Part shown: positions 1-64,000 of the stretch, piece after piece
Position numbering within the stretch: position 1 is the first letter of the stretch
Layout of the letters: each line of letters starts with the position of its first letter
Source: an uncultured Acidobacteriota bacterium
Lineage (GTDB): Bacteria > Acidobacteriota > Thermoanaerobaculia > Gp7-AA8
Assembly (NCBI GenBank): GCA_963741955.1
Contig: CAVUKB010000010.1
Location: forward strand, 384,001 to 448,000
Direction of reading: 5' to 3'
Length of the DNA stretch: 64,000 nucleotides
Notes under the pieces: generated by a model
Databases searched by the model: none
The model's input: only the letters and a program-made list of their open reading frames with translations
What the model was told of the DNA's origin: nothing
Translations under genes and position numbers: made by a program

Positions 1-652
1 CGCTCTCGTCGACCGAGGCGAGGATCTGCATGTGGGCGAGATCGTTCGCGATCAGGAAGAGCTGGGGGGCCGAAAGACTCGCCGCGACGGTCTGTCCGAC
101 GTCGACGTTCCTCTCGACGACCACTCCGTCGATGGGAGCGTAGATCTCGGTGTAGGAGAGGTTCCGCCGCGCGCGGTCGAGACTGACCTGTGCGGATTCG
201 AGATTCGCCTTTGCCACGGCGAGATTCGCCGAGCTCGAGTCGAAACTGCTCTTCGCGATCAGCCCGTCATTCTCCAGCGCGCGGTTGCGCTCGTAATCCT
301 GCTGCGACTGCTGGAGCTGTGCCCTCGCGCGATCGAGCCCGGCCTCGGCGTCACGCACCGACTGTTCTGCGAGCGTCGGGTCGATCCGCGCGAGACGCTG
401 GCCCTTCTTCACCTGGTCGTTGAAGTCGGCGTAGAGCGCCGAGACCTGTCCGGAGACCTGGGTTCCGACGTTCACCGTCTTTACGGCGCTGAGCGTTCCG
501 GTCGCAGTGACCGTCTGCTCGAGATCACCCTTCTCGATCGCAGCGGTCCGGTACGAGGGGGTCTCCTGCGCATCGGCGCGATGGTAGAACCAGAATCCAG
601 TGGTGGTCAGAAGGACCGCGAGAGCGGTGACGATGATCCATTTCTTCTTCAT
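1..652 (-). CDS. Efflux RND/MacA-like periplasmic adaptor subunit (partial, runs off window start)
   Basis: Manual minus-strand translation from ATG 652: MKKKWIIVTALAVLL...IEKGDLEQTVTATGTLSAVKTVNVGTQVSGQVSALYADFNDQVKKGQ, the typical HlyD/MacA N-terminus. Absent from the ORF track because it has no stop in the window. Confidence 0.9.
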   Translation of the reverse strand, partial: MKKKWIIVTALAVLLTTTGFWFYHRADAQETPSYRTAAIEKGDLEQTVTATGTLSAVKTVNVGTQVSGQVSALYADFNDQVKKGQRLARIDPTLAEQSVRDAEAGLDRARAQLQQSQQDYERNRALENDGLIAKSSFDSSSANLAVAKANLESAQVSLDRARRNLSYTEIYAPIDGVVVERNVDVGQTVAASLSAPQLFLIANDLAHMQILASVDES

Positions 653-764
653 TTCAATCTTCCTCGAAGCAGCCGGACGCCGGATCCGCGATCTCGCGGT
701 CCGGCGCCGGCGATGAGCGCGTCGACCGGATCCCGGGAAGCGCCCGGGCCCGGTCGCTCGGGCC

Positions 765-1238
765 TTACTGCTGCGGTGCTCCCTTTTCCTGCCGCGCCGC
801 ACGGCGCGCCTGCATCTGCTGCCTCATCTCCTGGAACTGCTGCCGCTGCTCGGGGGTGAGGATGTTCAGCATCGCCTGGCGCTGCTGATTACGCGCGAGG
901 ATCATCTGGTCGCGAAGCGAATCGAGCTTCGGACGCAGCGCATCGACAGTCGCCTGATCGCCGGCGACGAGAGCGTCGCGATACTGCGTTTGGGTCTGAC
1001 GGGAAGTCCGGAACAGCTCTTTGTTCTGTTCGCGGAACGTCTTGTGGAGCTCGCGAAGCTGAGTCTTCTGCGCATCGCTGAGATTGAGCTTCTTCGCCAA
1101 TCCCATCTCTCCTTGGCGCTGTCCCATGTGGTGGCGGCCCATCTCGTGCTGGCCTCCCCACGCGCCGCCGACCTGTGCGCCGAATGCGACGGTGGCTCCG
1201 AGGGCTGCGACGCCGATTGCGGTGAGTACCTTCTTCAT
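765..1238 (-). CDS. Spy/CpxP family periplasmic protein
   Basis: Signal peptide MKKVLTAIGVAALGATVAFGAQ, LNLSDAQK and LTPEQRQQ (LTxxQ) motifs. RBS AGGAGG upstream of ATG 1238. Confidence 0.85.
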   Translation of the reverse strand: MKKVLTAIGVAALGATVAFGAQVGGAWGGQHEMGRHHMGQRQGEMGLAKKLNLSDAQKTQLRELHKTFREQNKELFRTSRQTQTQYRDALVAGDQATVDALRPKLDSLRDQMILARNQQRQAMLNILTPEQRQQFQEMRQQMQARRAARQEKGAPQQ

Positions 1239-1296
1239 TTCCTGCCTCCTTGATGGTTGTGAAGCTGTTGACCTTTGCCTGTTCGGCTGTATGCAT

Positions 1297-1380
1297 AGAC
1301 GTTTTGCAGCGCCGCTATGTTTCATCAAATCAACGACTTGCACCCACGTGTCACGAACTGCACGAAGCGCGACACGAATG
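1297..1380 (-). promoter_or_regulatory. Composite promoter: ECF-type TGAAAC-N17-CGTC, IHF-like site, LytTR-like direct repeats
   Basis: Minus strand TGAAAC (1324-1319), 17 nt, CGTC (1301-1298). AATCAAcgacTTG at 1328-1340 matches the IHF consensus WATCARNNNNTTR. CACGAA at 1352 and 1373 (21-bp period). Confidence 0.5.
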
Positions 1381-1481
1381 GTCCGCCTGCCGCCGCGAAG
1401 AAGGCCTCCCCGACGGGACCGCGACTCGCAGGGCGGCTATGATGAGGAGCGAAAGGAGCCTCGATCGGACCTCCGGCGGTA

Positions 1482-2750
1482 ATGAATGGTGAGCCGCACG
1501 AGCGGACTAGGCGATGTTCGGGTGCTCTCGGGGAGATGGAGATCGACGTGAAGACGAATCGGATGGAGGTGCGGAGCGAGGAGGGCCGGTGGGCTCTCTC
1601 GACACGCGAGATCATCTTCATCTTCGTGTTCTGGACGTCGCTCGCGCTCCTCACCGTGGCGAACCGTCTGCTGGACGCGCGCGGCACGGGGTTTCAGCTC
1701 ATCGCACCGACCCGGCCGATCGTCCTCGCCTTCGTCGAAGCGTGGATCTGGGCGGTGCTGACACCATTGATCTTCTGGCTCAGCCATCGCGTGAGCGGGG
1801 AACGATGGGGATGGATCGAGCGAGTCCTGGTGCTGGTGGTGGTCGGGATACTGCTGGCGATTTTCGTCGATGCGGCGACGGAGGTTTTCCGGGTTCAGGT
1901 CCTGCACATCCCGCATCGCCGGTTCCCTCCGGGGATCGCCCGGCGGATGATGGCGATCCGGGGAGGACGGATCTGGTTCCTCAACGAGATGATCGTGTAC
2001 CTCGCCGTCCTCGCCGCAGGTTTCGCCCGCGAGTACTTCGACCGTTACCAGAGGCGGCAGCAGGAATCGGTGCGACTCGAAGCGCACACCGCGCAACTCG
2101 AAGCGCAACTGGCGACCGCACGCCTCGAGACGCTGCGAATGCAGCTGAATCCTCACTTTCTATTCAACACCCTTCACGCCGTCTCCGCGCTGGTGGAGCG
2201 CGATCCGGCCGGAGTGCGACGGATGATCGCGCGCCTGAGCGAGTTGCTCCGGTTCACCCTCGAGTCGACCGGCCGGCACGAGGTGTCGCTGGAAGAGGAG
2301 ATCTCGCTCCTCGAGCGTTACCTCGACATCATGCGGATCCGCTTTCAAGGGAAGCTCGACGTGCGGATCGATCTCGCTCCGGAGACCGGAGGGGCGCTGT
2401 TGCCGAACCTGATCCTGCAGCCGATCGTGGAGAACGCGATCAAGCACGGCGTCGATCGGAATGGCGAAGGTGAGATCGAGATCCGCGCGCTGCGACGCGG
2501 AGAACGACTGGTGGTCTCGGTGCGAGACCACGGCGACGGCAGCGAGAACGACTTCGATTTCAGAGAAGGAGTGGGGCTGGCGAACACGCGAGCGAGGCTG
2601 GAACAGATGTACGACACCGACCAGACGCTCACTATCCGGCCGGCCGAAGGTGGCGGGGTGATCGCGACCATCGAGGTGCCCTACCACACCGCGTCGGATC
2701 TGCAGGTCCCGTCGTTCGATGTGAACGTGAAGGAGAACGACGGTGAGTGA
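1482..2750 (+). CDS. LytS/YehU-family sensor histidine kinase (start may be 1537 or 1563)
   Basis: Four TM segments, LRMQLNPHFLFNTL H-box, LQPIVENAIKHG and GVGLAN motifs. Confidence 0.92.
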   Translation: MNGEPHERTRRCSGALGEMEIDVKTNRMEVRSEEGRWALSTREIIFIFVFWTSLALLTVANRLLDARGTGFQLIAPTRPIVLAFVEAWIWAVLTPLIFWLSHRVSGERWGWIERVLVLVVVGILLAIFVDAATEVFRVQVLHIPHRRFPPGIARRMMAIRGGRIWFLNEMIVYLAVLAAGFAREYFDRYQRRQQESVRLEAHTAQLEAQLATARLETLRMQLNPHFLFNTLHAVSALVERDPAGVRRMIARLSELLRFTLESTGRHEVSLEEEISLLERYLDIMRIRFQGKLDVRIDLAPETGGALLPNLILQPIVENAIKHGVDRNGEGEIEIRALRRGERLVVSVRDHGDGSENDFDFREGVGLANTRARLEQMYDTDQTLTIRPAEGGGVIATIEVPYHTASDLQVPSFDVNVKENDGE

Positions 2751-3549
2751 GCGGCGGCCTCTCCGAGTGCTCGTCGTCGACGACGAGATGCTTGCCCGGC
2801 AGCGTATCGAGGATCTTCTCCGGAAGGAGGAGGAGGTGGAGATTGCCGGCACGGTCGACAACGGCGCGGATGCGGTGGACGCGATCGAGTCTCTCCACCC
2901 CGATCTGGTGTTCCTCGACATCCAGATGCCGCGCATGAGCGGACTGGAAGTGGTGGCCGGGGTGGGACCGGAGCGGATGCCGGCCACGATCTTCGTCACC
3001 GCGTTCGACCAGCATGCGATCCGGGCGTTCGAGCTCGCGGCGCTCGATTACCTCGTCAAGCCATTCGACGATGCGCGCTTCGAGCAGGCGTTCCGCCGGG
3101 CGCAGAAGATGATCGAGCTGGAGCAGGTCGGAAAGATGACTCGCGAGCTGGTGTCGCTGCTCGGGGGATCGGTGGCGCCACCGCAGCAGGAGCCGGTGCG
3201 CGCAGCGATCGGGTATCTCGAGCGCATCGCGGTCGAGACGAAGGGGCAGATCCGGGTCGTGCCGGTGGAGAAGATCGACTACATCACCGCCAGCGGTCCG
3301 TACGCGGAGATCCACGTCGGGGAGAAGAGCTACGCGATCCGCGAGAGGATGCAGACGCTCGAGGAGCGGCTCGACCCTGAGCGGTTCTTCCGCATCCATC
3401 GCTCTGCGATCGTGCGGATCGACCGGGTGGAGACACTTCTTCGCAGCGGCGGCGGCGACTACGCAGTGCGCCTGCGTGGCGGTGCCGAGCTGAGCGTGAG
3501 CCGGCAACGGAAGGACGAGCTCGAGCGGCGGCTCGGCGTTTCGCACTGA
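2743..3549 (+). CDS. LytTR-family response regulator
   Basis: REC domain (VVDDE, FLDIQMP, YLVKP) plus LytTR domain FFRIHRSAIV. Overlaps the kinase stop. Confidence 0.95.
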   Translation: MSERRPLRVLVVDDEMLARQRIEDLLRKEEEVEIAGTVDNGADAVDAIESLHPDLVFLDIQMPRMSGLEVVAGVGPERMPATIFVTAFDQHAIRAFELAALDYLVKPFDDARFEQAFRRAQKMIELEQVGKMTRELVSLLGGSVAPPQQEPVRAAIGYLERIAVETKGQIRVVPVEKIDYITASGPYAEIHVGEKSYAIRERMQTLEERLDPERFFRIHRSAIVRIDRVETLLRSGGGDYAVRLRGGAELSVSRQRKDELERRLGVSH

Positions 3550-3642
3550 AGAGCCATCGCGCGCTCCTCCTGAATTTTCACGGGGCGGCGGCCATCCTCC
3601 TTCCACCTTGCAACGGTCCTGACTCCGAGGTAGCCTCGGCTC

Positions 3643-4200
3643 ATGACCGAGAAGGTGAAAGAGAGAGCGCTCTACGACGATCTCGTCGCCGCTCCGGAAG
3701 ACCGGATCGCCGAGATCGTGACTGGTTCGCTCTATCTCTCTCCTCGTCCGTCGCTGCGGCACTCGAGAATCGTTTCGACGCTCGGTGCCGACATCCATGA
3801 TGCATTCGACCGCGCCCGGCGCGGACCGGGTGGATGGCTGATTCTCGACGAGCCGGAAGTTCATCTTCTGAACGATGTGGTCGTGCCGGACATCGCGGGA
3901 TGGCGAAGAGACCGCGTTCCCGCGACTCCCGAGCAAGTGGCGATGACGATCGCTCCCGACTGGGCGTGTGAAGTCCTTTCGCCTTCAACCGAGCAGTTCG
4001 ACCGGAGGGAAAAGCTCCCCTGGTATCTCGCCGTGGAAGTAGGCCACCTCTGGCTGGTCGATCCCCCCTTCCGGCGGCTCGAGGTCTACGCGCGTCACGC
4101 GCACGAATGGATCCTTCTCGAGACGTACGCGAACGAAGCGGTCGTCAGCGCGCCCCCGTTCGAGGCGGTTCCCATCGAGCTCGCCCCGCTCTGGTCTTAG
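3643..4200 (+). CDS. Uma2 family (PD-(D/E)xK) endonuclease-like protein
   Basis: AEIVTGSLYLSPRP...H, VVPDIAGW, ACEVLSPST...DRREK, HLWLVDP motifs. TTGCAA-17-TAGCCT promoter 6 nt before the ATG. Confidence 0.9.
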   Translation: MTEKVKERALYDDLVAAPEDRIAEIVTGSLYLSPRPSLRHSRIVSTLGADIHDAFDRARRGPGGWLILDEPEVHLLNDVVVPDIAGWRRDRVPATPEQVAMTIAPDWACEVLSPSTEQFDRREKLPWYLAVEVGHLWLVDPPFRRLEVYARHAHEWILLETYANEAVVSAPPFEAVPIELAPLWS

Positions 4201-4222
4201 GTGGGGTACGTGCGTGGATGAT

Positions 4223-4335
4223 TCAATCGCCCCTACGGGGCTTTCGCGCTGACCTCGAGTGTCGAGTCCCGAGCCCCGAAGGAATCCCAGGACTGCGTCC
4301 TGGGCTATGGTCAATCGCCCCTACGGGGCTTTCGC
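4223..4335. repeat. REP/BIME-like element: two identical 25-bp copies flanking a CCCAGGA/TCCTGGG hairpin
   Basis: TCAATCGCCCCTACGGGGCTTTCGC at 4223-4247 and 4311-4335; hairpin at 4286-4304. Confidence 0.8.
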
Positions 4336-4343
4336 CCTGAACC

Positions 4344-4396
4344 CGAGCCTCGAGCCTCGCGCCCCGCGCCTCGAGTCTCGCGCCTCCCGCTTCGAG
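4344..4396 (+). repeat. Heptamer tandem array (CGAGCCT-type)
   Basis: cgagcct cgagcct cgcgccc cgcgcct cgagtct cgcgcct. Confidence 0.85.
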
Positions 4397-4481
4397 AGGG
4401 GCAGGTCTGCACGTCGTTGCATCTCCGTGACACTTCGTCGTCGGTTCGGGTGCTATCCTCGGTGGGAGGAGGCTCCCCGAC

Positions 4482-5261
4482 ATGCGTATGCCGTCTGCCG
4501 CTCTGCGTGCAATCGCCGTCAGTTCGTTCGCGATCCTCGTCATCTCCGCCGCGCCGTCCCTCGCACAGGAACGCTGGAGTTGGCCCGAACATCCGAAGAA
4601 CCTCCAGATCCTGAAGGGGATGAGCGGTGAACAGCTCCGCCCCGTCATGGTCGGCTTCACCCGCGCGCTCGGAGTTCGCTGCAACTACTGCCACGTCGGC
4701 GAAGAGGGAAAGCCGTTCACCGAATGGGATTTCCCCTCCGATGCCAAACCGGCCAAGAAGACCGCACGCCAGATGCTCGTGATGCTGCGCATGATCAACG
4801 ATCAGCTGAAGGAGGTCCAACCGAGCGGCGACCAGCGGGTCAACATGTGGTGCGGCACCTGCCACCACGGGAAGCCGCGCCCGATGACTCTCGAAGAAAG
4901 TCTCGATGAAGCGTATCGTCAGGGTGGGGTCAAGGCTGCAGTCGACCGCTACCACGAACTTCGTGACCGTTACTACGGCCGCGGGGCGTACGACTTCGGG
5001 GAGCGCTCACTGAACCAGTTCGGCTACGAGCTGCTCGGTAAGAGTGACCTCGACGGAGGGATCACCATTCTCCGGTTGAACGCCGAAATGTTCCCGCAGT
5101 CGGGGAACGTGTGGGACAGCCTCGCCGAGGCGTATGCGAAGGAGGGGAAACCGGAGCTCGCGGAGATCTACTACCGGAAGTCTCTGGAGCTCGATCCGGA
5201 GAACCGCCACGCACTGGAAGAGCTGCAGAAGATCCGGAGCGCGAATCGACAAGCCCCGTAG
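4482..5261 (+). CDS. Diheme c-type cytochrome (reaction-centre-cytochrome-like domain) fused to TPR
   Basis: Signal peptide, KNLQIL, two heme motifs CNYCH and CGTCH, C-terminal TPR (NVWDSLAEAY...YRKSLELDP). Confidence 0.8.
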   Translation: MRMPSAALRAIAVSSFAILVISAAPSLAQERWSWPEHPKNLQILKGMSGEQLRPVMVGFTRALGVRCNYCHVGEEGKPFTEWDFPSDAKPAKKTARQMLVMLRMINDQLKEVQPSGDQRVNMWCGTCHHGKPRPMTLEESLDEAYRQGGVKAAVDRYHELRDRYYGRGAYDFGERSLNQFGYELLGKSDLDGGITILRLNAEMFPQSGNVWDSLAEAYAKEGKPELAEIYYRKSLELDPENRHALEELQKIRSANRQAP

Positions 5262-5300
5262 GGGGGTGATTCGACAACGGCCCTGGTGCAGTCCCGGGGT
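5252..5300 (-). repeat. REP-like copy overlapping the cytochrome stop codon
   Basis: AGCCCCGTAGGGGGGTGA is a near reverse complement of the 4223 unit and is followed by a CCCTGG...CCCGGGG hairpin. Confidence 0.6.
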
Positions 5301-5461
5301 CCACGCACGTCGACTCTCCTGTTTCCGCCGAAGGGGCGCCGCGGCTCCTGCCGCGGCCGACACGGCGAGAGCCGTGCCGCTCCCAGCCCGGATCGAGCTC
5401 CGCAGCAGAAGTCCCGTGGATAGTCTGCTCCCAGCAGCAGGACTGGCTCTGCCGTGAGACG

Positions 5462-6154
5462 CTAACCGTCGCGACTCATCCGCGTGGTGCCGCCCGGCGT
5501 GCCGATGATCGCATCCGTCGCCTCGGTCGCGAACAGGCCCGTCTCGACCACTCCGGCGATGCGGCGCAGCCGGTCCGCGAGTGACGCGATCTCCGTTCCG
5601 GGCGGGACGGTGACATCGATGATGTGGTGCTGTTCGTCCGTGAGGAACGGCTCGTCCGCATGGAGGCGAAGAACCGGATCGAGCTCCAGCCGGCGGAAGC
5701 GGTCGAGCAGATGCGCCGTCGCGAATCTCACGACCTCCACCGGAAGGCGTCCGCGCCCCAGCCGCTCCACGAGCTTCGTCTCGTCGGCGATCACCAGGAA
5801 TCGTTTCGCCGACTGCTCGACGATCTTTTCCCGCAGCAGCGCCCCGCCACGTCCCTTGATCAGTCGAAGGTGACGGTCGATCTCGTCCGCGCCGTCGACG
5901 GCGAGGTCGATCTCTCCGAGATCTTCCAGCGTGAAGACCTCGATGCCGAATTCGCGCGCGAGCGCTTCGGTGCGGGTCGAGGTGCACGTCGCCCGGATCT
6001 CTGAGATCTCTCCAACTGCCAGCCGGTCGGCGAGCGCACGAAGAAACTCCTCGGCAGTCGAGCCGGTGCCGAGCCCGAGGCGCATTCCGTCACGCACTTC
6101 ATCGACCGCCGTCTCGGCGGCGCGTCTTTTCATCTCTGCCGTATCAGTACCCAC
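5462..6154 (-). CDS. rpiA: Ribose-5-phosphate isomerase A
   Basis: GLGTGST, DGADE, IKGRGGALLREKIV, GVVETGLF motifs. Confidence 0.97.
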   Translation of the reverse strand: MGTDTAEMKRRAAETAVDEVRDGMRLGLGTGSTAEEFLRALADRLAVGEISEIRATCTSTRTEALAREFGIEVFTLEDLGEIDLAVDGADEIDRHLRLIKGRGGALLREKIVEQSAKRFLVIADETKLVERLGRGRLPVEVVRFATAHLLDRFRRLELDPVLRLHADEPFLTDEQHHIIDVTVPPGTEIASLADRLRRIAGVVETGLFATEATDAIIGTPGGTTRMSRDG

Positions 6155-7796
6155 CTGCTGCTCCTCCTCGACGCGGATCCGAGACCGCGATCCGCTTCTC
6201 GCCGTCGATCATCACCGCTTCGACGTTGCCCCATGGATCTCTCTGTTCGATCTGATGTCCCATCCGCCGGAGCGCGTCGAGCACCGGAGGGGGGAATGCG
6301 TCTCGCTCCACGACGATCTGATCGGGATTTGCCTGTTCGTGAAATCGAGGTGCCGCGACCGCGTCGGCGAGCGAAGCTCCGTGGAGGGCGACTCGCAGAA
6401 TGATGGAGAGGATGGTGGTCGGGATCATCGCACCACCCGAAGAGCCGAGGGCGAAGAGCGGCTTCCCCTTTTCCATCACGATCGTCGGTGCGAGCGGAGA
6501 GAGCATTCGCGTCTTCGGTGCGATCGCGTTCCGGTCCGAATCGACGAGACCTTTGAGCGTTGGCGCCGGAGCCGATGCGGTGAAGTCCGACATCGCATCA
6601 TTGAGAAAGAATCCGCCCGCCATCAGACCGCTCCCGAAGTCTCCGTCGAGGGATGTGGTGAGCGCAGCCACGTTTCCGTCCGCATCGACGACGGAGATGT
6701 GTGTGGTGTGCTCGCTCTGCGGAGAGCCTTCGCGTACGTCGACGCTCCGGCTGGCGTGACTCCGATCGACACTCTTGAACCATGCCGCACCATGCTCGCG
6801 CGAGAGAAGCTCTCTGAACGGAATCCGCACGTGGTCGGGATCGCCCAGGAAGAGGTTCCGGTCGATGTACGCGCGACGTTCCGCCTCCGCGACGAGGTGA
6901 AGGAGATCCTGGTGCGCCGGATCGATCTTCGCGAGCTCCGCATTGTCGAGAATGGAGAGCGATTCCGCGAGAATCATCCCGCCGGTGGAGGGCGGCGGCA
7001 CCGAGCAGATGCGCAGCCCTGCGTAGTCGATCTGGATCGGTGCGCGCCAGACCGGCCGGTACTCGCTCAGATCGAGAAAGCCGAGCGTTCCGCCGGCCTG
7101 CTGCACGGCGGCGACGATCTTCTTCGCCGTCACTCCTTCGTAGAATCCCTTTTCTCCCTGTTGGGCGAGCCGCTCGAGTGTCGAGGCGAGCTCGGGTTGC
7201 CGGATCGTCGTCCCGGCCGCGACCGCAGCGCCGTTCTCGAAGAAGAACGCCGCGTCGGAATTCCGATCGAGGCCCGCTCTCTCGTGTTCCGTCTCGATCG
7301 CCGAACGGAGATCGTCGTCGACCTTGAATCCTTCGCGCGCCAGTTCGATTGGAGAGGCGAGGAGTGAGGCCCAGCTCGCGCGGCCGAATTTGCTCTGGGC
7401 GGCGGCGAGGCCGGCCACGGTTCCGGGAACGGCCACCGAAGCTCCACGTCCGGGCTCCGTCGCGTCGCCTTTCTCCTTCTTCCGTTCGGGGAGATTTGCC
7501 GGCGAAAGCTCCCGGAAATCGAGCGCCCAGACCGCATTGCTCTTCCGGTCGTAGTAAAGGAGGAATCCGCCCCCTCCGAGGTTGCCCGAATGGGGATGCA
7601 CGACAGCGAGCGTGAACTGCGCCGCGACGGCGGCATCGATCGCGTTCCCGCCGTTGCGCAGAACATCGAGCGCGACGGCCGTCGAAAGAGGGGAGTCGGT
7701 CGCGACCGCGGCGTGCGAGGCGACGGTGACGCCTCCCGCGAAGAGGGACTGAGTGATCAGTCCACCTGCGAGGAGGAAGAGGAGCAGACGTTTCAT
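6144..7796 (-). CDS. ggt: Gamma-glutamyltransferase
   Basis: Signal peptide from ATG 7796 (overlapping the coaX stop), GGNAIDAA, GGGGF, DFRE, HTTHISVVD (autocleavage Thr), APRFH, SDPR. Confidence 0.93.
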   Translation of the reverse strand: MKRLLLFLLAGGLITQSLFAGGVTVASHAAVATDSPLSTAVALDVLRNGGNAIDAAVAAQFTLAVVHPHSGNLGGGGFLLYYDRKSNAVWALDFRELSPANLPERKKEKGDATEPGRGASVAVPGTVAGLAAAQSKFGRASWASLLASPIELAREGFKVDDDLRSAIETEHERAGLDRNSDAAFFFENGAAVAAGTTIRQPELASTLERLAQQGEKGFYEGVTAKKIVAAVQQAGGTLGFLDLSEYRPVWRAPIQIDYAGLRICSVPPPSTGGMILAESLSILDNAELAKIDPAHQDLLHLVAEAERRAYIDRNLFLGDPDHVRIPFRELLSREHGAAWFKSVDRSHASRSVDVREGSPQSEHTTHISVVDADGNVAALTTSLDGDFGSGLMAGGFFLNDAMSDFTASAPAPTLKGLVDSDRNAIAPKTRMLSPLAPTIVMEKGKPLFALGSSGGAMIPTTILSIILRVALHGASLADAVAAPRFHEQANPDQIVVERDAFPPPVLDALRRMGHQIEQRDPWGNVEAVMIDGEKRIAVSDPRRGGAAGGY

Positions 7797-8587
7797 CGAT
7801 GCCGGGCCGTTCGCTTCGACTGATTGCGATCCCAGATGATCTTCAGTCCTTTCATGGTCAGCTCGAGATCGACGTGCTCGATGTAACGGCTGTCGCGAGC
7901 GAGCATCGGGGCGAGTCCGCCGGTCGCAACAACGGTCTTGACGGACTCGATCTCGCCGCGGATCCGTTCGAGGAGTCCATCGATCAATCCGAGATAACCA
8001 TAGTAAATGCCGGACTGCATGCTCGCCACTGTATTCGTACCGATCAGCTGCGACGGCCGTTTGACGTCGACTCTCGGGAGTCGTGCCGCGCGCGAGAAAA
8101 GCGCCTCGGCGGAGATCGTCAGACCAGGTGCGATGACGCCGCCGCGGTACTCGCCCCGCGCGGTCACCACGTCGAAGGTCGTCGCCGTTCCGAAGTCGAC
8201 CACCACGGTCGGACCTCCGAAAAGAGTGAACGCCGCAACGGCATTCGCGATGCGGTCGGCGCCGACCTCCAGCGGGTTCTCGGTCTGGATCGAGAGTCCG
8301 GTCTTCACTCCGGGCTCGACGAAGAGCGGATCGGTGTCGAACGACTTCTGAATCATCTCGCGGATCACCGGATTGAGAGGAGGCACTACCGACGCGACTG
8401 CCGCACCCGCGAGCCCTCCCGCCGCTCGATCGGCGATCAGCTGGCGCGCGAGGATGCCGTACTCGTCGGCGGTGCGATCCCGTGCGGTGGCGAGGCGCCA
8501 CGAATCGAGAAGACGGTCGCCCTCGTAGATCCCGAGGACGATCTGGGTGTTGCCGACGTCGGCCACCAGGATGCGTTGATCGCTCAT
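7793..8587 (-). CDS. coaX: Type III pantothenate kinase
   Basis: DVGNT, VGADR, DFGTATT, GGVIAPG, ATGG motifs. Confidence 0.97.
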   Translation of the reverse strand: MSDQRILVADVGNTQIVLGIYEGDRLLDSWRLATARDRTADEYGILARQLIADRAAGGLAGAAVASVVPPLNPVIREMIQKSFDTDPLFVEPGVKTGLSIQTENPLEVGADRIANAVAAFTLFGGPTVVVDFGTATTFDVVTARGEYRGGVIAPGLTISAEALFSRAARLPRVDVKRPSQLIGTNTVASMQSGIYYGYLGLIDGLLERIRGEIESVKTVVATGGLAPMLARDSRYIEHVDLELTMKGLKIIWDRNQSKRTARHR

Positions 8588-8607
8588 CGATTCCTGCCGT
8601 TTCGCAA

Positions 8608-9384
8608 TCAGGCGCCTTCGACGCGATAGAGATCACCGCCGGAAACGCGGACGATCTCGTCTCCCTGGCGGAGGAGGGCGCATCCGAAATCGTCCACTCC
8701 GACCCACCGTCCTTCGATCACCTGGTCGCCGACTCTGCAGACGATCCGGTCTCCCTTTTCGTGGATGGTCAGCTTCGACCATCGTTCGATGATCTCGGCA
8801 CGCTCGGACGAGGAGGAAAGCCGTGTGTCGATGAACTCGATGAAAGCTTCCGTCGCCGAGTCGACGTCGATGCACTCGACCGTCGATTCCGCGGCGAGAG
8901 TGGTCGAATCGGCGACGTCTTCCGTGAAGGGGGTGATATTGATTCCGGTGCCGATCAGCGCGTACACCTGATCTTCGTGGATGCGGGCCTCGATGAGGAT
9001 TCCGGCGATCTTTTTAGAGCCGATCAGGATGTCGTTCGGCCATTTGATCCGCGCGTCGACACGGTAGGTCTCGCGCAGGAACTCGGCAACGATCACTGCG
9101 ACTTCGAGCGGAAGCGCGGCGAGATTCTTCCCCGGTCGGGAGTGGAGTGTGGTCGCGTAGATTCCGTTCCCGGCCGGTGAGTGCCAGCTCCGCGCTCCCC
9201 GTCCGCGTCCGGCCCACTGCTCTCGCGCGACGATCACCGCAGCCGGCAGAGGGATCTCGTTCTCGATGCACTCGTCGAGAACCCGCCGGCCGATGTCGTT
9301 GGTCGATGAAGTCCTCTCCAGCAGCGCGATCGCGTGAAGCGATTCGAGCCGCCGCAGAAGGCGATCGATGTCGAGCGCGGTCAT
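8608..9384 (-). CDS. birA: Biotin-[acetyl-CoA carboxylase] ligase (no N-terminal HTH)
   Basis: SSTND, QWAGRGRGARSW, KWPND, KKIAGILIE, IGTGIN. Confidence 0.95.
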   Translation of the reverse strand: MTALDIDRLLRRLESLHAIALLERTSSTNDIGRRVLDECIENEIPLPAAVIVAREQWAGRGRGARSWHSPAGNGIYATTLHSRPGKNLAALPLEVAVIVAEFLRETYRVDARIKWPNDILIGSKKIAGILIEARIHEDQVYALIGTGINITPFTEDVADSTTLAAESTVECIDVDSATEAFIEFIDTRLSSSSERAEIIERWSKLTIHEKGDRIVCRVGDQVIEGRWVGVDDFGCALLRQGDEIVRVSGGDLYRVEGA

Positions 9385-12029
9385 GGACGATGCGTGCTCA
9401 CATTCTGTCGCAACTGGCCGAGCCGCGCGACCAGTTCGACCCGTCGGGTGCGAGACTGCTCGACGACCTGGGCTGGAGCCTTCTCCAGAAATCCCGGATT
9501 CGCGAGGCGACCGTCGATGTTCGCGATCTCCCGCTCCACCTGTTCGATCTCTTTTCCGATCTTCGCGATCTGCTCCGGCGAGAGCGTCTGCTCGGGGAGC
9601 TCGATTCCGAGCTCGACGGTTCCGATCACGTCGCGATGCGCGTCGGCCGGAACAGGCTCGTTGATCCGCACCTCCGAAGCGCGGGCGAGATCGACCAGCA
9701 GATAAGAGTGGGCCTGGAAGAATGCGATGTCCTCTTCGCCCTCCACGCGGAGAAAGATGCGGAAGCGATCTCCCGGCTGATACCCGCGTTCGGCGCGAAC
9801 GTTACGGATCGTCGTCACCATCCCCTGGATGATCGCCACGCGACGTTCGGCTTCCGGGTCGTCGAGCATCTCGTCGGCGATCGGGTAGGGCGCCACCATC
9901 ACCGACGGTTCCACCCCACCGAGCTTCTGCCAGATCTCCTCGGAGACGAACGGCATGAACGGATGCAGCAGACGGAGCGAACGATCGAGCACTTCGAGAA
10001 GCACCCGCTTCGCATTCTTCTGATCTTTCGGATTCCCCTCTTTACCCAGCAGGACCGGCTTGGCCATCTCGATGTACCAGTCACAGAACTCGTGCCAGAC
10101 GAACTGGTAGATCTGGTTCGCGGCTTCGTCGAACCGGAACGCGGAGAGGGCCTTGTTCACCGAATCGGTGGTGTGGTTCGCGCGCGAGAGAATCCACCGC
10201 TCGACGGGGGCCAGCTCGTCGCCGTCGATCGGGCTGGCCGACGAGAGATCTCCTTCGATGTGCATCAGAGCGAAGCGCGACGCGTTCCAGATCTTCGTGC
10301 CGAACGCGGAGTAGCCGGCCATCCGGTTCTTCGCGAGGGGGATGTCGCGCCCCGTCGCGAGAATGGCGAGAGTGAAGCGGACCGCATCGGCGCCGAATTC
10401 CTCGATCACTTCCAGCGGATCGATGACGTTTCCCTTCGACTTGGACATCTTCTGGCCCTCTTCGTCTCGGACCAGACCATTGAGGAACACCTGGGTGAAG
10501 GGGACCTTCCCGGTGAAGCGGAGGCCCATCATGATCATCCGCGCCACCCAGAAAAAGAGGATGTCGAATCCGGTGATCAGCGTGTCGGTCGGGTAGAACG
10601 TGCGGAGATCGCTGGTCTCGTCGGGCCATCCCATGGTCGAGAACGGCCAGAGCGCGGACGAGAACCAGGTATCGAGAACGTCCGTTTCCTGGCGGAGCTC
10701 CTGATTTCCGCAGTGCGCGCATTTCTCCGGAGTCTCTTCGCTGACGATGACCTCTCCGCAGGCGCAGTACCATGCGGGGATGCGGTGTCCCCACCAGAGC
10801 TGGCGCGAGATGCACCAGTCGTGGATGTTCTCCATCCAGTTGAAGTAAGTGGCTTCCCACGATTGAGGAGTGATGGAAATGGTTCCGTTCCGAACCGCGT
10901 CGAGCGCCGGTTTCGCCAGCGGATCGATGCGGACGAACCACTGACGCGAGACCATCGGCTCGATGGCGGTGTCGCATTTCGCGCAGTAACCGACGGAATG
11001 CTCGTAGGGCTTGATCTCGCCGAGAAGCCCCTCCTCACGGAGATCGTCGATCACTTTTTTCCGCGCCTCGAAGCGGTCGAGGTGCGCATAGCCGGAGCCC
11101 GCTTCCTCGGTCATCTTTCCCGTCTCGTCGATCACCTGGATCTGAGCGAGGTCGTGGCGCTTTCCCGCTTCGTAATCGTTCTTGTCGTGAGCGGGCGTGA
11201 CCTTCACTACGCCGGTCCCGAAGGCGGGATCCACGAGGATGCCGTCCGCGACGATGGGGATGGTCCGGCTGGTCAGGGGAAGCCGGACCGTGCCGCCGAT
11301 CAGGTCGCGATAGCGGTCGTCGTCCGGATGGACCGCGACGGCGGTATCGCCGAGCATCGTCTCGGGACGGGTGGTGGCGACGGTGAGCCGGCGGTCGGTG
11401 CCGGTGACGGGATAATCGATGTGGTAGAGGCGGCCCTGGGTCTCGCGGTACTCGACTTCGATATCCGAGATCGCGGTCTGACAGCGAGGGCACCAGTTCA
11501 CCATGGCGAGGTCACGGTAGATCAGGCCGTCCTCGTAGAGGCGGACGAAGACGTGTCGCACCGCTCGGGAGAGTCCTTCGTCGAGCGTGAAGCGGGTGCG
11601 GCTCCAGTCGCAGGAGGAGCCGAGGCGCTTGAGCTGATCGATGATCTGATTGCCGTGCTCGTCCTTCCACTGCCAGACCCGCTCGATGAACTTCTCGCGA
11701 CCGATCTCGCGCCGGGAGATTCCCTGCTTCGCCAGATCGCGCTCCACCACCATCTGTGTCGCGATGCCGGCGTGGTCCGTGCCGGGGAGCCAGAGCGTGT
11801 TGAAGCCGCTCATCCGTTTCCAGCGAACGATGATGTCCTGGAGCGTGTTGACCAGCGCGTGCCCGATGTGCAGCCGCCCGGTGACGTTCGGGGGAGGGAT
11901 GACGATGGAGAACTTCGGCCGCTCCGGGTCGTCGACCGGCGTGAAGAACCCTTCTTCCTCCCAGAATCGGTACCACTTCTGTTCGAGCTCGGCTGGTTCG
12001 TATCGTTTTGGCAGTTCCGTCTTGTGCAT
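9381..12029 (-). CDS. valS: Valine--tRNA ligase
   Basis: PPPNVTGRLHIGH, DWCISRQLWWGH, KMSKS, C-terminal coiled coil. Start is 12029 or 12041. Confidence 0.99.
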   Translation of the reverse strand: MHKTELPKRYEPAELEQKWYRFWEEEGFFTPVDDPERPKFSIVIPPPNVTGRLHIGHALVNTLQDIIVRWKRMSGFNTLWLPGTDHAGIATQMVVERDLAKQGISRREIGREKFIERVWQWKDEHGNQIIDQLKRLGSSCDWSRTRFTLDEGLSRAVRHVFVRLYEDGLIYRDLAMVNWCPRCQTAISDIEVEYRETQGRLYHIDYPVTGTDRRLTVATTRPETMLGDTAVAVHPDDDRYRDLIGGTVRLPLTSRTIPIVADGILVDPAFGTGVVKVTPAHDKNDYEAGKRHDLAQIQVIDETGKMTEEAGSGYAHLDRFEARKKVIDDLREEGLLGEIKPYEHSVGYCAKCDTAIEPMVSRQWFVRIDPLAKPALDAVRNGTISITPQSWEATYFNWMENIHDWCISRQLWWGHRIPAWYCACGEVIVSEETPEKCAHCGNQELRQETDVLDTWFSSALWPFSTMGWPDETSDLRTFYPTDTLITGFDILFFWVARMIMMGLRFTGKVPFTQVFLNGLVRDEEGQKMSKSKGNVIDPLEVIEEFGADAVRFTLAILATGRDIPLAKNRMAGYSAFGTKIWNASRFALMHIEGDLSSASPIDGDELAPVERWILSRANHTTDSVNKALSAFRFDEAANQIYQFVWHEFCDWYIEMAKPVLLGKEGNPKDQKNAKRVLLEVLDRSLRLLHPFMPFVSEEIWQKLGGVEPSVMVAPYPIADEMLDDPEAERRVAIIQGMVTTIRNVRAERGYQPGDRFRIFLRVEGEEDIAFFQAHSYLLVDLARASEVRINEPVPADAHRDVIGTVELGIELPEQTLSPEQIAKIGKEIEQVEREIANIDGRLANPGFLEKAPAQVVEQSRTRRVELVARLGQLRQNVSTHRP

Positions 12030-12165
12030 ACCGCGATTCATCCCCCGAAAGAGTGGGCATTATATTCTGACCGTGGCGTGAATCCGCGAGGGCCTCGAAT
12101 CGGTCGCACGGCGGTCGCGTGAAGAGTGGAATCGCACTCGATTCCCGCGGGTTGGTTCCGGCTGC

Positions 12166-13266
12166 ATGGCTGAAAACGACGATTCGATGTTGATGCTCGG
12201 GATCGAGAGCTCGTGCGACGAGACTTCGGTCGCTCTGCTGAATGGCGAGGGGGAAGTGCGGGCGAATCTGATTGCCTCGCAGATCGAGCGGCACCAGCCG
12301 TTCGGAGGCGTGGTTCCGGAGATTGCGTCGCGAGAGCATCTCGACAACCTCATGCCGCTGATGCGGAAGGCTCTCGCCGACAGCGGGAAGGCGCTCGGGG
12401 ACGTCACCGCCGTGTCCGTGACCTGCGGCCCCGGCCTGATCGGAGCGCTTCTGGTCGGCGTGGCGGCCGCGCAGGGACTCGCGTACGGGCTCGGCATTCC
12501 GCTCATTCCGGTGAATCATCTCGAGGGGCACGTCTTTTCGCCGTTCCTCCGCAGCGACGGATCGGCGCGTGCGCTTCCGCCACGGTTCTTCAGCCTCGTC
12601 GTTTCGGGGGGACACTCGTCGGTGTACGAGGTGACCGCGGACGGTGAGCAGAGATCGATCCGGATGCTGAACCGGACTCGAGACGATGCTGCCGGTGAGG
12701 TGTTCGACAAGGTGGGGAAGTTCGTCGGGCTCCCGTATCCCGGTGGCCCTCACATCGAGAAAACCGCGAAGGAAGGGGATCCGGAGCGCTTCCGCTTTCC
12801 CCTGGCCCGGTTCAAGGATGATTCGGTCGATTTCTCGTTTTCGGGATTGAAGTCGAATGCGATCCGGCTCGCGAGACAGCTCGGCCTCGAAGCGGCCGCT
12901 GGCGGCGACGGGAGCGGCTCGCAGGTTCTGGCGGACTTCTGCGCGTCGTTCCAGAAGGCGATCGGGGATCAGATCCTCGACCGGCTGGGAAAGCTGTGGG
13001 ATTCGCGGGAGCGAGCATCGAGGCCTGCACTTCTCGCGCTCGCCGGAGGCGTCGCGGCGAATGGAGATCTGAGAGAGAGGATCGGCAGCTGGTGCTCGGA
13101 GCGTGGCGTCGAGGCGCTTCTTCCGGAGCGGAGGTATTGCACCGACAACGCGGCGATGATCGCGTTCGCGGGGCTGCAGAGGTGGCGGTCAGGCGAGGTC
13201 AGCGGCGACCCGCGGCGGGTGCCCGCGTATTCGAGAATGCCGCTCGGTGCGAGCGATGAGCGATGA
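12166..13266 (+). CDS. tsaD: tRNA threonylcarbamoyladenosine transferase TsaD
   Basis: LGIESSCDET, GGVVPEIASREH, NHLEGH, VSGGH, DDAAGE, FSFSGLK, CTDNAAMI. Confidence 0.97.
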   Translation: MAENDDSMLMLGIESSCDETSVALLNGEGEVRANLIASQIERHQPFGGVVPEIASREHLDNLMPLMRKALADSGKALGDVTAVSVTCGPGLIGALLVGVAAAQGLAYGLGIPLIPVNHLEGHVFSPFLRSDGSARALPPRFFSLVVSGGHSSVYEVTADGEQRSIRMLNRTRDDAAGEVFDKVGKFVGLPYPGGPHIEKTAKEGDPERFRFPLARFKDDSVDFSFSGLKSNAIRLARQLGLEAAAGGDGSGSQVLADFCASFQKAIGDQILDRLGKLWDSRERASRPALLALAGGVAANGDLRERIGSWCSERGVEALLPERRYCTDNAAMIAFAGLQRWRSGEVSGDPRRVPAYSRMPLGASDER

Positions 13267-13303
13267 GCGGCGAGCGGCGAGCGATGAGCGGCGAGCGGCG
13301 AGA
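13251..13303 (+). repeat. Heptamer tandem array (GAGCGAT/GAGCGGC) overlapping the tsaD stop
   Basis: About 7 units. The array encodes the last tsaD codons and the TGA. Confidence 0.9.
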
Positions 13304-13359
13304 AACCTCCGGACGAGTCGATTCGTCCTATTGATAGCCGCGGGAATCGTACCTCCTAC

Positions 13360-13538
13360 ACGACACCCCGTATGGGCAACGGGGTGAACCTTCCTGGTGG
13401 CAACAGCAGTCGAGGCCGGATTCCGAAACGGTAACCGGCCCCGCTGCTGCAGAGATGGATGGGTGGGGCGGCTCTGCAGCGGCTGAAGTCAACACGATCA
13501 CGAAGAAAGCGCCGGTGGGCTGCCGGCGCTTTCTTTTT
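13360..13538 (+). ncRNA. Candidate structured non-coding RNA or riboswitch-like element (family not recognised)
   Basis: Consecutive stems CACCCCGT/ACGGGGTG, CTGGTG-gcaa-CAGCAG, GGCCGG/CCGGCC, GCTGCAGAG/CTCTGCAGC, ending in a strong intrinsic terminator. No convincing ORF. Confidence 0.45.
13503..13538 (+). terminator. Intrinsic terminator
   Basis: AAGAAAGCGCCGG-7nt-CCGGCGCTTTCTT followed by TTT. Confidence 0.85.
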
Positions 13539-13868
13539 CGAGGCTCGGGGCTCGAGGTACGAGGCTCGACGGATCTCCTGCCCTCTCACCGTGGACTCTT
13601 CCCCGGAACCGAAACGGGAGCCGCCTGCTCTCTTTGCGGCGCCGCCCTTCGGGCTCGCGAAATCTGCGGCGTCGCCCCCCCGGCTCACGCCGGGGGCTTC
13701 ACGAGGTACCGCCCTTCGGGCTTCCTCGCTTCTCGTCTCTCGTCTTTCGTCCCGAGCCCCGAGTCCCGAGCCCCGAGCCCCGAGTCCCGAGCCCCGAGCC
13801 CCAAGCCCCGAGCCTCGAGCCTCGAGTCCCGAGCCTCGAGCCCCGCCTCTCTCGCCTCTCGCCTCTCG
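13539..13868. repeat. Composite repeat: inverted heptamer arrays enclosing REP-like hairpins
   Basis: CGAGGCT x4 (13539-13569); CCGCCCTTCGGGCT x2 and CCCCCGGC..GCCGGGGG (13640-13722); CGTCTCT/CGAGCCC/CGCCTCT array of about 20 units (13725-13868). Confidence 0.85.
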
Positions 13869-13884
13869 TGCCACAATACCGGCC

Positions 13885-14790
13885 ATGAAGATCGTGATCT
13901 CCGGCGGAAGCGGATTGATCGGCGAAGCAGTGACGACCGCGCTCGCCCGCCGAGGAGAGGTCGGCGTGCTCACCCGCAACCCGGCGAAGGTCTCGACCGG
14001 ACGTCCGATCCGGTGGGATCCTGCGGAAACCCGCGGATCGTGGCAGGACGAGGTGGCGGCGGCGGACGTGGTGGTCAACCTCGCGGGGGAGAATGCCGGT
14101 GAAGGGCGCTGGAGCGAGGCGAAGAAACGGCGCCTGGTCGGGAGCCGGATCGAGGCCACCCGGAGCCTGGTCGACGCGATGCGGCGCTCGGAGCGGAGCG
14201 AGCGGTTGCTGATCAGTGCCTCGGCGGTCGGGATCTACGGCAATCGCGGCGATGAGATTCTCGAGGATGATGCGCCGAGCGGTTCGGGCCTTCTCGCGGA
14301 TCTCGGCCGTGCATGGGAAGCGGAGGCGAGACAGGCCGAGAGCGTGTCGAGAGTGGTGATCTTCCGGTTTGGCCTGGTGCTCTCGAGTCGTGGAGGTGCC
14401 CTCGCCCGGATGCTTCCCATTTTCCGGGCCGGCGTCGGAGGACGCCTCGGGGACGGAACGCAGTGGTGGCCGTGGATCGATCTCGACGACGTGGCGATGC
14501 TCTGCGACCGGGTGATCGACCGGCGCGATGCGGCGGGGACGTACAACGCGGTCGCACCGGAACCGGTGCGGAACGCGGAGTTCACGCGCGAGCTCGCGAG
14601 AGCGATGCACCGTCCGGCGATCCTTCCTGCGCCGGCGTTCGCGTTGCGGCTCGCGTTCGGTCAGATGGCGGACGAGATGATTCTGGCCAGCCAGAGGGCC
14701 GTTCCGCGCCGGCTCCTCGCCGAAGGATTCGAGCTCGCGCAGCCCGAGCTCGGCGAGGCGCTGCGATGGGAGCTCGCGCGGACGCGATGA
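13885..14790 (+). CDS. TIGR01777 family NAD(P)-dependent oxidoreductase (YfcH-like)
   Basis: MKIVISGGSGLIG Rossmann motif, VNLAGE, SASAVGIYG, GGRLGDGTQWWPWI, SQRAVP. Confidence 0.92.
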   Translation: MKIVISGGSGLIGEAVTTALARRGEVGVLTRNPAKVSTGRPIRWDPAETRGSWQDEVAAADVVVNLAGENAGEGRWSEAKKRRLVGSRIEATRSLVDAMRRSERSERLLISASAVGIYGNRGDEILEDDAPSGSGLLADLGRAWEAEARQAESVSRVVIFRFGLVLSSRGGALARMLPIFRAGVGGRLGDGTQWWPWIDLDDVAMLCDRVIDRRDAAGTYNAVAPEPVRNAEFTRELARAMHRPAILPAPAFALRLAFGQMADEMILASQRAVPRRLLAEGFELAQPELGEALRWELARTR

Positions 14791-15252
14791 GCGAGGGGCG
14801 GGCTTCGGGAATCTGTATCAAGACCTGACCCTTTCGCTGAGATTCGCCACGGCGGTGCGGTTCGATCCGGATTCCCTCCTTTGCGAGCGCTTCCCGGCGA
14901 CGAACGATCCGGGATCGAGCCGCGAATCAGCGTGGAGTCACCAGGTCGCATCCCTTCCGTGACCATCATGTCACCGCCGGCGAAGGTGAGATGGTGCGGC
15001 GAGCGACGCCCACGTTCCCGAACGGTTGTTTTGTATCTTCGGAATTCGGATGAGCGGACGTCTCGGTTCGGAGATCCGAAGATCTCTCTTCGTGACGTTC
15101 CTGAAACGACTCGTAAGTCGCATGGTGCGAGTCGTTTCGCGCCGTCACAGTTTCGTGCGGCGCGGCAGCGGGATTGGATGGACGTGGAGCGCGGTCCGGC
15201 TCGAGAGCACTTCCAGCACTCGACGACGGACCGGATACGAAGGGAGGTATGG

Positions 15253-18156
15253 ATGAAGCTCCACAAAACAGTTGTCGCAGCACTTGCCCTCCTGTTCGTC
15301 GCGACGCTCGCGTTCGGACAGGGAGCGACGACATCGGTCCTGAGCGGAACGGTGACGAACGATGGCACCGCGCTTCCGGGCGTGACCGTGACGATCGCGT
15401 CGCCGGCGCTGCAGGGCGTCAGAACCGCGGTGACGAACGAGAATGGCGGATACAACTTTCCGGCGATCCCGCCGGGACTGTACACCGTCACGTTCGAGAT
15501 GGACGGAATGCAGACCATCGAGAAGAAGAGCCAGATCGGTCTCGCGCAGACCGCGAAGGTCGACGCGGCGATGAAACTCTCGACGGTCGCCGAGGCCATC
15601 ACGGTCACCGCGAGCGCGCCGGCGGTCCTCGAAACACAGGAAGTCGAGTCGAACATCAGCGCGAAGCTGGTGGAAGACCTTCCTCTGGCGCGTACGCTGG
15701 TGGGAACGGTGTCGATCGCTCCGGGCGTGACTCAGAATGGCCCGAACGGCGGCACGGTGATCTCCGGCGCACCCTCCTTCGACAGCCTCTGGGTGGTGAA
15801 CGGCGCGGTGGTCAACGAGAATCTCCGCGGACAGCCACACGACCTCTTCATCGAGGACGCGCTCCAGGAGACGACGGTTCTCAACGGCGCCATCTCCGCC
15901 GAGTACGGCCGCTTCACCGGCGGCGTGGTGACGGCGATCTCCAAGTCCGGAGGCAACGATTTCTCCGGATCGTTCCGCGACAGTTTCACCAATCCGTCGT
16001 GGACGGCGAAGACACCGTTGAACGAGCCCGATCCGATCGACTCGCTCAACGAAGTCTACGAGGCGACTTTCGGCGGCCGGATCATCCGGGACCGGCTCTG
16101 GTTCTTCACTGCCGGCCGATATTTCGACCGCTCGACCCAGCAGTTCTTCACCAACAGCACCATCCCGTTCACCAACGGCCGCAAGCAGCAGCGTCTGGAA
16201 GGAAAGCTGACCGGCCAGATCACCCCGTCTCACAGCGTCGTGGTTTCGGCCCTCGACATCACCGACAAAGAGACCAACAACTGTTTCGGAAGCTGCTACG
16301 AGCCTTCCGCGCTCGACAAATCGCGTGAGCTCCCCAACAGCTTCCTGACCGTTCACTACAACGGCATCTTCGCCAGCAACCTTCTGCTCGAAGGCGCCTA
16401 TTCGAAGAAGGACTTCTCGTTCAAGGGCTCCGGCGGCGATTTCCGCGGCCGGGACAACGGAACGAACGTCTACAGCTACTTCGATGGCGCATACCTCGGA
16501 GCGCCGACCTTCTGCGGCGTCTGCGGGGATGAAGAGCGCAACAACGAAAACTGGCAGGCGAAGGCGACGTACTACCTCTCCGCCGGTTCGTTCGGCACCC
16601 ACAACATCGTGGCCGGCTACGACGACTGGTCCGAGACCATCAAGTCGAACAATTACCAGTCCGGCAGCGACTTCACGATCTGGGAGTTCACCTCTCCGAC
16701 CCGCAACGCGGACGGCTCGGTCTTCCCGACCTTCGAGACCGGCGACTTCATCATCTGGTGGCCGATTCTGGAGGCGAGCAAGGGAACCGATTTCAAGACC
16801 CGCTCCACATTCGTGAACGACAAGTGGGATCTGAACAGCAAGATGAGCTTCAACCTCGGGCTCCGCTACGACGCGAACAAAGGTTACGACGGTTCGGGTC
16901 AGCTGCGGGCCAACGATTCGAAGTTCAGCCCGCGCCTCGGCGCCATCTACGACGTGAACGGGAACGGAAAGCTCCGGTTCAACGTCAGCTACTCGAAGTA
17001 CGTCTCCAAGATCGCGGACGGAAACGTCGGTGACGCAGCATCTCCGGCCGGAAGCCCGTCGTATCTCTACTGGTATTACGCCGGTCCGACCATCAGCGGA
17101 CTGCCGACCACGCAGGCGCTCGCGCAGCTCTTCTCGTGGTTCGACAGCGTGGGTGGAGTGAACAACACCGACTTCCTGCTCGGCGGCGGCAGCAACGGAA
17201 TTCAGACCCAGATCCCGAACAGCCTCAAGTCTCCCGGCGTCGACGAGTACACCGCAGGCGTCGGAAGCCAGCTCGGGAACGGATTCCTCCGCCTCGACTA
17301 CATCCACCGGAAGTGGAACGACTTCTACACCACCCGTACCGACCAGTCGACCGGACAGGCGTTCGATCCTCTGGCCAACGGCTACGTCGACGTCGCCATC
17401 GTCCAGAACAGCGACGAGTTCACCCGGAAGTACGAAGCCTTCCAGCTCCAGGGCAATTACCGGATCATGCGGCCCCTGACGCTCGGCGGCAACTACACCT
17501 GGTCGAAGCTTCGCGGGAACCTCGAAGGTGAGACCAGTGGCTCCGGACCCGTTGCGGGAACCGGCAGCGACTACTATCCGGAGTACACCGCGTTCGCGCG
17601 GAACAACCCCATCGGCTACCTCGCCGAAGACCAGCGTCACAAGGCCCGCGTCTGGGTGACGTACGATCTCCCGACTCCGGCGGGCGACTTCAACTTCAGC
17701 GCGCTCGAGCGGTACGACTCGGGAACCCCGTACTCGGCAGTCGGCGGCATCAACGACGCGAGCATCATCGGCGACTACGGCTACAACACCCCGCCGAGCA
17801 ACATCAATTACTACTTCAGCGACCGCGGCGCGTTCCGCTGGGACAACGTGACCGCGACCGATCTGTCGGTCAACTACACGTTCCCGATCAGGACGGTGCA
17901 GCTCTTCCTGCAGGGCGAGTTGCTCAACGCGTTCGACGAGAACGCGCAGATCGCCGGCGATACGACGGTCCTGACGGCACGCAACAGCAACTGCCATCAG
18001 GCCGACGGCTCCCGCTGCGCGGCGTTCAATCCGTTCACCGACACGCCGGTTCTCGGCGTGAATTACCAGTACGGTTCGAACTTCGGGAAGGCGCTCAACG
18101 TGGGCGACTACCAGCTGCCACGAACCTACCGTTTCTCGGCGGGCGTCCGCTTCTGA
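15253..18156 (+). CDS. TonB-dependent receptor-like outer-membrane protein (Oar-like, N-terminal carboxypeptidase-regulatory-like domain), paralog 1
   Basis: RBS GGAGG, signal peptide, LPGVTVTIASPALQG, ISAEYGRFTGGVV, FNLGLRYD, C-terminal Phe (YRFSAGVRF). Confidence 0.9.
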   Translation: MKLHKTVVAALALLFVATLAFGQGATTSVLSGTVTNDGTALPGVTVTIASPALQGVRTAVTNENGGYNFPAIPPGLYTVTFEMDGMQTIEKKSQIGLAQTAKVDAAMKLSTVAEAITVTASAPAVLETQEVESNISAKLVEDLPLARTLVGTVSIAPGVTQNGPNGGTVISGAPSFDSLWVVNGAVVNENLRGQPHDLFIEDALQETTVLNGAISAEYGRFTGGVVTAISKSGGNDFSGSFRDSFTNPSWTAKTPLNEPDPIDSLNEVYEATFGGRIIRDRLWFFTAGRYFDRSTQQFFTNSTIPFTNGRKQQRLEGKLTGQITPSHSVVVSALDITDKETNNCFGSCYEPSALDKSRELPNSFLTVHYNGIFASNLLLEGAYSKKDFSFKGSGGDFRGRDNGTNVYSYFDGAYLGAPTFCGVCGDEERNNENWQAKATYYLSAGSFGTHNIVAGYDDWSETIKSNNYQSGSDFTIWEFTSPTRNADGSVFPTFETGDFIIWWPILEASKGTDFKTRSTFVNDKWDLNSKMSFNLGLRYDANKGYDGSGQLRANDSKFSPRLGAIYDVNGNGKLRFNVSYSKYVSKIADGNVGDAASPAGSPSYLYWYYAGPTISGLPTTQALAQLFSWFDSVGGVNNTDFLLGGGSNGIQTQIPNSLKSPGVDEYTAGVGSQLGNGFLRLDYIHRKWNDFYTTRTDQSTGQAFDPLANGYVDVAIVQNSDEFTRKYEAFQLQGNYRIMRPLTLGGNYTWSKLRGNLEGETSGSGPVAGTGSDYYPEYTAFARNNPIGYLAEDQRHKARVWVTYDLPTPAGDFNFSALERYDSGTPYSAVGGINDASIIGDYGYNTPPSNINYYFSDRGAFRWDNVTATDLSVNYTFPIRTVQLFLQGELLNAFDENAQIAGDTTVLTARNSNCHQADGSRCAAFNPFTDTPVLGVNYQYGSNFGKALNVGDYQLPRTYRFSAGVRF

Positions 18157-18182
18157 CGGAACGCTCCCAACCGAGGATTCTC

Positions 18183-18212
18183 GAGCCCCGGCCGGAAGGC
18201 CGGGGCTTTTTC
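18183..18212 (+). terminator. Intrinsic terminator
   Basis: GAGCCCCGGCC-ggaa-GGCCGGGGCTT-TTT. Confidence 0.85.
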
Positions 18213-18458
18213 GTTCCGGGAGACGAGGAGAGACCCCGGAGTTGTCGCGCAGCCGAGGGGTAACCCGGGACAGTCCGGGGTAAGGCGCACCGTCCGGCGC
18301 TGAGGAGAGGCGCGGCCTCGGGTCGCCCGGGACTTCGAAACGGTTTCGTCGCAAAAAGTTCAGCGAACCGTTCGCGGAATCCGGAATCCTGAAGATCGGC
18401 CCGGACGGAGGATCCGGGCGATCGGGCCAACCTCTTTTCGGAGAGAGACTTCGCCGAT

Positions 18459-18489
18459 TTGACACAAGTGGTAACGAATTTGTAATAAT
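18459..18489 (+). promoter_or_regulatory. Sigma70-like promoter of TBDR paralog 2
   Basis: TTGACA at 18459-18464 followed by an AT-rich TGTAATAAT -10 region. Confidence 0.55.
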
Positions 18490-18532
18490 GCCGTCCGAAT
18501 CGTAGTCCGATTCCTAATTGACAGGGGGTTTT

Positions 18533-21418
18533 ATGAAAGCACCGCGCAGTCTGGTTTTGATCGCGGTTCTGCTGCTCGCGGCTTCGAGTCTGTTCGCGCA
18601 GGGAACCACATCGACCCTGACCGGTACGGTGACGAATGAGGGACAGCCGCTTCCGGGCGTGACTGTCACCATCTCGTCTCCGGCCCTTCAGGGCACCCGA
18701 TCCTCCGTGACGAATGTCAACGGCGGTTATGTTTTCCCGGCCATCCCGCCGGGCGATTACACGGTCACCTTCGAGATGGAAGGGATGCAGACCGTGAGCA
18801 AGACGCAGCACATCGGACTCGCTCAGAGCGGCTCCGTGAATGCCGACCTGAAACTCTCGAAGGTCGCCGAGGCAATCACGGTCACCGCGAGCGCGCCGGC
18901 AGTGCTCGAAACGCAGGAAGTCCAGTCGAACATCAATTCGAACCTGGTCGACGAGCTTCCGATGGGCCGTACCCTGAACGCCACGACCCTTCTCGCTCCC
19001 GGCACCACCAACACCGGGCCGAACAACGGCGTGGTCATCTCCGGTGCGTACTCGTACGACAACCTGTTCCTGGTGAACGGTGCGGTCACGAACGAGAACG
19101 TCCGCGGACAGTCGCACAACCTCTTCATCGAGGACGCGATTCAGGAGACCACCGTCATGACCGGTGCGATCTCGGCCGAGTACGGCCGGTTCACCGGGGG
19201 CGTGGTCAGCGCGATCACCAAGTCGGGCGGCAACGAGTTCCACGGATCCTTCCGCGACTCGATCACCAACCCGAAGTGGACCGCGAAGACTCCGTACGCA
19301 AGTGAGGCCGATCACCTCGACACGATGAACGACGTCTACGAGGCGACCCTCGGCGGACGCATCATCCGCGATCGTCTCTGGTTCTTCACCGCCGGCCGTT
19401 ACTACAAGACCGACAACCAGGCGCAGCTCGGAATGAGCGACGTCTCCTACACCGTCGGCGACAAAGAGCGGCGCGTCGAAGCAAAGCTCACCGGACAGAT
19501 CACTCCGAAGCACACCCTCGTCGGCTCCTACCTCGACATCAGTCGGGACCAGACGAACAACTGCTTCGTCTACTGTCTCGAGCTCACCAACCTCGACGTT
19601 TCCCGTTCGCTGCCGAACGACTTCAAAGTCGTCCAGTACAACGGCATCCTCACCAACAGCCTCCTTCTCGAGGCCAACTACTCCCAGAAGCACTTCACGT
19701 TCAAAGGCTCCGGCGGAGACTTCCGTGACGAAGTTCACGGCACGGCCGGATACGACGGCATCGTGACGGGCGGCTTCTTCGCGGCCCCGGTCTTCTGCGG
19801 CGTCTGCGATCCCGAGAAGCGCGACAACGAAGACTACGGCGCGAAGCTCAGCTACTACCTCTCGAGCCGGGCGCTCGGCAATCACAACATCGTTGCCGGT
19901 TACGACAACTTCTCCGAGTCGCGTCTGTCGAACAATTACCAGTCCGGCAGCAACTACTTCGTCAACATCTACACGATTCCCTGGACCCGCGGAGCGAACG
20001 GCGCCATGCAGTGGGCCTACGTCCCCGGCGACACGCTGGAATACTGGCCGGTTCTCGAGGCTTCCCTCGGATCCGACCTGACCACCGAATCGCTGTACGC
20101 GAACGACAAGTGGGACCTCAACAGCAACTTCAGCTTCAACCTCGGCGTGCGCTACGACCGGAACAACGCGGTCGACAGCGCAGGTCACACCATCGCCGAC
20201 GACTCGAACATCAGCCCGCGCGTCGGTGCCATCTACGACCTCAAGGGCAACGGCAAATATCGCGTCAACGCGAGCTACAGCCGCTACACCTCCAAGGTTG
20301 CAGAGACGATCGGCAACTCGACTTCGGTTGCAGGCCGTCCGGCATACTTCGAGTGGGATTACACCGGTGATCCGATCAACCTCAATGCCGACGGAACTCC
20401 GGGAAGCATGACCACCGAACAAGTGATGACCCAGATCTTCAACTGGTTCCACAGCATCGGCGGCCTCGACGCAACCCCGAACTACGTTTCGATTCCGGGC
20501 GCCACGTCACGGTTCAACGGGCAGCTTCAGACCCCGTACGTCGACGAGTACCAGGTCGGTTTCGGAACGCAGATCGGAACCAACGGGTTCGCCCGCATCG
20601 ACTACATCAACCGGAACTGGAACCGCTTCTACACCAACGTCCGCGACCTCCAGACCGGCCAGACGCCGGACGGCAACGACATGTCGTGGATCGAGAACAC
20701 CGACTTCTTCGACCGGAAGTACGAAGCCTTTCAGCTGCAGACGGCGTACCGCGCCATCCAGCGCCTGAACCTCGGCCTCAACTACACCTACTCGAAGACT
20801 CGCGGCAACTCGAACGGTGAGACTTCCGGCAGCGGCCCGGTCACCGACACCCTCCAGTACCCCGAGTACTGGCAGGAGTCGTGGAACAACCCGACCGGCT
20901 ACCTCAATACCGACCAGCGCCACAAGCTGCGCGCCTGGGCGGCATACGACCTGCCGACCGCGTTCGGCAACTTCAACTTCTCCGTGCTCGAGCGCTTCGA
21001 CTCCGGCTCGCCCTACTCTCTGGTCGGAACCATTCCGATCCGCGCGTACGTGACGAACCCCGGATACTCCACGCCCCCGAGCTATGAGAACTACTACTTC
21101 TCCGGCCGCGGTGCCGAGCGTTGGGACAACATCACATCGACCGACCTCGGGCTCAACTACGCGCTGCCGATCCACGGCGTCCAGCTCTTCCTCCAGGGCG
21201 AGCTGATCAACGCCTTCAACGAGAGCGCGCAGCTCGGTGGCGACACCACGATCCTGACTGCCCGCAACACGAGCAGCCTCCAGACGTTCAATCCCTTCAC
21301 CGAGACTCCGGTGGAAGGTGTGAACTGGAGGAAGGGTGCGAACTTCGGCAACGCGCTGGGACCGGGAGACTTCCAGACCCCGCGTGAGTACCGCTTCTCG
21401 GCAGGCGTCCGCTTCTGA
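18533..21418 (+). CDS. TonB-dependent receptor-like outer-membrane protein, paralog 2
   Basis: Colinear with paralog 1, with long shared blocks (KVAEAITVTASAPAVLETQEV, ISAEYGRFTGGVV, YRFSAGVRF). Confidence 0.9.
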   Translation: MKAPRSLVLIAVLLLAASSLFAQGTTSTLTGTVTNEGQPLPGVTVTISSPALQGTRSSVTNVNGGYVFPAIPPGDYTVTFEMEGMQTVSKTQHIGLAQSGSVNADLKLSKVAEAITVTASAPAVLETQEVQSNINSNLVDELPMGRTLNATTLLAPGTTNTGPNNGVVISGAYSYDNLFLVNGAVTNENVRGQSHNLFIEDAIQETTVMTGAISAEYGRFTGGVVSAITKSGGNEFHGSFRDSITNPKWTAKTPYASEADHLDTMNDVYEATLGGRIIRDRLWFFTAGRYYKTDNQAQLGMSDVSYTVGDKERRVEAKLTGQITPKHTLVGSYLDISRDQTNNCFVYCLELTNLDVSRSLPNDFKVVQYNGILTNSLLLEANYSQKHFTFKGSGGDFRDEVHGTAGYDGIVTGGFFAAPVFCGVCDPEKRDNEDYGAKLSYYLSSRALGNHNIVAGYDNFSESRLSNNYQSGSNYFVNIYTIPWTRGANGAMQWAYVPGDTLEYWPVLEASLGSDLTTESLYANDKWDLNSNFSFNLGVRYDRNNAVDSAGHTIADDSNISPRVGAIYDLKGNGKYRVNASYSRYTSKVAETIGNSTSVAGRPAYFEWDYTGDPINLNADGTPGSMTTEQVMTQIFNWFHSIGGLDATPNYVSIPGATSRFNGQLQTPYVDEYQVGFGTQIGTNGFARIDYINRNWNRFYTNVRDLQTGQTPDGNDMSWIENTDFFDRKYEAFQLQTAYRAIQRLNLGLNYTYSKTRGNSNGETSGSGPVTDTLQYPEYWQESWNNPTGYLNTDQRHKLRAWAAYDLPTAFGNFNFSVLERFDSGSPYSLVGTIPIRAYVTNPGYSTPPSYENYYFSGRGAERWDNITSTDLGLNYALPIHGVQLFLQGELINAFNESAQLGGDTTILTARNTSSLQTFNPFTETPVEGVNWRKGANFGNALGPGDFQTPREYRFSAGVRF

Positions 21419-21443
21419 TCGGACTCTTCTGAGAGACGTTTCA

Positions 21444-21475
21444 GAGCCCCGGCTTCGGCCGGGGCTTTTTTCTTT
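21444..21475 (+). terminator. Intrinsic terminator
   Basis: GAGCCCCGGC-ttcg-GCCGGGGCTT-TTTT. Confidence 0.88.
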
Positions 21476-21582
21476 GGGCCTCGATCCCGAATAATCCGGC
21501 CGGAACCGTCGTTAGCGACCGACAGATCCGGCGCCCCGAAACCGCGCACCGCGCGCCGGAGAATCGGCCTACGGAACCAGCT

Positions 21583-23718
21583 TTGCGACGACTCGTCCTT
21601 CTTCTCGCTCTCCTCTCGCTCCTCGCGTCGTGCGCGCGTGAACGGCAAAGCGTTCCATCGCCCGCTGCAGCAGCGATCGCTCCGGGCGCTCCGGTCATCC
21701 TCATCTCCGTCGACACTCTCCGCGCGGATCACCTCCCCGCATACGGGTATCGCGGCGTCGCCACTCCCGCCATCGATGCGCTCCGTCGTGATGCGATTCT
21801 CTTCGAAAACGCGTATTCGCAGGTCCCGCTCACGCTTCCCTCTCACAGCTCGATCCTCAGCGGACTTCTCCCCGCGGACGATGGCGTGCGCGATAATCTC
21901 GGGTACCGATTCGACGCCTCGAAGCACCCTACGATCCCTTCGCTCCTCCACGAGGAGGGTTACGCAACGGGCGCCGCAGTCTCTGCGTATGTTCTTCGAG
22001 GCGAGACCGGTCTCGCGCCGGCATTCGATTTCTACGACTCGAACATCGAGGTCCGTCGCGACGAGGCGCTCGGGAGACTGCAGCGACCTGGTACGGAGAC
22101 GATCGCCATCGCGAAAGAGTGGATCGGCGCGAGGGAATCGAAGCCGTTCTTCTTCTTTCTCCATCTCTTCGAGCCGCACACGCCGTACGATCCTCCCGAG
22201 CCGTTCCGCACGAAGTACGCCGCGAATCCGTACGACGGGGAGATCGCTGCGGTCGATTCCGAGCTCGCTGATTTTCTCGGCTGGCTGAGATCCGAAGGAA
22301 TTTACGACCGCGCGATCATCGTGTTCCTCTCGGACCACGGCGAAGGACTCGGAGACCACGGCGAAGAGGAACACGGGATCTTCCTCTATCGCGAAGCGAT
22401 CCACGTACCGCTGATGCTGAAGCTCCCCGGCCGAAAGAGGGCGGGAGAGACGGTGGCGGCGCCGGTCGCGTTGATCGATGTCCTCCCGACCCTCGCTCAG
22501 CTGACCGGATTCTCCCCGCCGGCGGACGCGAAAGGAGTCTCGCTTCTCGCCAGTGCGAACGCCGCTCCGGGATCGCAACGGACGATCTTCAGCGAGACGA
22601 TGTACCCGCGGCTGCACCTCGGTTGGAGCGAGCTGCGATCGCTCGTCTCGGAGCACCTCCACTTCATCGACGCCCCTTCTCCGGAGCTTTACGACGTCGT
22701 CTCCGATCCGCACGAGAAGAGCAACATCGCCTCTGAGCAGCGCCGGCAGCTGGCGACTCTGAAGACCGCGATTGCTCCATTCCGGCGGTCTCTGGAAACA
22801 CCGCAACAGATCGACCCGGAAGAAGCGAAGAAGCTCGCTGCGCTCGGCTACCTCGGCTCCTCTTCCACTCCTGAGGGACCGCTGCCGGATCCGAAAGAAC
22901 GGATCGGCGACCTGGCGGTGATGGACGAGGCCTGGACGCTCGCGAAGAGCGGCCATTCCGACACGGCGATCCGGAAATTCGAATCGTTTCTCCAGAAAAA
23001 TCCGGGAGTCATGGATGCGTGGATCGAGCTGGCAGGTCTCTGCGAACGCTCCGGCAGACTCGGGGAAGCAGCTTCGAGCTACAGGCGCGCGATCGCACTC
23101 TCTCCCGCATCCTCTGCCGGGCCGGCACTCTCTCTCGGCTGGGTGTACCTCCAGATGGGAGAGCTCGATCAGGCCGCGACGCACGCGTCGATCGGCGTGG
23201 CGAGCGACCCGCACGACGCGGAGCTGCTCCTGGGGCGGATCGCTCTCGCGCGGAGAGATCCGGCGGATGCCGCGAAGCACGCCGACGCAGCGATGAGCGC
23301 CCGGCCGACGCGGGTCCGCGCCATGGTGCTGAAGGCCCAGGCACTCACCCTCGAGCGGCGCTTCCCCGAGGCGCTGACGCTTCTCGACGATGCGTCGGCC
23401 CGCGTGCGCAACGGAGAGTCCGAATCGATTCCGCTGCTGGAATTCGCGCGCGGAGACCTCCTCGCCAGGATGGGCCGCCTCGCCGAAGCGGAAACGGCAT
23501 TCCGTGAGGAGATGAAGAGCTATCCGCACGACCGGGAGGCGTGGATCCGTCTCGCCGCTCTGTACGTTCTCGCGGGTCGCAATGAGGAGGCCGATCAACT
23601 CGCGGTACAGATGGTGAAGGCGAACCCCGACCCGTCGAGCGCGAAGATGGCGGCAGACGCGTTTTCGCAGCTCGGCGCATCGGATCTCGCCGCGAAATGG
23701 CGGGCGCGCGCGAAGTGA
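21583..23718 (+). CDS. Sulfatase-like (alkaline phosphatase superfamily) lipoprotein with TPR repeats, paralog 1
   Basis: Lipobox LASC, ISVDTLRADH, VPLTLPSH, FEPHTPY, SDHGE, C-terminal TPRs. TTG start. Confidence 0.88.
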   Translation: MRRLVLLLALLSLLASCARERQSVPSPAAAAIAPGAPVILISVDTLRADHLPAYGYRGVATPAIDALRRDAILFENAYSQVPLTLPSHSSILSGLLPADDGVRDNLGYRFDASKHPTIPSLLHEEGYATGAAVSAYVLRGETGLAPAFDFYDSNIEVRRDEALGRLQRPGTETIAIAKEWIGARESKPFFFFLHLFEPHTPYDPPEPFRTKYAANPYDGEIAAVDSELADFLGWLRSEGIYDRAIIVFLSDHGEGLGDHGEEEHGIFLYREAIHVPLMLKLPGRKRAGETVAAPVALIDVLPTLAQLTGFSPPADAKGVSLLASANAAPGSQRTIFSETMYPRLHLGWSELRSLVSEHLHFIDAPSPELYDVVSDPHEKSNIASEQRRQLATLKTAIAPFRRSLETPQQIDPEEAKKLAALGYLGSSSTPEGPLPDPKERIGDLAVMDEAWTLAKSGHSDTAIRKFESFLQKNPGVMDAWIELAGLCERSGRLGEAASSYRRAIALSPASSAGPALSLGWVYLQMGELDQAATHASIGVASDPHDAELLLGRIALARRDPADAAKHADAAMSARPTRVRAMVLKAQALTLERRFPEALTLLDDASARVRNGESESIPLLEFARGDLLARMGRLAEAETAFREEMKSYPHDREAWIRLAALYVLAGRNEEADQLAVQMVKANPDPSSAKMAADAFSQLGASDLAAKWRARAK

Positions 23719-23804
23719 AGAATTCCACCGCCGCATAGCGGCGCCCTCGGCGCTATCTCCCTCTGGGGTGCGGATCCCGCCCTGCGGGATCCGTCGCGAG
23801 AATC

Positions 23805-24143
23805 GTGTTGTACGCGAAGAAGACCGTGATTTTGGGTGAGCGCGAAGCGTCAGCGCACGCCGACCGGCTGCGCTTCTGCCGCAGATGTGGTCTCGATCCG
23901 CGCCGAACGCGATGAGCGCGGCGGATCAGAGGATCCGCCCCTCGGCGTCGTCTCCCGCTGGGGTGTTGTACGCGAAGAAGACCGTGATTTTGGGTGAGCG
24001 CGAAGCGTCAGCGCACGTCGACCGGCTGCGCTTCTGCCGCAGATGTGGTTTCGATCCGCGCCGAACGCGATGAGCGCGGCGGATCAGAGGATCCGCCCCT
24101 CGGCGTCGTCTCCCGCTGGGGTGTTGTCCGCCCAGAAGACCGT
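23805..24143 (+). repeat. 158-bp tandem direct repeat (two near-identical copies plus a partial third)
   Basis: Unit starts GTGTTGTACGCGAAGAAGACCGTGATT at 23805 and 23963 (2 substitutions seen). A diverged start GTGTTGTCCGCCCAGAAGACCGT lies at 24121. Confidence 0.95.
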
Positions 24144-24290
24144 AACTATGAGTAAGCGCGGAGAATCCGGACGGAGTGGCCGGACCTCGGTCGCCGGTGT
24201 CGTCTCGCCGCATGAGAACGATCACGATTTCGTGACCGGAACCCCCGAATTTTGCACCCTCCGGAGCCGTTGCTGCGGCCCGGAGACCTC

Positions 24291-26418
24291 ATGCGTCGAT
24301 TCGTTTTCGCTCTGCTCGCTCTAGTCCTCGTCGCCTCCGGCTGCAGACGGCCTGACCAGCGCCTGCCGGACTCCGAGCGCGCCCCCGTGATTCTCATCTC
24401 CATTGATACTCTTCGATCGGATCATCTTCCCGCATACGGCTACGCCGGGGTGGCCACGCCGGCCATCGACGCTCTGCGCAGAGATGGCGTCCTGTTCGAA
24501 CGGGCGTATTCGCACGTTCCCCTCACCCTGCCGTCACACGCCGCGATCTTCACCGGGCTCGTTCCTCCGGACAATGGAGTGCGCAACAACATCGGATACC
24601 GCCTCGACGGCACGAAGCACGAGACGATGGCGGCCGCCTTCAGAGCGGCGGGCTACGCGACCGGCGGTGCGGTGTCGGCGTACGTCCTCCGCAGCTCGAC
24701 GGGAATCGCGAGCGGCTTCGACCAGTACGATGATGCGATCGCGAATCGTGCCGGAGAGCCGATCGGCGGCTTGAGCCGGCCGGGTGACGTCACGGAAAAG
24801 ATCGCGCAGAGCTGGATCGAGACCCACGACGCGAAGCCTTTCTTCTATTTCTTCCACATCTACGAACCGCATTTCCCGTATGAGCCTCCGGAACCCTACC
24901 GGACGAAATACGCGAGCTCGCCCTACGACGGTGAGATTGCCGCCAGCGATGCAATCGTCGGGAGGCTTCTCGATCGCCTCCGGGAGAAGGGGCTCTACGA
25001 TCGGGCGGTCATCGTTCTTCTGTCCGACCACGGCGAAGGGTTGAACGATCACGGTGAGCAGGAACACGGCGTGTTCCTCTATCGCGAGGATCTCCAGGTT
25101 CCTCTGATCATCAAGCTTCCCGAAAACGCTCGTGCGGGTTCCACGATCTCCGATCCGGCCGAGCTCATCGACGTCTTTCCCACACTCGCAGCGCTCACCG
25201 GGATCGCTGCGCCCGGAAGGCTGGAAGGCGCCGACCTCTTCTCTCTCCACGCCTCCGCCGTGCCGCGCGACATCTACTCGGAGAGTCTCTTTCCGCGAAT
25301 CCATCTCGGCTGGAGCCCGCTTCAGTCGGTGATTGCAGGCGAGCATCACTACATCGAGGCCCCGCGGCCGGAGCTCTACGACCTGCGCCAGGATCCGCAA
25401 GAGAAAGTCAACATCCTCTCGCAGCAGCGTCGCATCTACGCCTCGCTGAAGAAAGAGGCCGAACGTCATCCGCTGGAGATCGAGCCCTCGTCCGCGGTCT
25501 CTCCGGAGGAGGCTGCGAAGCTCGCCGCTCTCGGCTACCTCGGGGGGTCGAGCAGCGCGAAGGACGGACCTCTCCCCGATCCGAAGGACCACATGGGAGA
25601 GATCAACCTGATGATCGATGCCGGGAGACTCGAAGCGAACGGTCGCCTCGCCGAAGCGATCACCGAGTACCGGAAGATCCTCGCCTTGAATCCGCGGTTC
25701 ACCGACGCGTGGAACAAACTGGGGACGCTGTACGAGAAGAGCGGAGATCTCGAAGAGTCGGCGGCGGCGTACCGGAAGGCGATCGAGCTGATGCCGTCAC
25801 TGGCGGACGAGTACGGCCTGTCGCTGGGAGAGGTTCTCCTGCGCATGGGGCGGTACGAGGAAGCGCGGAAACATGCGGAGCTCGCGATGGCGTCGAGCCC
25901 CGCGGCGGCTCACTCCCTGCTGGGACGCATCGCGCTCGGTCAGGGTGATCTCGGTACCGCCGAGCGCGAAGCGAATGCGGCGATCGACGATCCGAACTTC
26001 CGCCTCGGCGCGATGGTCCTCCTCGCGCAGTGCCGGATCAAGGAGGGGCGGCTGCAGGAAGCGATGCAGCTGCTGGAACGTGAAGAATCCGAGGTGAAGG
26101 CCCGCGGGGTCGAAGCCGGTGGAGCGTTCGGCGTTCCTGCGCGGGCACATCCTGGCGACCAGGGGAGATCCCGCCGGCGCGGAGAAGGCATTCCAGGAAG
26201 AGATCCGGAGATTTCCGCACAATCTGCAGGCGTTCACCACTCTCGCGGCGATCTACCGGATCGAGGGAAGAGCGGACGACGCCGACCGGGTGCTGGACGG
26301 GATGATCGGGGCAAACCCGAATCCGCAGGCATGCGAGGCCGCTGCGTCGAGTCTCGATGCGTTGGACGATCATGCGGATGCGGAGATCTGGCGGAAGCGC
26401 GCCGCGCAGTACCGTTGA
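24291..26418 (+). CDS. Sulfatase-like/TPR lipoprotein, paralog 2, with an apparent +1 frameshift near 26110-26118
   Basis: Lipobox ASGC, ISIDTLRSDH, VPLTLPSH, SDHGE. Similarity to the paralog 1 C-terminus continues in ORF 26119-26418 (FLRGHILA...AEKAFQEEIRRFP vs FARGDLLA...AETAFREEMKSYP). Confidence 0.85.
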
Positions 26419-26452
26419 AACGAGTGCCTCCCGCCGATCCCCGAGCCGGATC

Positions 26453-26866
26453 TCAGTTCTGCGAATTCAGCATCCGCCAGTCGGACTCGAAGGTCTGGAG
26501 CGGGCGGTTCGGCTGCAGCGAGAGTGCGTCGCCTGCGGTTTCCGCCATCGCGCGGAACTTTTCGAGAAGGGCCCGCCGCGCAAGGTTCGGAAGAAGACGG
26601 ATCTCGTCGAGAAGGAGGCGCTCATCTTCGGAAGGGTCAGGGCTGAAGATCTCCTCGTCGGAGAACCCGAAGAATTCACGGTCCGAGACTCCGAACGCTG
26701 CGAGCAGACTCTCGAGCTGACCGATCTTCATCGATTCGATTCGATCTCCCGTCTCGAACGAGCTGATCGACTTGACTCCGATTCCAGAGCGCGCAGCCAG
26801 CTCCTGCTGGGTCCATCCGCGCTCGATCCGCAGATCTCGAAGCTTCAGTACGACGTGCGTTCTCAT
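26453..26866 (-). CDS. XRE-family HTH transcriptional regulator
   Basis: LRDLRIERGWTQQELAARSGIGVKSISSFETG; RBS GGGGAGGA. Confidence 0.88.
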   Translation of the reverse strand: MRTHVVLKLRDLRIERGWTQQELAARSGIGVKSISSFETGDRIESMKIGQLESLLAAFGVSDREFFGFSDEEIFSPDPSEDERLLLDEIRLLPNLARRALLEKFRAMAETAGDALSLQPNRPLQTFESDWRMLNSQN

Positions 26867-26902
26867 CGTGCTTCCTCCTCCCTGGTCGACGCATCTCGCC
26901 GG

Positions 26903-27506
26903 TCAGAACCGACGCATCAGTCCGATCACCCGTCCCTGAATCACGACGTCCGAAGCCCGGGCGAAGATCGGCGCCATCGCCGCGTTCGCCGGCTGCAGCC
27001 GGACCCGTTCCCCTTCGCGGTAGAACCGCTTGAGGGTCACCTCTCCAGCGACCATCGCGACGACCATCTGACCGTTTTCCGCCGATCTGGCTGCGCTCGA
27101 TGATCACGAAGTCGCCGTCGAGGATTCCGTCCTCGATCATCGATTCTCCCCGCACCTTCAGCACGAAATTCTCACCCCGGCCGGTCAGAGAGTCGGGAAC
27201 GGCATAGGTTTCGGCGGTTTCGTGGACCTCCAGGGGGAGACCGGCCGCGATCGTGCCGAGCAGCGGAAGCTCCCGTACCGCCGGCCGTTCGTCGTCCTCC
27301 ACGATCTCCACGCTGCGCTTCTGGTTCCAGTCGCGGCGGATCAGCCCCTTCTTCTCCAGCAGCGAGAGGTGTTTATAGACCGTCCCGTAAGAGGAAAAGC
27401 CGAAGGCATCGCAGATCTCACGGTGCGTCGGGGCGACACCTTTCTTTTTCCGGAAACTCCGGATGAAATCGAGGATGTCGCGCTGTCTTTCCGTCAGGTA
27501 GGTCAT
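26903..27506 (-). pseudogene. lexA: SOS repressor LexA with a +1 frameshift near 27087 (true lesion or sequencing error)
   Basis: MTYLTERQRDILDFI...PTHREIC...IAAG...VRGESMIEDGILDGD. Removing one base gives SAENGQMVVAMV..EVTLKRFY..LQPAN..GRVIGLMRRF*. Span is 604 nt (3n+1). Confidence 0.92.
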
Positions 27507-28456
27507 GACCGCCTCCTCACCGCAAATATGAGCGGTAACGGGGCGTAAGTCAAGAGGAGAGGGGGAACAGGAGACGTAAAAAATCGCCCGATGGCTGTCA
27601 GTGGCTTGGGGTGTGCCGGCGGAAGCGCTGCCGACCACACTTCGATCCGGTTCCGGCCGCTCTCCTTGGCGGCGTAGAGGGCGCGATCGGCGCGCTCGAT
27701 GAGTGAGGCGGAGCTGAAGAGCGCTTCGCGCGGCACGTTGTCCGTCCCGGCGATCCCCACGGACGTGGTGATCCTGACCTCGGCGCCATCGACCCAGCAG
27801 GGGGTGTTCTCGACCCGCTTGCGGATCCGCTCGGCCACCGGATAGGTGTTGTCGAGCGTCGTTTCGGGGAGGAGAAGGCAGAACTCTTCTCCACCGTACC
27901 GGCCGGGAATGTCGTAGACGCGGCAGCTGTCGCGGACGACCTGTCCGATCACCTGGAGGACGCGGTCTCCGACCGGATGACCGAACGAGTCGTTCACCTG
28001 CTTGAAATGATCGAGATCGAGCATCATCAGGGTGAGGGGCTTCTCGTGACGGAGGGCACGGTTCATCTCCGACTCGATCTTGTCGAGCAGATACCAGCGG
28101 GCGTAGAGCCCGGTGAGTGAATCGCGGACCGACAGCTCGGTCAGGGCCCGGTTGCGAACCATCAGCTCCGCATTCTCGCGCTCGAGAAGGGCGAGTCGCT
28201 GCTCGAGGGAGCCGAGGTCCGCCCGGTTGGCCAGGTCCCGCGCGATCAGCCCGAGAAGCTCCGAGGCGAAGAGCCGCTCGACGCCGGCGAAACGGGAACC
28301 GTCCGCGGTGCGGAGGGCCAGATGGGAAAGAGCCCCGGGAGGGGCGTGGACGGAGACGTCGTTCTCGCCGTCGCCCTCGATCAGTTCGAGATTCTTGTCG
28401 AGCAACTGCGAGAATGCGTCGAGCACTGCAGCGATTCGGGGGTCGGCTCGTGGCAT
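27503..28456 (-). CDS. Diguanylate cyclase (GGDEF); true stop may be 27598
   Basis: Coiled coil, DSLTGL, DLDHFKQVNDSFGH, RVYD I-site, RYGGEEF, ADRALYAAK. Confidence 0.93.
   Translation of the reverse strand: MPRADPRIAAVLDAFSQLLDKNLELIEGDGENDVSVHAPPGALSHLALRTADGSRFAGVERLFASELLGLIARDLANRADLGSLEQRLALLERENAELMVRNRALTELSVRDSLTGLYARWYLLDKIESEMNRALRHEKPLTLMMLDLDHFKQVNDSFGHPVGDRVLQVIGQVVRDSCRVYDIPGRYGGEEFCLLLPETTLDNTYPVAERIRKRVENTPCWVDGAEVRITTSVGIAGTDNVPREALFSSASLIERADRALYAAKESGRNRIEVWSAALPPAHPKPLTAIGRFFTSPVPPLLLTYAPLPLIFAVRRRS
27525..27553 (-). promoter_or_regulatory. Putative lexA promoter
   Basis: Minus strand TTGACT-17-CATATT, then RBS GAGGAGG before ATG 27506. Confidence 0.6.
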
Positions 28457-28677
28457 GTGCGCTCCCGGTCGAGAATGAGGATTTTTGGGAAAGTATATCG
28501 CGCGAGCGCGAATTTCTCACGCCATCTCAGCTGCGCTTCTGCCGGGGACGCGGGTGAGGCTGCGGTCGCGCACGCGCCGTAATCCACGTGGCGGATCGGA
28601 GGATCCGTGCCCCCGGCATTTCTGCCCGGAGTGCAGATCGCGCTGCATGCGATGATGAGAAGCCGAAGCTCTCGCGG

Positions 28678-29625
28678 TCAACGCTCTTCGAGCCGGAAGC
28701 GGTTCACTCCGGCGCGGATCTCGTCACCCGGATGGATCTTCGCGTTTCGCGCAGGGAGGGTGTTCAGGAAGGTGCCGTTCCGGCTGCCGAGGTCGCGGAT
28801 CCGGAGGCTCCCTTCAGGATCCCGGAAGAGGACGAAGTGCTTGCGGGAGAGGAACTCGTCCGGAACGCGGAGTGCGCCCTCCCGGCCGACCACGATCCCT
28901 TCCTGCGGAACCTCGAAGTCTCTCCCGATCAGCGGTCCCTCGATGCAGTGGAGGACTATTTTCTTCGTCGCGGCCGATCTCGCGGCCCTTGCATGAAGCT
29001 TCCGCAGCAGTTGAGGCGATGCCTCCAGGAGGTCTCCCGTGTCGAGCGTGACGGGCTCCACCGGAATCCCCGGCTCGTCGGTGGCCTCCACGCAGACCAG
29101 CGCAGATCCGATGCGGATCAGGTGTGTTCCTTCGCCGATCACCGCCTCGTACACCGGTTCACCGTCGAAAAACGTACCGGTGTGGGAATCCGCGTCGCGG
29201 AGAATCAGCTCGCCTCCGCGCTGACCGATCGAACAGTGACGGATGGAGAGCTCCGCGTCGTCAATCTCGACCTGGCAGCCCTTCCGCCCGATCCAGAGCG
29301 GATGCTGACCGATCGAGTAGACCGTGTTGATCGACTCTTCAGCTCCGAGAGCGATCAGGCGGAGCGAGCGTGGCGCTTCGGCCTCCCAGGGCGCCTCGTC
29401 GGTCCGCTCGACGATCATCGGTGCCGCTTCGGCCTCCACCCTGAATGCCGACATGTCGATCTCGTGCAGATTCCCCGTTTCCGCGAAGCGGGCGAGAAGT
29501 GCGGCGCGGTTGCCGGAGAGGAGATCGCCGCACTCGCATGGCGCGATGGAAGTCGGCAGCGTGACCGCGACTGCGGGAGGGACTTCGTACGCCCGGCCGC
29601 AGCTCTGACATCGAATCACCGGCAT
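28678..29625 (-). CDS. Zinc-ribbon plus tandem FHA domain protein
   Basis: CQSC/CEC N-terminus; FHA1 IGRK..SIRH..DADSHTGTFF; FHA2 VGRE..SRKH..DLGSRNGTFLN. Confidence 0.85.
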   Translation of the reverse strand: MPVIRCQSCGRAYEVPPAVAVTLPTSIAPCECGDLLSGNRAALLARFAETGNLHEIDMSAFRVEAEAAPMIVERTDEAPWEAEAPRSLRLIALGAEESINTVYSIGQHPLWIGRKGCQVEIDDAELSIRHCSIGQRGGELILRDADSHTGTFFDGEPVYEAVIGEGTHLIRIGSALVCVEATDEPGIPVEPVTLDTGDLLEASPQLLRKLHARAARSAATKKIVLHCIEGPLIGRDFEVPQEGIVVGREGALRVPDEFLSRKHFVLFRDPEGSLRIRDLGSRNGTFLNTLPARNAKIHPGDEIRAGVNRFRLEER

Positions 29626-29646
29626 CGCCGAGATGATAGCAGGGAG

Positions 29647-29861
29647 ATCGAGGATCGAGGATCGAAAGCATCGAGTATCTGAGAGGCATCGAGGATCGAG
29701 GATCGAGGATTGAGGATCTGAAAGGCATTGGCGATCGAGGATCGGGGATCGAGGATCGAGGATCTGAAAGGCATCGAGGATCTGAAAGGCATCGAGGATC
29801 TGAAAGGATTGGGGATCGAGGATCGAGGATCGAGGATCGTGGATCGTGGATTGTGGATCGC
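29647..29861 (+). repeat. Heptamer array (GATCGAG) interleaved with an 18-bp unit GATCTGAAAGGCATCGAG
   Basis: Directly visible. 18-mers at about 29676, 29716, 29761, 29779, 29797. Degenerate inverted heptamers at 29951-29990. Confidence 0.92.
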
Positions 29862-30042
29862 GGAGACTCGGCTGGACGACCGCAGATGGAACATCGAGGA
29901 GGGAGGAGTTCAGGGGCCGTTTTGCGGCGAGGGAAGAGCGTCGCGCTCTCCGATTCACGATCCATCTTCTCCGATCATCAATCTCCTCGAAATGGCTCAG
30001 CCGTATTGAACGGATGCCTGCGCAGGGAATACACTGTCCGCG

Positions 30043-32139
30043 ATGTCGAACGGTGTCAGCGGTTTCCGCTTCCGGCTGCGCAGCAAATTCGTCGTAGCCT
30101 TCACTCTCCAGACGCTCGTCATCGCGCTGCTGATCGTGATCATCCAGCAGATCGGCGTGCGACGCACGATCGAGAACCAGACCCGGATCCAGGCCGAAGC
30201 GATCGCCGATTCGCTCCAGGCGACGGCGGGCTACTACGTCATGTTCGGCCTCTCGGACGATCTGAAGGGGATCCTCGATAACATCTCGAAGAATCCGGCC
30301 ATCGAATACGCGGACTTCGTCTCGGGGGAAGGAAAGATCCTCGCCTCGATGCAGGCCGCGAAACGTCCGGCGGAGTTCGCGAAACTCCCGACCACCCGCT
30401 CCGCATGGAATGGCACGAGCCAGCTTTCGAATGGCGCGGTTCTCTATCTGAGCGTTCGTCCGATGTATGCGTCAGGCGAGGATCCCGCCTCTCCCAGCGC
30501 GAAACCGCACGGTTACGTCCGGCTCGCATTCAATCAGCACTACGTCAACGAGGCGCTGAAGGGAACCATCCTGAGCAACGTGCTGGTGATTCTTCTCGCC
30601 GTGGTGGTCGCGGCTGCGCTCGCACTCCTCGGTGCGCGTTTGATCGTCCGGCCGATCCTCAATCTCGCAGAGACGGCGAAAGAAGTCGCCGGGGGCGATC
30701 TGACTCGCCGGGCGGAGGTCACTTCGAACGACGAGCTGGGTGACCTCGCCAATGCGTTCAACTCCATGACATCCAGTCTCGAGGGGACCATCTCCAAGCT
30801 CTCCCAGTCGCAGGTGAAGGTTCGTGGAGTCGCGGACCTCGTCGCGAGCCGATCCGGCACGGTGATGGAGCGGATCGATGAACAGGGAGGGGTCCTCGAC
30901 GACACCTACTTCTCGATCGACAAACTCAATGGAGGGATTCGGAAGATCTCGGAGAACGTGGAGAGTCTTTCCGCATCCTCCGAGGAGACTTCGTCGTCGA
31001 TTCTGCAGATGGTCGCCTCGATCGAGGAGGTGACACGCCACACCGATACGCTCTTCGCGTCGGTCGAAGAGACCGCATCGGCCACCGAAGAGATGGTCTC
31101 GTCGATCAACGAGGTCGACCAGAACATGGATTTCCTCCAGAACTTCGTCACCGACACCTCCTCTTCGATGGTGCAGATGAGCGCCTCGATCGGCCAGGTG
31201 GAGACGAATGCCGCCAGGTCGTACGAGCTCGCGAACACGGTCGGCGAGGCAGCCGAGTCGGGGATGAAGGCGGTGCGGGAGACGATGGACGGGATGGAAC
31301 AGATCCGCCGCTCGGTCATCGACTCGAATGCCGTCGTCTCTCGTCTCGGTGACCGCTCGACGGAGATCGGGAAAATTCTCAGCGTGATCGAAGACGTGGC
31401 GGAGCAGACCAACCTTCTCGCACTGAACGCCGCGATCCTCGCGGCCCAGGCCGGCGAGCAGGGGAAAGGGTTTTCGGTCGTCGCCGCACAGATTCGCGAC
31501 CTCTCCGAGCGCACCGCGACCTCGACCAAAGAGATCGCGACCCTGATTCACTCGGTCCAGGAGGAAGTCTCCAACGTCCTCCACTCCATGGGCGGGGCCT
31601 CCCGCAACGTAGAGACCGGGGTCAACCTCGCGCACGAAGCGGGACGCGCCCTGAACCGGATCATCGAAGCGGCCACCCGTACCCTCGACATGACCCGGGA
31701 GATCGCTTCGGCGACGAAGGAGCAGGCGAAGGGGAGCGAGAATGTGACCGGCTCCATCGAGCGGGTCCGCGAGATGGTCAAGCAGATCAACGCGGCCACC
31801 ACGCAGCAGGCCACCGGGTCGGGTCACATCATGAAGGCGGTCGAATCGATGCGGGAGGTCACCCGCTACGTCCGTCAGGCCTCGACGGAACAGCAGACCG
31901 GTTCAGTGATGATCTCGAAGGCCGCCGAGACGATGATCGACATGGTGCACGAGATCCACGAAGTGACGTCCGGCCAGGCGGGTGAGAGCGAAAAGATCGT
32001 CAACATGATGGAACGGATGCGCGAGATCGCGGAAGTCAACCGCGGCTCGGCCGCCGAGATGGCCGACTCGATCTCGCTGCTGAACGAAGCGATGCGATCA
32101 TTGGAAGAGGAAGTGCGGCGCTTCCGGATCCGCAGCTGA
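30043..32139 (+). CDS. Methyl-accepting chemotaxis protein
   Basis: Two TMs, HAMP (DELGDLANAFNSM), signalling tip VAEQTNLLALNAAILAAQAGEQGKGFSVVA. Confidence 0.96.
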   Translation: MSNGVSGFRFRLRSKFVVAFTLQTLVIALLIVIIQQIGVRRTIENQTRIQAEAIADSLQATAGYYVMFGLSDDLKGILDNISKNPAIEYADFVSGEGKILASMQAAKRPAEFAKLPTTRSAWNGTSQLSNGAVLYLSVRPMYASGEDPASPSAKPHGYVRLAFNQHYVNEALKGTILSNVLVILLAVVVAAALALLGARLIVRPILNLAETAKEVAGGDLTRRAEVTSNDELGDLANAFNSMTSSLEGTISKLSQSQVKVRGVADLVASRSGTVMERIDEQGGVLDDTYFSIDKLNGGIRKISENVESLSASSEETSSSILQMVASIEEVTRHTDTLFASVEETASATEEMVSSINEVDQNMDFLQNFVTDTSSSMVQMSASIGQVETNAARSYELANTVGEAAESGMKAVRETMDGMEQIRRSVIDSNAVVSRLGDRSTEIGKILSVIEDVAEQTNLLALNAAILAAQAGEQGKGFSVVAAQIRDLSERTATSTKEIATLIHSVQEEVSNVLHSMGGASRNVETGVNLAHEAGRALNRIIEAATRTLDMTREIASATKEQAKGSENVTGSIERVREMVKQINAATTQQATGSGHIMKAVESMREVTRYVRQASTEQQTGSVMISKAAETMIDMVHEIHEVTSGQAGESEKIVNMMERMREIAEVNRGSAAEMADSISLLNEAMRSLEEEVRRFRIRS

Positions 32140-32160
32140 GTCGCCGGCAGGCGAGAGATC

Positions 32161-32667
32161 ATGGCCACGCGCGCGAACCAGTCCACGACCGCAGACGCTT
32201 CGAGGGCGGTCCGCCTGATCAGCTTCAAGGTGGCGGACGAGTTGTTCGTGATCGACATCATGGCCCTCCGCCAGATCATTCCGTACCAGAGGACCACTCC
32301 GGTGCCGAAGGCTCCCGAGTTCATCGAAGGAATCATCGTCCTCCGCAACGAGGTGATCCCGGTGATCGATCTTCGCGAACGACTCTTTCCGGAGAGCCCG
32401 CGAGGCGTCGAGACGAGCCTGGTGCTCGTCACCCGGACCTCCGAAGGAGTGATCGGGATGCGGATCGACCAGGTGCACCGGATTCTGAACGTGAATCTCG
32501 ACGCGATCCTCCCCTCGCCGGAGATCATCCGGGGGCTGGCAGGAGAACTGTTCGTCGGCGTGATCCGGATGGAAGACGAGGTCTATCTCGTTCTGGACAT
32601 CGAGGCGATCCTCTCCACCGAAGAGAAGATCTCTCTTCGGAATGCGGACCTGACCCCCGAGGAGTGA
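32161..32667 (+). CDS. cheW: Chemotaxis coupling protein CheW
   Basis: TPVPKAPEFIEGIIVLRNEVIPVIDL, LVLDIEAIL. Confidence 0.92.
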   Translation: MATRANQSTTADASRAVRLISFKVADELFVIDIMALRQIIPYQRTTPVPKAPEFIEGIIVLRNEVIPVIDLRERLFPESPRGVETSLVLVTRTSEGVIGMRIDQVHRILNVNLDAILPSPEIIRGLAGELFVGVIRMEDEVYLVLDIEAILSTEEKISLRNADLTPEE

Positions 32668-32799
32668 GTTCTTCCACGTGCCCGCACCTCCGTCCGCTCG
32701 ATGCTTCCGATGAAGTGGTCGCGATCGGCCGAGGGGCGGAAACGATTTTCTGAAGCTCGAGACTACCCACTCAATCCAACTCCGTTTATTCTGTCGGCC

Positions 32800-33807
32800 A
32801 TGTCCGCACGCACCCGACTCCTCGAGATCGTCGACGCCATGAAGGGACGCCTGGTCATCGTCTACGGTGACATCGTCGCGGACCGTTTCATCTACGGCAC
32901 TCCGAAGCGCATCTCCCGGGAGGCGCCGGTGCTGATTCTCCGGCAGTATCGTGACGACCTTCTCCTCGGCGGGGCAGGCAATGCGATCAACAACATCTTT
33001 TCTCTCGGCGGCGTCCCGATTCCGATCTCCGTGCTGGGAAAGGACGAAGCGGGCGACGCCCTGGTGCGCCGGCTGACCGAAGAAGGGGTCGACTGCAGCG
33101 GAATCCTCCGGGCGGACCGCTACCGTACACCGACCAAGATCCGGGTGCTCGGCGGGATGCCGCACTCGGCCCGTCAGCAGATCGTGCGATACGACATCGA
33201 GGAATCGATCGCCCTGAGCGACGAAGAGCAGGATCGGTTCGGGTGGATCCTTCGCGATCAGCTCGCGATCGCACATGCGGCGCTGATCTCGGACTACGGA
33301 TATGGAACGGTCACTCCTTCGCTGGTGGCGAACCTGACCGGGTTCGCACGCGGAAGGCCGGTCACACTCGACTCCCGCTTCGACCTTCTCCGCTATCCGG
33401 ACGTCACCGCAGCGACTCCCAATGAAGAAGAAGCGGCAGCGGCTGCCGGTCTGTCGCTCTACGAGGGGCCGGAGGAAGAGACGCTCACCGCGGTCGGCGA
33501 GGCGCTGCGGGGAGCGCTCGACGCCGAGGCGATTCTGATCACGAGGGGATCGAGAGGGATGGCGCTGTTCGAGCGCGGACGTGCGGAGCCGATGCTGATC
33601 CCGGTGTGGGGAACCAACCAGGTCGCCGACGTCACGGGCGCGGGCGACACGGTGATCGCGACGTTCACTCTCGCCCTGTCCGCCGGCGCTTCATTCGAAG
33701 AAGCCGCGAGGCTGGCGAATTTCGCCGGCGGAATCGTGGTGATGAAGATGGGGACGGCGACCGTCTCCGCCGACGAGCTGCGTCGTGCGGTGGAAAGCTC
33801 GGACTGA
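32800..33807 (+). CDS. rfaE1: D-glycero-D-manno-heptose-7-phosphate kinase (RfaE domain I)
   Basis: RISREAPV, GGAGN, ISDYGYG, TPNEEE, DVTGAGDT, VMKMGTA. Confidence 0.9.
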   Translation: MSARTRLLEIVDAMKGRLVIVYGDIVADRFIYGTPKRISREAPVLILRQYRDDLLLGGAGNAINNIFSLGGVPIPISVLGKDEAGDALVRRLTEEGVDCSGILRADRYRTPTKIRVLGGMPHSARQQIVRYDIEESIALSDEEQDRFGWILRDQLAIAHAALISDYGYGTVTPSLVANLTGFARGRPVTLDSRFDLLRYPDVTAATPNEEEAAAAAGLSLYEGPEEETLTAVGEALRGALDAEAILITRGSRGMALFERGRAEPMLIPVWGTNQVADVTGAGDTVIATFTLALSAGASFEEAARLANFAGGIVVMKMGTATVSADELRRAVESSD

Positions 33808-33895
33808 CCCGCGACTCGGGGACGTCGACTGGAGCTCGTGCGCGTCCGTGGTGGGGGCGGCAGGCTGGAATCGGGTGGATCCGGAGGAAGGGAGA

Positions 33896-34396
33896 ATGGA
33901 GCAGAGACGGGTGATCCTGCCGGGAAGGGTGGTCGGGATCGAGCAGCTGGTAGCGTCGGTGCAGCAGGAGCGACGGAGCGGGAAGAGCATCGCTCTGGCG
34001 AACGGATGCTTCGATCTTCTCCACGTCGGACACGTGCGATATCTGCTCGCGGCTGCAGCAGTGGCCGACCTCCTGGTGGTTGCGGTGAACGGCGACGAGT
34101 CGGTGCGGCTCCTGAAGGGAGAAGGGCGGCCGCTGGCGCCGGAGCTCGAGCGGGCCGAGCTCGTGGCGTCGATCCGTGGCGTCGATTTCGTGACCATCTT
34201 CCACGACTCCACGGTGGGGCCCCTGATTGAAAGACTGCGACCCGATCTGCAGTGCAAAGGAACGGACTACACCGCCGACACTGTCCCCGAAGCAGCGCTG
34301 GTTCGCTCCTACGGAGGTGAGGTGGTGATCGTCGGCGACCCGAAGGACCATTCGACCTCCGATCTGGTCGAGAAACTCCGGCGGTCCGGCTCGTGA
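33896..34396 (+). CDS. rfaE2: Heptose 1-phosphate adenylyltransferase (RfaE domain II)
   Basis: NGCFDLLHVGH, LKGEGRP, KGTDY, HSTS. Confidence 0.92.
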   Translation: MEQRRVILPGRVVGIEQLVASVQQERRSGKSIALANGCFDLLHVGHVRYLLAAAAVADLLVVAVNGDESVRLLKGEGRPLAPELERAELVASIRGVDFVTIFHDSTVGPLIERLRPDLQCKGTDYTADTVPEAALVRSYGGEVVIVGDPKDHSTSDLVEKLRRSGS

Positions 34397-35418
34397 CTGC
34401 CGGCGCGGACCCGATCCTCGTGTTCCGTCTCTCGGCTCTGGGAGACGTCATCCACACGCTTCCGGCGGTGATGCTCCTCCGCCAGGCAGTCGGAGAAGAG
34501 CGGAGCATCGGGTGGGTGGTGGAAGCGCCGTACCGCGATCTCCTGGAACAGGTCGCGCCGGTCGACCTCGTCATCGCCACTGCCACGAAACGCTGGCGGC
34601 GCGACTGGAGCTCTTCAGTGACCCGTGCCGAGATCTCGCTGATGCGGGAAGAGATGCGCCACTTCTCCCGGCGGGGAACTTCGATCGATTTTCAGGGGCT
34701 GCTGAAGTCGGCCGCGCTGGCGTGGCTCTCCGGCGCAACGACGAGAATCGGCTTCGACCGGCGTTCCGCGCGGGAGGGGGTGAGTGCGCTCCTGAACAAC
34801 CGCAGAGTGCCGGCTTCGGATGCGGAACACGTGGTGGAAAAGAACATCCGCCTCCTCTCGGCTCTCGGCATCGAGCATCACGGTCCCGCACCGGCGCTCG
34901 ACTGGAGCGGGTATCCGCGCGACCGGGATGGAACGCTCGCACTCGTCTCGGATCGTGCCACGGCGATTCTCTTTCCGGGAGCGGGAAGGCCGGAGAAGCT
35001 CTGGGGCGCGGAGTCGTTCGCCATCGTGGCGAAGGAGATCCGCAGTCGTTTCGGAATACGGTCCGTCGTGGTATGGGGGCCGGGAGAGAGGGAATTGGCA
35101 GCGGAAGTCGTTGCGCGGAGCGAAACTGCAGAACTGGCCCCCGCGACGAATCTGCGGGAGCTGGCGTGGATCCTGAGGCACGCGCGCCTGGTGGTGGCCG
35201 GAGACACCGGACCGCTGCATCTCGCAGACGCACTCGGAACGGACGTGGTCGGGATCTACGGTCCGACCGATCCGGTGAGGAATGGTCCGTACCACCAGGT
35301 GGAGCGATGCGTCGAATCGTGGTCGACCACGCGCGACATCCGCAGTGTCTCGCCGGAAGCGGTTCTGACCCGGATTGGAGAAGTGCTGACGCGAGATCCG
35401 GGGTCGCTGAGGAAGTGA
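34393..35418 (+). CDS. waaC: LPS heptosyltransferase I (GT9)
   Basis: RLSALGDVIH, DFQGLLKSA, GDTGPLHLA, IYGPTDP..NGP. Confidence 0.88.
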   Translation: MTAGADPILVFRLSALGDVIHTLPAVMLLRQAVGEERSIGWVVEAPYRDLLEQVAPVDLVIATATKRWRRDWSSSVTRAEISLMREEMRHFSRRGTSIDFQGLLKSAALAWLSGATTRIGFDRRSAREGVSALLNNRRVPASDAEHVVEKNIRLLSALGIEHHGPAPALDWSGYPRDRDGTLALVSDRATAILFPGAGRPEKLWGAESFAIVAKEIRSRFGIRSVVVWGPGERELAAEVVARSETAELAPATNLRELAWILRHARLVVAGDTGPLHLADALGTDVVGIYGPTDPVRNGPYHQVERCVESWSTTRDIRSVSPEAVLTRIGEVLTRDPGSLRK

Positions 35419-35566
35419 TTCTGTGATTGCGGAGGGCGTGGCCGGTGGCGGAGAGGAGAATGCCGCACGAGGGTCGCAGAGGGAGATCGCCGGTCGAGCA
35501 TACGGAAATGCGCTTCCCCGGCGGGCTGTTCTCGTGTGATACTTACGAATAACTTTCACCGCGTCG

Positions 35567-35596
35567 TTGACGTGATTTTCGGCGCGATGCTAGACT
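35567..35596 (+). promoter_or_regulatory. Sigma70-like promoter of the pil operon
   Basis: TTGACG-18-TAGACT with an extended -10 TGn. Confidence 0.6.
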
Positions 35597-35776
35597 TCAA
35601 ATCGGGAAAAGGTCTCTAAGTTCCTCAGATCACGCATCATGTTCAAGCCCGGACCATTCGCGGCCGTACGCAGCAGACTTGCCGCGAGAGTATTCGGGCG
35701 ATGTTGAGCCCGGCGCGGAGAACGGGTTCATCAACCTCTCTTCTCCGAGCGTGAAGGGCGCTGGAGTTCACAACGG

Positions 35777-37492
<1,716 letters not shown>

Positions 37493-37539
37493 CCGGTTCA
37501 TGACGCGCGTGCTTTTTTCTCTCATGGAGTGATCCGAAA

Positions 37540-38670
37540 ATGGCTCAGGTGACGCTGCATCAGCTCCTCAAGACGATGGTCGAGCGCGGAGGCTCCGATC
37601 TCCACATCACCACCAACTCTCCGCCTCAGATCCGGATCGACGGCAAGCTCGTACCGCTCGACATCCCGCCTCTCTCCGCTCCGGAGACGAAACAGCTCTC
37701 GTATTCGGTTCTCACCGACGCGCAGAAGCACCGGCTGGAGGAGGACCTGGAGCTCGACCTCTCGTTCGGCATTAAGGGACTGGCGCGGTTCCGGGCGAAC
37801 GTGTTCAACCAGAGGGGAGCCGTCGCGGCGGTCTATCGGCAGATTCCCTACGAGATCCTCGGATTCAAGGAGCTGGGTCTCCCTCAGGTGGTCGAGGAGA
37901 TCTGCAACAAACCCCGCGGCCTCGTGCTGGTCACCGGGCCGACCGGATCGGGGAAGTCGACCACTCTCGCGGCGATGATCGACAAGATCAACCGCGAGCG
38001 CCACGAGCACATCATCACCATCGAAGACCCGGTCGAGTTCCTCCACTCTCACAAGAGCTGCGTGGTGAACCAGCGGGAGCTCCACGCCGACACCCATTCG
38101 TTCGCGAACGCGCTCAAGAGCGCGCTCCGTCAGGATCCCGACGTGGTGCTCATCGGCGAGATGCGCGACCTCGAGACGATCGAATCGGCGCTCCGGATCG
38201 CGGAGACCGGCCACCTGACGTTCGGCACTCTGCACACCAACTCCGCCGCCCAGACCATCAACCGTATCGTCGACGTCTTCCCGGCTCACCAGCAGCCGCA
38301 GATCCGGGCCCAGCTCTCGTTCGTGCTGGAAGGCATCCTCTGCCAGTCGCTGCTGCCGCGTGCGAACGGGAAAGGACGGGTCATGGCCATGGAGATCCTG
38401 ATTCCGAACGCGGCGATCAGGAACCTGATTCGAGAAGACAAGGTGCACCAGATCTACAGCATGATGCAGACGGGGCAGGCGAAGTACGGGATGCAGACGT
38501 TCAATCAATCGCTTGCGACGCTTTACTTCCGCAAGCAGATCACGCTGCAGATCGCGCTCAGCCGTTCGTCCAATCCCGATGAATTGCAGGAAATGATCTC
38601 CCGCGGAGCAGGGGCCTTGCAGGCGCCCTCTGTCCCACCGGTGGGAGCGAGTCGCCCGCGGCCCTCGTGA
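37540..38670 (+). CDS. pilT: Type IV pilus retraction ATPase PilT
   Basis: SDLH, GPTGSGKST, LRQDPD, AIRNLIRE, GMQT. Confidence 0.97.
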   Translation: MAQVTLHQLLKTMVERGGSDLHITTNSPPQIRIDGKLVPLDIPPLSAPETKQLSYSVLTDAQKHRLEEDLELDLSFGIKGLARFRANVFNQRGAVAAVYRQIPYEILGFKELGLPQVVEEICNKPRGLVLVTGPTGSGKSTTLAAMIDKINRERHEHIITIEDPVEFLHSHKSCVVNQRELHADTHSFANALKSALRQDPDVVLIGEMRDLETIESALRIAETGHLTFGTLHTNSAAQTINRIVDVFPAHQQPQIRAQLSFVLEGILCQSLLPRANGKGRVMAMEILIPNAAIRNLIREDKVHQIYSMMQTGQAKYGMQTFNQSLATLYFRKQITLQIALSRSSNPDELQEMISRGAGALQAPSVPPVGASRPRPS

Positions 38671-38702
38671 TTCGAGAAGCCGCTTACCCTTGGAGGTGAG
38701 GA

Positions 38703-39905
38703 ATGCCCAGTTTCGAATGGAAGGGGAGGGGACGGTCGGGTCAGGACCAGACAGGGGTCCTGGTTGCCGATTCGAAGGAAGCCGCGATCGCCATGCTGCG
38801 ACGGCAGCAGATCGTCGTGACCGCGGTGAAAGAGAAAGGGAAGGAGATCGCGCTTCGGAAGTTCGGCGGCAGGGTTCCGCCCCAGCTCGTGGCGATCTTC
38901 ACCCGCCAGTTCTCGGTCATGATCGATGCCGGTCTCCCTCTGGTGCAGTGTCTGGAGATTCTCGGCAGTCAGCAGGAGAACAAGGCGTTCAAGCGTTCGA
39001 TGCTGCAGATCCGCCAGGATGTGGAATCCGGATCGAGCCTCGCCGACGCAATGCGCAAGCATCCGAAGGTCTTCAATGACCTCTACACCAACATGGTGGC
39101 TGCCGGCGAAGCAGGCGGTATTCTCGACACGATCCTGCAGCGTCTCGCCGTGTACATTGAAAAGTCGGTCAAGCTCACCTCCCAGGTCAAGTCGGCCATG
39201 ATTTACCCGGTGTCGGTCATCTCGATCGCCGTCCTGGTCGTCGCGATCATTCTGTGGAAGGTCATCCCGGTGTTCGCCTCCCTCTTCAAGGGTCTCGGCG
39301 CCGAGCTGCCTCTCCCGACCGTGGTGGTCATTGCGCTTTCGAACTTCATCGCCGATTTCTGGTGGCTGATCGCCCTGGTGATCATCGCAACGGTCGTCTT
39401 CCTGCGTAAATACCACGACACCTACAAGGGACGGCGGGTGCTCGACGGAATCCTGCTGAAGGTGCCGGTTCTCGGAATGCTCCTTCGCAAGATCGCCGTG
39501 GCCCGGTTCTGCCGTACTCTGGCCACCCTGACCAGCTCCGGCGTTCCCATCCTCGACGGCCTGGAGATCACCGCGAAAACGTCTGGAAACGCGATCGTCG
39601 AAGACGGGATCATGGCCACCCGGAAGTCCGTCGAAGAAGGAAAGACGATTGCCGAGCCGCTCGGCGATACCGACGTTTTCCCTGCGATGGTCGTCCAGAT
39701 GATCGGAGTCGGTGAGCAGACCGGTGCCCTCGATGCGATGCTCTCGAAGATCGCCGACTTCTACGAAGACGAGGTCGACACGGCGGTCGCTGGTCTGATG
39801 AAGCTCCTCGAGCCGGTGATGATCGCATTCCTCGGAGTCGCGATCGGCGGCATCGTCATCGCGATGTACATGCCGATGTTCTCGCTGATCGGCAAGGTCG
39901 GTTGA
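38703..39905 (+). CDS. pilC: Type IV pilus platform protein PilC
   Basis: FTRQFSVMIDAGLPL, AGEAGG, SAMIYP, GEQTGALD, EP..YMPMF. Confidence 0.96.
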   Translation: MPSFEWKGRGRSGQDQTGVLVADSKEAAIAMLRRQQIVVTAVKEKGKEIALRKFGGRVPPQLVAIFTRQFSVMIDAGLPLVQCLEILGSQQENKAFKRSMLQIRQDVESGSSLADAMRKHPKVFNDLYTNMVAAGEAGGILDTILQRLAVYIEKSVKLTSQVKSAMIYPVSVISIAVLVVAIILWKVIPVFASLFKGLGAELPLPTVVVIALSNFIADFWWLIALVIIATVVFLRKYHDTYKGRRVLDGILLKVPVLGMLLRKIAVARFCRTLATLTSSGVPILDGLEITAKTSGNAIVEDGIMATRKSVEEGKTIAEPLGDTDVFPAMVVQMIGVGEQTGALDAMLSKIADFYEDEVDTAVAGLMKLLEPVMIAFLGVAIGGIVIAMYMPMFSLIGKVG

Positions 39906-39971
39906 TCCGCGCGAAAGGGAGGGGGCCGGCTGGCCCTCTCCCTTTCGTGATCTTCCTCTCCCCACCCCGAA

Positions 39972-41645
39972 ATGCACTCGCTCCACTCAGACGTACGAAG
40001 ATTGATCGCGGTACGCGTCGTCGTGGTGACGACGCTCCTGCTCGCAGCCCTCCTCATCCAGTTCGCCTCCGATCTCGAGATCCCGCTCGAGTTCGTCTAC
40101 GCGACCACTCTCCTCACGTTCGTTCTCTCCATCGGCTACATCATCTCCGGGAAACTGATCGAGAGCCGTGCCGCGAATCTCTACCTGCAGTTCGGGGGCG
40201 ATCTCTTCATCGAGACTCTGCTCGTCTATTTCACCGGCGGCCTCGACTCGCCGTTCTCGTTCCTTTATCTGGTCACCATCATCACCGCGTCGATGATGCT
40301 CTATCGACGCGGCGGTCTCTTCGTCGCTTCCGGAGCGGTGATCCTCTACGGCGGCCTCGCGGACCTGATGTACTACCATGTGGTCCCCCTGCCACCTCAG
40401 AGTGTCTTTTCTCCCAGCCCCTGGAGCTCGGCCCGGCTCTATCTCAACATGGCCGCGAACTTCGCCGGGTTTTATGCGACCGCGCTCCTCACCGCCTACG
40501 TCTCGGAGCAGTTGCGGGTCACGTTCCGCGAGCTCGACGTCAACCGCGAGAGCCTGGCGCGACTGCAGGCGCTCAGCCAGAACGTGATCGAGTCGATTCC
40601 GTCCGGTCTGGTCACCATGACCACCGAGGGAATCGTCGCGTTCGTCAATCCCGCCGGCGCCGCGATTCTGGGGATCGAGGCCGCATCCCTGGTCGGAACA
40701 CACGTGACCGAGTGCGGCATCTGGTCACTCGCCGAATGGTCCGCGATTCGGCAACGTCTCGATCGGGAGGGGGTGCTCCGCGAAGAATCGACTTATGAGC
40801 ACGCCGGTGAGATGCACACGGTGGGCTTTGCCGTGACCCCGCTCCGCTCCGCTGATGGAGCCCTATACGGGCTGACGCTGATCTTTCAGGATCTCACCGA
40901 AATGAAGAAGCTCGAGGAGCAGCTTCGGCTGAAAGACAGGATGGCGGCGGTCGGCGAGCTGTCGGCCGGAATTGCACACGAGATTCGGAACCCGCTCACC
41001 GCGATCGCCGGATCGGTTCAGGTGCTGCGGACCTCCACCCACCTCCAACCCGCCGAACAGCGGTTGATGTCGATCATCCTCAAGGAATCCGAGAGGTTGG
41101 AGAAATCGATCGCGGAGTTTCTCCGTTTCGTCCGGCCGCACGAGCGATGCCCTGCGGAGTTCGACGTTGCGAGCAGCCTCACCGAGACCCTCGAACTTCT
41201 GGCGAACTCCTCCGAGCTGAAGCCGCGCCACGAGATCGTGCGCGAGATCGATCCACCATCTTTCTTCATCGTTGCCGATGCTGATCAGATTCGCCAGGTG
41301 TTCTGGAATATCGCGCGAAACGCCGTCCACGCCATGCAGGAGGGGGGCGTGCTCCACGTCTCCACGACCGTCGGGAGAGAGTTCTACCGGATCACCTTTG
41401 CCGACGAAGGGATCGGAATGTCTCCGGCCGAGCGCAAGAATCTCTTTCAGCCGTTTCGCACGAACTTTCCTTCGGGAACGGGGCTCGGAATGGCGATCTC
41501 TTATCGCATCGTGCAGGAGCACGGAGGCCGGATCGAGATCGAGTCCACCCCCGGCGCCGGCACCAGGATCACGGTCGCGCTCCCGATCGCGCCGCGGGGA
41601 GGGACGATCCGCTCCGTCGGGGTCCGTGTGGTCTCGGGCGATTGA
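39972..41645 (+). CDS. pilS: PilS-like PAS sensor histidine kinase
   Basis: TM region with TGGLDSPFSFLY, PAS, AHEIRNPL, GTGLG; located directly after pilC. Confidence 0.85.
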   Translation: MHSLHSDVRRLIAVRVVVVTTLLLAALLIQFASDLEIPLEFVYATTLLTFVLSIGYIISGKLIESRAANLYLQFGGDLFIETLLVYFTGGLDSPFSFLYLVTIITASMMLYRRGGLFVASGAVILYGGLADLMYYHVVPLPPQSVFSPSPWSSARLYLNMAANFAGFYATALLTAYVSEQLRVTFRELDVNRESLARLQALSQNVIESIPSGLVTMTTEGIVAFVNPAGAAILGIEAASLVGTHVTECGIWSLAEWSAIRQRLDREGVLREESTYEHAGEMHTVGFAVTPLRSADGALYGLTLIFQDLTEMKKLEEQLRLKDRMAAVGELSAGIAHEIRNPLTAIAGSVQVLRTSTHLQPAEQRLMSIILKESERLEKSIAEFLRFVRPHERCPAEFDVASSLTETLELLANSSELKPRHEIVREIDPPSFFIVADADQIRQVFWNIARNAVHAMQEGGVLHVSTTVGREFYRITFADEGIGMSPAERKNLFQPFRTNFPSGTGLGMAISYRIVQEHGGRIEIESTPGAGTRITVALPIAPRGGTIRSVGVRVVSGD

Positions 41646-41661
41646 CCACGTCCCGCTCTCT

Positions 41662-42687
41662 TCAGAAAAGCCGGTCCTGATTTCGTCGTGCGCCGAGCGG
41701 ATACCCGAGGTGCTCGTAGGCGCTCTTGGAGGCCATCCGCCCGCGGGGCGTCCGTTGCAGAAAACCGATCTGGATCAGGTACGGTTCGTAGAGGTCCTCG
41801 ATGGTTCCCCGATCCTCGGAGATGGACGACGCGATGGCGCCGAGTCCCGCCGGTCCGCCGCCGAAACGCTCGATGATCGTCGACAGGAGCTTCCGGTCGA
41901 TCTCGTCGAGCCCGTACTCGTCGACTTCCAGCATCTGCAGCGCGCCGCGGGCCACCTCCTGATCGATGCGTCCATCGTGCTTCACTTCAGCGTAGTCACG
42001 AACCCGGCGGAGCAGCCGGTTCGCGATGCGCGGGGTTCCGCGCGACCGCCGCGCGATCTCGTGGGTCCCCTCCTCTTCGATGGGGATTCCGAGAATCTCC
42101 GCCGAGCGATCGACGATGACCGACAGTGAGCCGGCGTCGTAGAAGTCGAGTCGGTGGACGATTCCAAAGCGAGCGCGGAGAGGTGCAGTGAGGAGTCCGG
42201 CTCGGGTCGTCGCTCCGATCAGGGTGAATCGCGGGAGCTCGATCTTCACCGTTCTCGCGGAGGGCCCCTGGCCGATGATCACGTCGAGATTGAAGTCCTC
42301 CATCGCGGAGTAGAGGATCTCTTCGACCTGAGGCGAGAGGCGGTGGATCTCGTCGATGAAGAGAACCTCTCCCGCCTCGAGATTGGTGAGGATCGCCGCG
42401 AGGTCCCCCGGCTTTTCGATGACCGGTCCCGCAGTCGCCTTGATTCCGGCGCCCATCTCGTTGGCGATGATGTTGGCCAGAGTGGTCTTTCCGAGGCCGG
42501 GAGGACCGAACAGAAGAACGTGATCGAGCGTCTCGTGCCGGTTCCGGGCCGCCGTGATCGAGATCTCCAGGTTCTCTTTCACCTTCGTCTGCCCGATGTA
42601 TTCGCGGAGGTATTTCGGACGAAGGGAGAGCTCGATTCCGAGGTCGTCCTGGTCAGGCTCGGCGGAGAGGATCCGGTCTTCGGGCAT
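41662..42687 (-). CDS. ruvB: Holliday junction branch migration helicase RuvB
   Basis: [50 protein letters not shown]. Start is 42687 (leaderless) or 42696. Confidence 0.98.
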
Positions 42688-42702
42688 CGGGGGCATTGTA
42701 CA

Positions 42703-42775
42703 GCGAGAGGCGAGGGGCGAGAGGCGAGAGGCGAGAGGCGAGGGTTATAGGGGTCGGGGGTCAGGGATCAGGGGC
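42703..42775 (+). repeat. Heptamer array (GCGAGAG, then GGGTCAG-like units)
   Basis: gcgagag gcgaggg gcgagag gcgagag gcgagag... Confidence 0.88.
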
Positions 42776-43070
42776 GGAAGGATCGACATTGAGGAGCTGA
42801 CTGCCGCGAATGCGCCAGAGGAATGCAGTATGCAGAGTCCAGAATGAACAACCGTTCGTAAGTCGCCCGCCCGATTCGCAAGGTCGTCCGCGAGAAAGCC
42901 AATGCCAGTGCCCGAGTACAGGGATGGGAGGCGAGGCCGGCGAGACGGGAGCAGGGTCAATGCGCCGCAATGGTTGTTCTGTCAATAGCGCTATCTCACG
43001 AATATTCGCCGCAAAAATCGCCAAAATCAGTCGATTATTCTGAATTATTCCGGAAAACAGAAATATTCTG

Positions 43071-43263
43071 CGTCTCGTCTCTCGCCTCTCGCCTCTCGCC
43101 TCTCGTTCCCCCCGAGCCTCGAGCCCCGCGTCTCTCGCCTCTCGTTCCCCCCGAGCCCCGAGCCTCGAGCCTCGAGCCCCGCGTCTCTCGCCTCTCGCCT
43201 CTCGCCTCTCGTTCCCCCCGAGCCCCGAGCCTCGAGCCTCGAGCCCCGCGTCTCTCGCCTCTC
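43071..43263 (+). repeat. Heptamer array (CGCCTCT/CGAGCCT) with higher-order blocks, abutting the nadB stop
   Basis: About 27 units; block CTCGCCTCTCGTTCCCCCCGAGCC repeated three times. Confidence 0.92.
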
Positions 43264-44956
43264 AGTCTTTCCTGAAATGCGCTCCTCGCGAGACGGGATT
43301 CTTGATCGCCGCTTCCGAGACGATGGCCGCCATCTGCTGGCCGTGAAAGAGCTCGATGATCTCCTTCGAGATCCTCGACTCGTGGTAGAACTTGGTGAGG
43401 CGGTGGCCGAGCTCGCGCATGTCGGCGACCGCGCGCTTGAGCCGCTCGAGGGTCCGCACGATCCCGACGTAGTTCCACATGGTGTTCTGAATCGTGGTCC
43501 AGTCCTGGAGAATCAGCGCCGGATCTTCCTTGCTCACCGTTCCCGGCTGTCTCCAGTCGGGGATCGACTCGAGCAGCCGGCCGGCCATCGGTCCGAATCC
43601 GGGAAGCCCCGAAGCGTAGGACCGCCGGATCGATGCGGCCGCGAGGGCGTCACCGGAGCGATCGCGGGCGGCGACCGATTCCACCGGCGTGGTCCCCGCC
43701 TCCAGACGCTCGCGAATGGAGACTGCCGCGTAGTAGCCCCAGGTCAGTCCTTCGAGGAGGGAAGTGGAGGCGAGCCGGTTCGCTCCGTGGACCCCGGTAC
43801 AGGAGCTCTCGCCGATCGCGTAGAGCCGGCTGAGAGTGGTCTCGCCGAACGAATTCGCGAGGATTCCGCCGCAGAAGTAGTGGGCGGCGGGGACGACCGG
43901 GATCGGATCTTTCTCGATGTCGATGCCGATCTCGAGGCAGGTGGCGTGGATGTTCGGGAAACGCTTCCGGATGCGCTGGCTCCCCTGGTAGAAGCCGGCG
44001 AGATCGAGATAGACGAATTCGTCCTTCTCCCTCGTCATCTCCTCGAGGATCGCGCGGGCGACGACGTCGCGCGGCGCGAGGTCCTTCTGCCGCGGCGAGT
44101 AGCGCTCCATGAAGTACTCGCCCTTCTGGTTCCTCAGCCGAGCGCCCTCTCCGCGCAGGGCCTCGGAGATCAGGAAGTGGTTCGCCTTCTTGTCCGCCAG
44201 CGCGGTAGGGTGGAACTGGACGTACTCCGAATTGAGGATCTTCGCCCCCGCGCGCGATGCCATCACCACCCCATCGCCGAGCGCATGGCGGGTGTTCGTC
44301 GTGTGGAGGTAGATCTGTCCGATCCCGCCGGTGGCGAGCACCGTGAAGTCGGCGAAGAGTGTGTAGACGTCGTTGGTTTTGTTGTCGAGCAGGTAGACCC
44401 CGACGCATTCGTTGTTCAGCCGGTAGTGCACCTGGATGTCGGCCGGATGGTGATGGGTGGTGAGAAGGTCGATCGCGGTGACGTCGGTGACCAGATCGAT
44501 GTTCGGATCATCCAGGATGTCGCGGAGGAGCGAGACCTCGATCGCGTTTCCGGTCGCGTCACCGGCATGGATGATGCGCGAGACCGAATGCGCCCCCTCC
44601 TGAGTCAGGTCGAGCTCCCCTTCATCCGTCTCGGAGAAGGGGACGTGGAATTCTCCGATCAGGAGCTTCTCCACCACCCGCGGCCCTTCGGCGGCGAGGA
44701 ACTGGACCGCGTCACGGTTGTTGATTCCCGCCCCCGCCTCGATGATGTCGTTCACCAGCGTCGCCGCGGTGTCGTTCTCTCCGCGGTAGATGATTCCTCC
44801 CTGAGCCCAGAACGTGTTGCAGTCTTTCGGGTCGGTCGCCTTGGTGACCAGGAGGACCCGGTATCCGGCACGGGAGAGTGTGTGGGCGCACGTCAGCCCG
44901 GCGATGCCGGTCCCGATGACGATGGCGGGGTAGTGATCGCGGTTCCTGAGGTTCAC
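43262..44956 (-). CDS. nadB: L-aspartate oxidase
   Basis: IGTGIAG, WAQGGI, EGAHS..RIIH..DATG, QFHPT, LISEALRGEG, AAHY, HGANRLASTSL, SRGAHFR. Confidence 0.95.
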   Translation of the reverse strand: MNLRNRDHYPAIVIGTGIAGLTCAHTLSRAGYRVLLVTKATDPKDCNTFWAQGGIIYRGENDTAATLVNDIIEAGAGINNRDAVQFLAAEGPRVVEKLLIGEFHVPFSETDEGELDLTQEGAHSVSRIIHAGDATGNAIEVSLLRDILDDPNIDLVTDVTAIDLLTTHHHPADIQVHYRLNNECVGVYLLDNKTNDVYTLFADFTVLATGGIGQIYLHTTNTRHALGDGVVMASRAGAKILNSEYVQFHPTALADKKANHFLISEALRGEGARLRNQKGEYFMERYSPRQKDLAPRDVVARAILEEMTREKDEFVYLDLAGFYQGSQRIRKRFPNIHATCLEIGIDIEKDPIPVVPAAHYFCGGILANSFGETTLSRLYAIGESSCTGVHGANRLASTSLLEGLTWGYYAAVSIRERLEAGTTPVESVAARDRSGDALAAASIRRSYASGLPGFGPMAGRLLESIPDWRQPGTVSKEDPALILQDWTTIQNTMWNYVGIVRTLERLKRAVADMRELGHRLTKFYHESRISKEIIELFHGQQMAAIVSEAAIKNPVSRGAHFRKD

Positions 44957-44957
44957 G

Positions 44958-45797
44958 TTATTCGTGCGCCGCGTAAGGATTCTGGGCGAAGCCGGTGATG
45001 ATGTAGGTTCCCGACTTCACGTCCTTTTTGATCTTGATCAGGTTCTTCGACTGGGCGTCCTCGAGCAGCTGACTGAACGTATCGTAGCCGTAGTACTCCT
45101 CGTTGAACGTCGGCTTCTTCCTCTGCATCGTCTGCTTGACCATCGAGCCCCAGAGAATCTCCTTGTTCTCCCGCATCAGCGCCTTGATCGAATCGATCAG
45201 CAGCTTGAAACACTCGGCCTGCTTCTTGTCCTCGGATGCGACCTGCGGGACGTTGGTCACGCCCCGCACCAGATCTTCGTAGAAGATGAACTCGTCGCAG
45301 TTCGCGATCAGCAGGTCGCTCGACGAGCTCTTCACTCCCACTCCGATCACGAACTTGTCGTTCTCTTTGAGCTTGGAGACGAGGGGCGAGAAATCGGAGT
45401 CTCCGGAGGCGATCACGAAGACGTCGATGTGCTCTTTCGACCACGCCATGTCCATCGCGTCGACGACCAGCCGGATGTCGGCGGAGTTCTTCCCGGAGTA
45501 GTTGCGGGCGGGAATGTCGATCAGTTCGATCGCCGCTTCGTGGAGCTCGCGCTTCAACTCCTGGAACTTGTCCCAGTCGCAATACGCCCGCTTGACGACG
45601 ATCTTTCCCTTCTCCAGCAAGCGCTCGAGGAGGAGATCGATGTCGAACTTCTTGTACTTCGCTTCGCGTACGCCGATGGCGAGGTTCTCGTAATCGATGA
45701 AAAGAGCGATCTTCCGTTCTGCGTTCATCCTTCCGGGCGGCGGCTCCGAATCGTACTCCTCGGATTCCGCCTCGGCTTCCTTTCTTTTCCCGGTCAT
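44958..45797 (-). CDS. NYN (LabA/DUF88) domain protein with C-terminal OST-HTH/LOTUS
   Basis: ALFIDYEN, KNSADIRLVVD, SGDSDF, FNEEYYGYDTFSQLLE. Start is 45797 or 45728. Confidence 0.9.
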   Translation of the reverse strand: MTGKRKEAEAESEEYDSEPPPGRMNAERKIALFIDYENLAIGVREAKYKKFDIDLLLERLLEKGKIVVKRAYCDWDKFQELKRELHEAAIELIDIPARNYSGKNSADIRLVVDAMDMAWSKEHIDVFVIASGDSDFSPLVSKLKENDKFVIGVGVKSSSSDLLIANCDEFIFYEDLVRGVTNVPQVASEDKKQAECFKLLIDSIKALMRENKEILWGSMVKQTMQRKKPTFNEEYYGYDTFSQLLEDAQSKNLIKIKKDVKSGTYIITGFAQNPYAAHE

Positions 45798-45880
45798 GTG
45801 ATGCCCTAGTTTCGAGCTTTGGTCCCCGGGATTCAAGTGGAAGACGAATTCAGCGCTCCTCTCCATTAGAATCCGCACTC

Positions 45881-46864
45881 GTGAAGAACTGGATCACACT
45901 CACCCGGCCGTTCACCCTTCTCCCGCCGCTCCTGGGGATCATCTCCGGCGCGATCTGCGCGTGGGGCTCGGTCCACAACCCCGATCCGACACGTGCGGTG
46001 ACCGCCACGGTGGTGCTCACCATCGTGCTCGGCTCACTCTGCGCGTCGTTCCTCAACGCCGCGTCGAACGTGCTGAATCAGATCTACGACCTGGAGATCG
46101 ATCGGGTGAACAAGCCGCGCCGCCCCCTGGTCACCGCCGCAGTGGGGATGCGCGAGGCTTGGATCGGGACGGTGATCCTCTACCTCCTCGCCATCATTCC
46201 GACCTGGCTGGTGGTCGTCTTTCCTTACAACGGCGTGGCGGCGAAATTCTTCGCTCCACTCCCGTATCACGAATGCCTCTTCATCTACATCGCGGGGATG
46301 ATCTTCACGTTCGTCTACTCGGCTCCCGCATTCGGGAGGACCAAGCGCTTCGGCATCTGGGCGAACCTGACCATCGCCATCCCCCGCGGAACGCTGCTCA
46401 AGGTGGCCGGCTGGTCGATGGTCGCCCACGTCTTCTCCACCGAGCCCTGGTTCATCGGAGGGATTTTCGGCCTGTTTCTCCTCGGCGCCGCCTCGACCAA
46501 GGACTACTCCGACATCGAAGGCGACCGCCGCGGAGGCTGTCAGACCCTCCCGATCCGCTACGGCGTCCGCGCGTCCGCCTGGATGATCGCTCCCTTCTTC
46601 GTCTTTCCCTGGATCCTGATGCCGATCGGCGCGCACGTCACCGATCCGTTTCTCCACGGCGCGGTGCACCCGATCCTCACCGGCAACGCGACGCTGCTCA
46701 CCGCGGTCGGAATCATCCTCGTGCTGTGGGGGAGCTACACCGCCTGGCTTTTGTTGCGCAATCCCGACGAGCTCACCTCGACCGAGAACCATCCATCGTG
46801 GCGTCACATGTACCTGATGATGATGTTCGCGCAGGTCGGCTTCGCGGTGTCGTATCTTTTTTAG
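45881..46864 (+). CDS. UbiA-family prenyltransferase
   Basis: LTRPFT, NQIYDLEIDRVNKPRRPL, YSAP, KDYSDIEGD; multiple TMs. Confidence 0.9.
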   Translation: MKNWITLTRPFTLLPPLLGIISGAICAWGSVHNPDPTRAVTATVVLTIVLGSLCASFLNAASNVLNQIYDLEIDRVNKPRRPLVTAAVGMREAWIGTVILYLLAIIPTWLVVVFPYNGVAAKFFAPLPYHECLFIYIAGMIFTFVYSAPAFGRTKRFGIWANLTIAIPRGTLLKVAGWSMVAHVFSTEPWFIGGIFGLFLLGAASTKDYSDIEGDRRGGCQTLPIRYGVRASAWMIAPFFVFPWILMPIGAHVTDPFLHGAVHPILTGNATLLTAVGIILVLWGSYTAWLLLRNPDELTSTENHPSWRHMYLMMMFAQVGFAVSYLF

Positions 46865-47000
46865 CGGCGAGCGGCGAGCGGCGAGCGGCGAGCGGCGAGC
46901 GGCGAGCGGCGAGAGGCGACGTCAGACGTGTCGGACAGGTCTGACGATTTGTCGGACAGTCGGACCTGATTGTTCCCACAATCTCGCTCGCCTCTCGCCT
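46863..47000. repeat. Inverted heptamer arrays enclosing a 9-bp period repeat
   Basis: AGCGGCG x7 starting at the ubiA stop; GTCAGACGT GTCGGACAG GTCTGACGA..GTCGGACAG (46921-46968); CTCGCTCGCCTCTCGCCT (46983-47000). Confidence 0.85.
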
Positions 47001-47099
47001 GAGACTTTAGTCATTTCTCGCCTTCTCCTGTTCCGGTACAACGGATCCCGACTTCAGGCGCGGCCCTCATCGCGCACACGAAAAGGAGATCTCCTTCCC

Positions 47100-49382
47100 A
47101 TGTCTTATCGGAAGTACTGGATCGCACTCTGTCTGGTCGTCGTGGCTTCATTCTCGGTTCTCGGTTACGTCGGCTACCGCGGAATCCAAGCCGCACCACC
47201 CATTCCGAACCAGGTCGTCTCGACGGACGGCACGCTGCTGTTCACCGGAGAGATGATCCGCGACGGACAGAACGTCTGGCAGTCGATCGGCGGGCAGGAA
47301 GTCGGATCGGTGTTCGGCCACGGCGCGTATGTCGCCCCCGACTGGACCGCCGACGCTCTTCACCGTGAAGCCGAGACGATTCTCGACCTCCAGGCCCGAG
47401 CTCTTGGCGCGTCCGGATTCTCTGCGCTCGATCCCGGCCGGCGGGCGGCACTCCATGCCGAGCTCCAGGCCTCGATGCGCCGGAATACCTACGACGCGAA
47501 GAGCGGCCGGATCACCGTCGACCCGCTTCGGGCGAAGGCGTTCGCAGCGCTCGCAGCGCACTACGCAGACGTCTTTTCCAACGGCCGTTCCGAATACGCC
47601 ATCCCTCCCGGCGCGCTCACCGACGTGACGAAGCTGAGACAGATGTCCGCCTTCTTCTGGTGGACCGCCTGGGCCTCCACCACCGACCGTCCGGGGAGCG
47701 ACGTCACCTACACTCAGAACTGGCCGCACGAGCCTCTGGTCGGCAACGCTCCGACCACTTCGGCGATCCTCTGGAGCCTGCTCAGCGTGGTTCTCCTTCT
47801 CGCCGGGATCGGCGCCCTGATCTGGTATTCGGCCGCGCGTGGCGAACAGGCGAAGAAGCTCGAGCCTCCGCACCGCGATCCGATGCTCGGGTTCACTCCC
47901 ACGCCGTCGCAGAAGGCGACGGTCAAGTACTTCGGCGTGGTGGCCGCACTCTGGCTGGTGCAGATCGGCCTCGGCGCGCTGACCGCGCACTACGGCGTCG
48001 AAGGTTGGGGATTCTTCGGAATCCCTCTCGAGAAGATCCTCCCGTACGCCGTGACGCGCACGTGGCACCTGCAACTCGCCATCTTCTGGATCGCTACCGC
48101 CTGGCTCGCGACCGGACTCTTCATCGCTCCCGCAGTCGGCGGGCACGAGCCCAAAGGACAGCGCATCGGGGTGAACATTCTCTTTGTCGCACTGGTGCTC
48201 GTGGTTGCCGGATCGATGGCCGGTGAGTGGTTCGGGATCCAGCAGAAGCTCGGAAATCTCTGGTTCTGGTTCGGCGCACAGGGATACGAGTACGTCGACC
48301 TCGGGCGCTTCTGGCAGATCCTCCTCTTCGCGGGCCTCTTGATCTGGCTGTTCCTGATGTGGCGCGCGATCCGTCCGGCACTTCGCAAACGCGACGAGAG
48401 CCGCACGCTCCTGACGATGTTCCTCGTCTCCAGCATCGCCATCCCGATGTTCTACGCGGCTGGGCTGATGTACGGTCAGCGCTCTGCGATGGTCACCGCC
48501 GAGTACTGGCGCTGGTGGGTGGTCCACCTCTGGGTGGAAGGGTTCTTCGAGGTCTTCGCGACCGTCGTCATCGCGTTCCTCTTCACCCGCTTGAAGCTGA
48601 TCGAGACGGCGTCGGCGACGCGCGTGGTGATGTTCTCGACCTCGATCTTCCTCGCCGGCGGCATCATCGGCACGTTTCATCACCTCTACTTCACCGGAAC
48701 TCACGCTGCAGTACTCGCACTCGGCTCGGTGTTCAGCGCACTGGAGATCGTCCCGCTTGTGATGATCGGTCACGAAGCGTGGGAGAACATCAGGTTCTCG
48801 CAGGGATCGAGCGCGGCGCCATGGCTCCGTGAGTACCGCTGGCCGATCCTCTTCTTCGTCGCGGTGGCGTTCTGGAACCTGGTCGGCGCAGGCGTCTTCG
48901 GATTCCTGATCAACCCACCCGTCGCGCTCTACTACATGCAGGGTCTCAACCTGACGCCGGTCCACGGTCACACTGCGCTTTTCGGCGTGTACGGAATGCT
49001 GGCCCTCGGGCTCACCCTCTTCTCACTCCGCGCACTGACTCCCGGACGTGCATGGAAGGAGCGGAACCTCGCGTTCGCATTCTGGGCGCTCAACGTTGGC
49101 CTTCTTGCGATGGTCGTCCTGAGCCTGTTCCCGATCGGCATCATGCAGGCCGTGGCATCGATCGACACGGGCACCTGGTACGCCCGCTCGGCGGAGTTCC
49201 TCCAGCAGCCAATCATGCAGAAACTCCGCTGGATGCGCGTGGTGGGCGACTCGGTGTTCTCGCTCGGCGCACTCTCGTTCGTCTGGTTCCTCGTCGGTCT
49301 CCTCACCGGATCGTCGTACGAGACGGAGAGCGAGACGAACGAGCTGCCGGACACCATTTATCAAGCGGGTGGCGGCGACTGA
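47100..49382 (+). CDS. norB: Quinol-dependent nitric oxide reductase (qNOR)
   Basis: GHGAYVAPDWTAD, YTQNWP, RWWVVHLWVEGFFEVF, GTFHHLY, PVHGHTALFGVYG. Confidence 0.96.
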   Translation: MSYRKYWIALCLVVVASFSVLGYVGYRGIQAAPPIPNQVVSTDGTLLFTGEMIRDGQNVWQSIGGQEVGSVFGHGAYVAPDWTADALHREAETILDLQARALGASGFSALDPGRRAALHAELQASMRRNTYDAKSGRITVDPLRAKAFAALAAHYADVFSNGRSEYAIPPGALTDVTKLRQMSAFFWWTAWASTTDRPGSDVTYTQNWPHEPLVGNAPTTSAILWSLLSVVLLLAGIGALIWYSAARGEQAKKLEPPHRDPMLGFTPTPSQKATVKYFGVVAALWLVQIGLGALTAHYGVEGWGFFGIPLEKILPYAVTRTWHLQLAIFWIATAWLATGLFIAPAVGGHEPKGQRIGVNILFVALVLVVAGSMAGEWFGIQQKLGNLWFWFGAQGYEYVDLGRFWQILLFAGLLIWLFLMWRAIRPALRKRDESRTLLTMFLVSSIAIPMFYAAGLMYGQRSAMVTAEYWRWWVVHLWVEGFFEVFATVVIAFLFTRLKLIETASATRVVMFSTSIFLAGGIIGTFHHLYFTGTHAAVLALGSVFSALEIVPLVMIGHEAWENIRFSQGSSAAPWLREYRWPILFFVAVAFWNLVGAGVFGFLINPPVALYYMQGLNLTPVHGHTALFGVYGMLALGLTLFSLRALTPGRAWKERNLAFAFWALNVGLLAMVVLSLFPIGIMQAVASIDTGTWYARSAEFLQQPIMQKLRWMRVVGDSVFSLGALSFVWFLVGLLTGSSYETESETNELPDTIYQAGGGD

Positions 49383-49403
49383 TCGTCCGCAGAGTGTGGT
49401 CTT

Positions 49404-49465
49404 GATCGCGGATCAGGGGATCGAGGATTGGGAGAGATCCACAATCCACGGCCCCCGATCCGCGG
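49404..49465. repeat. Short degenerate inverted heptamer pair
   Basis: gatcgcg gatcagg ggatcga ggattgg ... gatccac aatccac ggccccc gatccgc. Confidence 0.6.
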
Positions 49466-49477
49466 TATTCTCTATTT

Positions 49478-50416
49478 ATGCTCAGCCTTGATGCGGAGAT
49501 CGGGCGCCTTCGGGACGAACGACGTCTCGATCCGGATCGTGCAGCGACGCTGATCGCGATCGAGAGGGGCAACCTCTTCTCGCTCCATCTCGAGCTGCGC
49601 CTTCTCCTTTACGCGGCGGTCGTGGCGATCGTCACCGGGGTCGGCGTCGTTCTCTCGAAGAACCTCGACCGGATCGGTCCGGTTACCCTGATCGCGGGAA
49701 TCGGTCTGGTTGCCGCGGCCTGCTACCTCTACGCCTGGATCATGCCGCGGCGGCAGGCTCGGGAGCTTTCATTGCTGGAGAGCTACGTCCTCCTCCTCGG
49801 CGCTCTCCTCGTGAGCACCGACGTCGGGTATGCGGAGAGCCAGTTCCATCTGTTCGGTTCCGACTGGTCGCGGTACCTTCTCCTCCTCGCGATCTTCCAC
49901 GGCGCGACCGCGTATCTCTACCGCTCCAAACTCCTCCTGACGGTGTCGATCACGTCGCTCGCGGCGTGGTTCGGGATCGAGAGAAACATCGACACCCTCT
50001 GGGATTCGACTCCGGAGATGGGTCTCCGTGCGCTCGCCTGTGCCGCCGTGGTCTTCGTGTGGCGGGTGTTGGATCGTCGTTTCAGCCGTGCCGGGTTCAC
50101 CAACGTGTTCGATCATGCCGTCGCGAACCTCGCTCTCCTCGGAGCGCTCTTCCTCGTCTTCGACGACTCGACACGATGGATCGGTCTTCTTCTACTGACG
50201 GCCGGCGCCGGCTTCACGATCTTCGCCGGGTTCCGGAATCGTGAAGAGATCTTCCTGGTCTACGGTGTGGTCTACCTCCTGATCGGCGCGGGGGAGGTCG
50301 TCACCGATCTTCTTCACGAAGAAGTCCTGGAGATGCTCTGGTTCCTCGTGACCACGGCGACGGGCGGGGTGTGGCTCTTCATGATGCATCTGCGGCTGAG
50401 GGAGGGTGGATCATGA
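49478..50416 (+). CDS. DUF2157-like membrane protein
   Basis: LFSLHLELRLLLY motif, about 9 TM segments. Confidence 0.7.
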   Translation: MLSLDAEIGRLRDERRLDPDRAATLIAIERGNLFSLHLELRLLLYAAVVAIVTGVGVVLSKNLDRIGPVTLIAGIGLVAAACYLYAWIMPRRQARELSLLESYVLLLGALLVSTDVGYAESQFHLFGSDWSRYLLLLAIFHGATAYLYRSKLLLTVSITSLAAWFGIERNIDTLWDSTPEMGLRALACAAVVFVWRVLDRRFSRAGFTNVFDHAVANLALLGALFLVFDDSTRWIGLLLLTAGAGFTIFAGFRNREEIFLVYGVVYLLIGAGEVVTDLLHEEVLEMLWFLVTTATGGVWLFMMHLRLREGGS

Positions 50417-51480
50417 TGCGGCCGTCCGTCCGGGAAGAACGCTCCTGGAGTCTGATCGATGCGATGAGGAGCTGGAGGAAAGCCGGGCTGGTGACGCCGG
50501 AGGAGGAGCTCGCCGCCCGAGGAGCACGCGCGAGCGGATGGAAGCGCTCCGGCCCGGTGGCGAGAATCGTACTGATGATCTTCGCCGCGATCTGCGTCGC
50601 GTCGTTCTACGGAATTCTCGATCTCGCGCAGATGCCCGGAAGGGGCGTCGTCGTTGCGCTGGCCGCGGTCGGAGTGGCCGAGTTTCTGATCCGGGGGAAA
50701 CGGCTCTTCCACACCGGTTTCGACGAGGGGTTGTACATCGCGGGGCTGTTTGCGTTCATCATCGGGCTTGGCGGGCCGCCGCGGGACGAAGGACTTCTGC
50801 TGTTCGCTCTCGCGTCGCTGATCGCAGGAGTTCGGACGCTCAACGGATTCTTCGTCACCGGCAGTTCGATCTTCGTGATCGCCTACGTCGGAGTGAAACT
50901 CGACAGCGGAATCGCCGCCGGATGGCTGGCGCTGCTGTTCGTTCTCCTTGCGCTCGTTCTCGACCGCATCCCGTTCAACCGGCCGACGCACCAGGACGTG
51001 GTCTCGCTCCATCTCCTCGTCTTCCCGCCTCTCGCCTGGTTTCTCTTTCTTTTCGGGCGGAACGGGCCTGACTCGATGCCGTTCATCTGGATGCTGCTCT
51101 TTCCTCTCTTCGCGGCGGCCCTCCTGGGGGCGGGTCTCCACTTCCGACGTCACCCGCAGCTTCTCGCTGGAATGATTCTGTTCGCCCTCTGGGCGTTCGA
51201 GCTCTCGACGCAGATGAAATGGCGCGGGGATCTCGCCGCGATCGGGTGGGGCGTGACGGGTCTGGCCGCTGCGATGGGAGCGGAGCGAGTCCTCCGGCAC
51301 GAGCATGGGGGAATCACGTCGCGGCAGCTCGCGGCGGGCGAGCTCGATCTGGTGGAGCTGGCGGCGATCATTCCGGTGGTCCCGCGGGCCGCAACCCCTG
51401 CACCGGCATCGGGGCCGCAACTCGACTCCTCCTCGGATGGCGGGAGTTTCGGCGGTGCGGGGGCGAGCGGGGAGTATTGA
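50413..51480 (+). CDS. Hypothetical polytopic membrane protein with Gly-rich C-terminal tail
   Basis: ATGA overlap with the upstream gene, many TMs, ends GGSFGGAGASGEY. Confidence 0.75.
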   Translation: MMRPSVREERSWSLIDAMRSWRKAGLVTPEEELAARGARASGWKRSGPVARIVLMIFAAICVASFYGILDLAQMPGRGVVVALAAVGVAEFLIRGKRLFHTGFDEGLYIAGLFAFIIGLGGPPRDEGLLLFALASLIAGVRTLNGFFVTGSSIFVIAYVGVKLDSGIAAGWLALLFVLLALVLDRIPFNRPTHQDVVSLHLLVFPPLAWFLFLFGRNGPDSMPFIWMLLFPLFAAALLGAGLHFRRHPQLLAGMILFALWAFELSTQMKWRGDLAAIGWGVTGLAAAMGAERVLRHEHGGITSRQLAAGELDLVELAAIIPVVPRAATPAPASGPQLDSSSDGGSFGGAGASGEY

Positions 51481-51657
51481 GCGGCCTGTACTCCGGCCCG
51501 ATCCGAACACGTTCCCGGGTCGCGACGTCCTGGCCGTCAGGCCTCGGCGTCTGATGAGGAAAACTCGTTTGCCGGCACCCGATTCTCCGTTTTCCGCAGC
51601 GCTTCCGCCAACCCGGGATTTTGCGACGCTCCGAAAAAAATCGAGTTGTGAAACGGC

Positions 51658-51824
51658 TGTGGAGAAGTCTGTGGATCGCTGCGGAAAACTATCGATTCAG
51701 GGCTGCGGAAACCCCTGCCCGAAACCTGTGCAGGAAGGCTGCAAAACCTGTCGAAATGGACACGAAAAGGGGTCCCGCTTCTGTGGAAAAATCTGTGGAG
51801 AAGCTGTCGATTTGCAGTGGAGAA
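51658..51824 (+). promoter_or_regulatory. Cluster of co-oriented DnaA-box-like 9-mers
   Basis: TGTGGAGAA 51658, TGTGGATCG 51670, TGCGGAAAA 51680, TGCGGAAAC 51704, TGTGGAAAA 51782, TGTGGAGAA 51794, AGTGGAGAA 51816 (consensus TGTGGATAA). Confidence 0.6.
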
Positions 51825-51881
51825 ACGGCGGATTCCCTGCGCAAAACGTGTGAAGCCTAAGTTCTTCCAAATAGGCCATTT

Positions 51882-51929
51882 ACACTATAAATAGTGGGTG
51901 ATGGCAGCCTCTACCACAATATCTGGTAT
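51882..51929 (+). promoter_or_regulatory. Tandem NrdR boxes
   Basis: ACACTATAAATAGTGG (51882) and CCACAATATCTGGTAT (51914), 32-bp period, upstream of an RNR gene. Confidence 0.85.
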
Positions 51930-51936
51930 AACGTTC

Positions 51937-51965
51937 TTGACATCGTCCGAGGCGAGGCCTATAAA
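51937..51965 (+). promoter_or_regulatory. Sigma70 promoter for the nrdJ region
   Basis: TTGACA-17-TATAAA. Confidence 0.8.
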
Positions 51966-52008
51966 TAAAGTCCATCAAGCTGACAAGTGATGTTTGATGG
52001 GAGGGCAG

Positions 52009-52161
52009 ATGAAGGCTTCGGTCAAGAATCAGCGTATTTCCGCCCCGATGCGTCAGGTCTCGCTCCAGATCCGCGATTCCCTGGTGACCATGAAGGTGAA
52101 AGTGCCGCTGTCGTTGACGAGGCCGCCTATCGGCTCTTCAGTTTCTGAACGGAGACGCTGA
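52009..52161 (+). CDS. Putative 50-aa small or leader protein
   Basis: GGGAGGG RBS, then MKASVKNQRISAPMRQVSLQIRDSLVTMKVKVPLSLTRPPIGSSVSERRR*. First ORF after the promoter; below the ORF-track size cutoff. Confidence 0.45.
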   Translation: MKASVKNQRISAPMRQVSLQIRDSLVTMKVKVPLSLTRPPIGSSVSERRR

Positions 52162-52450
52162 ACGAAGAAATGAGTTTCGTCGTCCTCTCTGCAGGAGGGA
52201 GGACGTGGTTGGAGCTCCGGAAAAGGGACGGAAGTCGGATGATCTTTTGGAAATGAGACCGGACGGGGACGTCGGACCGGAGGGCGCTCGAGAAGACCTG
52301 AAACGTGGGCCTTGGCAGCGTCGGGTCGGGAGGGTGGGCGCAGCTCTTCGGAATCGAAGAACCCCCACCGTCGCGGTCTCGGATTGAATTCCAGAACGTC
52401 ATTCGAACTCCATCCTCCATCCGGAGCTGGAAAGAGAGGAGAGGGGAGTC

Positions 52451-55360
52451 ATGACAGCGATCGAGATCACGGGTTCGGATTCGCGCCCTCGCGGGGAGAA
52501 CTCTCGTCCGCGGGGAAAGAAAGCGGCGAAGGGTGGCGGCATCGAGGTCCCGCGGGTGTTCACGCGCCCCGGGGTGGACGTGTTCGACACCTGCGAATGG
52601 GAGCAGCGGACAGCGGTGATCACCAACGAGCGCGGAGAAGTCGTTTTCGAGCAGCGCGATGTCGAGATGCCGAAGTTCTGGAGCCAGATGGCGACGAACG
52701 TCGTCGTCTCGAAGTACTTCCGGGGGCATCTCGGCACCCCGGAGCGCGAGCGGTCGGTTCGACAGCTGATCGGTCGGGTGGTCCGCTCGATGACCGAATG
52801 GGGGCGCGAAGGCGGCTACTTCGCAACGGAAGCGGACGGTGACTCTTTCCGCGATGAGCTGACGCACATCCTCCTCTACCAGATGGCGTCGTTCAACTCG
52901 CCGGTCTGGTTCAACGTCGGGATCGAAGAAAAGCCGCAGTGCTCGGCGTGTTTCATCAACTCGGTCCGCGACACCATGGATTCGATTCTCTCCCTCGCCA
53001 AGACCGAGGGGATGCTCTTCAAGTACGGATCGGGAACAGGGTCCAACCTGTCGACCATCCGTTCTTCCCGCGAGAGTCTGGCGGGAGGCGGAACGGCCTC
53101 CGGACCGGTCTCCTTCATGAAGGGCTACGACTCGTTCGCCGGCGTGATCAAGTCGGGCGGCAAGACCCGTCGCGCGGCGAAGATGGTGATCCTCAATATC
53201 GACCACCCCGACATCGTCGACTTCATCAACTGCAAGGCACGCGAAGAGAAGAAGGCGTGGGCGCTGATCGAGGCCGGTTTCGAAGGAGCGTTCAACTCCG
53301 TCGGTGGCGCGTACGACTCGGTTCAGTTCCAGAACGCGAACCATTCCGTGCGGGTGACGGACGACTTCATGCGCGCATACGAGAAGGACGGCGACTGGTC
53401 GAGCTGGTCGGTCACCGAGCCGAAACGTCCGATGGACACCTGGAAGGCGCGCTCCCTGATGCGTCAGATCGCCGATTCCGCCTGGATCTGCGGCGACCCG
53501 GGAATGCAGTTCGACACCACAGTGAACGACTGGCACCCCTGCCCGAACACCGCGCGCATCAACGCCTCCAATCCCTGCTCGGAATACATGTTCCTGGACG
53601 ATTCCGCGTGCAATCTCGCCTCGCTGAACCTGATGAAGTTCTACAGCGAGGAGAACGGGTTCGACGTCGAGGCCTACCGGGCAGCGCTCCGCATCGTGAT
53701 CACCGCGCAGGAGATCGCAGTCGACAACGCGAGCTACCCCACCGAAGCGATCGGAAAGAATTCGCATGCGTTCCGTCCGCTCGGGATCGGATACGCGAAC
53801 CTCGGAGCACTTCTGATGGCCCGCGGTCTTCCGTACGACAGTGACGAGGGAAGGGATTACGCAGCCGCGGTCACCGCGATTCTCTCCGGTGAGTCGTATG
53901 CGCAGAGCGCGCGCATCTCAGAGAAGATCGGCCCCTTCGAAGGCTACAAGGTGAACGAAGAGCCGTTCCTCCGGGTGATCGACAAGCACCGGAAGCACGC
54001 CTACACCATCGATCCGCGCAGCGTGCCGGCGGACCTTCTCGCCGCGGCGAGGAACACCTGGGACGAGGCGTACGCACTCGGCGCGAAGCATGGATTCCGC
54101 AATGCCCAGATCTCCGTTCTCGCGCCGACCGGCACCATCGCATTCATGATGGATTGCGACACCACCGGAATCGAGCCCGACATCGCTCTGGTCAAGTACA
54201 AGAAGCTGGTCGGCGGCGGAATGCTCAAGATCGTGAACAACACCGTCCCGACCGCGCTCAAGCGCCTCGGTTACGACCAGAAGCGAATCAATGACATCGT
54301 CCACTACATCGATGAGAACGACACCATCGAGGGTGCGCCGTATCTCGCCGACGAGCATCTGCCGGTCTTCGACTGCGCATTCAAGCCGGCGAACGGAACC
54401 CGTTCCATCCAGTGGATGGGACACCTGAAGATGATGGGCGCGGTTCAGCCTTTCATCTCCGGTGCGATCTCCAAGACCATCAACATGCCGACCGATGCGA
54501 CGGTCGAGGACATCGAGCAGGCGTACTTCGAGGCGTGGCGGCTCGGACTGAAGGCGGTCGCGGTTTACCGTGACGGTTGCAAGCGCTCACAGCCGCTCTC
54601 CACGCGTAAAGAGAAATCCGCCGAAGCCGCCGTCGCCGCGCTCGGCGTCGAGCCGACCGCCGTCCGGCGCAAGCTCCCCGACGAACGCGAATCGATCACC
54701 CACAAATTCTCCGTCGGCGGTCACGAGGGATACATCACCGTCGGAAAATACGAGGACGGAACTCCGGGCGAGATCTTCATCACCATGGCGAAGGAAGGTT
54801 CGACCATCTCCGGCCTGATGGATTCGTTCGCGACCATGACCTCGCTCGCTCTGCAGCATGGCGTTCCGCTACAGCTCCTGGTCGACAAGTTCACCCACAC
54901 CCGGTTCGAGCCCTCGGGCTTCACCAAGAATCCCGAGATCCCGATGGCCAAGTCGATCATGGACTACATCTTCAAGTGGTTGGCCATCAAGTTCCTCTCG
55001 AAGGAGAGCCAGATCAAGGCCGGCGTAATCCAGCGGGATCAGGATCTGCCGGCACCTTCGGAGACTCCGGTGACTGCGGCGGCCGAGACGAGTGCCGTGC
55101 CGACTCCGAAAGCCGACGTGGTCGAGCTCTCGAAGGAAGACCGGAAGTTCGTCGACGAGCTCAAGACCGCTCCGGTGGTCGAGCCTCCGATCGTGGTGAT
55201 GTCTCCGCCGCGCTCGGCCGACCATCCACGGCCGAAGCAGCCATCGACGTTCCTCTATCAACAGGACGCGCCGAGCTGCAGCGACTGCGGCGCGATCATG
55301 GTGCGCAACGGCGCCTGTTACAAGTGCCTGAACTGCGGTTCGACGAGCGGCTGCTCGTAG
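52451..55360 (+). CDS. nrdJ: Vitamin B12-dependent (class II) ribonucleotide reductase with TSCPD domain and C-terminal Zn ribbon
   Basis: FNSPVWFN, PQCSACFI, ASNPCSEY, APTGTI, GLKAVAVYRDG, CSDCG..CYKCLNCGSTSGCS. Confidence 0.97.
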   Translation: MTAIEITGSDSRPRGENSRPRGKKAAKGGGIEVPRVFTRPGVDVFDTCEWEQRTAVITNERGEVVFEQRDVEMPKFWSQMATNVVVSKYFRGHLGTPERERSVRQLIGRVVRSMTEWGREGGYFATEADGDSFRDELTHILLYQMASFNSPVWFNVGIEEKPQCSACFINSVRDTMDSILSLAKTEGMLFKYGSGTGSNLSTIRSSRESLAGGGTASGPVSFMKGYDSFAGVIKSGGKTRRAAKMVILNIDHPDIVDFINCKAREEKKAWALIEAGFEGAFNSVGGAYDSVQFQNANHSVRVTDDFMRAYEKDGDWSSWSVTEPKRPMDTWKARSLMRQIADSAWICGDPGMQFDTTVNDWHPCPNTARINASNPCSEYMFLDDSACNLASLNLMKFYSEENGFDVEAYRAALRIVITAQEIAVDNASYPTEAIGKNSHAFRPLGIGYANLGALLMARGLPYDSDEGRDYAAAVTAILSGESYAQSARISEKIGPFEGYKVNEEPFLRVIDKHRKHAYTIDPRSVPADLLAAARNTWDEAYALGAKHGFRNAQISVLAPTGTIAFMMDCDTTGIEPDIALVKYKKLVGGGMLKIVNNTVPTALKRLGYDQKRINDIVHYIDENDTIEGAPYLADEHLPVFDCAFKPANGTRSIQWMGHLKMMGAVQPFISGAISKTINMPTDATVEDIEQAYFEAWRLGLKAVAVYRDGCKRSQPLSTRKEKSAEAAVAALGVEPTAVRRKLPDERESITHKFSVGGHEGYITVGKYEDGTPGEIFITMAKEGSTISGLMDSFATMTSLALQHGVPLQLLVDKFTHTRFEPSGFTKNPEIPMAKSIMDYIFKWLAIKFLSKESQIKAGVIQRDQDLPAPSETPVTAAAETSAVPTPKADVVELSKEDRKFVDELKTAPVVEPPIVVMSPPRSADHPRPKQPSTFLYQQDAPSCSDCGAIMVRNGACYKCLNCGSTSGCS

Positions 55361-55375
55361 GAACGTGCGGAACTC

Positions 55376-55410
55376 GGTGCACGGTCCGTCGTCGCGGCGG
55401 ACCGTGCACC
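55376..55410 (+). terminator. Strong hairpin after nrdJ (no U-tract; stabiliser or atypical terminator)
   Basis: GGTGCACGGTCCGTCG/CGGCGGACCGTGCACC. Confidence 0.5.
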
Positions 55411-55478
55411 ACCCAGACCTGACGAAACACGGGCGTGCCGGGAGAGTGGACACGAACCACGAACGGAGGGATCTCATC

Positions 55479-55697
55479 ATGGAATGCCGCTGCCCCGCCT
55501 GTGACGCCGTTCTTCTCTGGACCGACCCCATCACCGAAACCTCCTGGATCACCTGCCACGCCTGCGATCGCGGATTCCGTCCCTCCGACGCGCGTTGCGT
55601 CGACTGCGCCGCGCCGTTCGGAAAAACCGACTGGAACCGGCACCGCTGCACGATCGAGTCGAATCTCGGCCTGCACCTCGTCGCGCACGGCGCCTGA
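55479..55697 (+). CDS. Small Cys-rich zinc-ribbon protein (72 aa)
   Basis: RBS GGAGGG; CPAC, CHAC, CVDC and HRC motifs. Confidence 0.7.
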   Translation: MECRCPACDAVLLWTDPITETSWITCHACDRGFRPSDARCVDCAAPFGKTDWNRHRCTIESNLGLHLVAHGA

Positions 55698-55721
55698 CCC
55701 CGGTTCGGTTGATCGGAGGGA

Positions 55722-55830
55722 GCCCAGGACCTCCGTCCCGGGCTATTGTCAAACGCCCCTCCGGGGCTGGCCCGATCCCCGATCCTCGATCCGCGAGGAC
55801 CTGGGATGGTTCAAACGCCCCTCCGGGGCC
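55722..55830. repeat. REP/BIME-like element
   Basis: CCCAGGA..CCCGGG hairpin, then TCAAACGCCCCTCCGGGGC at 55749 and 55811; same layout as 4223-4335. Confidence 0.75.
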
Positions 55831-55835
55831 GTCCC

Positions 55836-56184
55836 CGACCGCCGACCGCCGACCCCCGATCCCCGATCCTCGATCCTCGATCCTCGATCCCCGATCCTCG
55901 ATCCTCGATCCTCGATCCCCGATCCTCGATCCTCGATCCTCGATCACCGATCCTCGATCACCGATCCTCGATCCTCGATCCTCGATCCCCGATCCCCGAT
56001 CCTCGATCCTCGATCCCCGATCCTCGATCCTCGATCCTCGATCCTCGATCCTCGATCCCCGATCCTCGATCCTCGATCCCCGATCCTCGATCCCCGATCC
56101 TCGATCCTCGATCCCCGATCCTCGATCCCCGATCCCCGATCCCCGATCCCCGATCCCCGATCCTCGATCCTCGATCCTCGATCA
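55836..56184 (+). repeat. Long heptamer tandem array (CGATCCT/CGATCCC), about 47-50 units
   Basis: Directly visible, period 7. Confidence 0.97.
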
Positions 56185-56311
56185 TAGATGCCTTACAGCC
56201 GCCCTTGCCACACCCGTAGCTTCCCTGATTCAATCGGGCTCGCAGTTCGCATGACTCGAGGGCTGATTCGTTCAGACGTGCGGGAACGTCCGAACGTGGA
56301 AGGGAGGAACG

Positions 56312-58486
56312 ATGTCATTCCTGTTCAAAGGCATCCTGCTCGTGGCGACGGCGTTCTCGTTCGGAACTGCAGACGTGCCCCCCGGCACGGCCGGACGATC
56401 CGGACAGACGGCGCAAGCCTCTGTCGCCACGCCGCAACATCCGGTTCGCGGAAGGGCAGTGACGGCTCCTTCCCTGTCGTTCTCACCCGGTCAGCTCGAG
56501 GCGTACCTCGACCAGCAGCAGATCGCGTACATCCGGCCGGGCCTCGACATCACCATCAACTCCGTGACGGTCGGCTCAGACGGGAAGCCGGTGGTCGATC
56601 TGACCATTGCCGACAGCCTCGGAAATGCGCTGGACCGGCAGGGTGCGATCACTCCCGGGCCGGTGTCGGTGAGCTTCATCCTCTCGAAATACGTGGAGTC
56701 GACCGAACAGCCTGGAGAGGGTGACTATCACGCCGTCACCACCCGGAGCGTCACCACTCCCGCCTCCAGTCCCCACCCGGGCGTCACGGTGACGCAGCCC
56801 TCGACGGATTCGGGCGGCACGTGGACCGAGCTCGAGATGGGCCACTACGTCTACAAGTTCAAGACTCCGCTCCCCGATGGATTCGATCCGAATCAGACGT
56901 TCACCGTCGGGCTCTACGCCACCCGCGATCTGATGGACATCCTCGGGAAGAACTACTACGACAACGAGGAGTACGACTTCCATCCGAACGGGACTCCGGT
57001 CACCGGGCATTGGGACGAGCTGAGAACCTCGGCGTGCAACCAGTGCCACGATCCTCTCGCCGCGCATGGTGGATCACGGCAGGACGTGAAGCTCTGCGTG
57101 CTCTGCCACACTTCCGACAACGTCGATCCCGACAGCGGGAACTCGGTCGATTTCAAGGTGATGATCCACAAGATTCACGCCGGAGAGAATCTCCCCAGCG
57201 TGCAGGCCGGTACTCCCTACCAGATCATCGGATTTCAGCAGTCGGTACACGATTTTTCGACCGTGGCCTTTCCGCAGGATCTGCGGAACTGCAGCACGTG
57301 CCATCAGGGGCACGATCCGAAAGACGTTCCGACCCAGTCCCAGGTCTGGTATACGGAGCCGTCGCGGGCTGCGTGTGGCGCGTGTCACGACGACATCAAC
57401 TGGTCCACCGGAGCGAACCACCCCGGCGGAGCGCAGATGAACGACGAGGCGTGTTCCCGCTGCCACATCCCCGACAGCGGAGAGGAGTACGACGCATCGA
57501 TCATCGGGGCGCATACCGTTCCGGAAGAATCATCACAGTTGAAGGGATTGAATGCGGCGATCGTCAGTGTGTCCAATGCCGCACCGGGGCAGAATCCGAC
57601 CGTGGTCTTCAAGCTCACGAATGATGCGGGTGAGCCGATCGACGGGACGAAGCTCGACACCTTCGCTCCGATTCTCGGAGGACCGTCGAAGAGCTACGAC
57701 TACGCATGGCGTGAGAACGGACTGAAGTCCGCCGTCTACGACTCCGCGAACGGAACCACCACGTACACCTTCCAGCACGCGCTTCCCGCGGACGCGACCG
57801 GAACATGGACCATCAGCGGCGACTTCTATCGCTTCGTCGATCTGCAGGAAGCGGACGGCGATCCTCCGATCCGATTCCGCGAAGCGGCGTTCAATCCGAT
57901 CAAGTACGTGGCGGTGACGGGGACAGACATCCACCCGCGCCGGATGATCGTCTCCACCGACCAGTGCAACTCGTGTCACGAACATCTCGCACTTCACGGC
58001 GGACAACGGAAGAACGTGATGGAGTGCGTGATCTGCCACAACCCGAATGCGACGGACGAATCACAGAGGCCGGCGGATCAGAATCCTCCGGAATCGATCT
58101 CGTTCCAGCATCTGATTCACCGCATCCACAGTGGGGAGAATCTCACCCGGGACTTCACCATCTTCGGGTTCAATGGAAGCAGGAACAACTTCAATGAAGT
58201 ACGTTTTCCGGGAGACCGCCGCGACTGCGCGAAGTGTCACCTCGACGAGACGTATACTCTGCCGCTCTCGCCGGACGCAGAACCGGTCACCACGCCTCGA
58301 GACTTTTTCAGTCCCGAAGGTCCGGCGACCGCAGCGTGTCTCGGCTGTCACGACAGCCAGGATGCGGCTGCCCACGCATTCCTCAACACCACCGACTTCG
58401 GCTCGGGCGATCGAGTGGCCGAGGCGTGCGCGGTCTGTCATGGTCAGGGCGCCGACTGGGCGGTGTCGAAGGTGCATGCCCGATAG
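56312..58486 (+). CDS. OmcA/MtrC-family decaheme c-type cytochrome
   Basis: Ten CxxCH motifs in a 5+5 arrangement (CNQCH, CVLCH, CSTCH, CGACH, CSRCH; CNSCH, CVICH, CAKCH, CLGCH, CAVCH), HGGxR and MIHKIH motifs, signal peptide. Confidence 0.92.
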   Translation: MSFLFKGILLVATAFSFGTADVPPGTAGRSGQTAQASVATPQHPVRGRAVTAPSLSFSPGQLEAYLDQQQIAYIRPGLDITINSVTVGSDGKPVVDLTIADSLGNALDRQGAITPGPVSVSFILSKYVESTEQPGEGDYHAVTTRSVTTPASSPHPGVTVTQPSTDSGGTWTELEMGHYVYKFKTPLPDGFDPNQTFTVGLYATRDLMDILGKNYYDNEEYDFHPNGTPVTGHWDELRTSACNQCHDPLAAHGGSRQDVKLCVLCHTSDNVDPDSGNSVDFKVMIHKIHAGENLPSVQAGTPYQIIGFQQSVHDFSTVAFPQDLRNCSTCHQGHDPKDVPTQSQVWYTEPSRAACGACHDDINWSTGANHPGGAQMNDEACSRCHIPDSGEEYDASIIGAHTVPEESSQLKGLNAAIVSVSNAAPGQNPTVVFKLTNDAGEPIDGTKLDTFAPILGGPSKSYDYAWRENGLKSAVYDSANGTTTYTFQHALPADATGTWTISGDFYRFVDLQEADGDPPIRFREAAFNPIKYVAVTGTDIHPRRMIVSTDQCNSCHEHLALHGGQRKNVMECVICHNPNATDESQRPADQNPPESISFQHLIHRIHSGENLTRDFTIFGFNGSRNNFNEVRFPGDRRDCAKCHLDETYTLPLSPDAEPVTTPRDFFSPEGPATAACLGCHDSQDAAAHAFLNTTDFGSGDRVAEACAVCHGQGADWAVSKVHAR

Positions 58487-58524
58487 AGGAGGGATGACGC
58501 GCAAGAGAGAGGCCGCGCCGGTTG

Positions 58525-60513
58525 TCAATGGCGCTCAGAGGAGTCCCGCGCAGCCAGTCTCGCGATGGTCGAGATGAGGTCCGCGGTGGCGACCGGCTTC
58601 GCGAGGAACTCGTCGAATCCGGAGTCGAGCGCCTTCTGTCGCGCTTCGGCCCCGGCGTAGGCGGTGACCGCGATGGCAGGAACGACGCTTCCGGCTTCCT
58701 TGCGGACGCTGCGGAGAAGTTCGTGTCCGTCCCCTCCCGGGAGAGCGATATCGCTCACGATGATCCGAGGCGTGCTGGAGCGGAAGAGTGAGAGCGCGTC
58801 GTCGGCCCGACCTGCGGTCGTGACTTCCGCTCCTGCGTTCTCGAGAGCGATCCGGAAGATGCCGCAGGTATCGGAATCGTCTTCGACCAGCAGCACGTTC
58901 ACTCCGTGAAGCGTCATCGCAGGCGAGCCCTCCCGGTTCGGATCGAGCGACGGGTTCCTCCGGTCTCCGGACCGTTGTCGCTCTTCCGGAACCCGGACTG
59001 TGATGGTGGTTCCCTTTCCGGAGCCTTCGCTGAACGCCTGAACGCTGCCCTGGTGCTGGTCGACGATTCCCTTGACGATGGCCAACCCGAGCCCGAGTCC
59101 TCCGTGCTCGCGCGTGGATGAGACGTCTTCCTGTCGGAATCGCTCGAAGACGAACGGGAGGAAATCGGGAGCGATACCCCGTCCGGAATCGGTCACCTTC
59201 AGCACCGCTTCGTCACTGTCACGATGGAGAGCGATGTCGATCTGCCCGCCGGCGGGCGTGAACTTCAGTGCATTCGAAACGAGATTCGTCAGGAGTTGGC
59301 GAAAGCGAAGAGCGTCGCCGGAGATCATGATTCCAGGTTCGACGTCGTCAGTCAGTGCGATCTCCTTCTGGAGCGCCATCGGCCGCATCGAGCTGGCCGC
59401 ATCCTGGATGGCGACGGAGAGATCGAACTCTTTTCGGTCCACTTCCAGATTCCCGCGCACGATCCGTGAGACGTCGAGCAGGTCGTCGATCATCTTGTTC
59501 TGGGCCCTGACACTCCCGGCGATCGCTTCGAGTGCGGACTTCCGGGTCGTCTCGTCATCCGAGACCTCCATCATCCCGGTCCAGCCGAGAATCACGGTGA
59601 GGGGAGTCCGCAACTCGTGTGAGAGGGTCGCCAGGAATTCGTCTTTGGCATCGTTCGCCCGGCGCAGCTCGGCTTCGATCTGTTTGAGAGAAGTGATGTC
59701 GTGGAGTACGACTACGGCGACCTCCGGGTGTCCGTAGAGGGGAGGAAAGACCTCTCCGTGGAGTTGCAGGATTCGCCGCTCGCCCCCGGCATTCCATTCC
59801 GTCTGCATCATTCCGAGCGATTCATGCCTGGAGATCCGCTCGAGTACCTCATTCGGGACGAGGCTCTGCGGCTGGGACGTGATTCTTGCCGCGGCGCGGT
59901 TGGCGAAGAGGATCCGCCGCTGCTCGGGAGCGATGATGAGAATGGGCGATGGAGCGAGATCGAAGACCGCTTCGAGCCATCGTTCCTGGCTGCGGATCGC
60001 TTCCGCGGCGCGCCGTTCGCTCTCGACCAGTGCGAGTTGCGATTCCTCCTGTTTTCTGCGGACCGCGTCGAGCTCCATCTCGTGCAGCCGCGCATTGCGA
60101 AGCGCGAGCGCGGCCTGGTCGGCGAGCGCGTCCAGCATCTGCGACTCTTCTTCGTCAGGAGGATGATCGCGGACCGCAAGGACGATCCCGTGGATCGTCT
60201 CTTCACTCACGATCGGCACTGCCATCACCCCGGCCCCGGGCGGGAGTTGCAGGCGCCTTCGTACCTCATCGATCACTCGCTCGTCGATTGGCTCCGACAG
60301 ATCGGAAAAGAGAGAGAGATCGACGCCGCTCGCCGCTCTTACCCGCAGTTCCCGGCTTTCACTATCCAGGAGCACCAGCGTTGCGTCGGCGGAGAGGAGA
60401 GACCGCGCGCTCTCTGCAATGGCCTGGAGGACGTCCGAAAAATCGAGACTTCCGGCGAGGGCGCGATTGATCACGGCCCACTGACGCCACATTCTGTCTC
60501 GAGCTGCTTTCAT
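58525..60513 (-). CDS. Hybrid sensor histidine kinase/response regulator (GAF-PAS-HisKA-HATPase-REC)
   Basis: FLATLSHELRTPL, NALKFT, GGLGLGL, VEDD..SDIALP..AKP. Confidence 0.95.
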   Translation of the reverse strand: MKAARDRMWRQWAVINRALAGSLDFSDVLQAIAESARSLLSADATLVLLDSESRELRVRAASGVDLSLFSDLSEPIDERVIDEVRRRLQLPPGAGVMAVPIVSEETIHGIVLAVRDHPPDEEESQMLDALADQAALALRNARLHEMELDAVRRKQEESQLALVESERRAAEAIRSQERWLEAVFDLAPSPILIIAPEQRRILFANRAAARITSQPQSLVPNEVLERISRHESLGMMQTEWNAGGERRILQLHGEVFPPLYGHPEVAVVVLHDITSLKQIEAELRRANDAKDEFLATLSHELRTPLTVILGWTGMMEVSDDETTRKSALEAIAGSVRAQNKMIDDLLDVSRIVRGNLEVDRKEFDLSVAIQDAASSMRPMALQKEIALTDDVEPGIMISGDALRFRQLLTNLVSNALKFTPAGGQIDIALHRDSDEAVLKVTDSGRGIAPDFLPFVFERFRQEDVSSTREHGGLGLGLAIVKGIVDQHQGSVQAFSEGSGKGTTITVRVPEERQRSGDRRNPSLDPNREGSPAMTLHGVNVLLVEDDSDTCGIFRIALENAGAEVTTAGRADDALSLFRSSTPRIIVSDIALPGGDGHELLRSVRKEAGSVVPAIAVTAYAGAEARQKALDSGFDEFLAKPVATADLISTIARLAARDSSERH

Positions 60514-61904
60514 GATTCCTGCGGCTGCGTATCGATCTCCATTCCCGAGGACGAGATCTCGAATCTTCTTTCGACGGGATCGTGGCCGCTGTTACGTGTC
60601 TTCAGGATTCGAATCCAACGCTGCATCTCCCGGTCGGCTTTGAACCGTAGCGTGAGAATGTTGTCGCTCATGTTCGAGACCTCGTCGCCGGTGACCTGCT
60701 GGAGGAGGAGAGCGGTGGGAACTTCGACCGTGATCAGCGTCGTAACCTCTTCCACGGCGAACCACTGTGTCAGGGAATAGAGATATTCGATCAGCCGCTG
60801 GGGGTCGTAGCTTCGGTGACGGAGGTCGCCCAGCGCGTCGATCACCAGACGGCGGATCTTCTGCTGGCGGACCCGCTGAAACAGCTCGACCACCACACTG
60901 TCGATCTGCATCTCGACCGGAGAACGGTACATGTGCTCCATGTTTCCGCTGGAGAGGAGAGCTTCGTCATCCCACCCGAAGTTGCGGAGGGTGGCGCGGA
61001 ACTGCACCGGATTTTCCTGAAACCCGAGATACAGCGTCTTCTCTCCTGCGAGCGCTCCGGTGATTGCGAAGCGCAACGCGAGTGCGGTCTTTCCGACTCC
61101 GGTCGGTCCCGCCACGAGAGAGGTGCTCCCTCGCAGGAATCCACCGTCGAGCATCGTATCCAGTCGGGGCACTCCGCTCTTCGCCCGTTCGAGACTCGGC
61201 GAGTAATCGGGGAAGTTCGCCGGAGTCCGCAGCCGCGGATAGACGTGGAGACCGTCAGCGTGAATGCCGAATGCGTGCATTCCCTCCAGCGAATCCGATC
61301 CGCGAAGCTTCTCCACTCGGAGAAACCGCTGCTCGCGCATGCCGCTGTGGACCTTCGACAGCTGGATGATTCCATCCGCGATGGCGAACTCCGGAAGCTC
61401 GGTCAGAGACTCCGGCGCGTATTCGCCGACCAGAATCGTCGTGCAGTCGAGCGAAGCGAGTACCGTCGCGAGCTCGAATACGATCTGTCGCCGATCTTCG
61501 GGGTGGAGACCGGGGCGGTTCAGAGCCTTGAATGAGTCGATGATCAGAACGCGAGGCTTGTGTTGCGCGGTCATTTCCGTCACCGTCTCGACCAGTGTCG
61601 AGAGTCCGGAGCTCTCGTTCACCAGCAGCCCCAGGTCCTCGTAGAAGACGGAGCGTCCGACCATATCGGGATCGAAAAACTCGTATGCACGTCCATGCAG
61701 GACGAACTTCTCCAGCGGTTCCGAAAACGTGGTCAGGTACAGGACCCGCTCCCCACGGCTTCCGTGAAAGAACGCAATCTGCTCGGCGAGGATGGTCTTG
61801 CCGGTGCCCGGCGCGCCCATCAGCACGTTCACGGAATGCCGAAGGAGACCTCCGCAGAGGATCTCGTCCAGCTCTTCGATCGAGGTGCTCAACCGGTCGA
61901 CCAT
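60510..61904 (-). CDS. KaiC-like double-domain ATPase
   Basis: Two RecA-type domains (GAPGTGKT, GPTGVGKT), VEKLRGS, ILKTRNSGH. Confidence 0.92.
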   Translation of the reverse strand: MVDRLSTSIEELDEILCGGLLRHSVNVLMGAPGTGKTILAEQIAFFHGSRGERVLYLTTFSEPLEKFVLHGRAYEFFDPDMVGRSVFYEDLGLLVNESSGLSTLVETVTEMTAQHKPRVLIIDSFKALNRPGLHPEDRRQIVFELATVLASLDCTTILVGEYAPESLTELPEFAIADGIIQLSKVHSGMREQRFLRVEKLRGSDSLEGMHAFGIHADGLHVYPRLRTPANFPDYSPSLERAKSGVPRLDTMLDGGFLRGSTSLVAGPTGVGKTALALRFAITGALAGEKTLYLGFQENPVQFRATLRNFGWDDEALLSSGNMEHMYRSPVEMQIDSVVVELFQRVRQQKIRRLVIDALGDLRHRSYDPQRLIEYLYSLTQWFAVEEVTTLITVEVPTALLLQQVTGDEVSNMSDNILTLRFKADREMQRWIRILKTRNSGHDPVERRFEISSSGMEIDTQPQES

Positions 61905-62308
61905 CATCCGTTCGTCAATCCCTTCTCCCGCAACAGCAGCGAGACCTTTTCGATCAGTACGTCCGGGTCGAATGGTTTGAGGAGGAATGCATCTGCTCCT
62001 GCTTCGAGCGCTCTCTTCGCCGCTTCGAGATGACTGATCAGAATGATCGCGACGGAGTTGCTCTGGCGATCGATCCTGATCGCGCGGCAGAGACTGAAGC
62101 CGTCCAGCCGTGGCACGAGGACCTCGCTCACCAGAAGATGCGGCCGGAGCTCGCGTGCGAGCGCGAGCGCGGAGATGCCGTCGCTCGCGAACTCGACTTC
62201 GAACCCTGCGTTCTCGAGGAGGTAACGCTCGAGTCGCTGAACCGCAGGGTTTCGCTCGACCACCAGAATCAGAGCGTGACCCGTACCAGACTCTGTGCGC
62301 TCAGCCAT
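61904..62308 (-). CDS. Single-domain atypical (pseudo-)receiver protein
   Basis: REC fold (ILVVERN..ASDG..PHLLVSEVLVPRLDG..FLLKPF) with Glu at the phospho-acceptor position. Confidence 0.85.
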   Translation of the reverse strand: MAERTESGTGHALILVVERNPAVQRLERYLLENAGFEVEFASDGISALALARELRPHLLVSEVLVPRLDGFSLCRAIRIDRQSNSVAIILISHLEAAKRALEAGADAFLLKPFDPDVLIEKVSLLLREKGLTNG

Positions 62309-62792
62309 CCTTTGATTTTCTCGGGAAAAGCACTCTATCAGAAACGGAGCCACCGGGTTCTGCAGGCTTCCGCTGCGACGGATACCGCCAGAAGCCCTGA
62401 CGCTCGTTCGCAGAGGCCGCGCTCCGGGGCGCTCCATTGGGGAATTGCATGACGGCATCGCGGGGAGGAAGGATCTTCTGTGCTTCCAACGGGTGATCCG
62501 CGGGGGTTCAGACATACGGGCGAAAATGCGAATCGCACTCGGTCTGCCGATGCGAAGAATGCTGATGCGTTCGCATCAGCCCATCGTGCTTGTGCGTCGG
62601 GTCACGCTCGGCCGGTTCGAGAACGATTGCGACTGCTCCGGGCGGAACTTACGTTGCTCTCAGCTGAACCCGCTGACGCCGGTCGGCAGGGCTCCGCGTG
62701 ACTCCCGTCCTCGAGTCCCTGATCGGTTCCCCTGAACCTCCGGCGTCCGGGCTGCCGCGTCGATTCATCGATGCGACCAGACTGGAGGATGC

Positions 62793-64000
62793 ATGAATTT
62801 CTCGATCAAGATTGATCCGGGTACCTGGGAGCAGTACATCTCCACCCCCTTCAAGGGGAAGACTCTTCTGATGAATCCATTCACGAACAAGGGGACTGCA
62901 TTCACCGCGCGCGAGCGCGACGAGCTCGATCTCCACGGCCTTCTCCCTCCGCAGATCTCGACCATCGAACAGCAGCTCGAACGGGTGTACGAGAACTTTC
63001 AAGCGAAACCGACCAACATCCTGAAGTTCACCTACATGGCCGATCTTCAGGACCGGAACGAAACGCTCTTCTACCGGCTCTGTCACGAACGGATCGACGA
63101 GATGATGCCGATCGTCTACACACCGGTGGTCGGCGAGGCGTGTCAGAAGTTCTCACACATCTACCGCCGCGCACGCGGGATGTACATCAGCTACGACCAG
63201 AGGGACCACATCGAGAAGGTTCTTCTGAATTACCACACCCAGCAACCGTCAGTAATCGTCGTGACGGATGGGGAGCGGATCCTCGGGCTCGGCGACCAGG
63301 GTGCCGGGGGAATGGGCATTCCGATCGGGAAGCTCTGCCTCTATACGCTCTGCGCCGGCGTTTCGCCATACAGCACTCTGCCGATTCTCCTCGACGTCGG
63401 CACGGACAACGAGGAGCGGCTCGCTGATCCTCTCTATCTCGGACTGCGCCAGAAACGCATCCGTGGTGAAGAGTACCAGGACTTCATCGACCGCTTCGTC
63501 GCTGCCGTGCGACGGGTGTTTCCGAACGTCCTCCTGCAGTGGGAAGACTTTCTCAAGGGAAACGCGATCAAGCAGCTGGAGCGCTTCCGCCACCAGCTCT
63601 CGACGTTCAACGACGACATCCAGGGAACCGCGGCGGTGGTGGTCTCCGGAATGTATGCGGCGATGAAGCTCACCGGAAAGAGAATGCGTGACCAGCGCCT
63701 CCTCTTCGCCGGAGCCGGCGCATCGGCACACGGAATCGCGGAGCTCTTCGTCTCGGCATTGATCGAAGACGGTCTCTCGCCGGAAGAAGCGCGGGCCCGG
63801 GTCTGGACGTGCGACACGAAGGGACTGGTCATGAACGACCGTCCCGGGCTGGAGGACTTCAAGGCGACGTACGCGCGTGATCGTGGCGAGGTCGAAGAGT
63901 GGATCTGCGCCGACCGAGCGAGGATCTCGCTCGAGGAGACGGTCGCCAATGTGAAGCCCACCATCCTGATCGGCGTCTCGGCGATGCCGGGTACCTTCAA
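62793..64000 (+). CDS. maeA: NAD-dependent malic enzyme (partial, runs off window end)
   Basis: Manual translation: MNFSIKID..NKGTAF..GLLPP..PIVYTPVVG..VTDGERILGLGDQG..QWEDF..FNDDIQGT..GAGAS; RBS GGAGG. Confidence 0.95.
   Translation, partial: MNFSIKIDPGTWEQYISTPFKGKTLLMNPFTNKGTAFTARERDELDLHGLLPPQISTIEQQLERVYENFQAKPTNILKFTYMADLQDRNETLFYRLCHERIDEMMPIVYTPVVGEACQKFSHIYRRARGMYISYDQRDHIEKVLLNYHTQQPSVIVVTDGERILGLGDQGAGGMGIPIGKLCLYTLCAGVSPYSTLPILLDVGTDNEERLADPLYLGLRQKRIRGEEYQDFIDRFVAAVRRVFPNVLLQWEDFLKGNAIKQLERFRHQLSTFNDDIQGTAAVVVSGMYAAMKLTGKRMRDQRLLFAGAGASAHGIAELFVSALIEDGLSPEEARARVWTCDTKGLVMNDRPGLEDFKATYARDRGEVEEWICADRARISLEETVANVKPTILIGVSAMPGTF

Follow-up and report, generated by a model that had tools for sequence, protein, structure and literature searches.

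Tandem heptanucleotide arrays between genes of a Thermoanaerobaculia bacterium as candidate REP/REPIN-like palindromic elements

The intergenic spacers of this Acidobacteriota genome contain tandem arrays of 7-nt units that are real, specific for a period of 7 and located between genes. We lean toward the interpretation that these arrays are lineage-specific, dispersed intergenic palindromic elements, similar to REP and REPIN elements, in which the arms are built from tandem heptanucleotides. With the same slight preference, we regard them as the same kind of repeat as the GGGAATC/GGGGAYT heptamers of Xanthomonas and Nostoc and the STRRs of cyanobacteria, and as a new example of it in the Acidobacteriota. 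This interpretation does not call for a dedicated protein that reads or writes the repeats. The window refers to the whole stretch of DNA that was analyzed (64,000 nt), and positions given without a locus name are window positions.

Period-7 arrays are present in seven of the approximately 26 intergenic spacers of the window. Tandem Repeats Finder (TRF) reported 20 period-7 rows, about 1.2 kb in total. They cover every large array among the approximately 12 intergenic arrays listed in a previous, sequence-only reading of this DNA, i.e., 4344, 13249, 13538, 13731-13868, 29646-29864, 42703-42774, 43073-43263, 46863-46919 and 55771-56183. The other listed sites (29951, 46983 and 49404/49433) are short or degenerate; they were missed by both TRF and our own detector and were seen on inspecting the sequence. 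The excess of period 7 over other periods was also borne out. The window and 20 close loci together (76 kb intergenic and 327 kb coding DNA) have 62 intergenic and five coding period-7 arrays, as compared to 1, 2, 9 and 1 intergenic arrays of periods 5, 6, 8 and 9, respectively. The close clade has 67 arrays per 404 kb versus 12 per 1,017 kb in 60 farther loci, and the density across the clade ranges from 0 to 8.4 per 10 kb.

The arrays usually extend to the ends of ORFs, and 31 of 63 are no more than 25 nt from one. As had been noticed from the sequence, three of them overlap stop codons, namely those of tsaD (13264-13266), ubiA (46862-46864) and nadB (43262-64, minus strand). The genes that flank the window arrays, with identities confirmed by Pfam, are mostly housekeeping genes. 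The arrays were also considered as coding repeats, and this was rejected; ORFs crossing arrays have no Pfam match, and a period of 7 cannot be divided into codons of three.

The first site in the window begins with a GC hairpin (CGCCCCTACGGGGC at 4228-4241) and a short C-rich heptamer run, CGAGTGT/CGAGTCC/CGAGCCC (4222..4280, plus strand). An Acido-Lenti-1 RNA motif (RF01687; 4286..4330, plus strand; 45.6 bits, gathering score 37) follows, and then the C-rich array CGAGCCT/CGCGCCY (4342..4396, plus strand), which is 86-91 nt upstream of a cytochrome c/TPR gene (4482-5261). At the tsaD locus, the array GCGAGCG/ATGAGCG (13249..13302, minus strand; 7.7 copies, G-rich on the plus strand) covers the stop codon and encodes the final tsaD codons. 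Downstream, the array TCGAGGC (13538..13569, minus strand; 4.6 copies, also G-rich on the plus strand) begins immediately past the T-run of a terminator-like hairpin and forms an inverted pair with 13751-13845 (90% complementary over 31 nt). The latter belongs to a composite C-rich array of CGTCTCT x3, CGAGCCC x13.6 and CGCCTCT x3 (13731..13870, plus strand), the end of which is 16 nt before the epimerase/DUF1731 start.

A GAGGATC array on the plus strand with 18- and 46-nt higher-order units (29646..29864, minus strand), which is C-rich when read on the minus strand, precedes the start of the FHA gene (~29625) by 20 nt, and a degenerate C-rich partner, CGATTCA CGATCCA and so on (29942..29990, plus strand), which is 71% complementary to 29821-29862, precedes the MCP gene by about 50 nt. 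Six nucleotides upstream of the ruvB start there is an array of GCGAGAG x5.7 and then GGGGTCR x3.4 on the plus strand, C-rich on the minus strand (42703..42774, minus strand). It is followed by a composite C-rich array of CGCCTCT, CGAGCCY and CGTCTCT with a 67-nt higher-order repeat x2 (43073..43263, plus strand), which is G-rich on the minus strand over the nadB stop. The array AGCGGCG x8.1 on the plus strand (46863..46919, minus strand) begins on the ubiA stop codon and has a short C-rich partner, CTCGCTCGCCTCTCGCC (46983..47003, plus strand), 97 nt upstream of qNOR. The qNOR/DUF2157 spacer is occupied by a compact hairpin with the G-rich arm GATCGCGGATCAGGGGATCGAGGATTGGG and a C-rich arm (49404..49462, no strand assigned). 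The last site begins with a second Acido-Lenti-1 motif (55723..55768, plus strand; 43.5 bits, gathering score 37), a short C-rich array CGATCCY x3.7 immediately past it (55771..55796, plus strand) and a partial second copy of the motif (55803..55832, plus strand) with the hairpin CGCCCCTCCGGGGC at 55816-55829. The largest array in the window, with approximately 50 units (CGATCCT 29, CGATCCC 15), comes next (55835..56183, plus strand) and ends 128 nt upstream of an MtrC-like decaheme gene.

Arrangement of the arrays as inverted pairs, which had been suggested for the window, was found both there and in the relatives, and frequent convergent pairs are a feature shared with the repeats described by Rehm et al. 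in 2015. Among 81 sequences, there are 23 rows of inverted pairs, 15 of which are purine-first (window 42703 was entered twice), six pyrimidine-first and two neutral; L010 2680-2775 is also pyrimidine-first by eye. Near-perfect hairpins occur in the relatives, with MFE z-scores of -11.5 (L019), -8.4 (L018), -7.9 (L007) and -6.5 (L015), rough values from 15 mononucleotide shuffles per sequence. By the same rough measure, the sole compact strong hairpin among the window spacers is in 49383-49477 (z = -7.0), and the remaining array spacers of the window range from -1.4 to -3.3 as compared to +1.9 to -2.5 for array-free control spacers. In L019 4397-4519, a 50-bp stem has no mismatches and unit variants are mirrored across both arms. 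The arrays thus share with REP/REPIN elements the property of being multi-copy, dispersed, hairpin-forming extragenic palindromes.

Dispersal is also evident at the level of the units. About four inter-related unit families recur over seven window spacers, partly as composite blocks; a 53-nt block is 92% identical between 13816-13868 and 43152-43204 and a 37-nt block is 95% identical between 13267-13303 and 46878-46914. Because the same families and blocks are present in different spacers, slippage alone is not sufficient, as the sequence-only reading had argued. Different genomes also share families at sites that are not orthologous: AGGCGAG is common to the window and L019, an AATTGAG-type family to L010, L015 and L019, and AGCTCTT to L010, L014, L015 and L016. 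At orthologous spacers, the units are wholly different from species to species. For example, the ubiA 3' flank has an array in five of 17 genomes, with five different units, the nadB 3' flank in four of 12 genomes and the nadB/NYN junction in two of 12. Filled and empty states of one spacer, which the earlier reading had suggested looking for, therefore both exist: the nadB/NYN junction measures only 5-23 nt in three cases (the window, L010 and L018) and contains 236 nt of arrays in L019. Loops and cores are wholly different between copies of one unit family.

The arrays had been described as obeying a strict polarity relative to the genes, and this description is correct for the window, where 16 of 17 detected arrays have the purine-rich form by the left ORF or the pyrimidine-rich form by the right ORF, although these arrays are not mutually independent, since they come from about four inter-related unit families, some with shared composite blocks. 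The rule does not require that gene orientation be sensed. Spacers in the window have a purine/G-rich array at the 5' side and a pyrimidine/C-rich array at the 3' side, read on either strand, and this strand-symmetric layout by itself gives C-rich arrays before starts and G-rich arrays after stops for any gene orientation. The Thermoanaerobaculia relatives show no more than a tendency toward this polarity (31 of 45 arrays, or 31 of 41 by a G-C measure), and two families, AGCTCTT/CTAAGAG and GGTTGTC/GACAACC, have the reversed order. All arrays together give 47 of 62 (p = 6e-5). Nor is the rule new, as the same one is in print for other phyla (PMC4692102).

The bias is not limited to heptamers. 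Stems of at least 22 bp in these genomes are intergenic in 44 of 48 cases, 26 of the 44 lack heptamer arms, and several of these non-heptamer palindromes recur in the same genome (L013 at 2852/4127/6841, L015 at 3263/6324). The G-rich arm is 5' in 20 of the non-heptamer palindromes versus five with the opposite order. This shared bias indicates that polarity is a property of the palindromes of this clade and not a heptamer code. Strand-specific RNA pairing, judged by G-U counts and MFE on both strands of 18 hairpins, displayed no consistent asymmetry.

The proposed common frame of the units, CGNNNCY, fits 110 of the 119 CG-delimited 7-nt units in the window, as compared to 13% of all CG-started 7-mers there. 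However, most units in the relatives are outside this frame (AATTGAG, CTAAGAG, GACTCAG, TGAAAAT and others), and the frame is a family resemblance inside this one genome.

If the palindromic-element interpretation is correct, replication slippage would lengthen and shorten the arrays (a length of 7 nt is favored in many bacteria), intrastrand template switching or fold-back copying would keep the arms complementary, and REP/REPIN-like mobilization or ectopic recombination would carry blocks to new spacers. If transcribed, the arms would give mRNAs long stems at their boundaries, or leaders that are C-rich and unstructured, and these could alter mRNA processing or stability. Some observations count against this interpretation. 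Typical MITE or REP copies do not differ in loop and core as the copies of one unit family do here, the longest array (55835-56183) is without a purine-rich partner arm, all but one of the window array spacers fold little more strongly than the control spacers and Pfam found no transposase among the 54 window ORF translations. Furthermore, the interpretation gives no account of the purine-first excess and covers the period of 7 only by the polymerase-slippage conjecture (Mrazek 2007, as cited in PMC4679880 and PMC4692102).

Two known groups of repeats resemble the arrays in general organization. The REP, BIME and REPIN elements of proteobacteria are dispersed extragenic palindromes, often present as inverted hairpin doublets near gene ends. 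The arrays share with them multi-copy dispersal by gene ends, species-specific families and presence or absence at orthologous sites, but differ in having tandem heptamer arms of variable copy number and loops that are not conserved; no RAYT gene was found by Pfam among the 54 window ORF translations. Cyanobacterial STRRs resemble the arrays in three respects, being heptamers in tandem, intergenic and present as several families in one genome, whereas the lineage and the units differ.

The closest published parallel is the GGGAATC/GGGGAYT heptamers of Xanthomonas and Nostoc, which follow the same positional rule irrespective of ORF orientation, overlap stop codons and are paired in inverted orientation, with 70-75 such pairs in each genome (Rehm et al. 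2015, PMC4692102). The arrays are like these repeats in their non-coding period-7 enrichment, frequent inverted convergent pairs and variation of length and sequence between close relatives; here too the G-rich form is near or across the stop codon when the sense strand is read, or shortly before the start codon when the antisense strand is read. Compared to those repeats, the arrays are from a different phylum (Acidobacteriota, Thermoanaerobaculia), comprise several unit families per genome, most of them not G4-capable, and include composite arrays with higher-order repeats of up to approximately 50 units; two families are reversed in relatives and some arrays have Acido-Lenti-1 hairpins. As far as is known, ORF-proximal polar heptamer arrays had been detailed only for Xanthomonas and Nostoc and were put down to G-quadruplexes. 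Among the titles and abstracts listed in the literature searches, none describes heptamer arrays in Acidobacteria.

Other published heptamers are more distant. The TAACTGA repeats of marine Beggiatoaceae are also intergenic heptamers in fixed orientation just upstream of starts, often in place of a SD sequence, but they have a single unit, 2-6 direct copies and almost no inverted copies (169 direct versus one indirect; MacGregor 2015, PMC4679880). The (ATCTTTC)n repeat of Haemophilus influenzae hmw is a transcribed heptamer SSR with a 5'-UTR hairpin that is cleaved by RNase III and copy-number-dependent expression (PMC12721329); like some arrays, it has pyrimidine-rich sense-strand heptamers upstream of a gene and a long hairpin with a purine-rich arm. 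However, it is confined to one contingency locus, that of a pathogen adhesin, with the repeat arm before the G-rich arm, and is not a genome-wide family.

An alternative, which we consider unlikely, is that polarity results from selection on translation signals. The purine strand, with SD-like GGAG/GAGG, ATG/GTG and stops, would be tolerated past stops and not before starts; no more probably, the pyrimidine strand would be translationally inert and may act as an S1-type unstructured leader. The abutment of arrays on ORF ends (31 of 63 within 25 nt) fits this explanation, and a similar argument has been made for the TAACTGA repeats (PMC4679880). Four genes (ruvB, epimerase, FHA and DUF2157) have an array at most 20 nt before the start, and none of them has a SD-like 4-mer versus 18 of 42 genes overall, a difference that is not significant with so few cases. 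On the other hand, the reversed families have a pyrimidine arm 3 nt past the ruvB stop (L010 2680) and, some 28 nt ahead of the RNR start, a purine arm (L015 9949-9973), arrays more than 90 nt from a start codon still obey the rule and the non-heptamer palindromes have the same G-first bias.

It is rather unlikely that the arrays are G-quadruplex/i-motif regulatory repeats, in which the G-rich strand by ORF ends would fold as G4 in DNA or RNA and thereby tune gene expression at the level of transcription or translation, a role that Rehm et al. suggested for GGGNATC repeats (PMC4692102). [quoted passage not shown] At least four G3 tracts are present in the GGGGATC and CTCGGGG stretches. However, the GCGAGAG, AGCGGCG and GCGAGCG families have no G3 tracts, and the AT-rich units of the relatives (AATTGAG, TGAAAAT, AATGTCG and CTGAAAC) cannot form G4, although their architecture and order are alike. 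Rehm et al. themselves reported no regulatory effect (PMC4692102). Finding the rule in a distant phylum, with many non-G4 unit families and a G-first bias in non-heptamer palindromes, argues that polarity belongs to intergenic palindromes in general and is not specific to G4 motifs. The filled and empty orthologous spacers of the Thermoanaerobaculia provide a concrete test system.

A more speculative explanation, and one that we also doubt, is that the heptamer-armed palindromes, together with the Acido-Lenti-1 hairpins in front of some of them, are non-autonomous mobile elements of a dedicated enzyme, a Y1/HUH transposase or a novel activity, with a footprint that sets the 7-nt unit and the purine-first order. 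If so, a single mechanism would account for the heptamer repeats of Acidobacteriota, Xanthomonas and cyanobacteria. The Acido-Lenti-1 copies in the distant locus L031 adjoin an IS200-type Y1 transposase, the sole one seen (IS200 69.5 bits, cut-off 55; RAYT 27 bits, cut-off 80). No transposase family matched the 54 window ORF translations in Pfam. In the window, the motif flanks arrays at two sites and is distinct from the arrays themselves; it had no match in 23 loci (20 close relatives plus L021, L022 and L024), and therefore it does not generally accompany the arrays. When the surroundings of the arrays were scanned with consensus sequences of sigma-70 promoters and intrinsic terminators, 0-1 sites were found, no more than expected from shuffles. 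The arrays were rejected as terminators, as T tails are absent from most of their hairpins (L015 2279-2348 is the one exception); terminators of the canonical type, with a GC stem and a T-run, are elsewhere in the window, at 18185-18215, 21447-21475 and 13505-13538.

Independent local slippage in each spacer, with neither dispersal nor function and with the order due to chance or a founder effect in a small window, is very unlikely. In many bacteria, long SSRs are reported to be most often heptanucleotides (Mrazek 2007, by way of PMC4679880 and PMC4692102), units differ at orthologous sites and polarity is weaker in the relatives. Nevertheless, random 7-mers would almost never coincide as about four families in seven spacers, and the near-identical composite blocks in distant spacers, the mirrored arm variants and the overall polarity are also contrary to it.

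Dedicated machinery is highly improbable, whether a protein or RNP that reads a CG-NNN-CY code, as in VIPR, or a reverse transcriptase/telomerase-like enzyme that writes heptamers on DNA ends. It is consistent with the conserved frame and the dispersed unit families. However, NNN is nearly constant inside any one array and so holds little information, unlike a guide or a binding code, and the frame is missing from most units of the relatives; the protein-binding or RNA-processing code envisaged in the sequence-only reading is thus unsupported. A writing enzyme would need many templates, because there are many unit families per genome. VIPR arrays have a period of 5 (GGY/NN) and some 10 units, and the Vipr (RAMP) gene is next to them (10.64898/2026.04.26.720920), and orphan inverted arrays of period 7/8 are also on record (10.64898/2026.10.21.760802); the arrays resemble both in being short-period with fixed and variable positions. 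In contrast to VIPR, the period here is 7, the units are not GGY/NN, and the variable trimer is constant per array and complementary between arms (AGG/CCT), unlike "beads-on-a-string" clusters. The arrays are scattered beside housekeeping genes, the flanking genes belong to ordinary families in Pfam scans and no candidate effector was found by Pfam among the 54 ORF translations.

An assembly artefact is hardly credible: short-read assemblers can mishandle tandem repeats, but nothing specific was found in its favor, the variant patterns inside arrays are irregular and comparable arrays in independent public assemblies of related species exclude it, if only indirectly. Such arrays do break short-read assemblies, and as every frame of their C-rich strand is open, they also distort the calling of ORFs.

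The arrays are best explained as dispersed, REP/REPIN-like palindromic elements of intergenic DNA, the arms of which (the two arrays of an inverted pair) are slippage-prone heptamer arrays. TRF reported 20 period-7 rows in the window (~1.2 kb in total), which occupy seven of the ~26 true spacers (30 nt or longer). The window and the 20 closest loci of related genomes together have 62 intergenic period-7 arrays versus five coding ones, as called by a codon-based gene finder trained on Pfam-verified genes; the intergenic arrays described in the sequence-only reading are real. They are also specific in period, as intergenic arrays of periods 5, 6, 8 and 9 number one, two, nine and one, respectively, in this sample (64 kb from the source genome plus 20 short loci from relatives), in which neither arrays nor families count as independent. 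The close clade has 67 arrays per 404 kb, versus 12 per 1,017 kb across 60 loci that are more distant, and density differs between species (0-8.4 arrays per 10 kb). The window has a G+C content of 63%, and its class II ribonucleotide reductase (RNR; 52451-55360, + strand) has 75-80% identity to Thermoanaerobaculia (Acidobacteriota) assemblies; therefore, the window is assigned to the Thermoanaerobaculia clade.

The CGNNNCY frame holds in the window, where 110 of the 119 CG-delimited 7-nt units fit it, versus 13% of all CG-started 7-mers. However, the units of the relatives are highly diverse (AATTGAG, CTAAGAG, GACTCAG, ACAACCG, AATGCGG, CGGACAG, CTGAAAC, AGGCGAG and GAGGTAC), which implies that the frame is a likeness among the families of the source genome and is not universal. 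Regulation by G4 is one rival explanation, and four of the six G4 motifs in the window do lie within arrays, but most unit families are unable to form a G4. A dedicated reader or writer of the arrays is another (a dedicated mechanism was suggested from the sequence alone); no effector was found for it among the 54 ORF translations of the window scanned against Pfam, and the variable unit positions have a low information content. An assembly artefact is a further rival.

Arrays are gained and lost rapidly at orthologous sites. Synteny around nadB-NYN-ubiA-DUF2157-RNR is conserved, and orthologous spacers occur both with arrays and without them. The 3' flank of ubiA (45881-46864, +) has arrays in five of 17 genomes, every one with a different unit, and that of nadB (43262-44956, -) has arrays in four of 12. 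The window and two relatives (L010 and L018) have 5-23 nt at the nadB|NYN junction, where a third relative (L019) has 236 nt of arrays. In addition, composite blocks of two unit families are shared by distant spacers of the window (53 nt at 92% identity and 37 nt at 95%). Local slippage could not produce such blocks, which contradicts a purely local origin and agrees with the earlier remark that slippage alone hardly accounts for the arrays. In the REP/REPIN-like explanation, slippage would be the mechanism of array growth, template switching would be the reason for the mirrored arms, the blocks would have a route of dispersal between spacers, and there may be some effect at the RNA level.

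The qNOR gene (47100-49382, +), with array pairs at both its junctions, is present only in the window; none of the 17 relatives with ubiA in the locus has a qNOR match there, and in most of them DUF2157 (49478-50416, + in the window) comes next after ubiA. Therefore, qNOR was either inserted in the window lineage or lost elsewhere.

Pfam bears out the gene names of the sequence-only reading, including Uma2 (3643-4200, +), FHA (28678 to ~29625, -), MCP (30043-32139, +) and ruvB (41662-42696, -). That reading also proposed a strict polarity, with the pyrimidine/C-rich form before gene starts and the purine/G-rich form after gene 3' ends. In the window, 16 of the 17 detected arrays obey this rule, the exception being a short array at 55771, which is immediately 3' of a copy of the Acido-Lenti-1 RNA motif and within the left half of the spacer; the short arrays missed by the detector (13538, 29951, 46983 and 49404/49433) obey it as judged by eye. 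The stop codons of tsaD (12166-13266, +), ubiA and nadB are inside arrays. That of the epimerase/DUF1731 gene (13885-14790, +), at 14788-14790, is within a two-unit remnant, ATGAGCG AGGGGCG (14786-14800), the unit of which also overlaps the tsaD stop. The strictness was not borne out in the relatives, where 31 of 45 arrays follow the nearest-ORF rule when scored by purine excess, and 31 of 41 when scored by G-C. Gene starts in the relatives were taken from our own finder, which overlooked the lexA gene of the window and set at least one start wrongly (L014). Nor is the polarity gene-relative. On the + strand, every array spacer of the window has its purine/G-rich array(s) first and then its pyrimidine/C-rich array(s). 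This inverted layout is its own reverse complement, and so a flanking gene of either orientation sees a C-rich array before its start or a G-rich array after its stop. Thus the rule carries no information on gene direction; the true asymmetry lies in the order of the arms, with the purine-rich one 5' and the pyrimidine-rich one 3' and not the reverse. Convergent spacers of the relatives have the purine-first order too (L015 2279/2325, L018 5877/5970, L019 363/442 and L019 11942/12050). However, two families are always pyrimidine-first, AGCTCTT...CTAAGAG (twice in L010, once in L014 and twice in L015) and GGTTGTC...GACAACC (L002 and L013), and so arm order is a property of each family; by our own grouping of units, ~12 families are purine-first versus these two. 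The reversed families adjoin ORF ends, which contradicts selection on translation signals.

Paired arrays of the relatives are predicted to fold into long, near-perfect hairpins, with MFE z-scores of -6.5 to -11.5 (15 mononucleotide shuffles each, here and below). One at L019 4397-4519 has a 50-bp stem with no mismatches, and the order of unit variants in one of its arms mirrors that in the other; in the L018 and L007 stems the arrays form the outer part and unique sequence the inner part. The only compact hairpin of this type in the window is 49383-49477 (z = -7.0). In its remaining array spacers the arms are 80-330 nt apart with 71-94% complementarity, and z-scores of -1.4 to -3.3 are near those of control spacers; the 349-nt array that precedes the decaheme gene has no partner arm. 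Other long intergenic palindromes abound in the close clade: of its 48 stems of 22 bp or more, 44 are intergenic, and 26 of these 44 are without heptamer arms. Some of the non-heptamer intergenic palindromes are multi-copy in one genome, and the G-rich arm is 5' in 20 versus five. Directly 3' of stop codons, relatives have palindromes that are very long, near-perfect and non-repetitive, with stems of 32-62 bp (L002 7025-7170; L009 7079-7189; L013 2852-2979, 4127-4388 and 6841-6972; L010 18582-18800), some in several copies within a single genome.

Heptamer repeats are reported from other bacteria. Rehm et al. 2015 describe such repeats from Xanthomonas (GGGAATC) and Nostoc (GGGGA(C/T)T), with 70-75 inverted pairs per genome, and left their function open while proposing G4 (PMC4692102). 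MacGregor 2015 describes TAACTGA heptamers that precede start codons in a fixed orientation, and cites Mrazek 2007 for heptanucleotides being the most common type of long SSR and for the idea of polymerase slippage (PMC4679880). A transcribed heptamer SSR has been shown to form a 5'-UTR hairpin processed by RNase III (PMC12721329). The window arrays fit neither of two array definitions in a 2026 preprint, orphan period-7/8 arrays followed by their own reverse complement and VIPR arrays of period 5 (10.64898/2026.10.21.760802). Among the titles and abstracts listed by literature searches, we found no description of heptamer repeats in Acidobacteria.

Both Acido-Lenti-1 (RF01687) copies of the window (4286-4330 and 55723-55768) are upstream of its only Pfam-identified multihaem c-type cytochrome genes, cytochrome c/TPR (4482-5261, +) and an MtrC-like decaheme gene (56312-58486, +), and a C-rich heptamer array lies no more than 15 nt downstream of each copy. 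A small second hairpin, CGCCC(C)TNCGGG(G)C, has six copies, all on the + strand (4228-4241, 4316-4329, 13643-13654, 13710-13721, 55754-55767 and 55816-55829), five with an array at most 40 nt downstream. A Thermoanaerobaculaceae locus that is more distant, L031, contains a Y1 transposase gene of the IS200/IS605 type (15847-16299, minus strand; NF033573, 69.5 bits). It is flanked by two Acido-Lenti-1-like copies on one side (15780-15825, 35.7 bits, and a partial one at 15583-15613) and by a tandem array of small hairpins on the other (19-nt x 20, 16345-16725); this region (15583-16725) directly adjoins a group II intron and its RT (13722-15590). From this single case, possible identities of Acido-Lenti-1 are a transposon end and a REP-like element.

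The ~235 nt between two arrays at 13303-13540 (+) are a candidate small RNA, which is predicted to fold well (MFE -109 kcal/mol, z = -4.2) and has at its 3' end a strong terminator hairpin with a T-run; no Rfam family matched at E<=1. A 158-nt tandem repeat (2.1 copies, 97% identity, 23805-24143) separates two paralogous sulfatase-TPR genes, and a distant relative has a tRNA-Sec gene (72.7 bits, L055 14651-14746). Finally, a short stretch 5' of RNR (...CTCCAGATCCGCGATT..CAGGT......GAAGGT.AA...) is kept across species within a spacer that is otherwise not conserved (window 52010-52160; L014 ~1530-1600; L015 ~9400-9500; L016 ~3850-3960), and it can be read as a small putative ORF (MKASVKNQRISAPMRQVSLQIRD... 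in the window).
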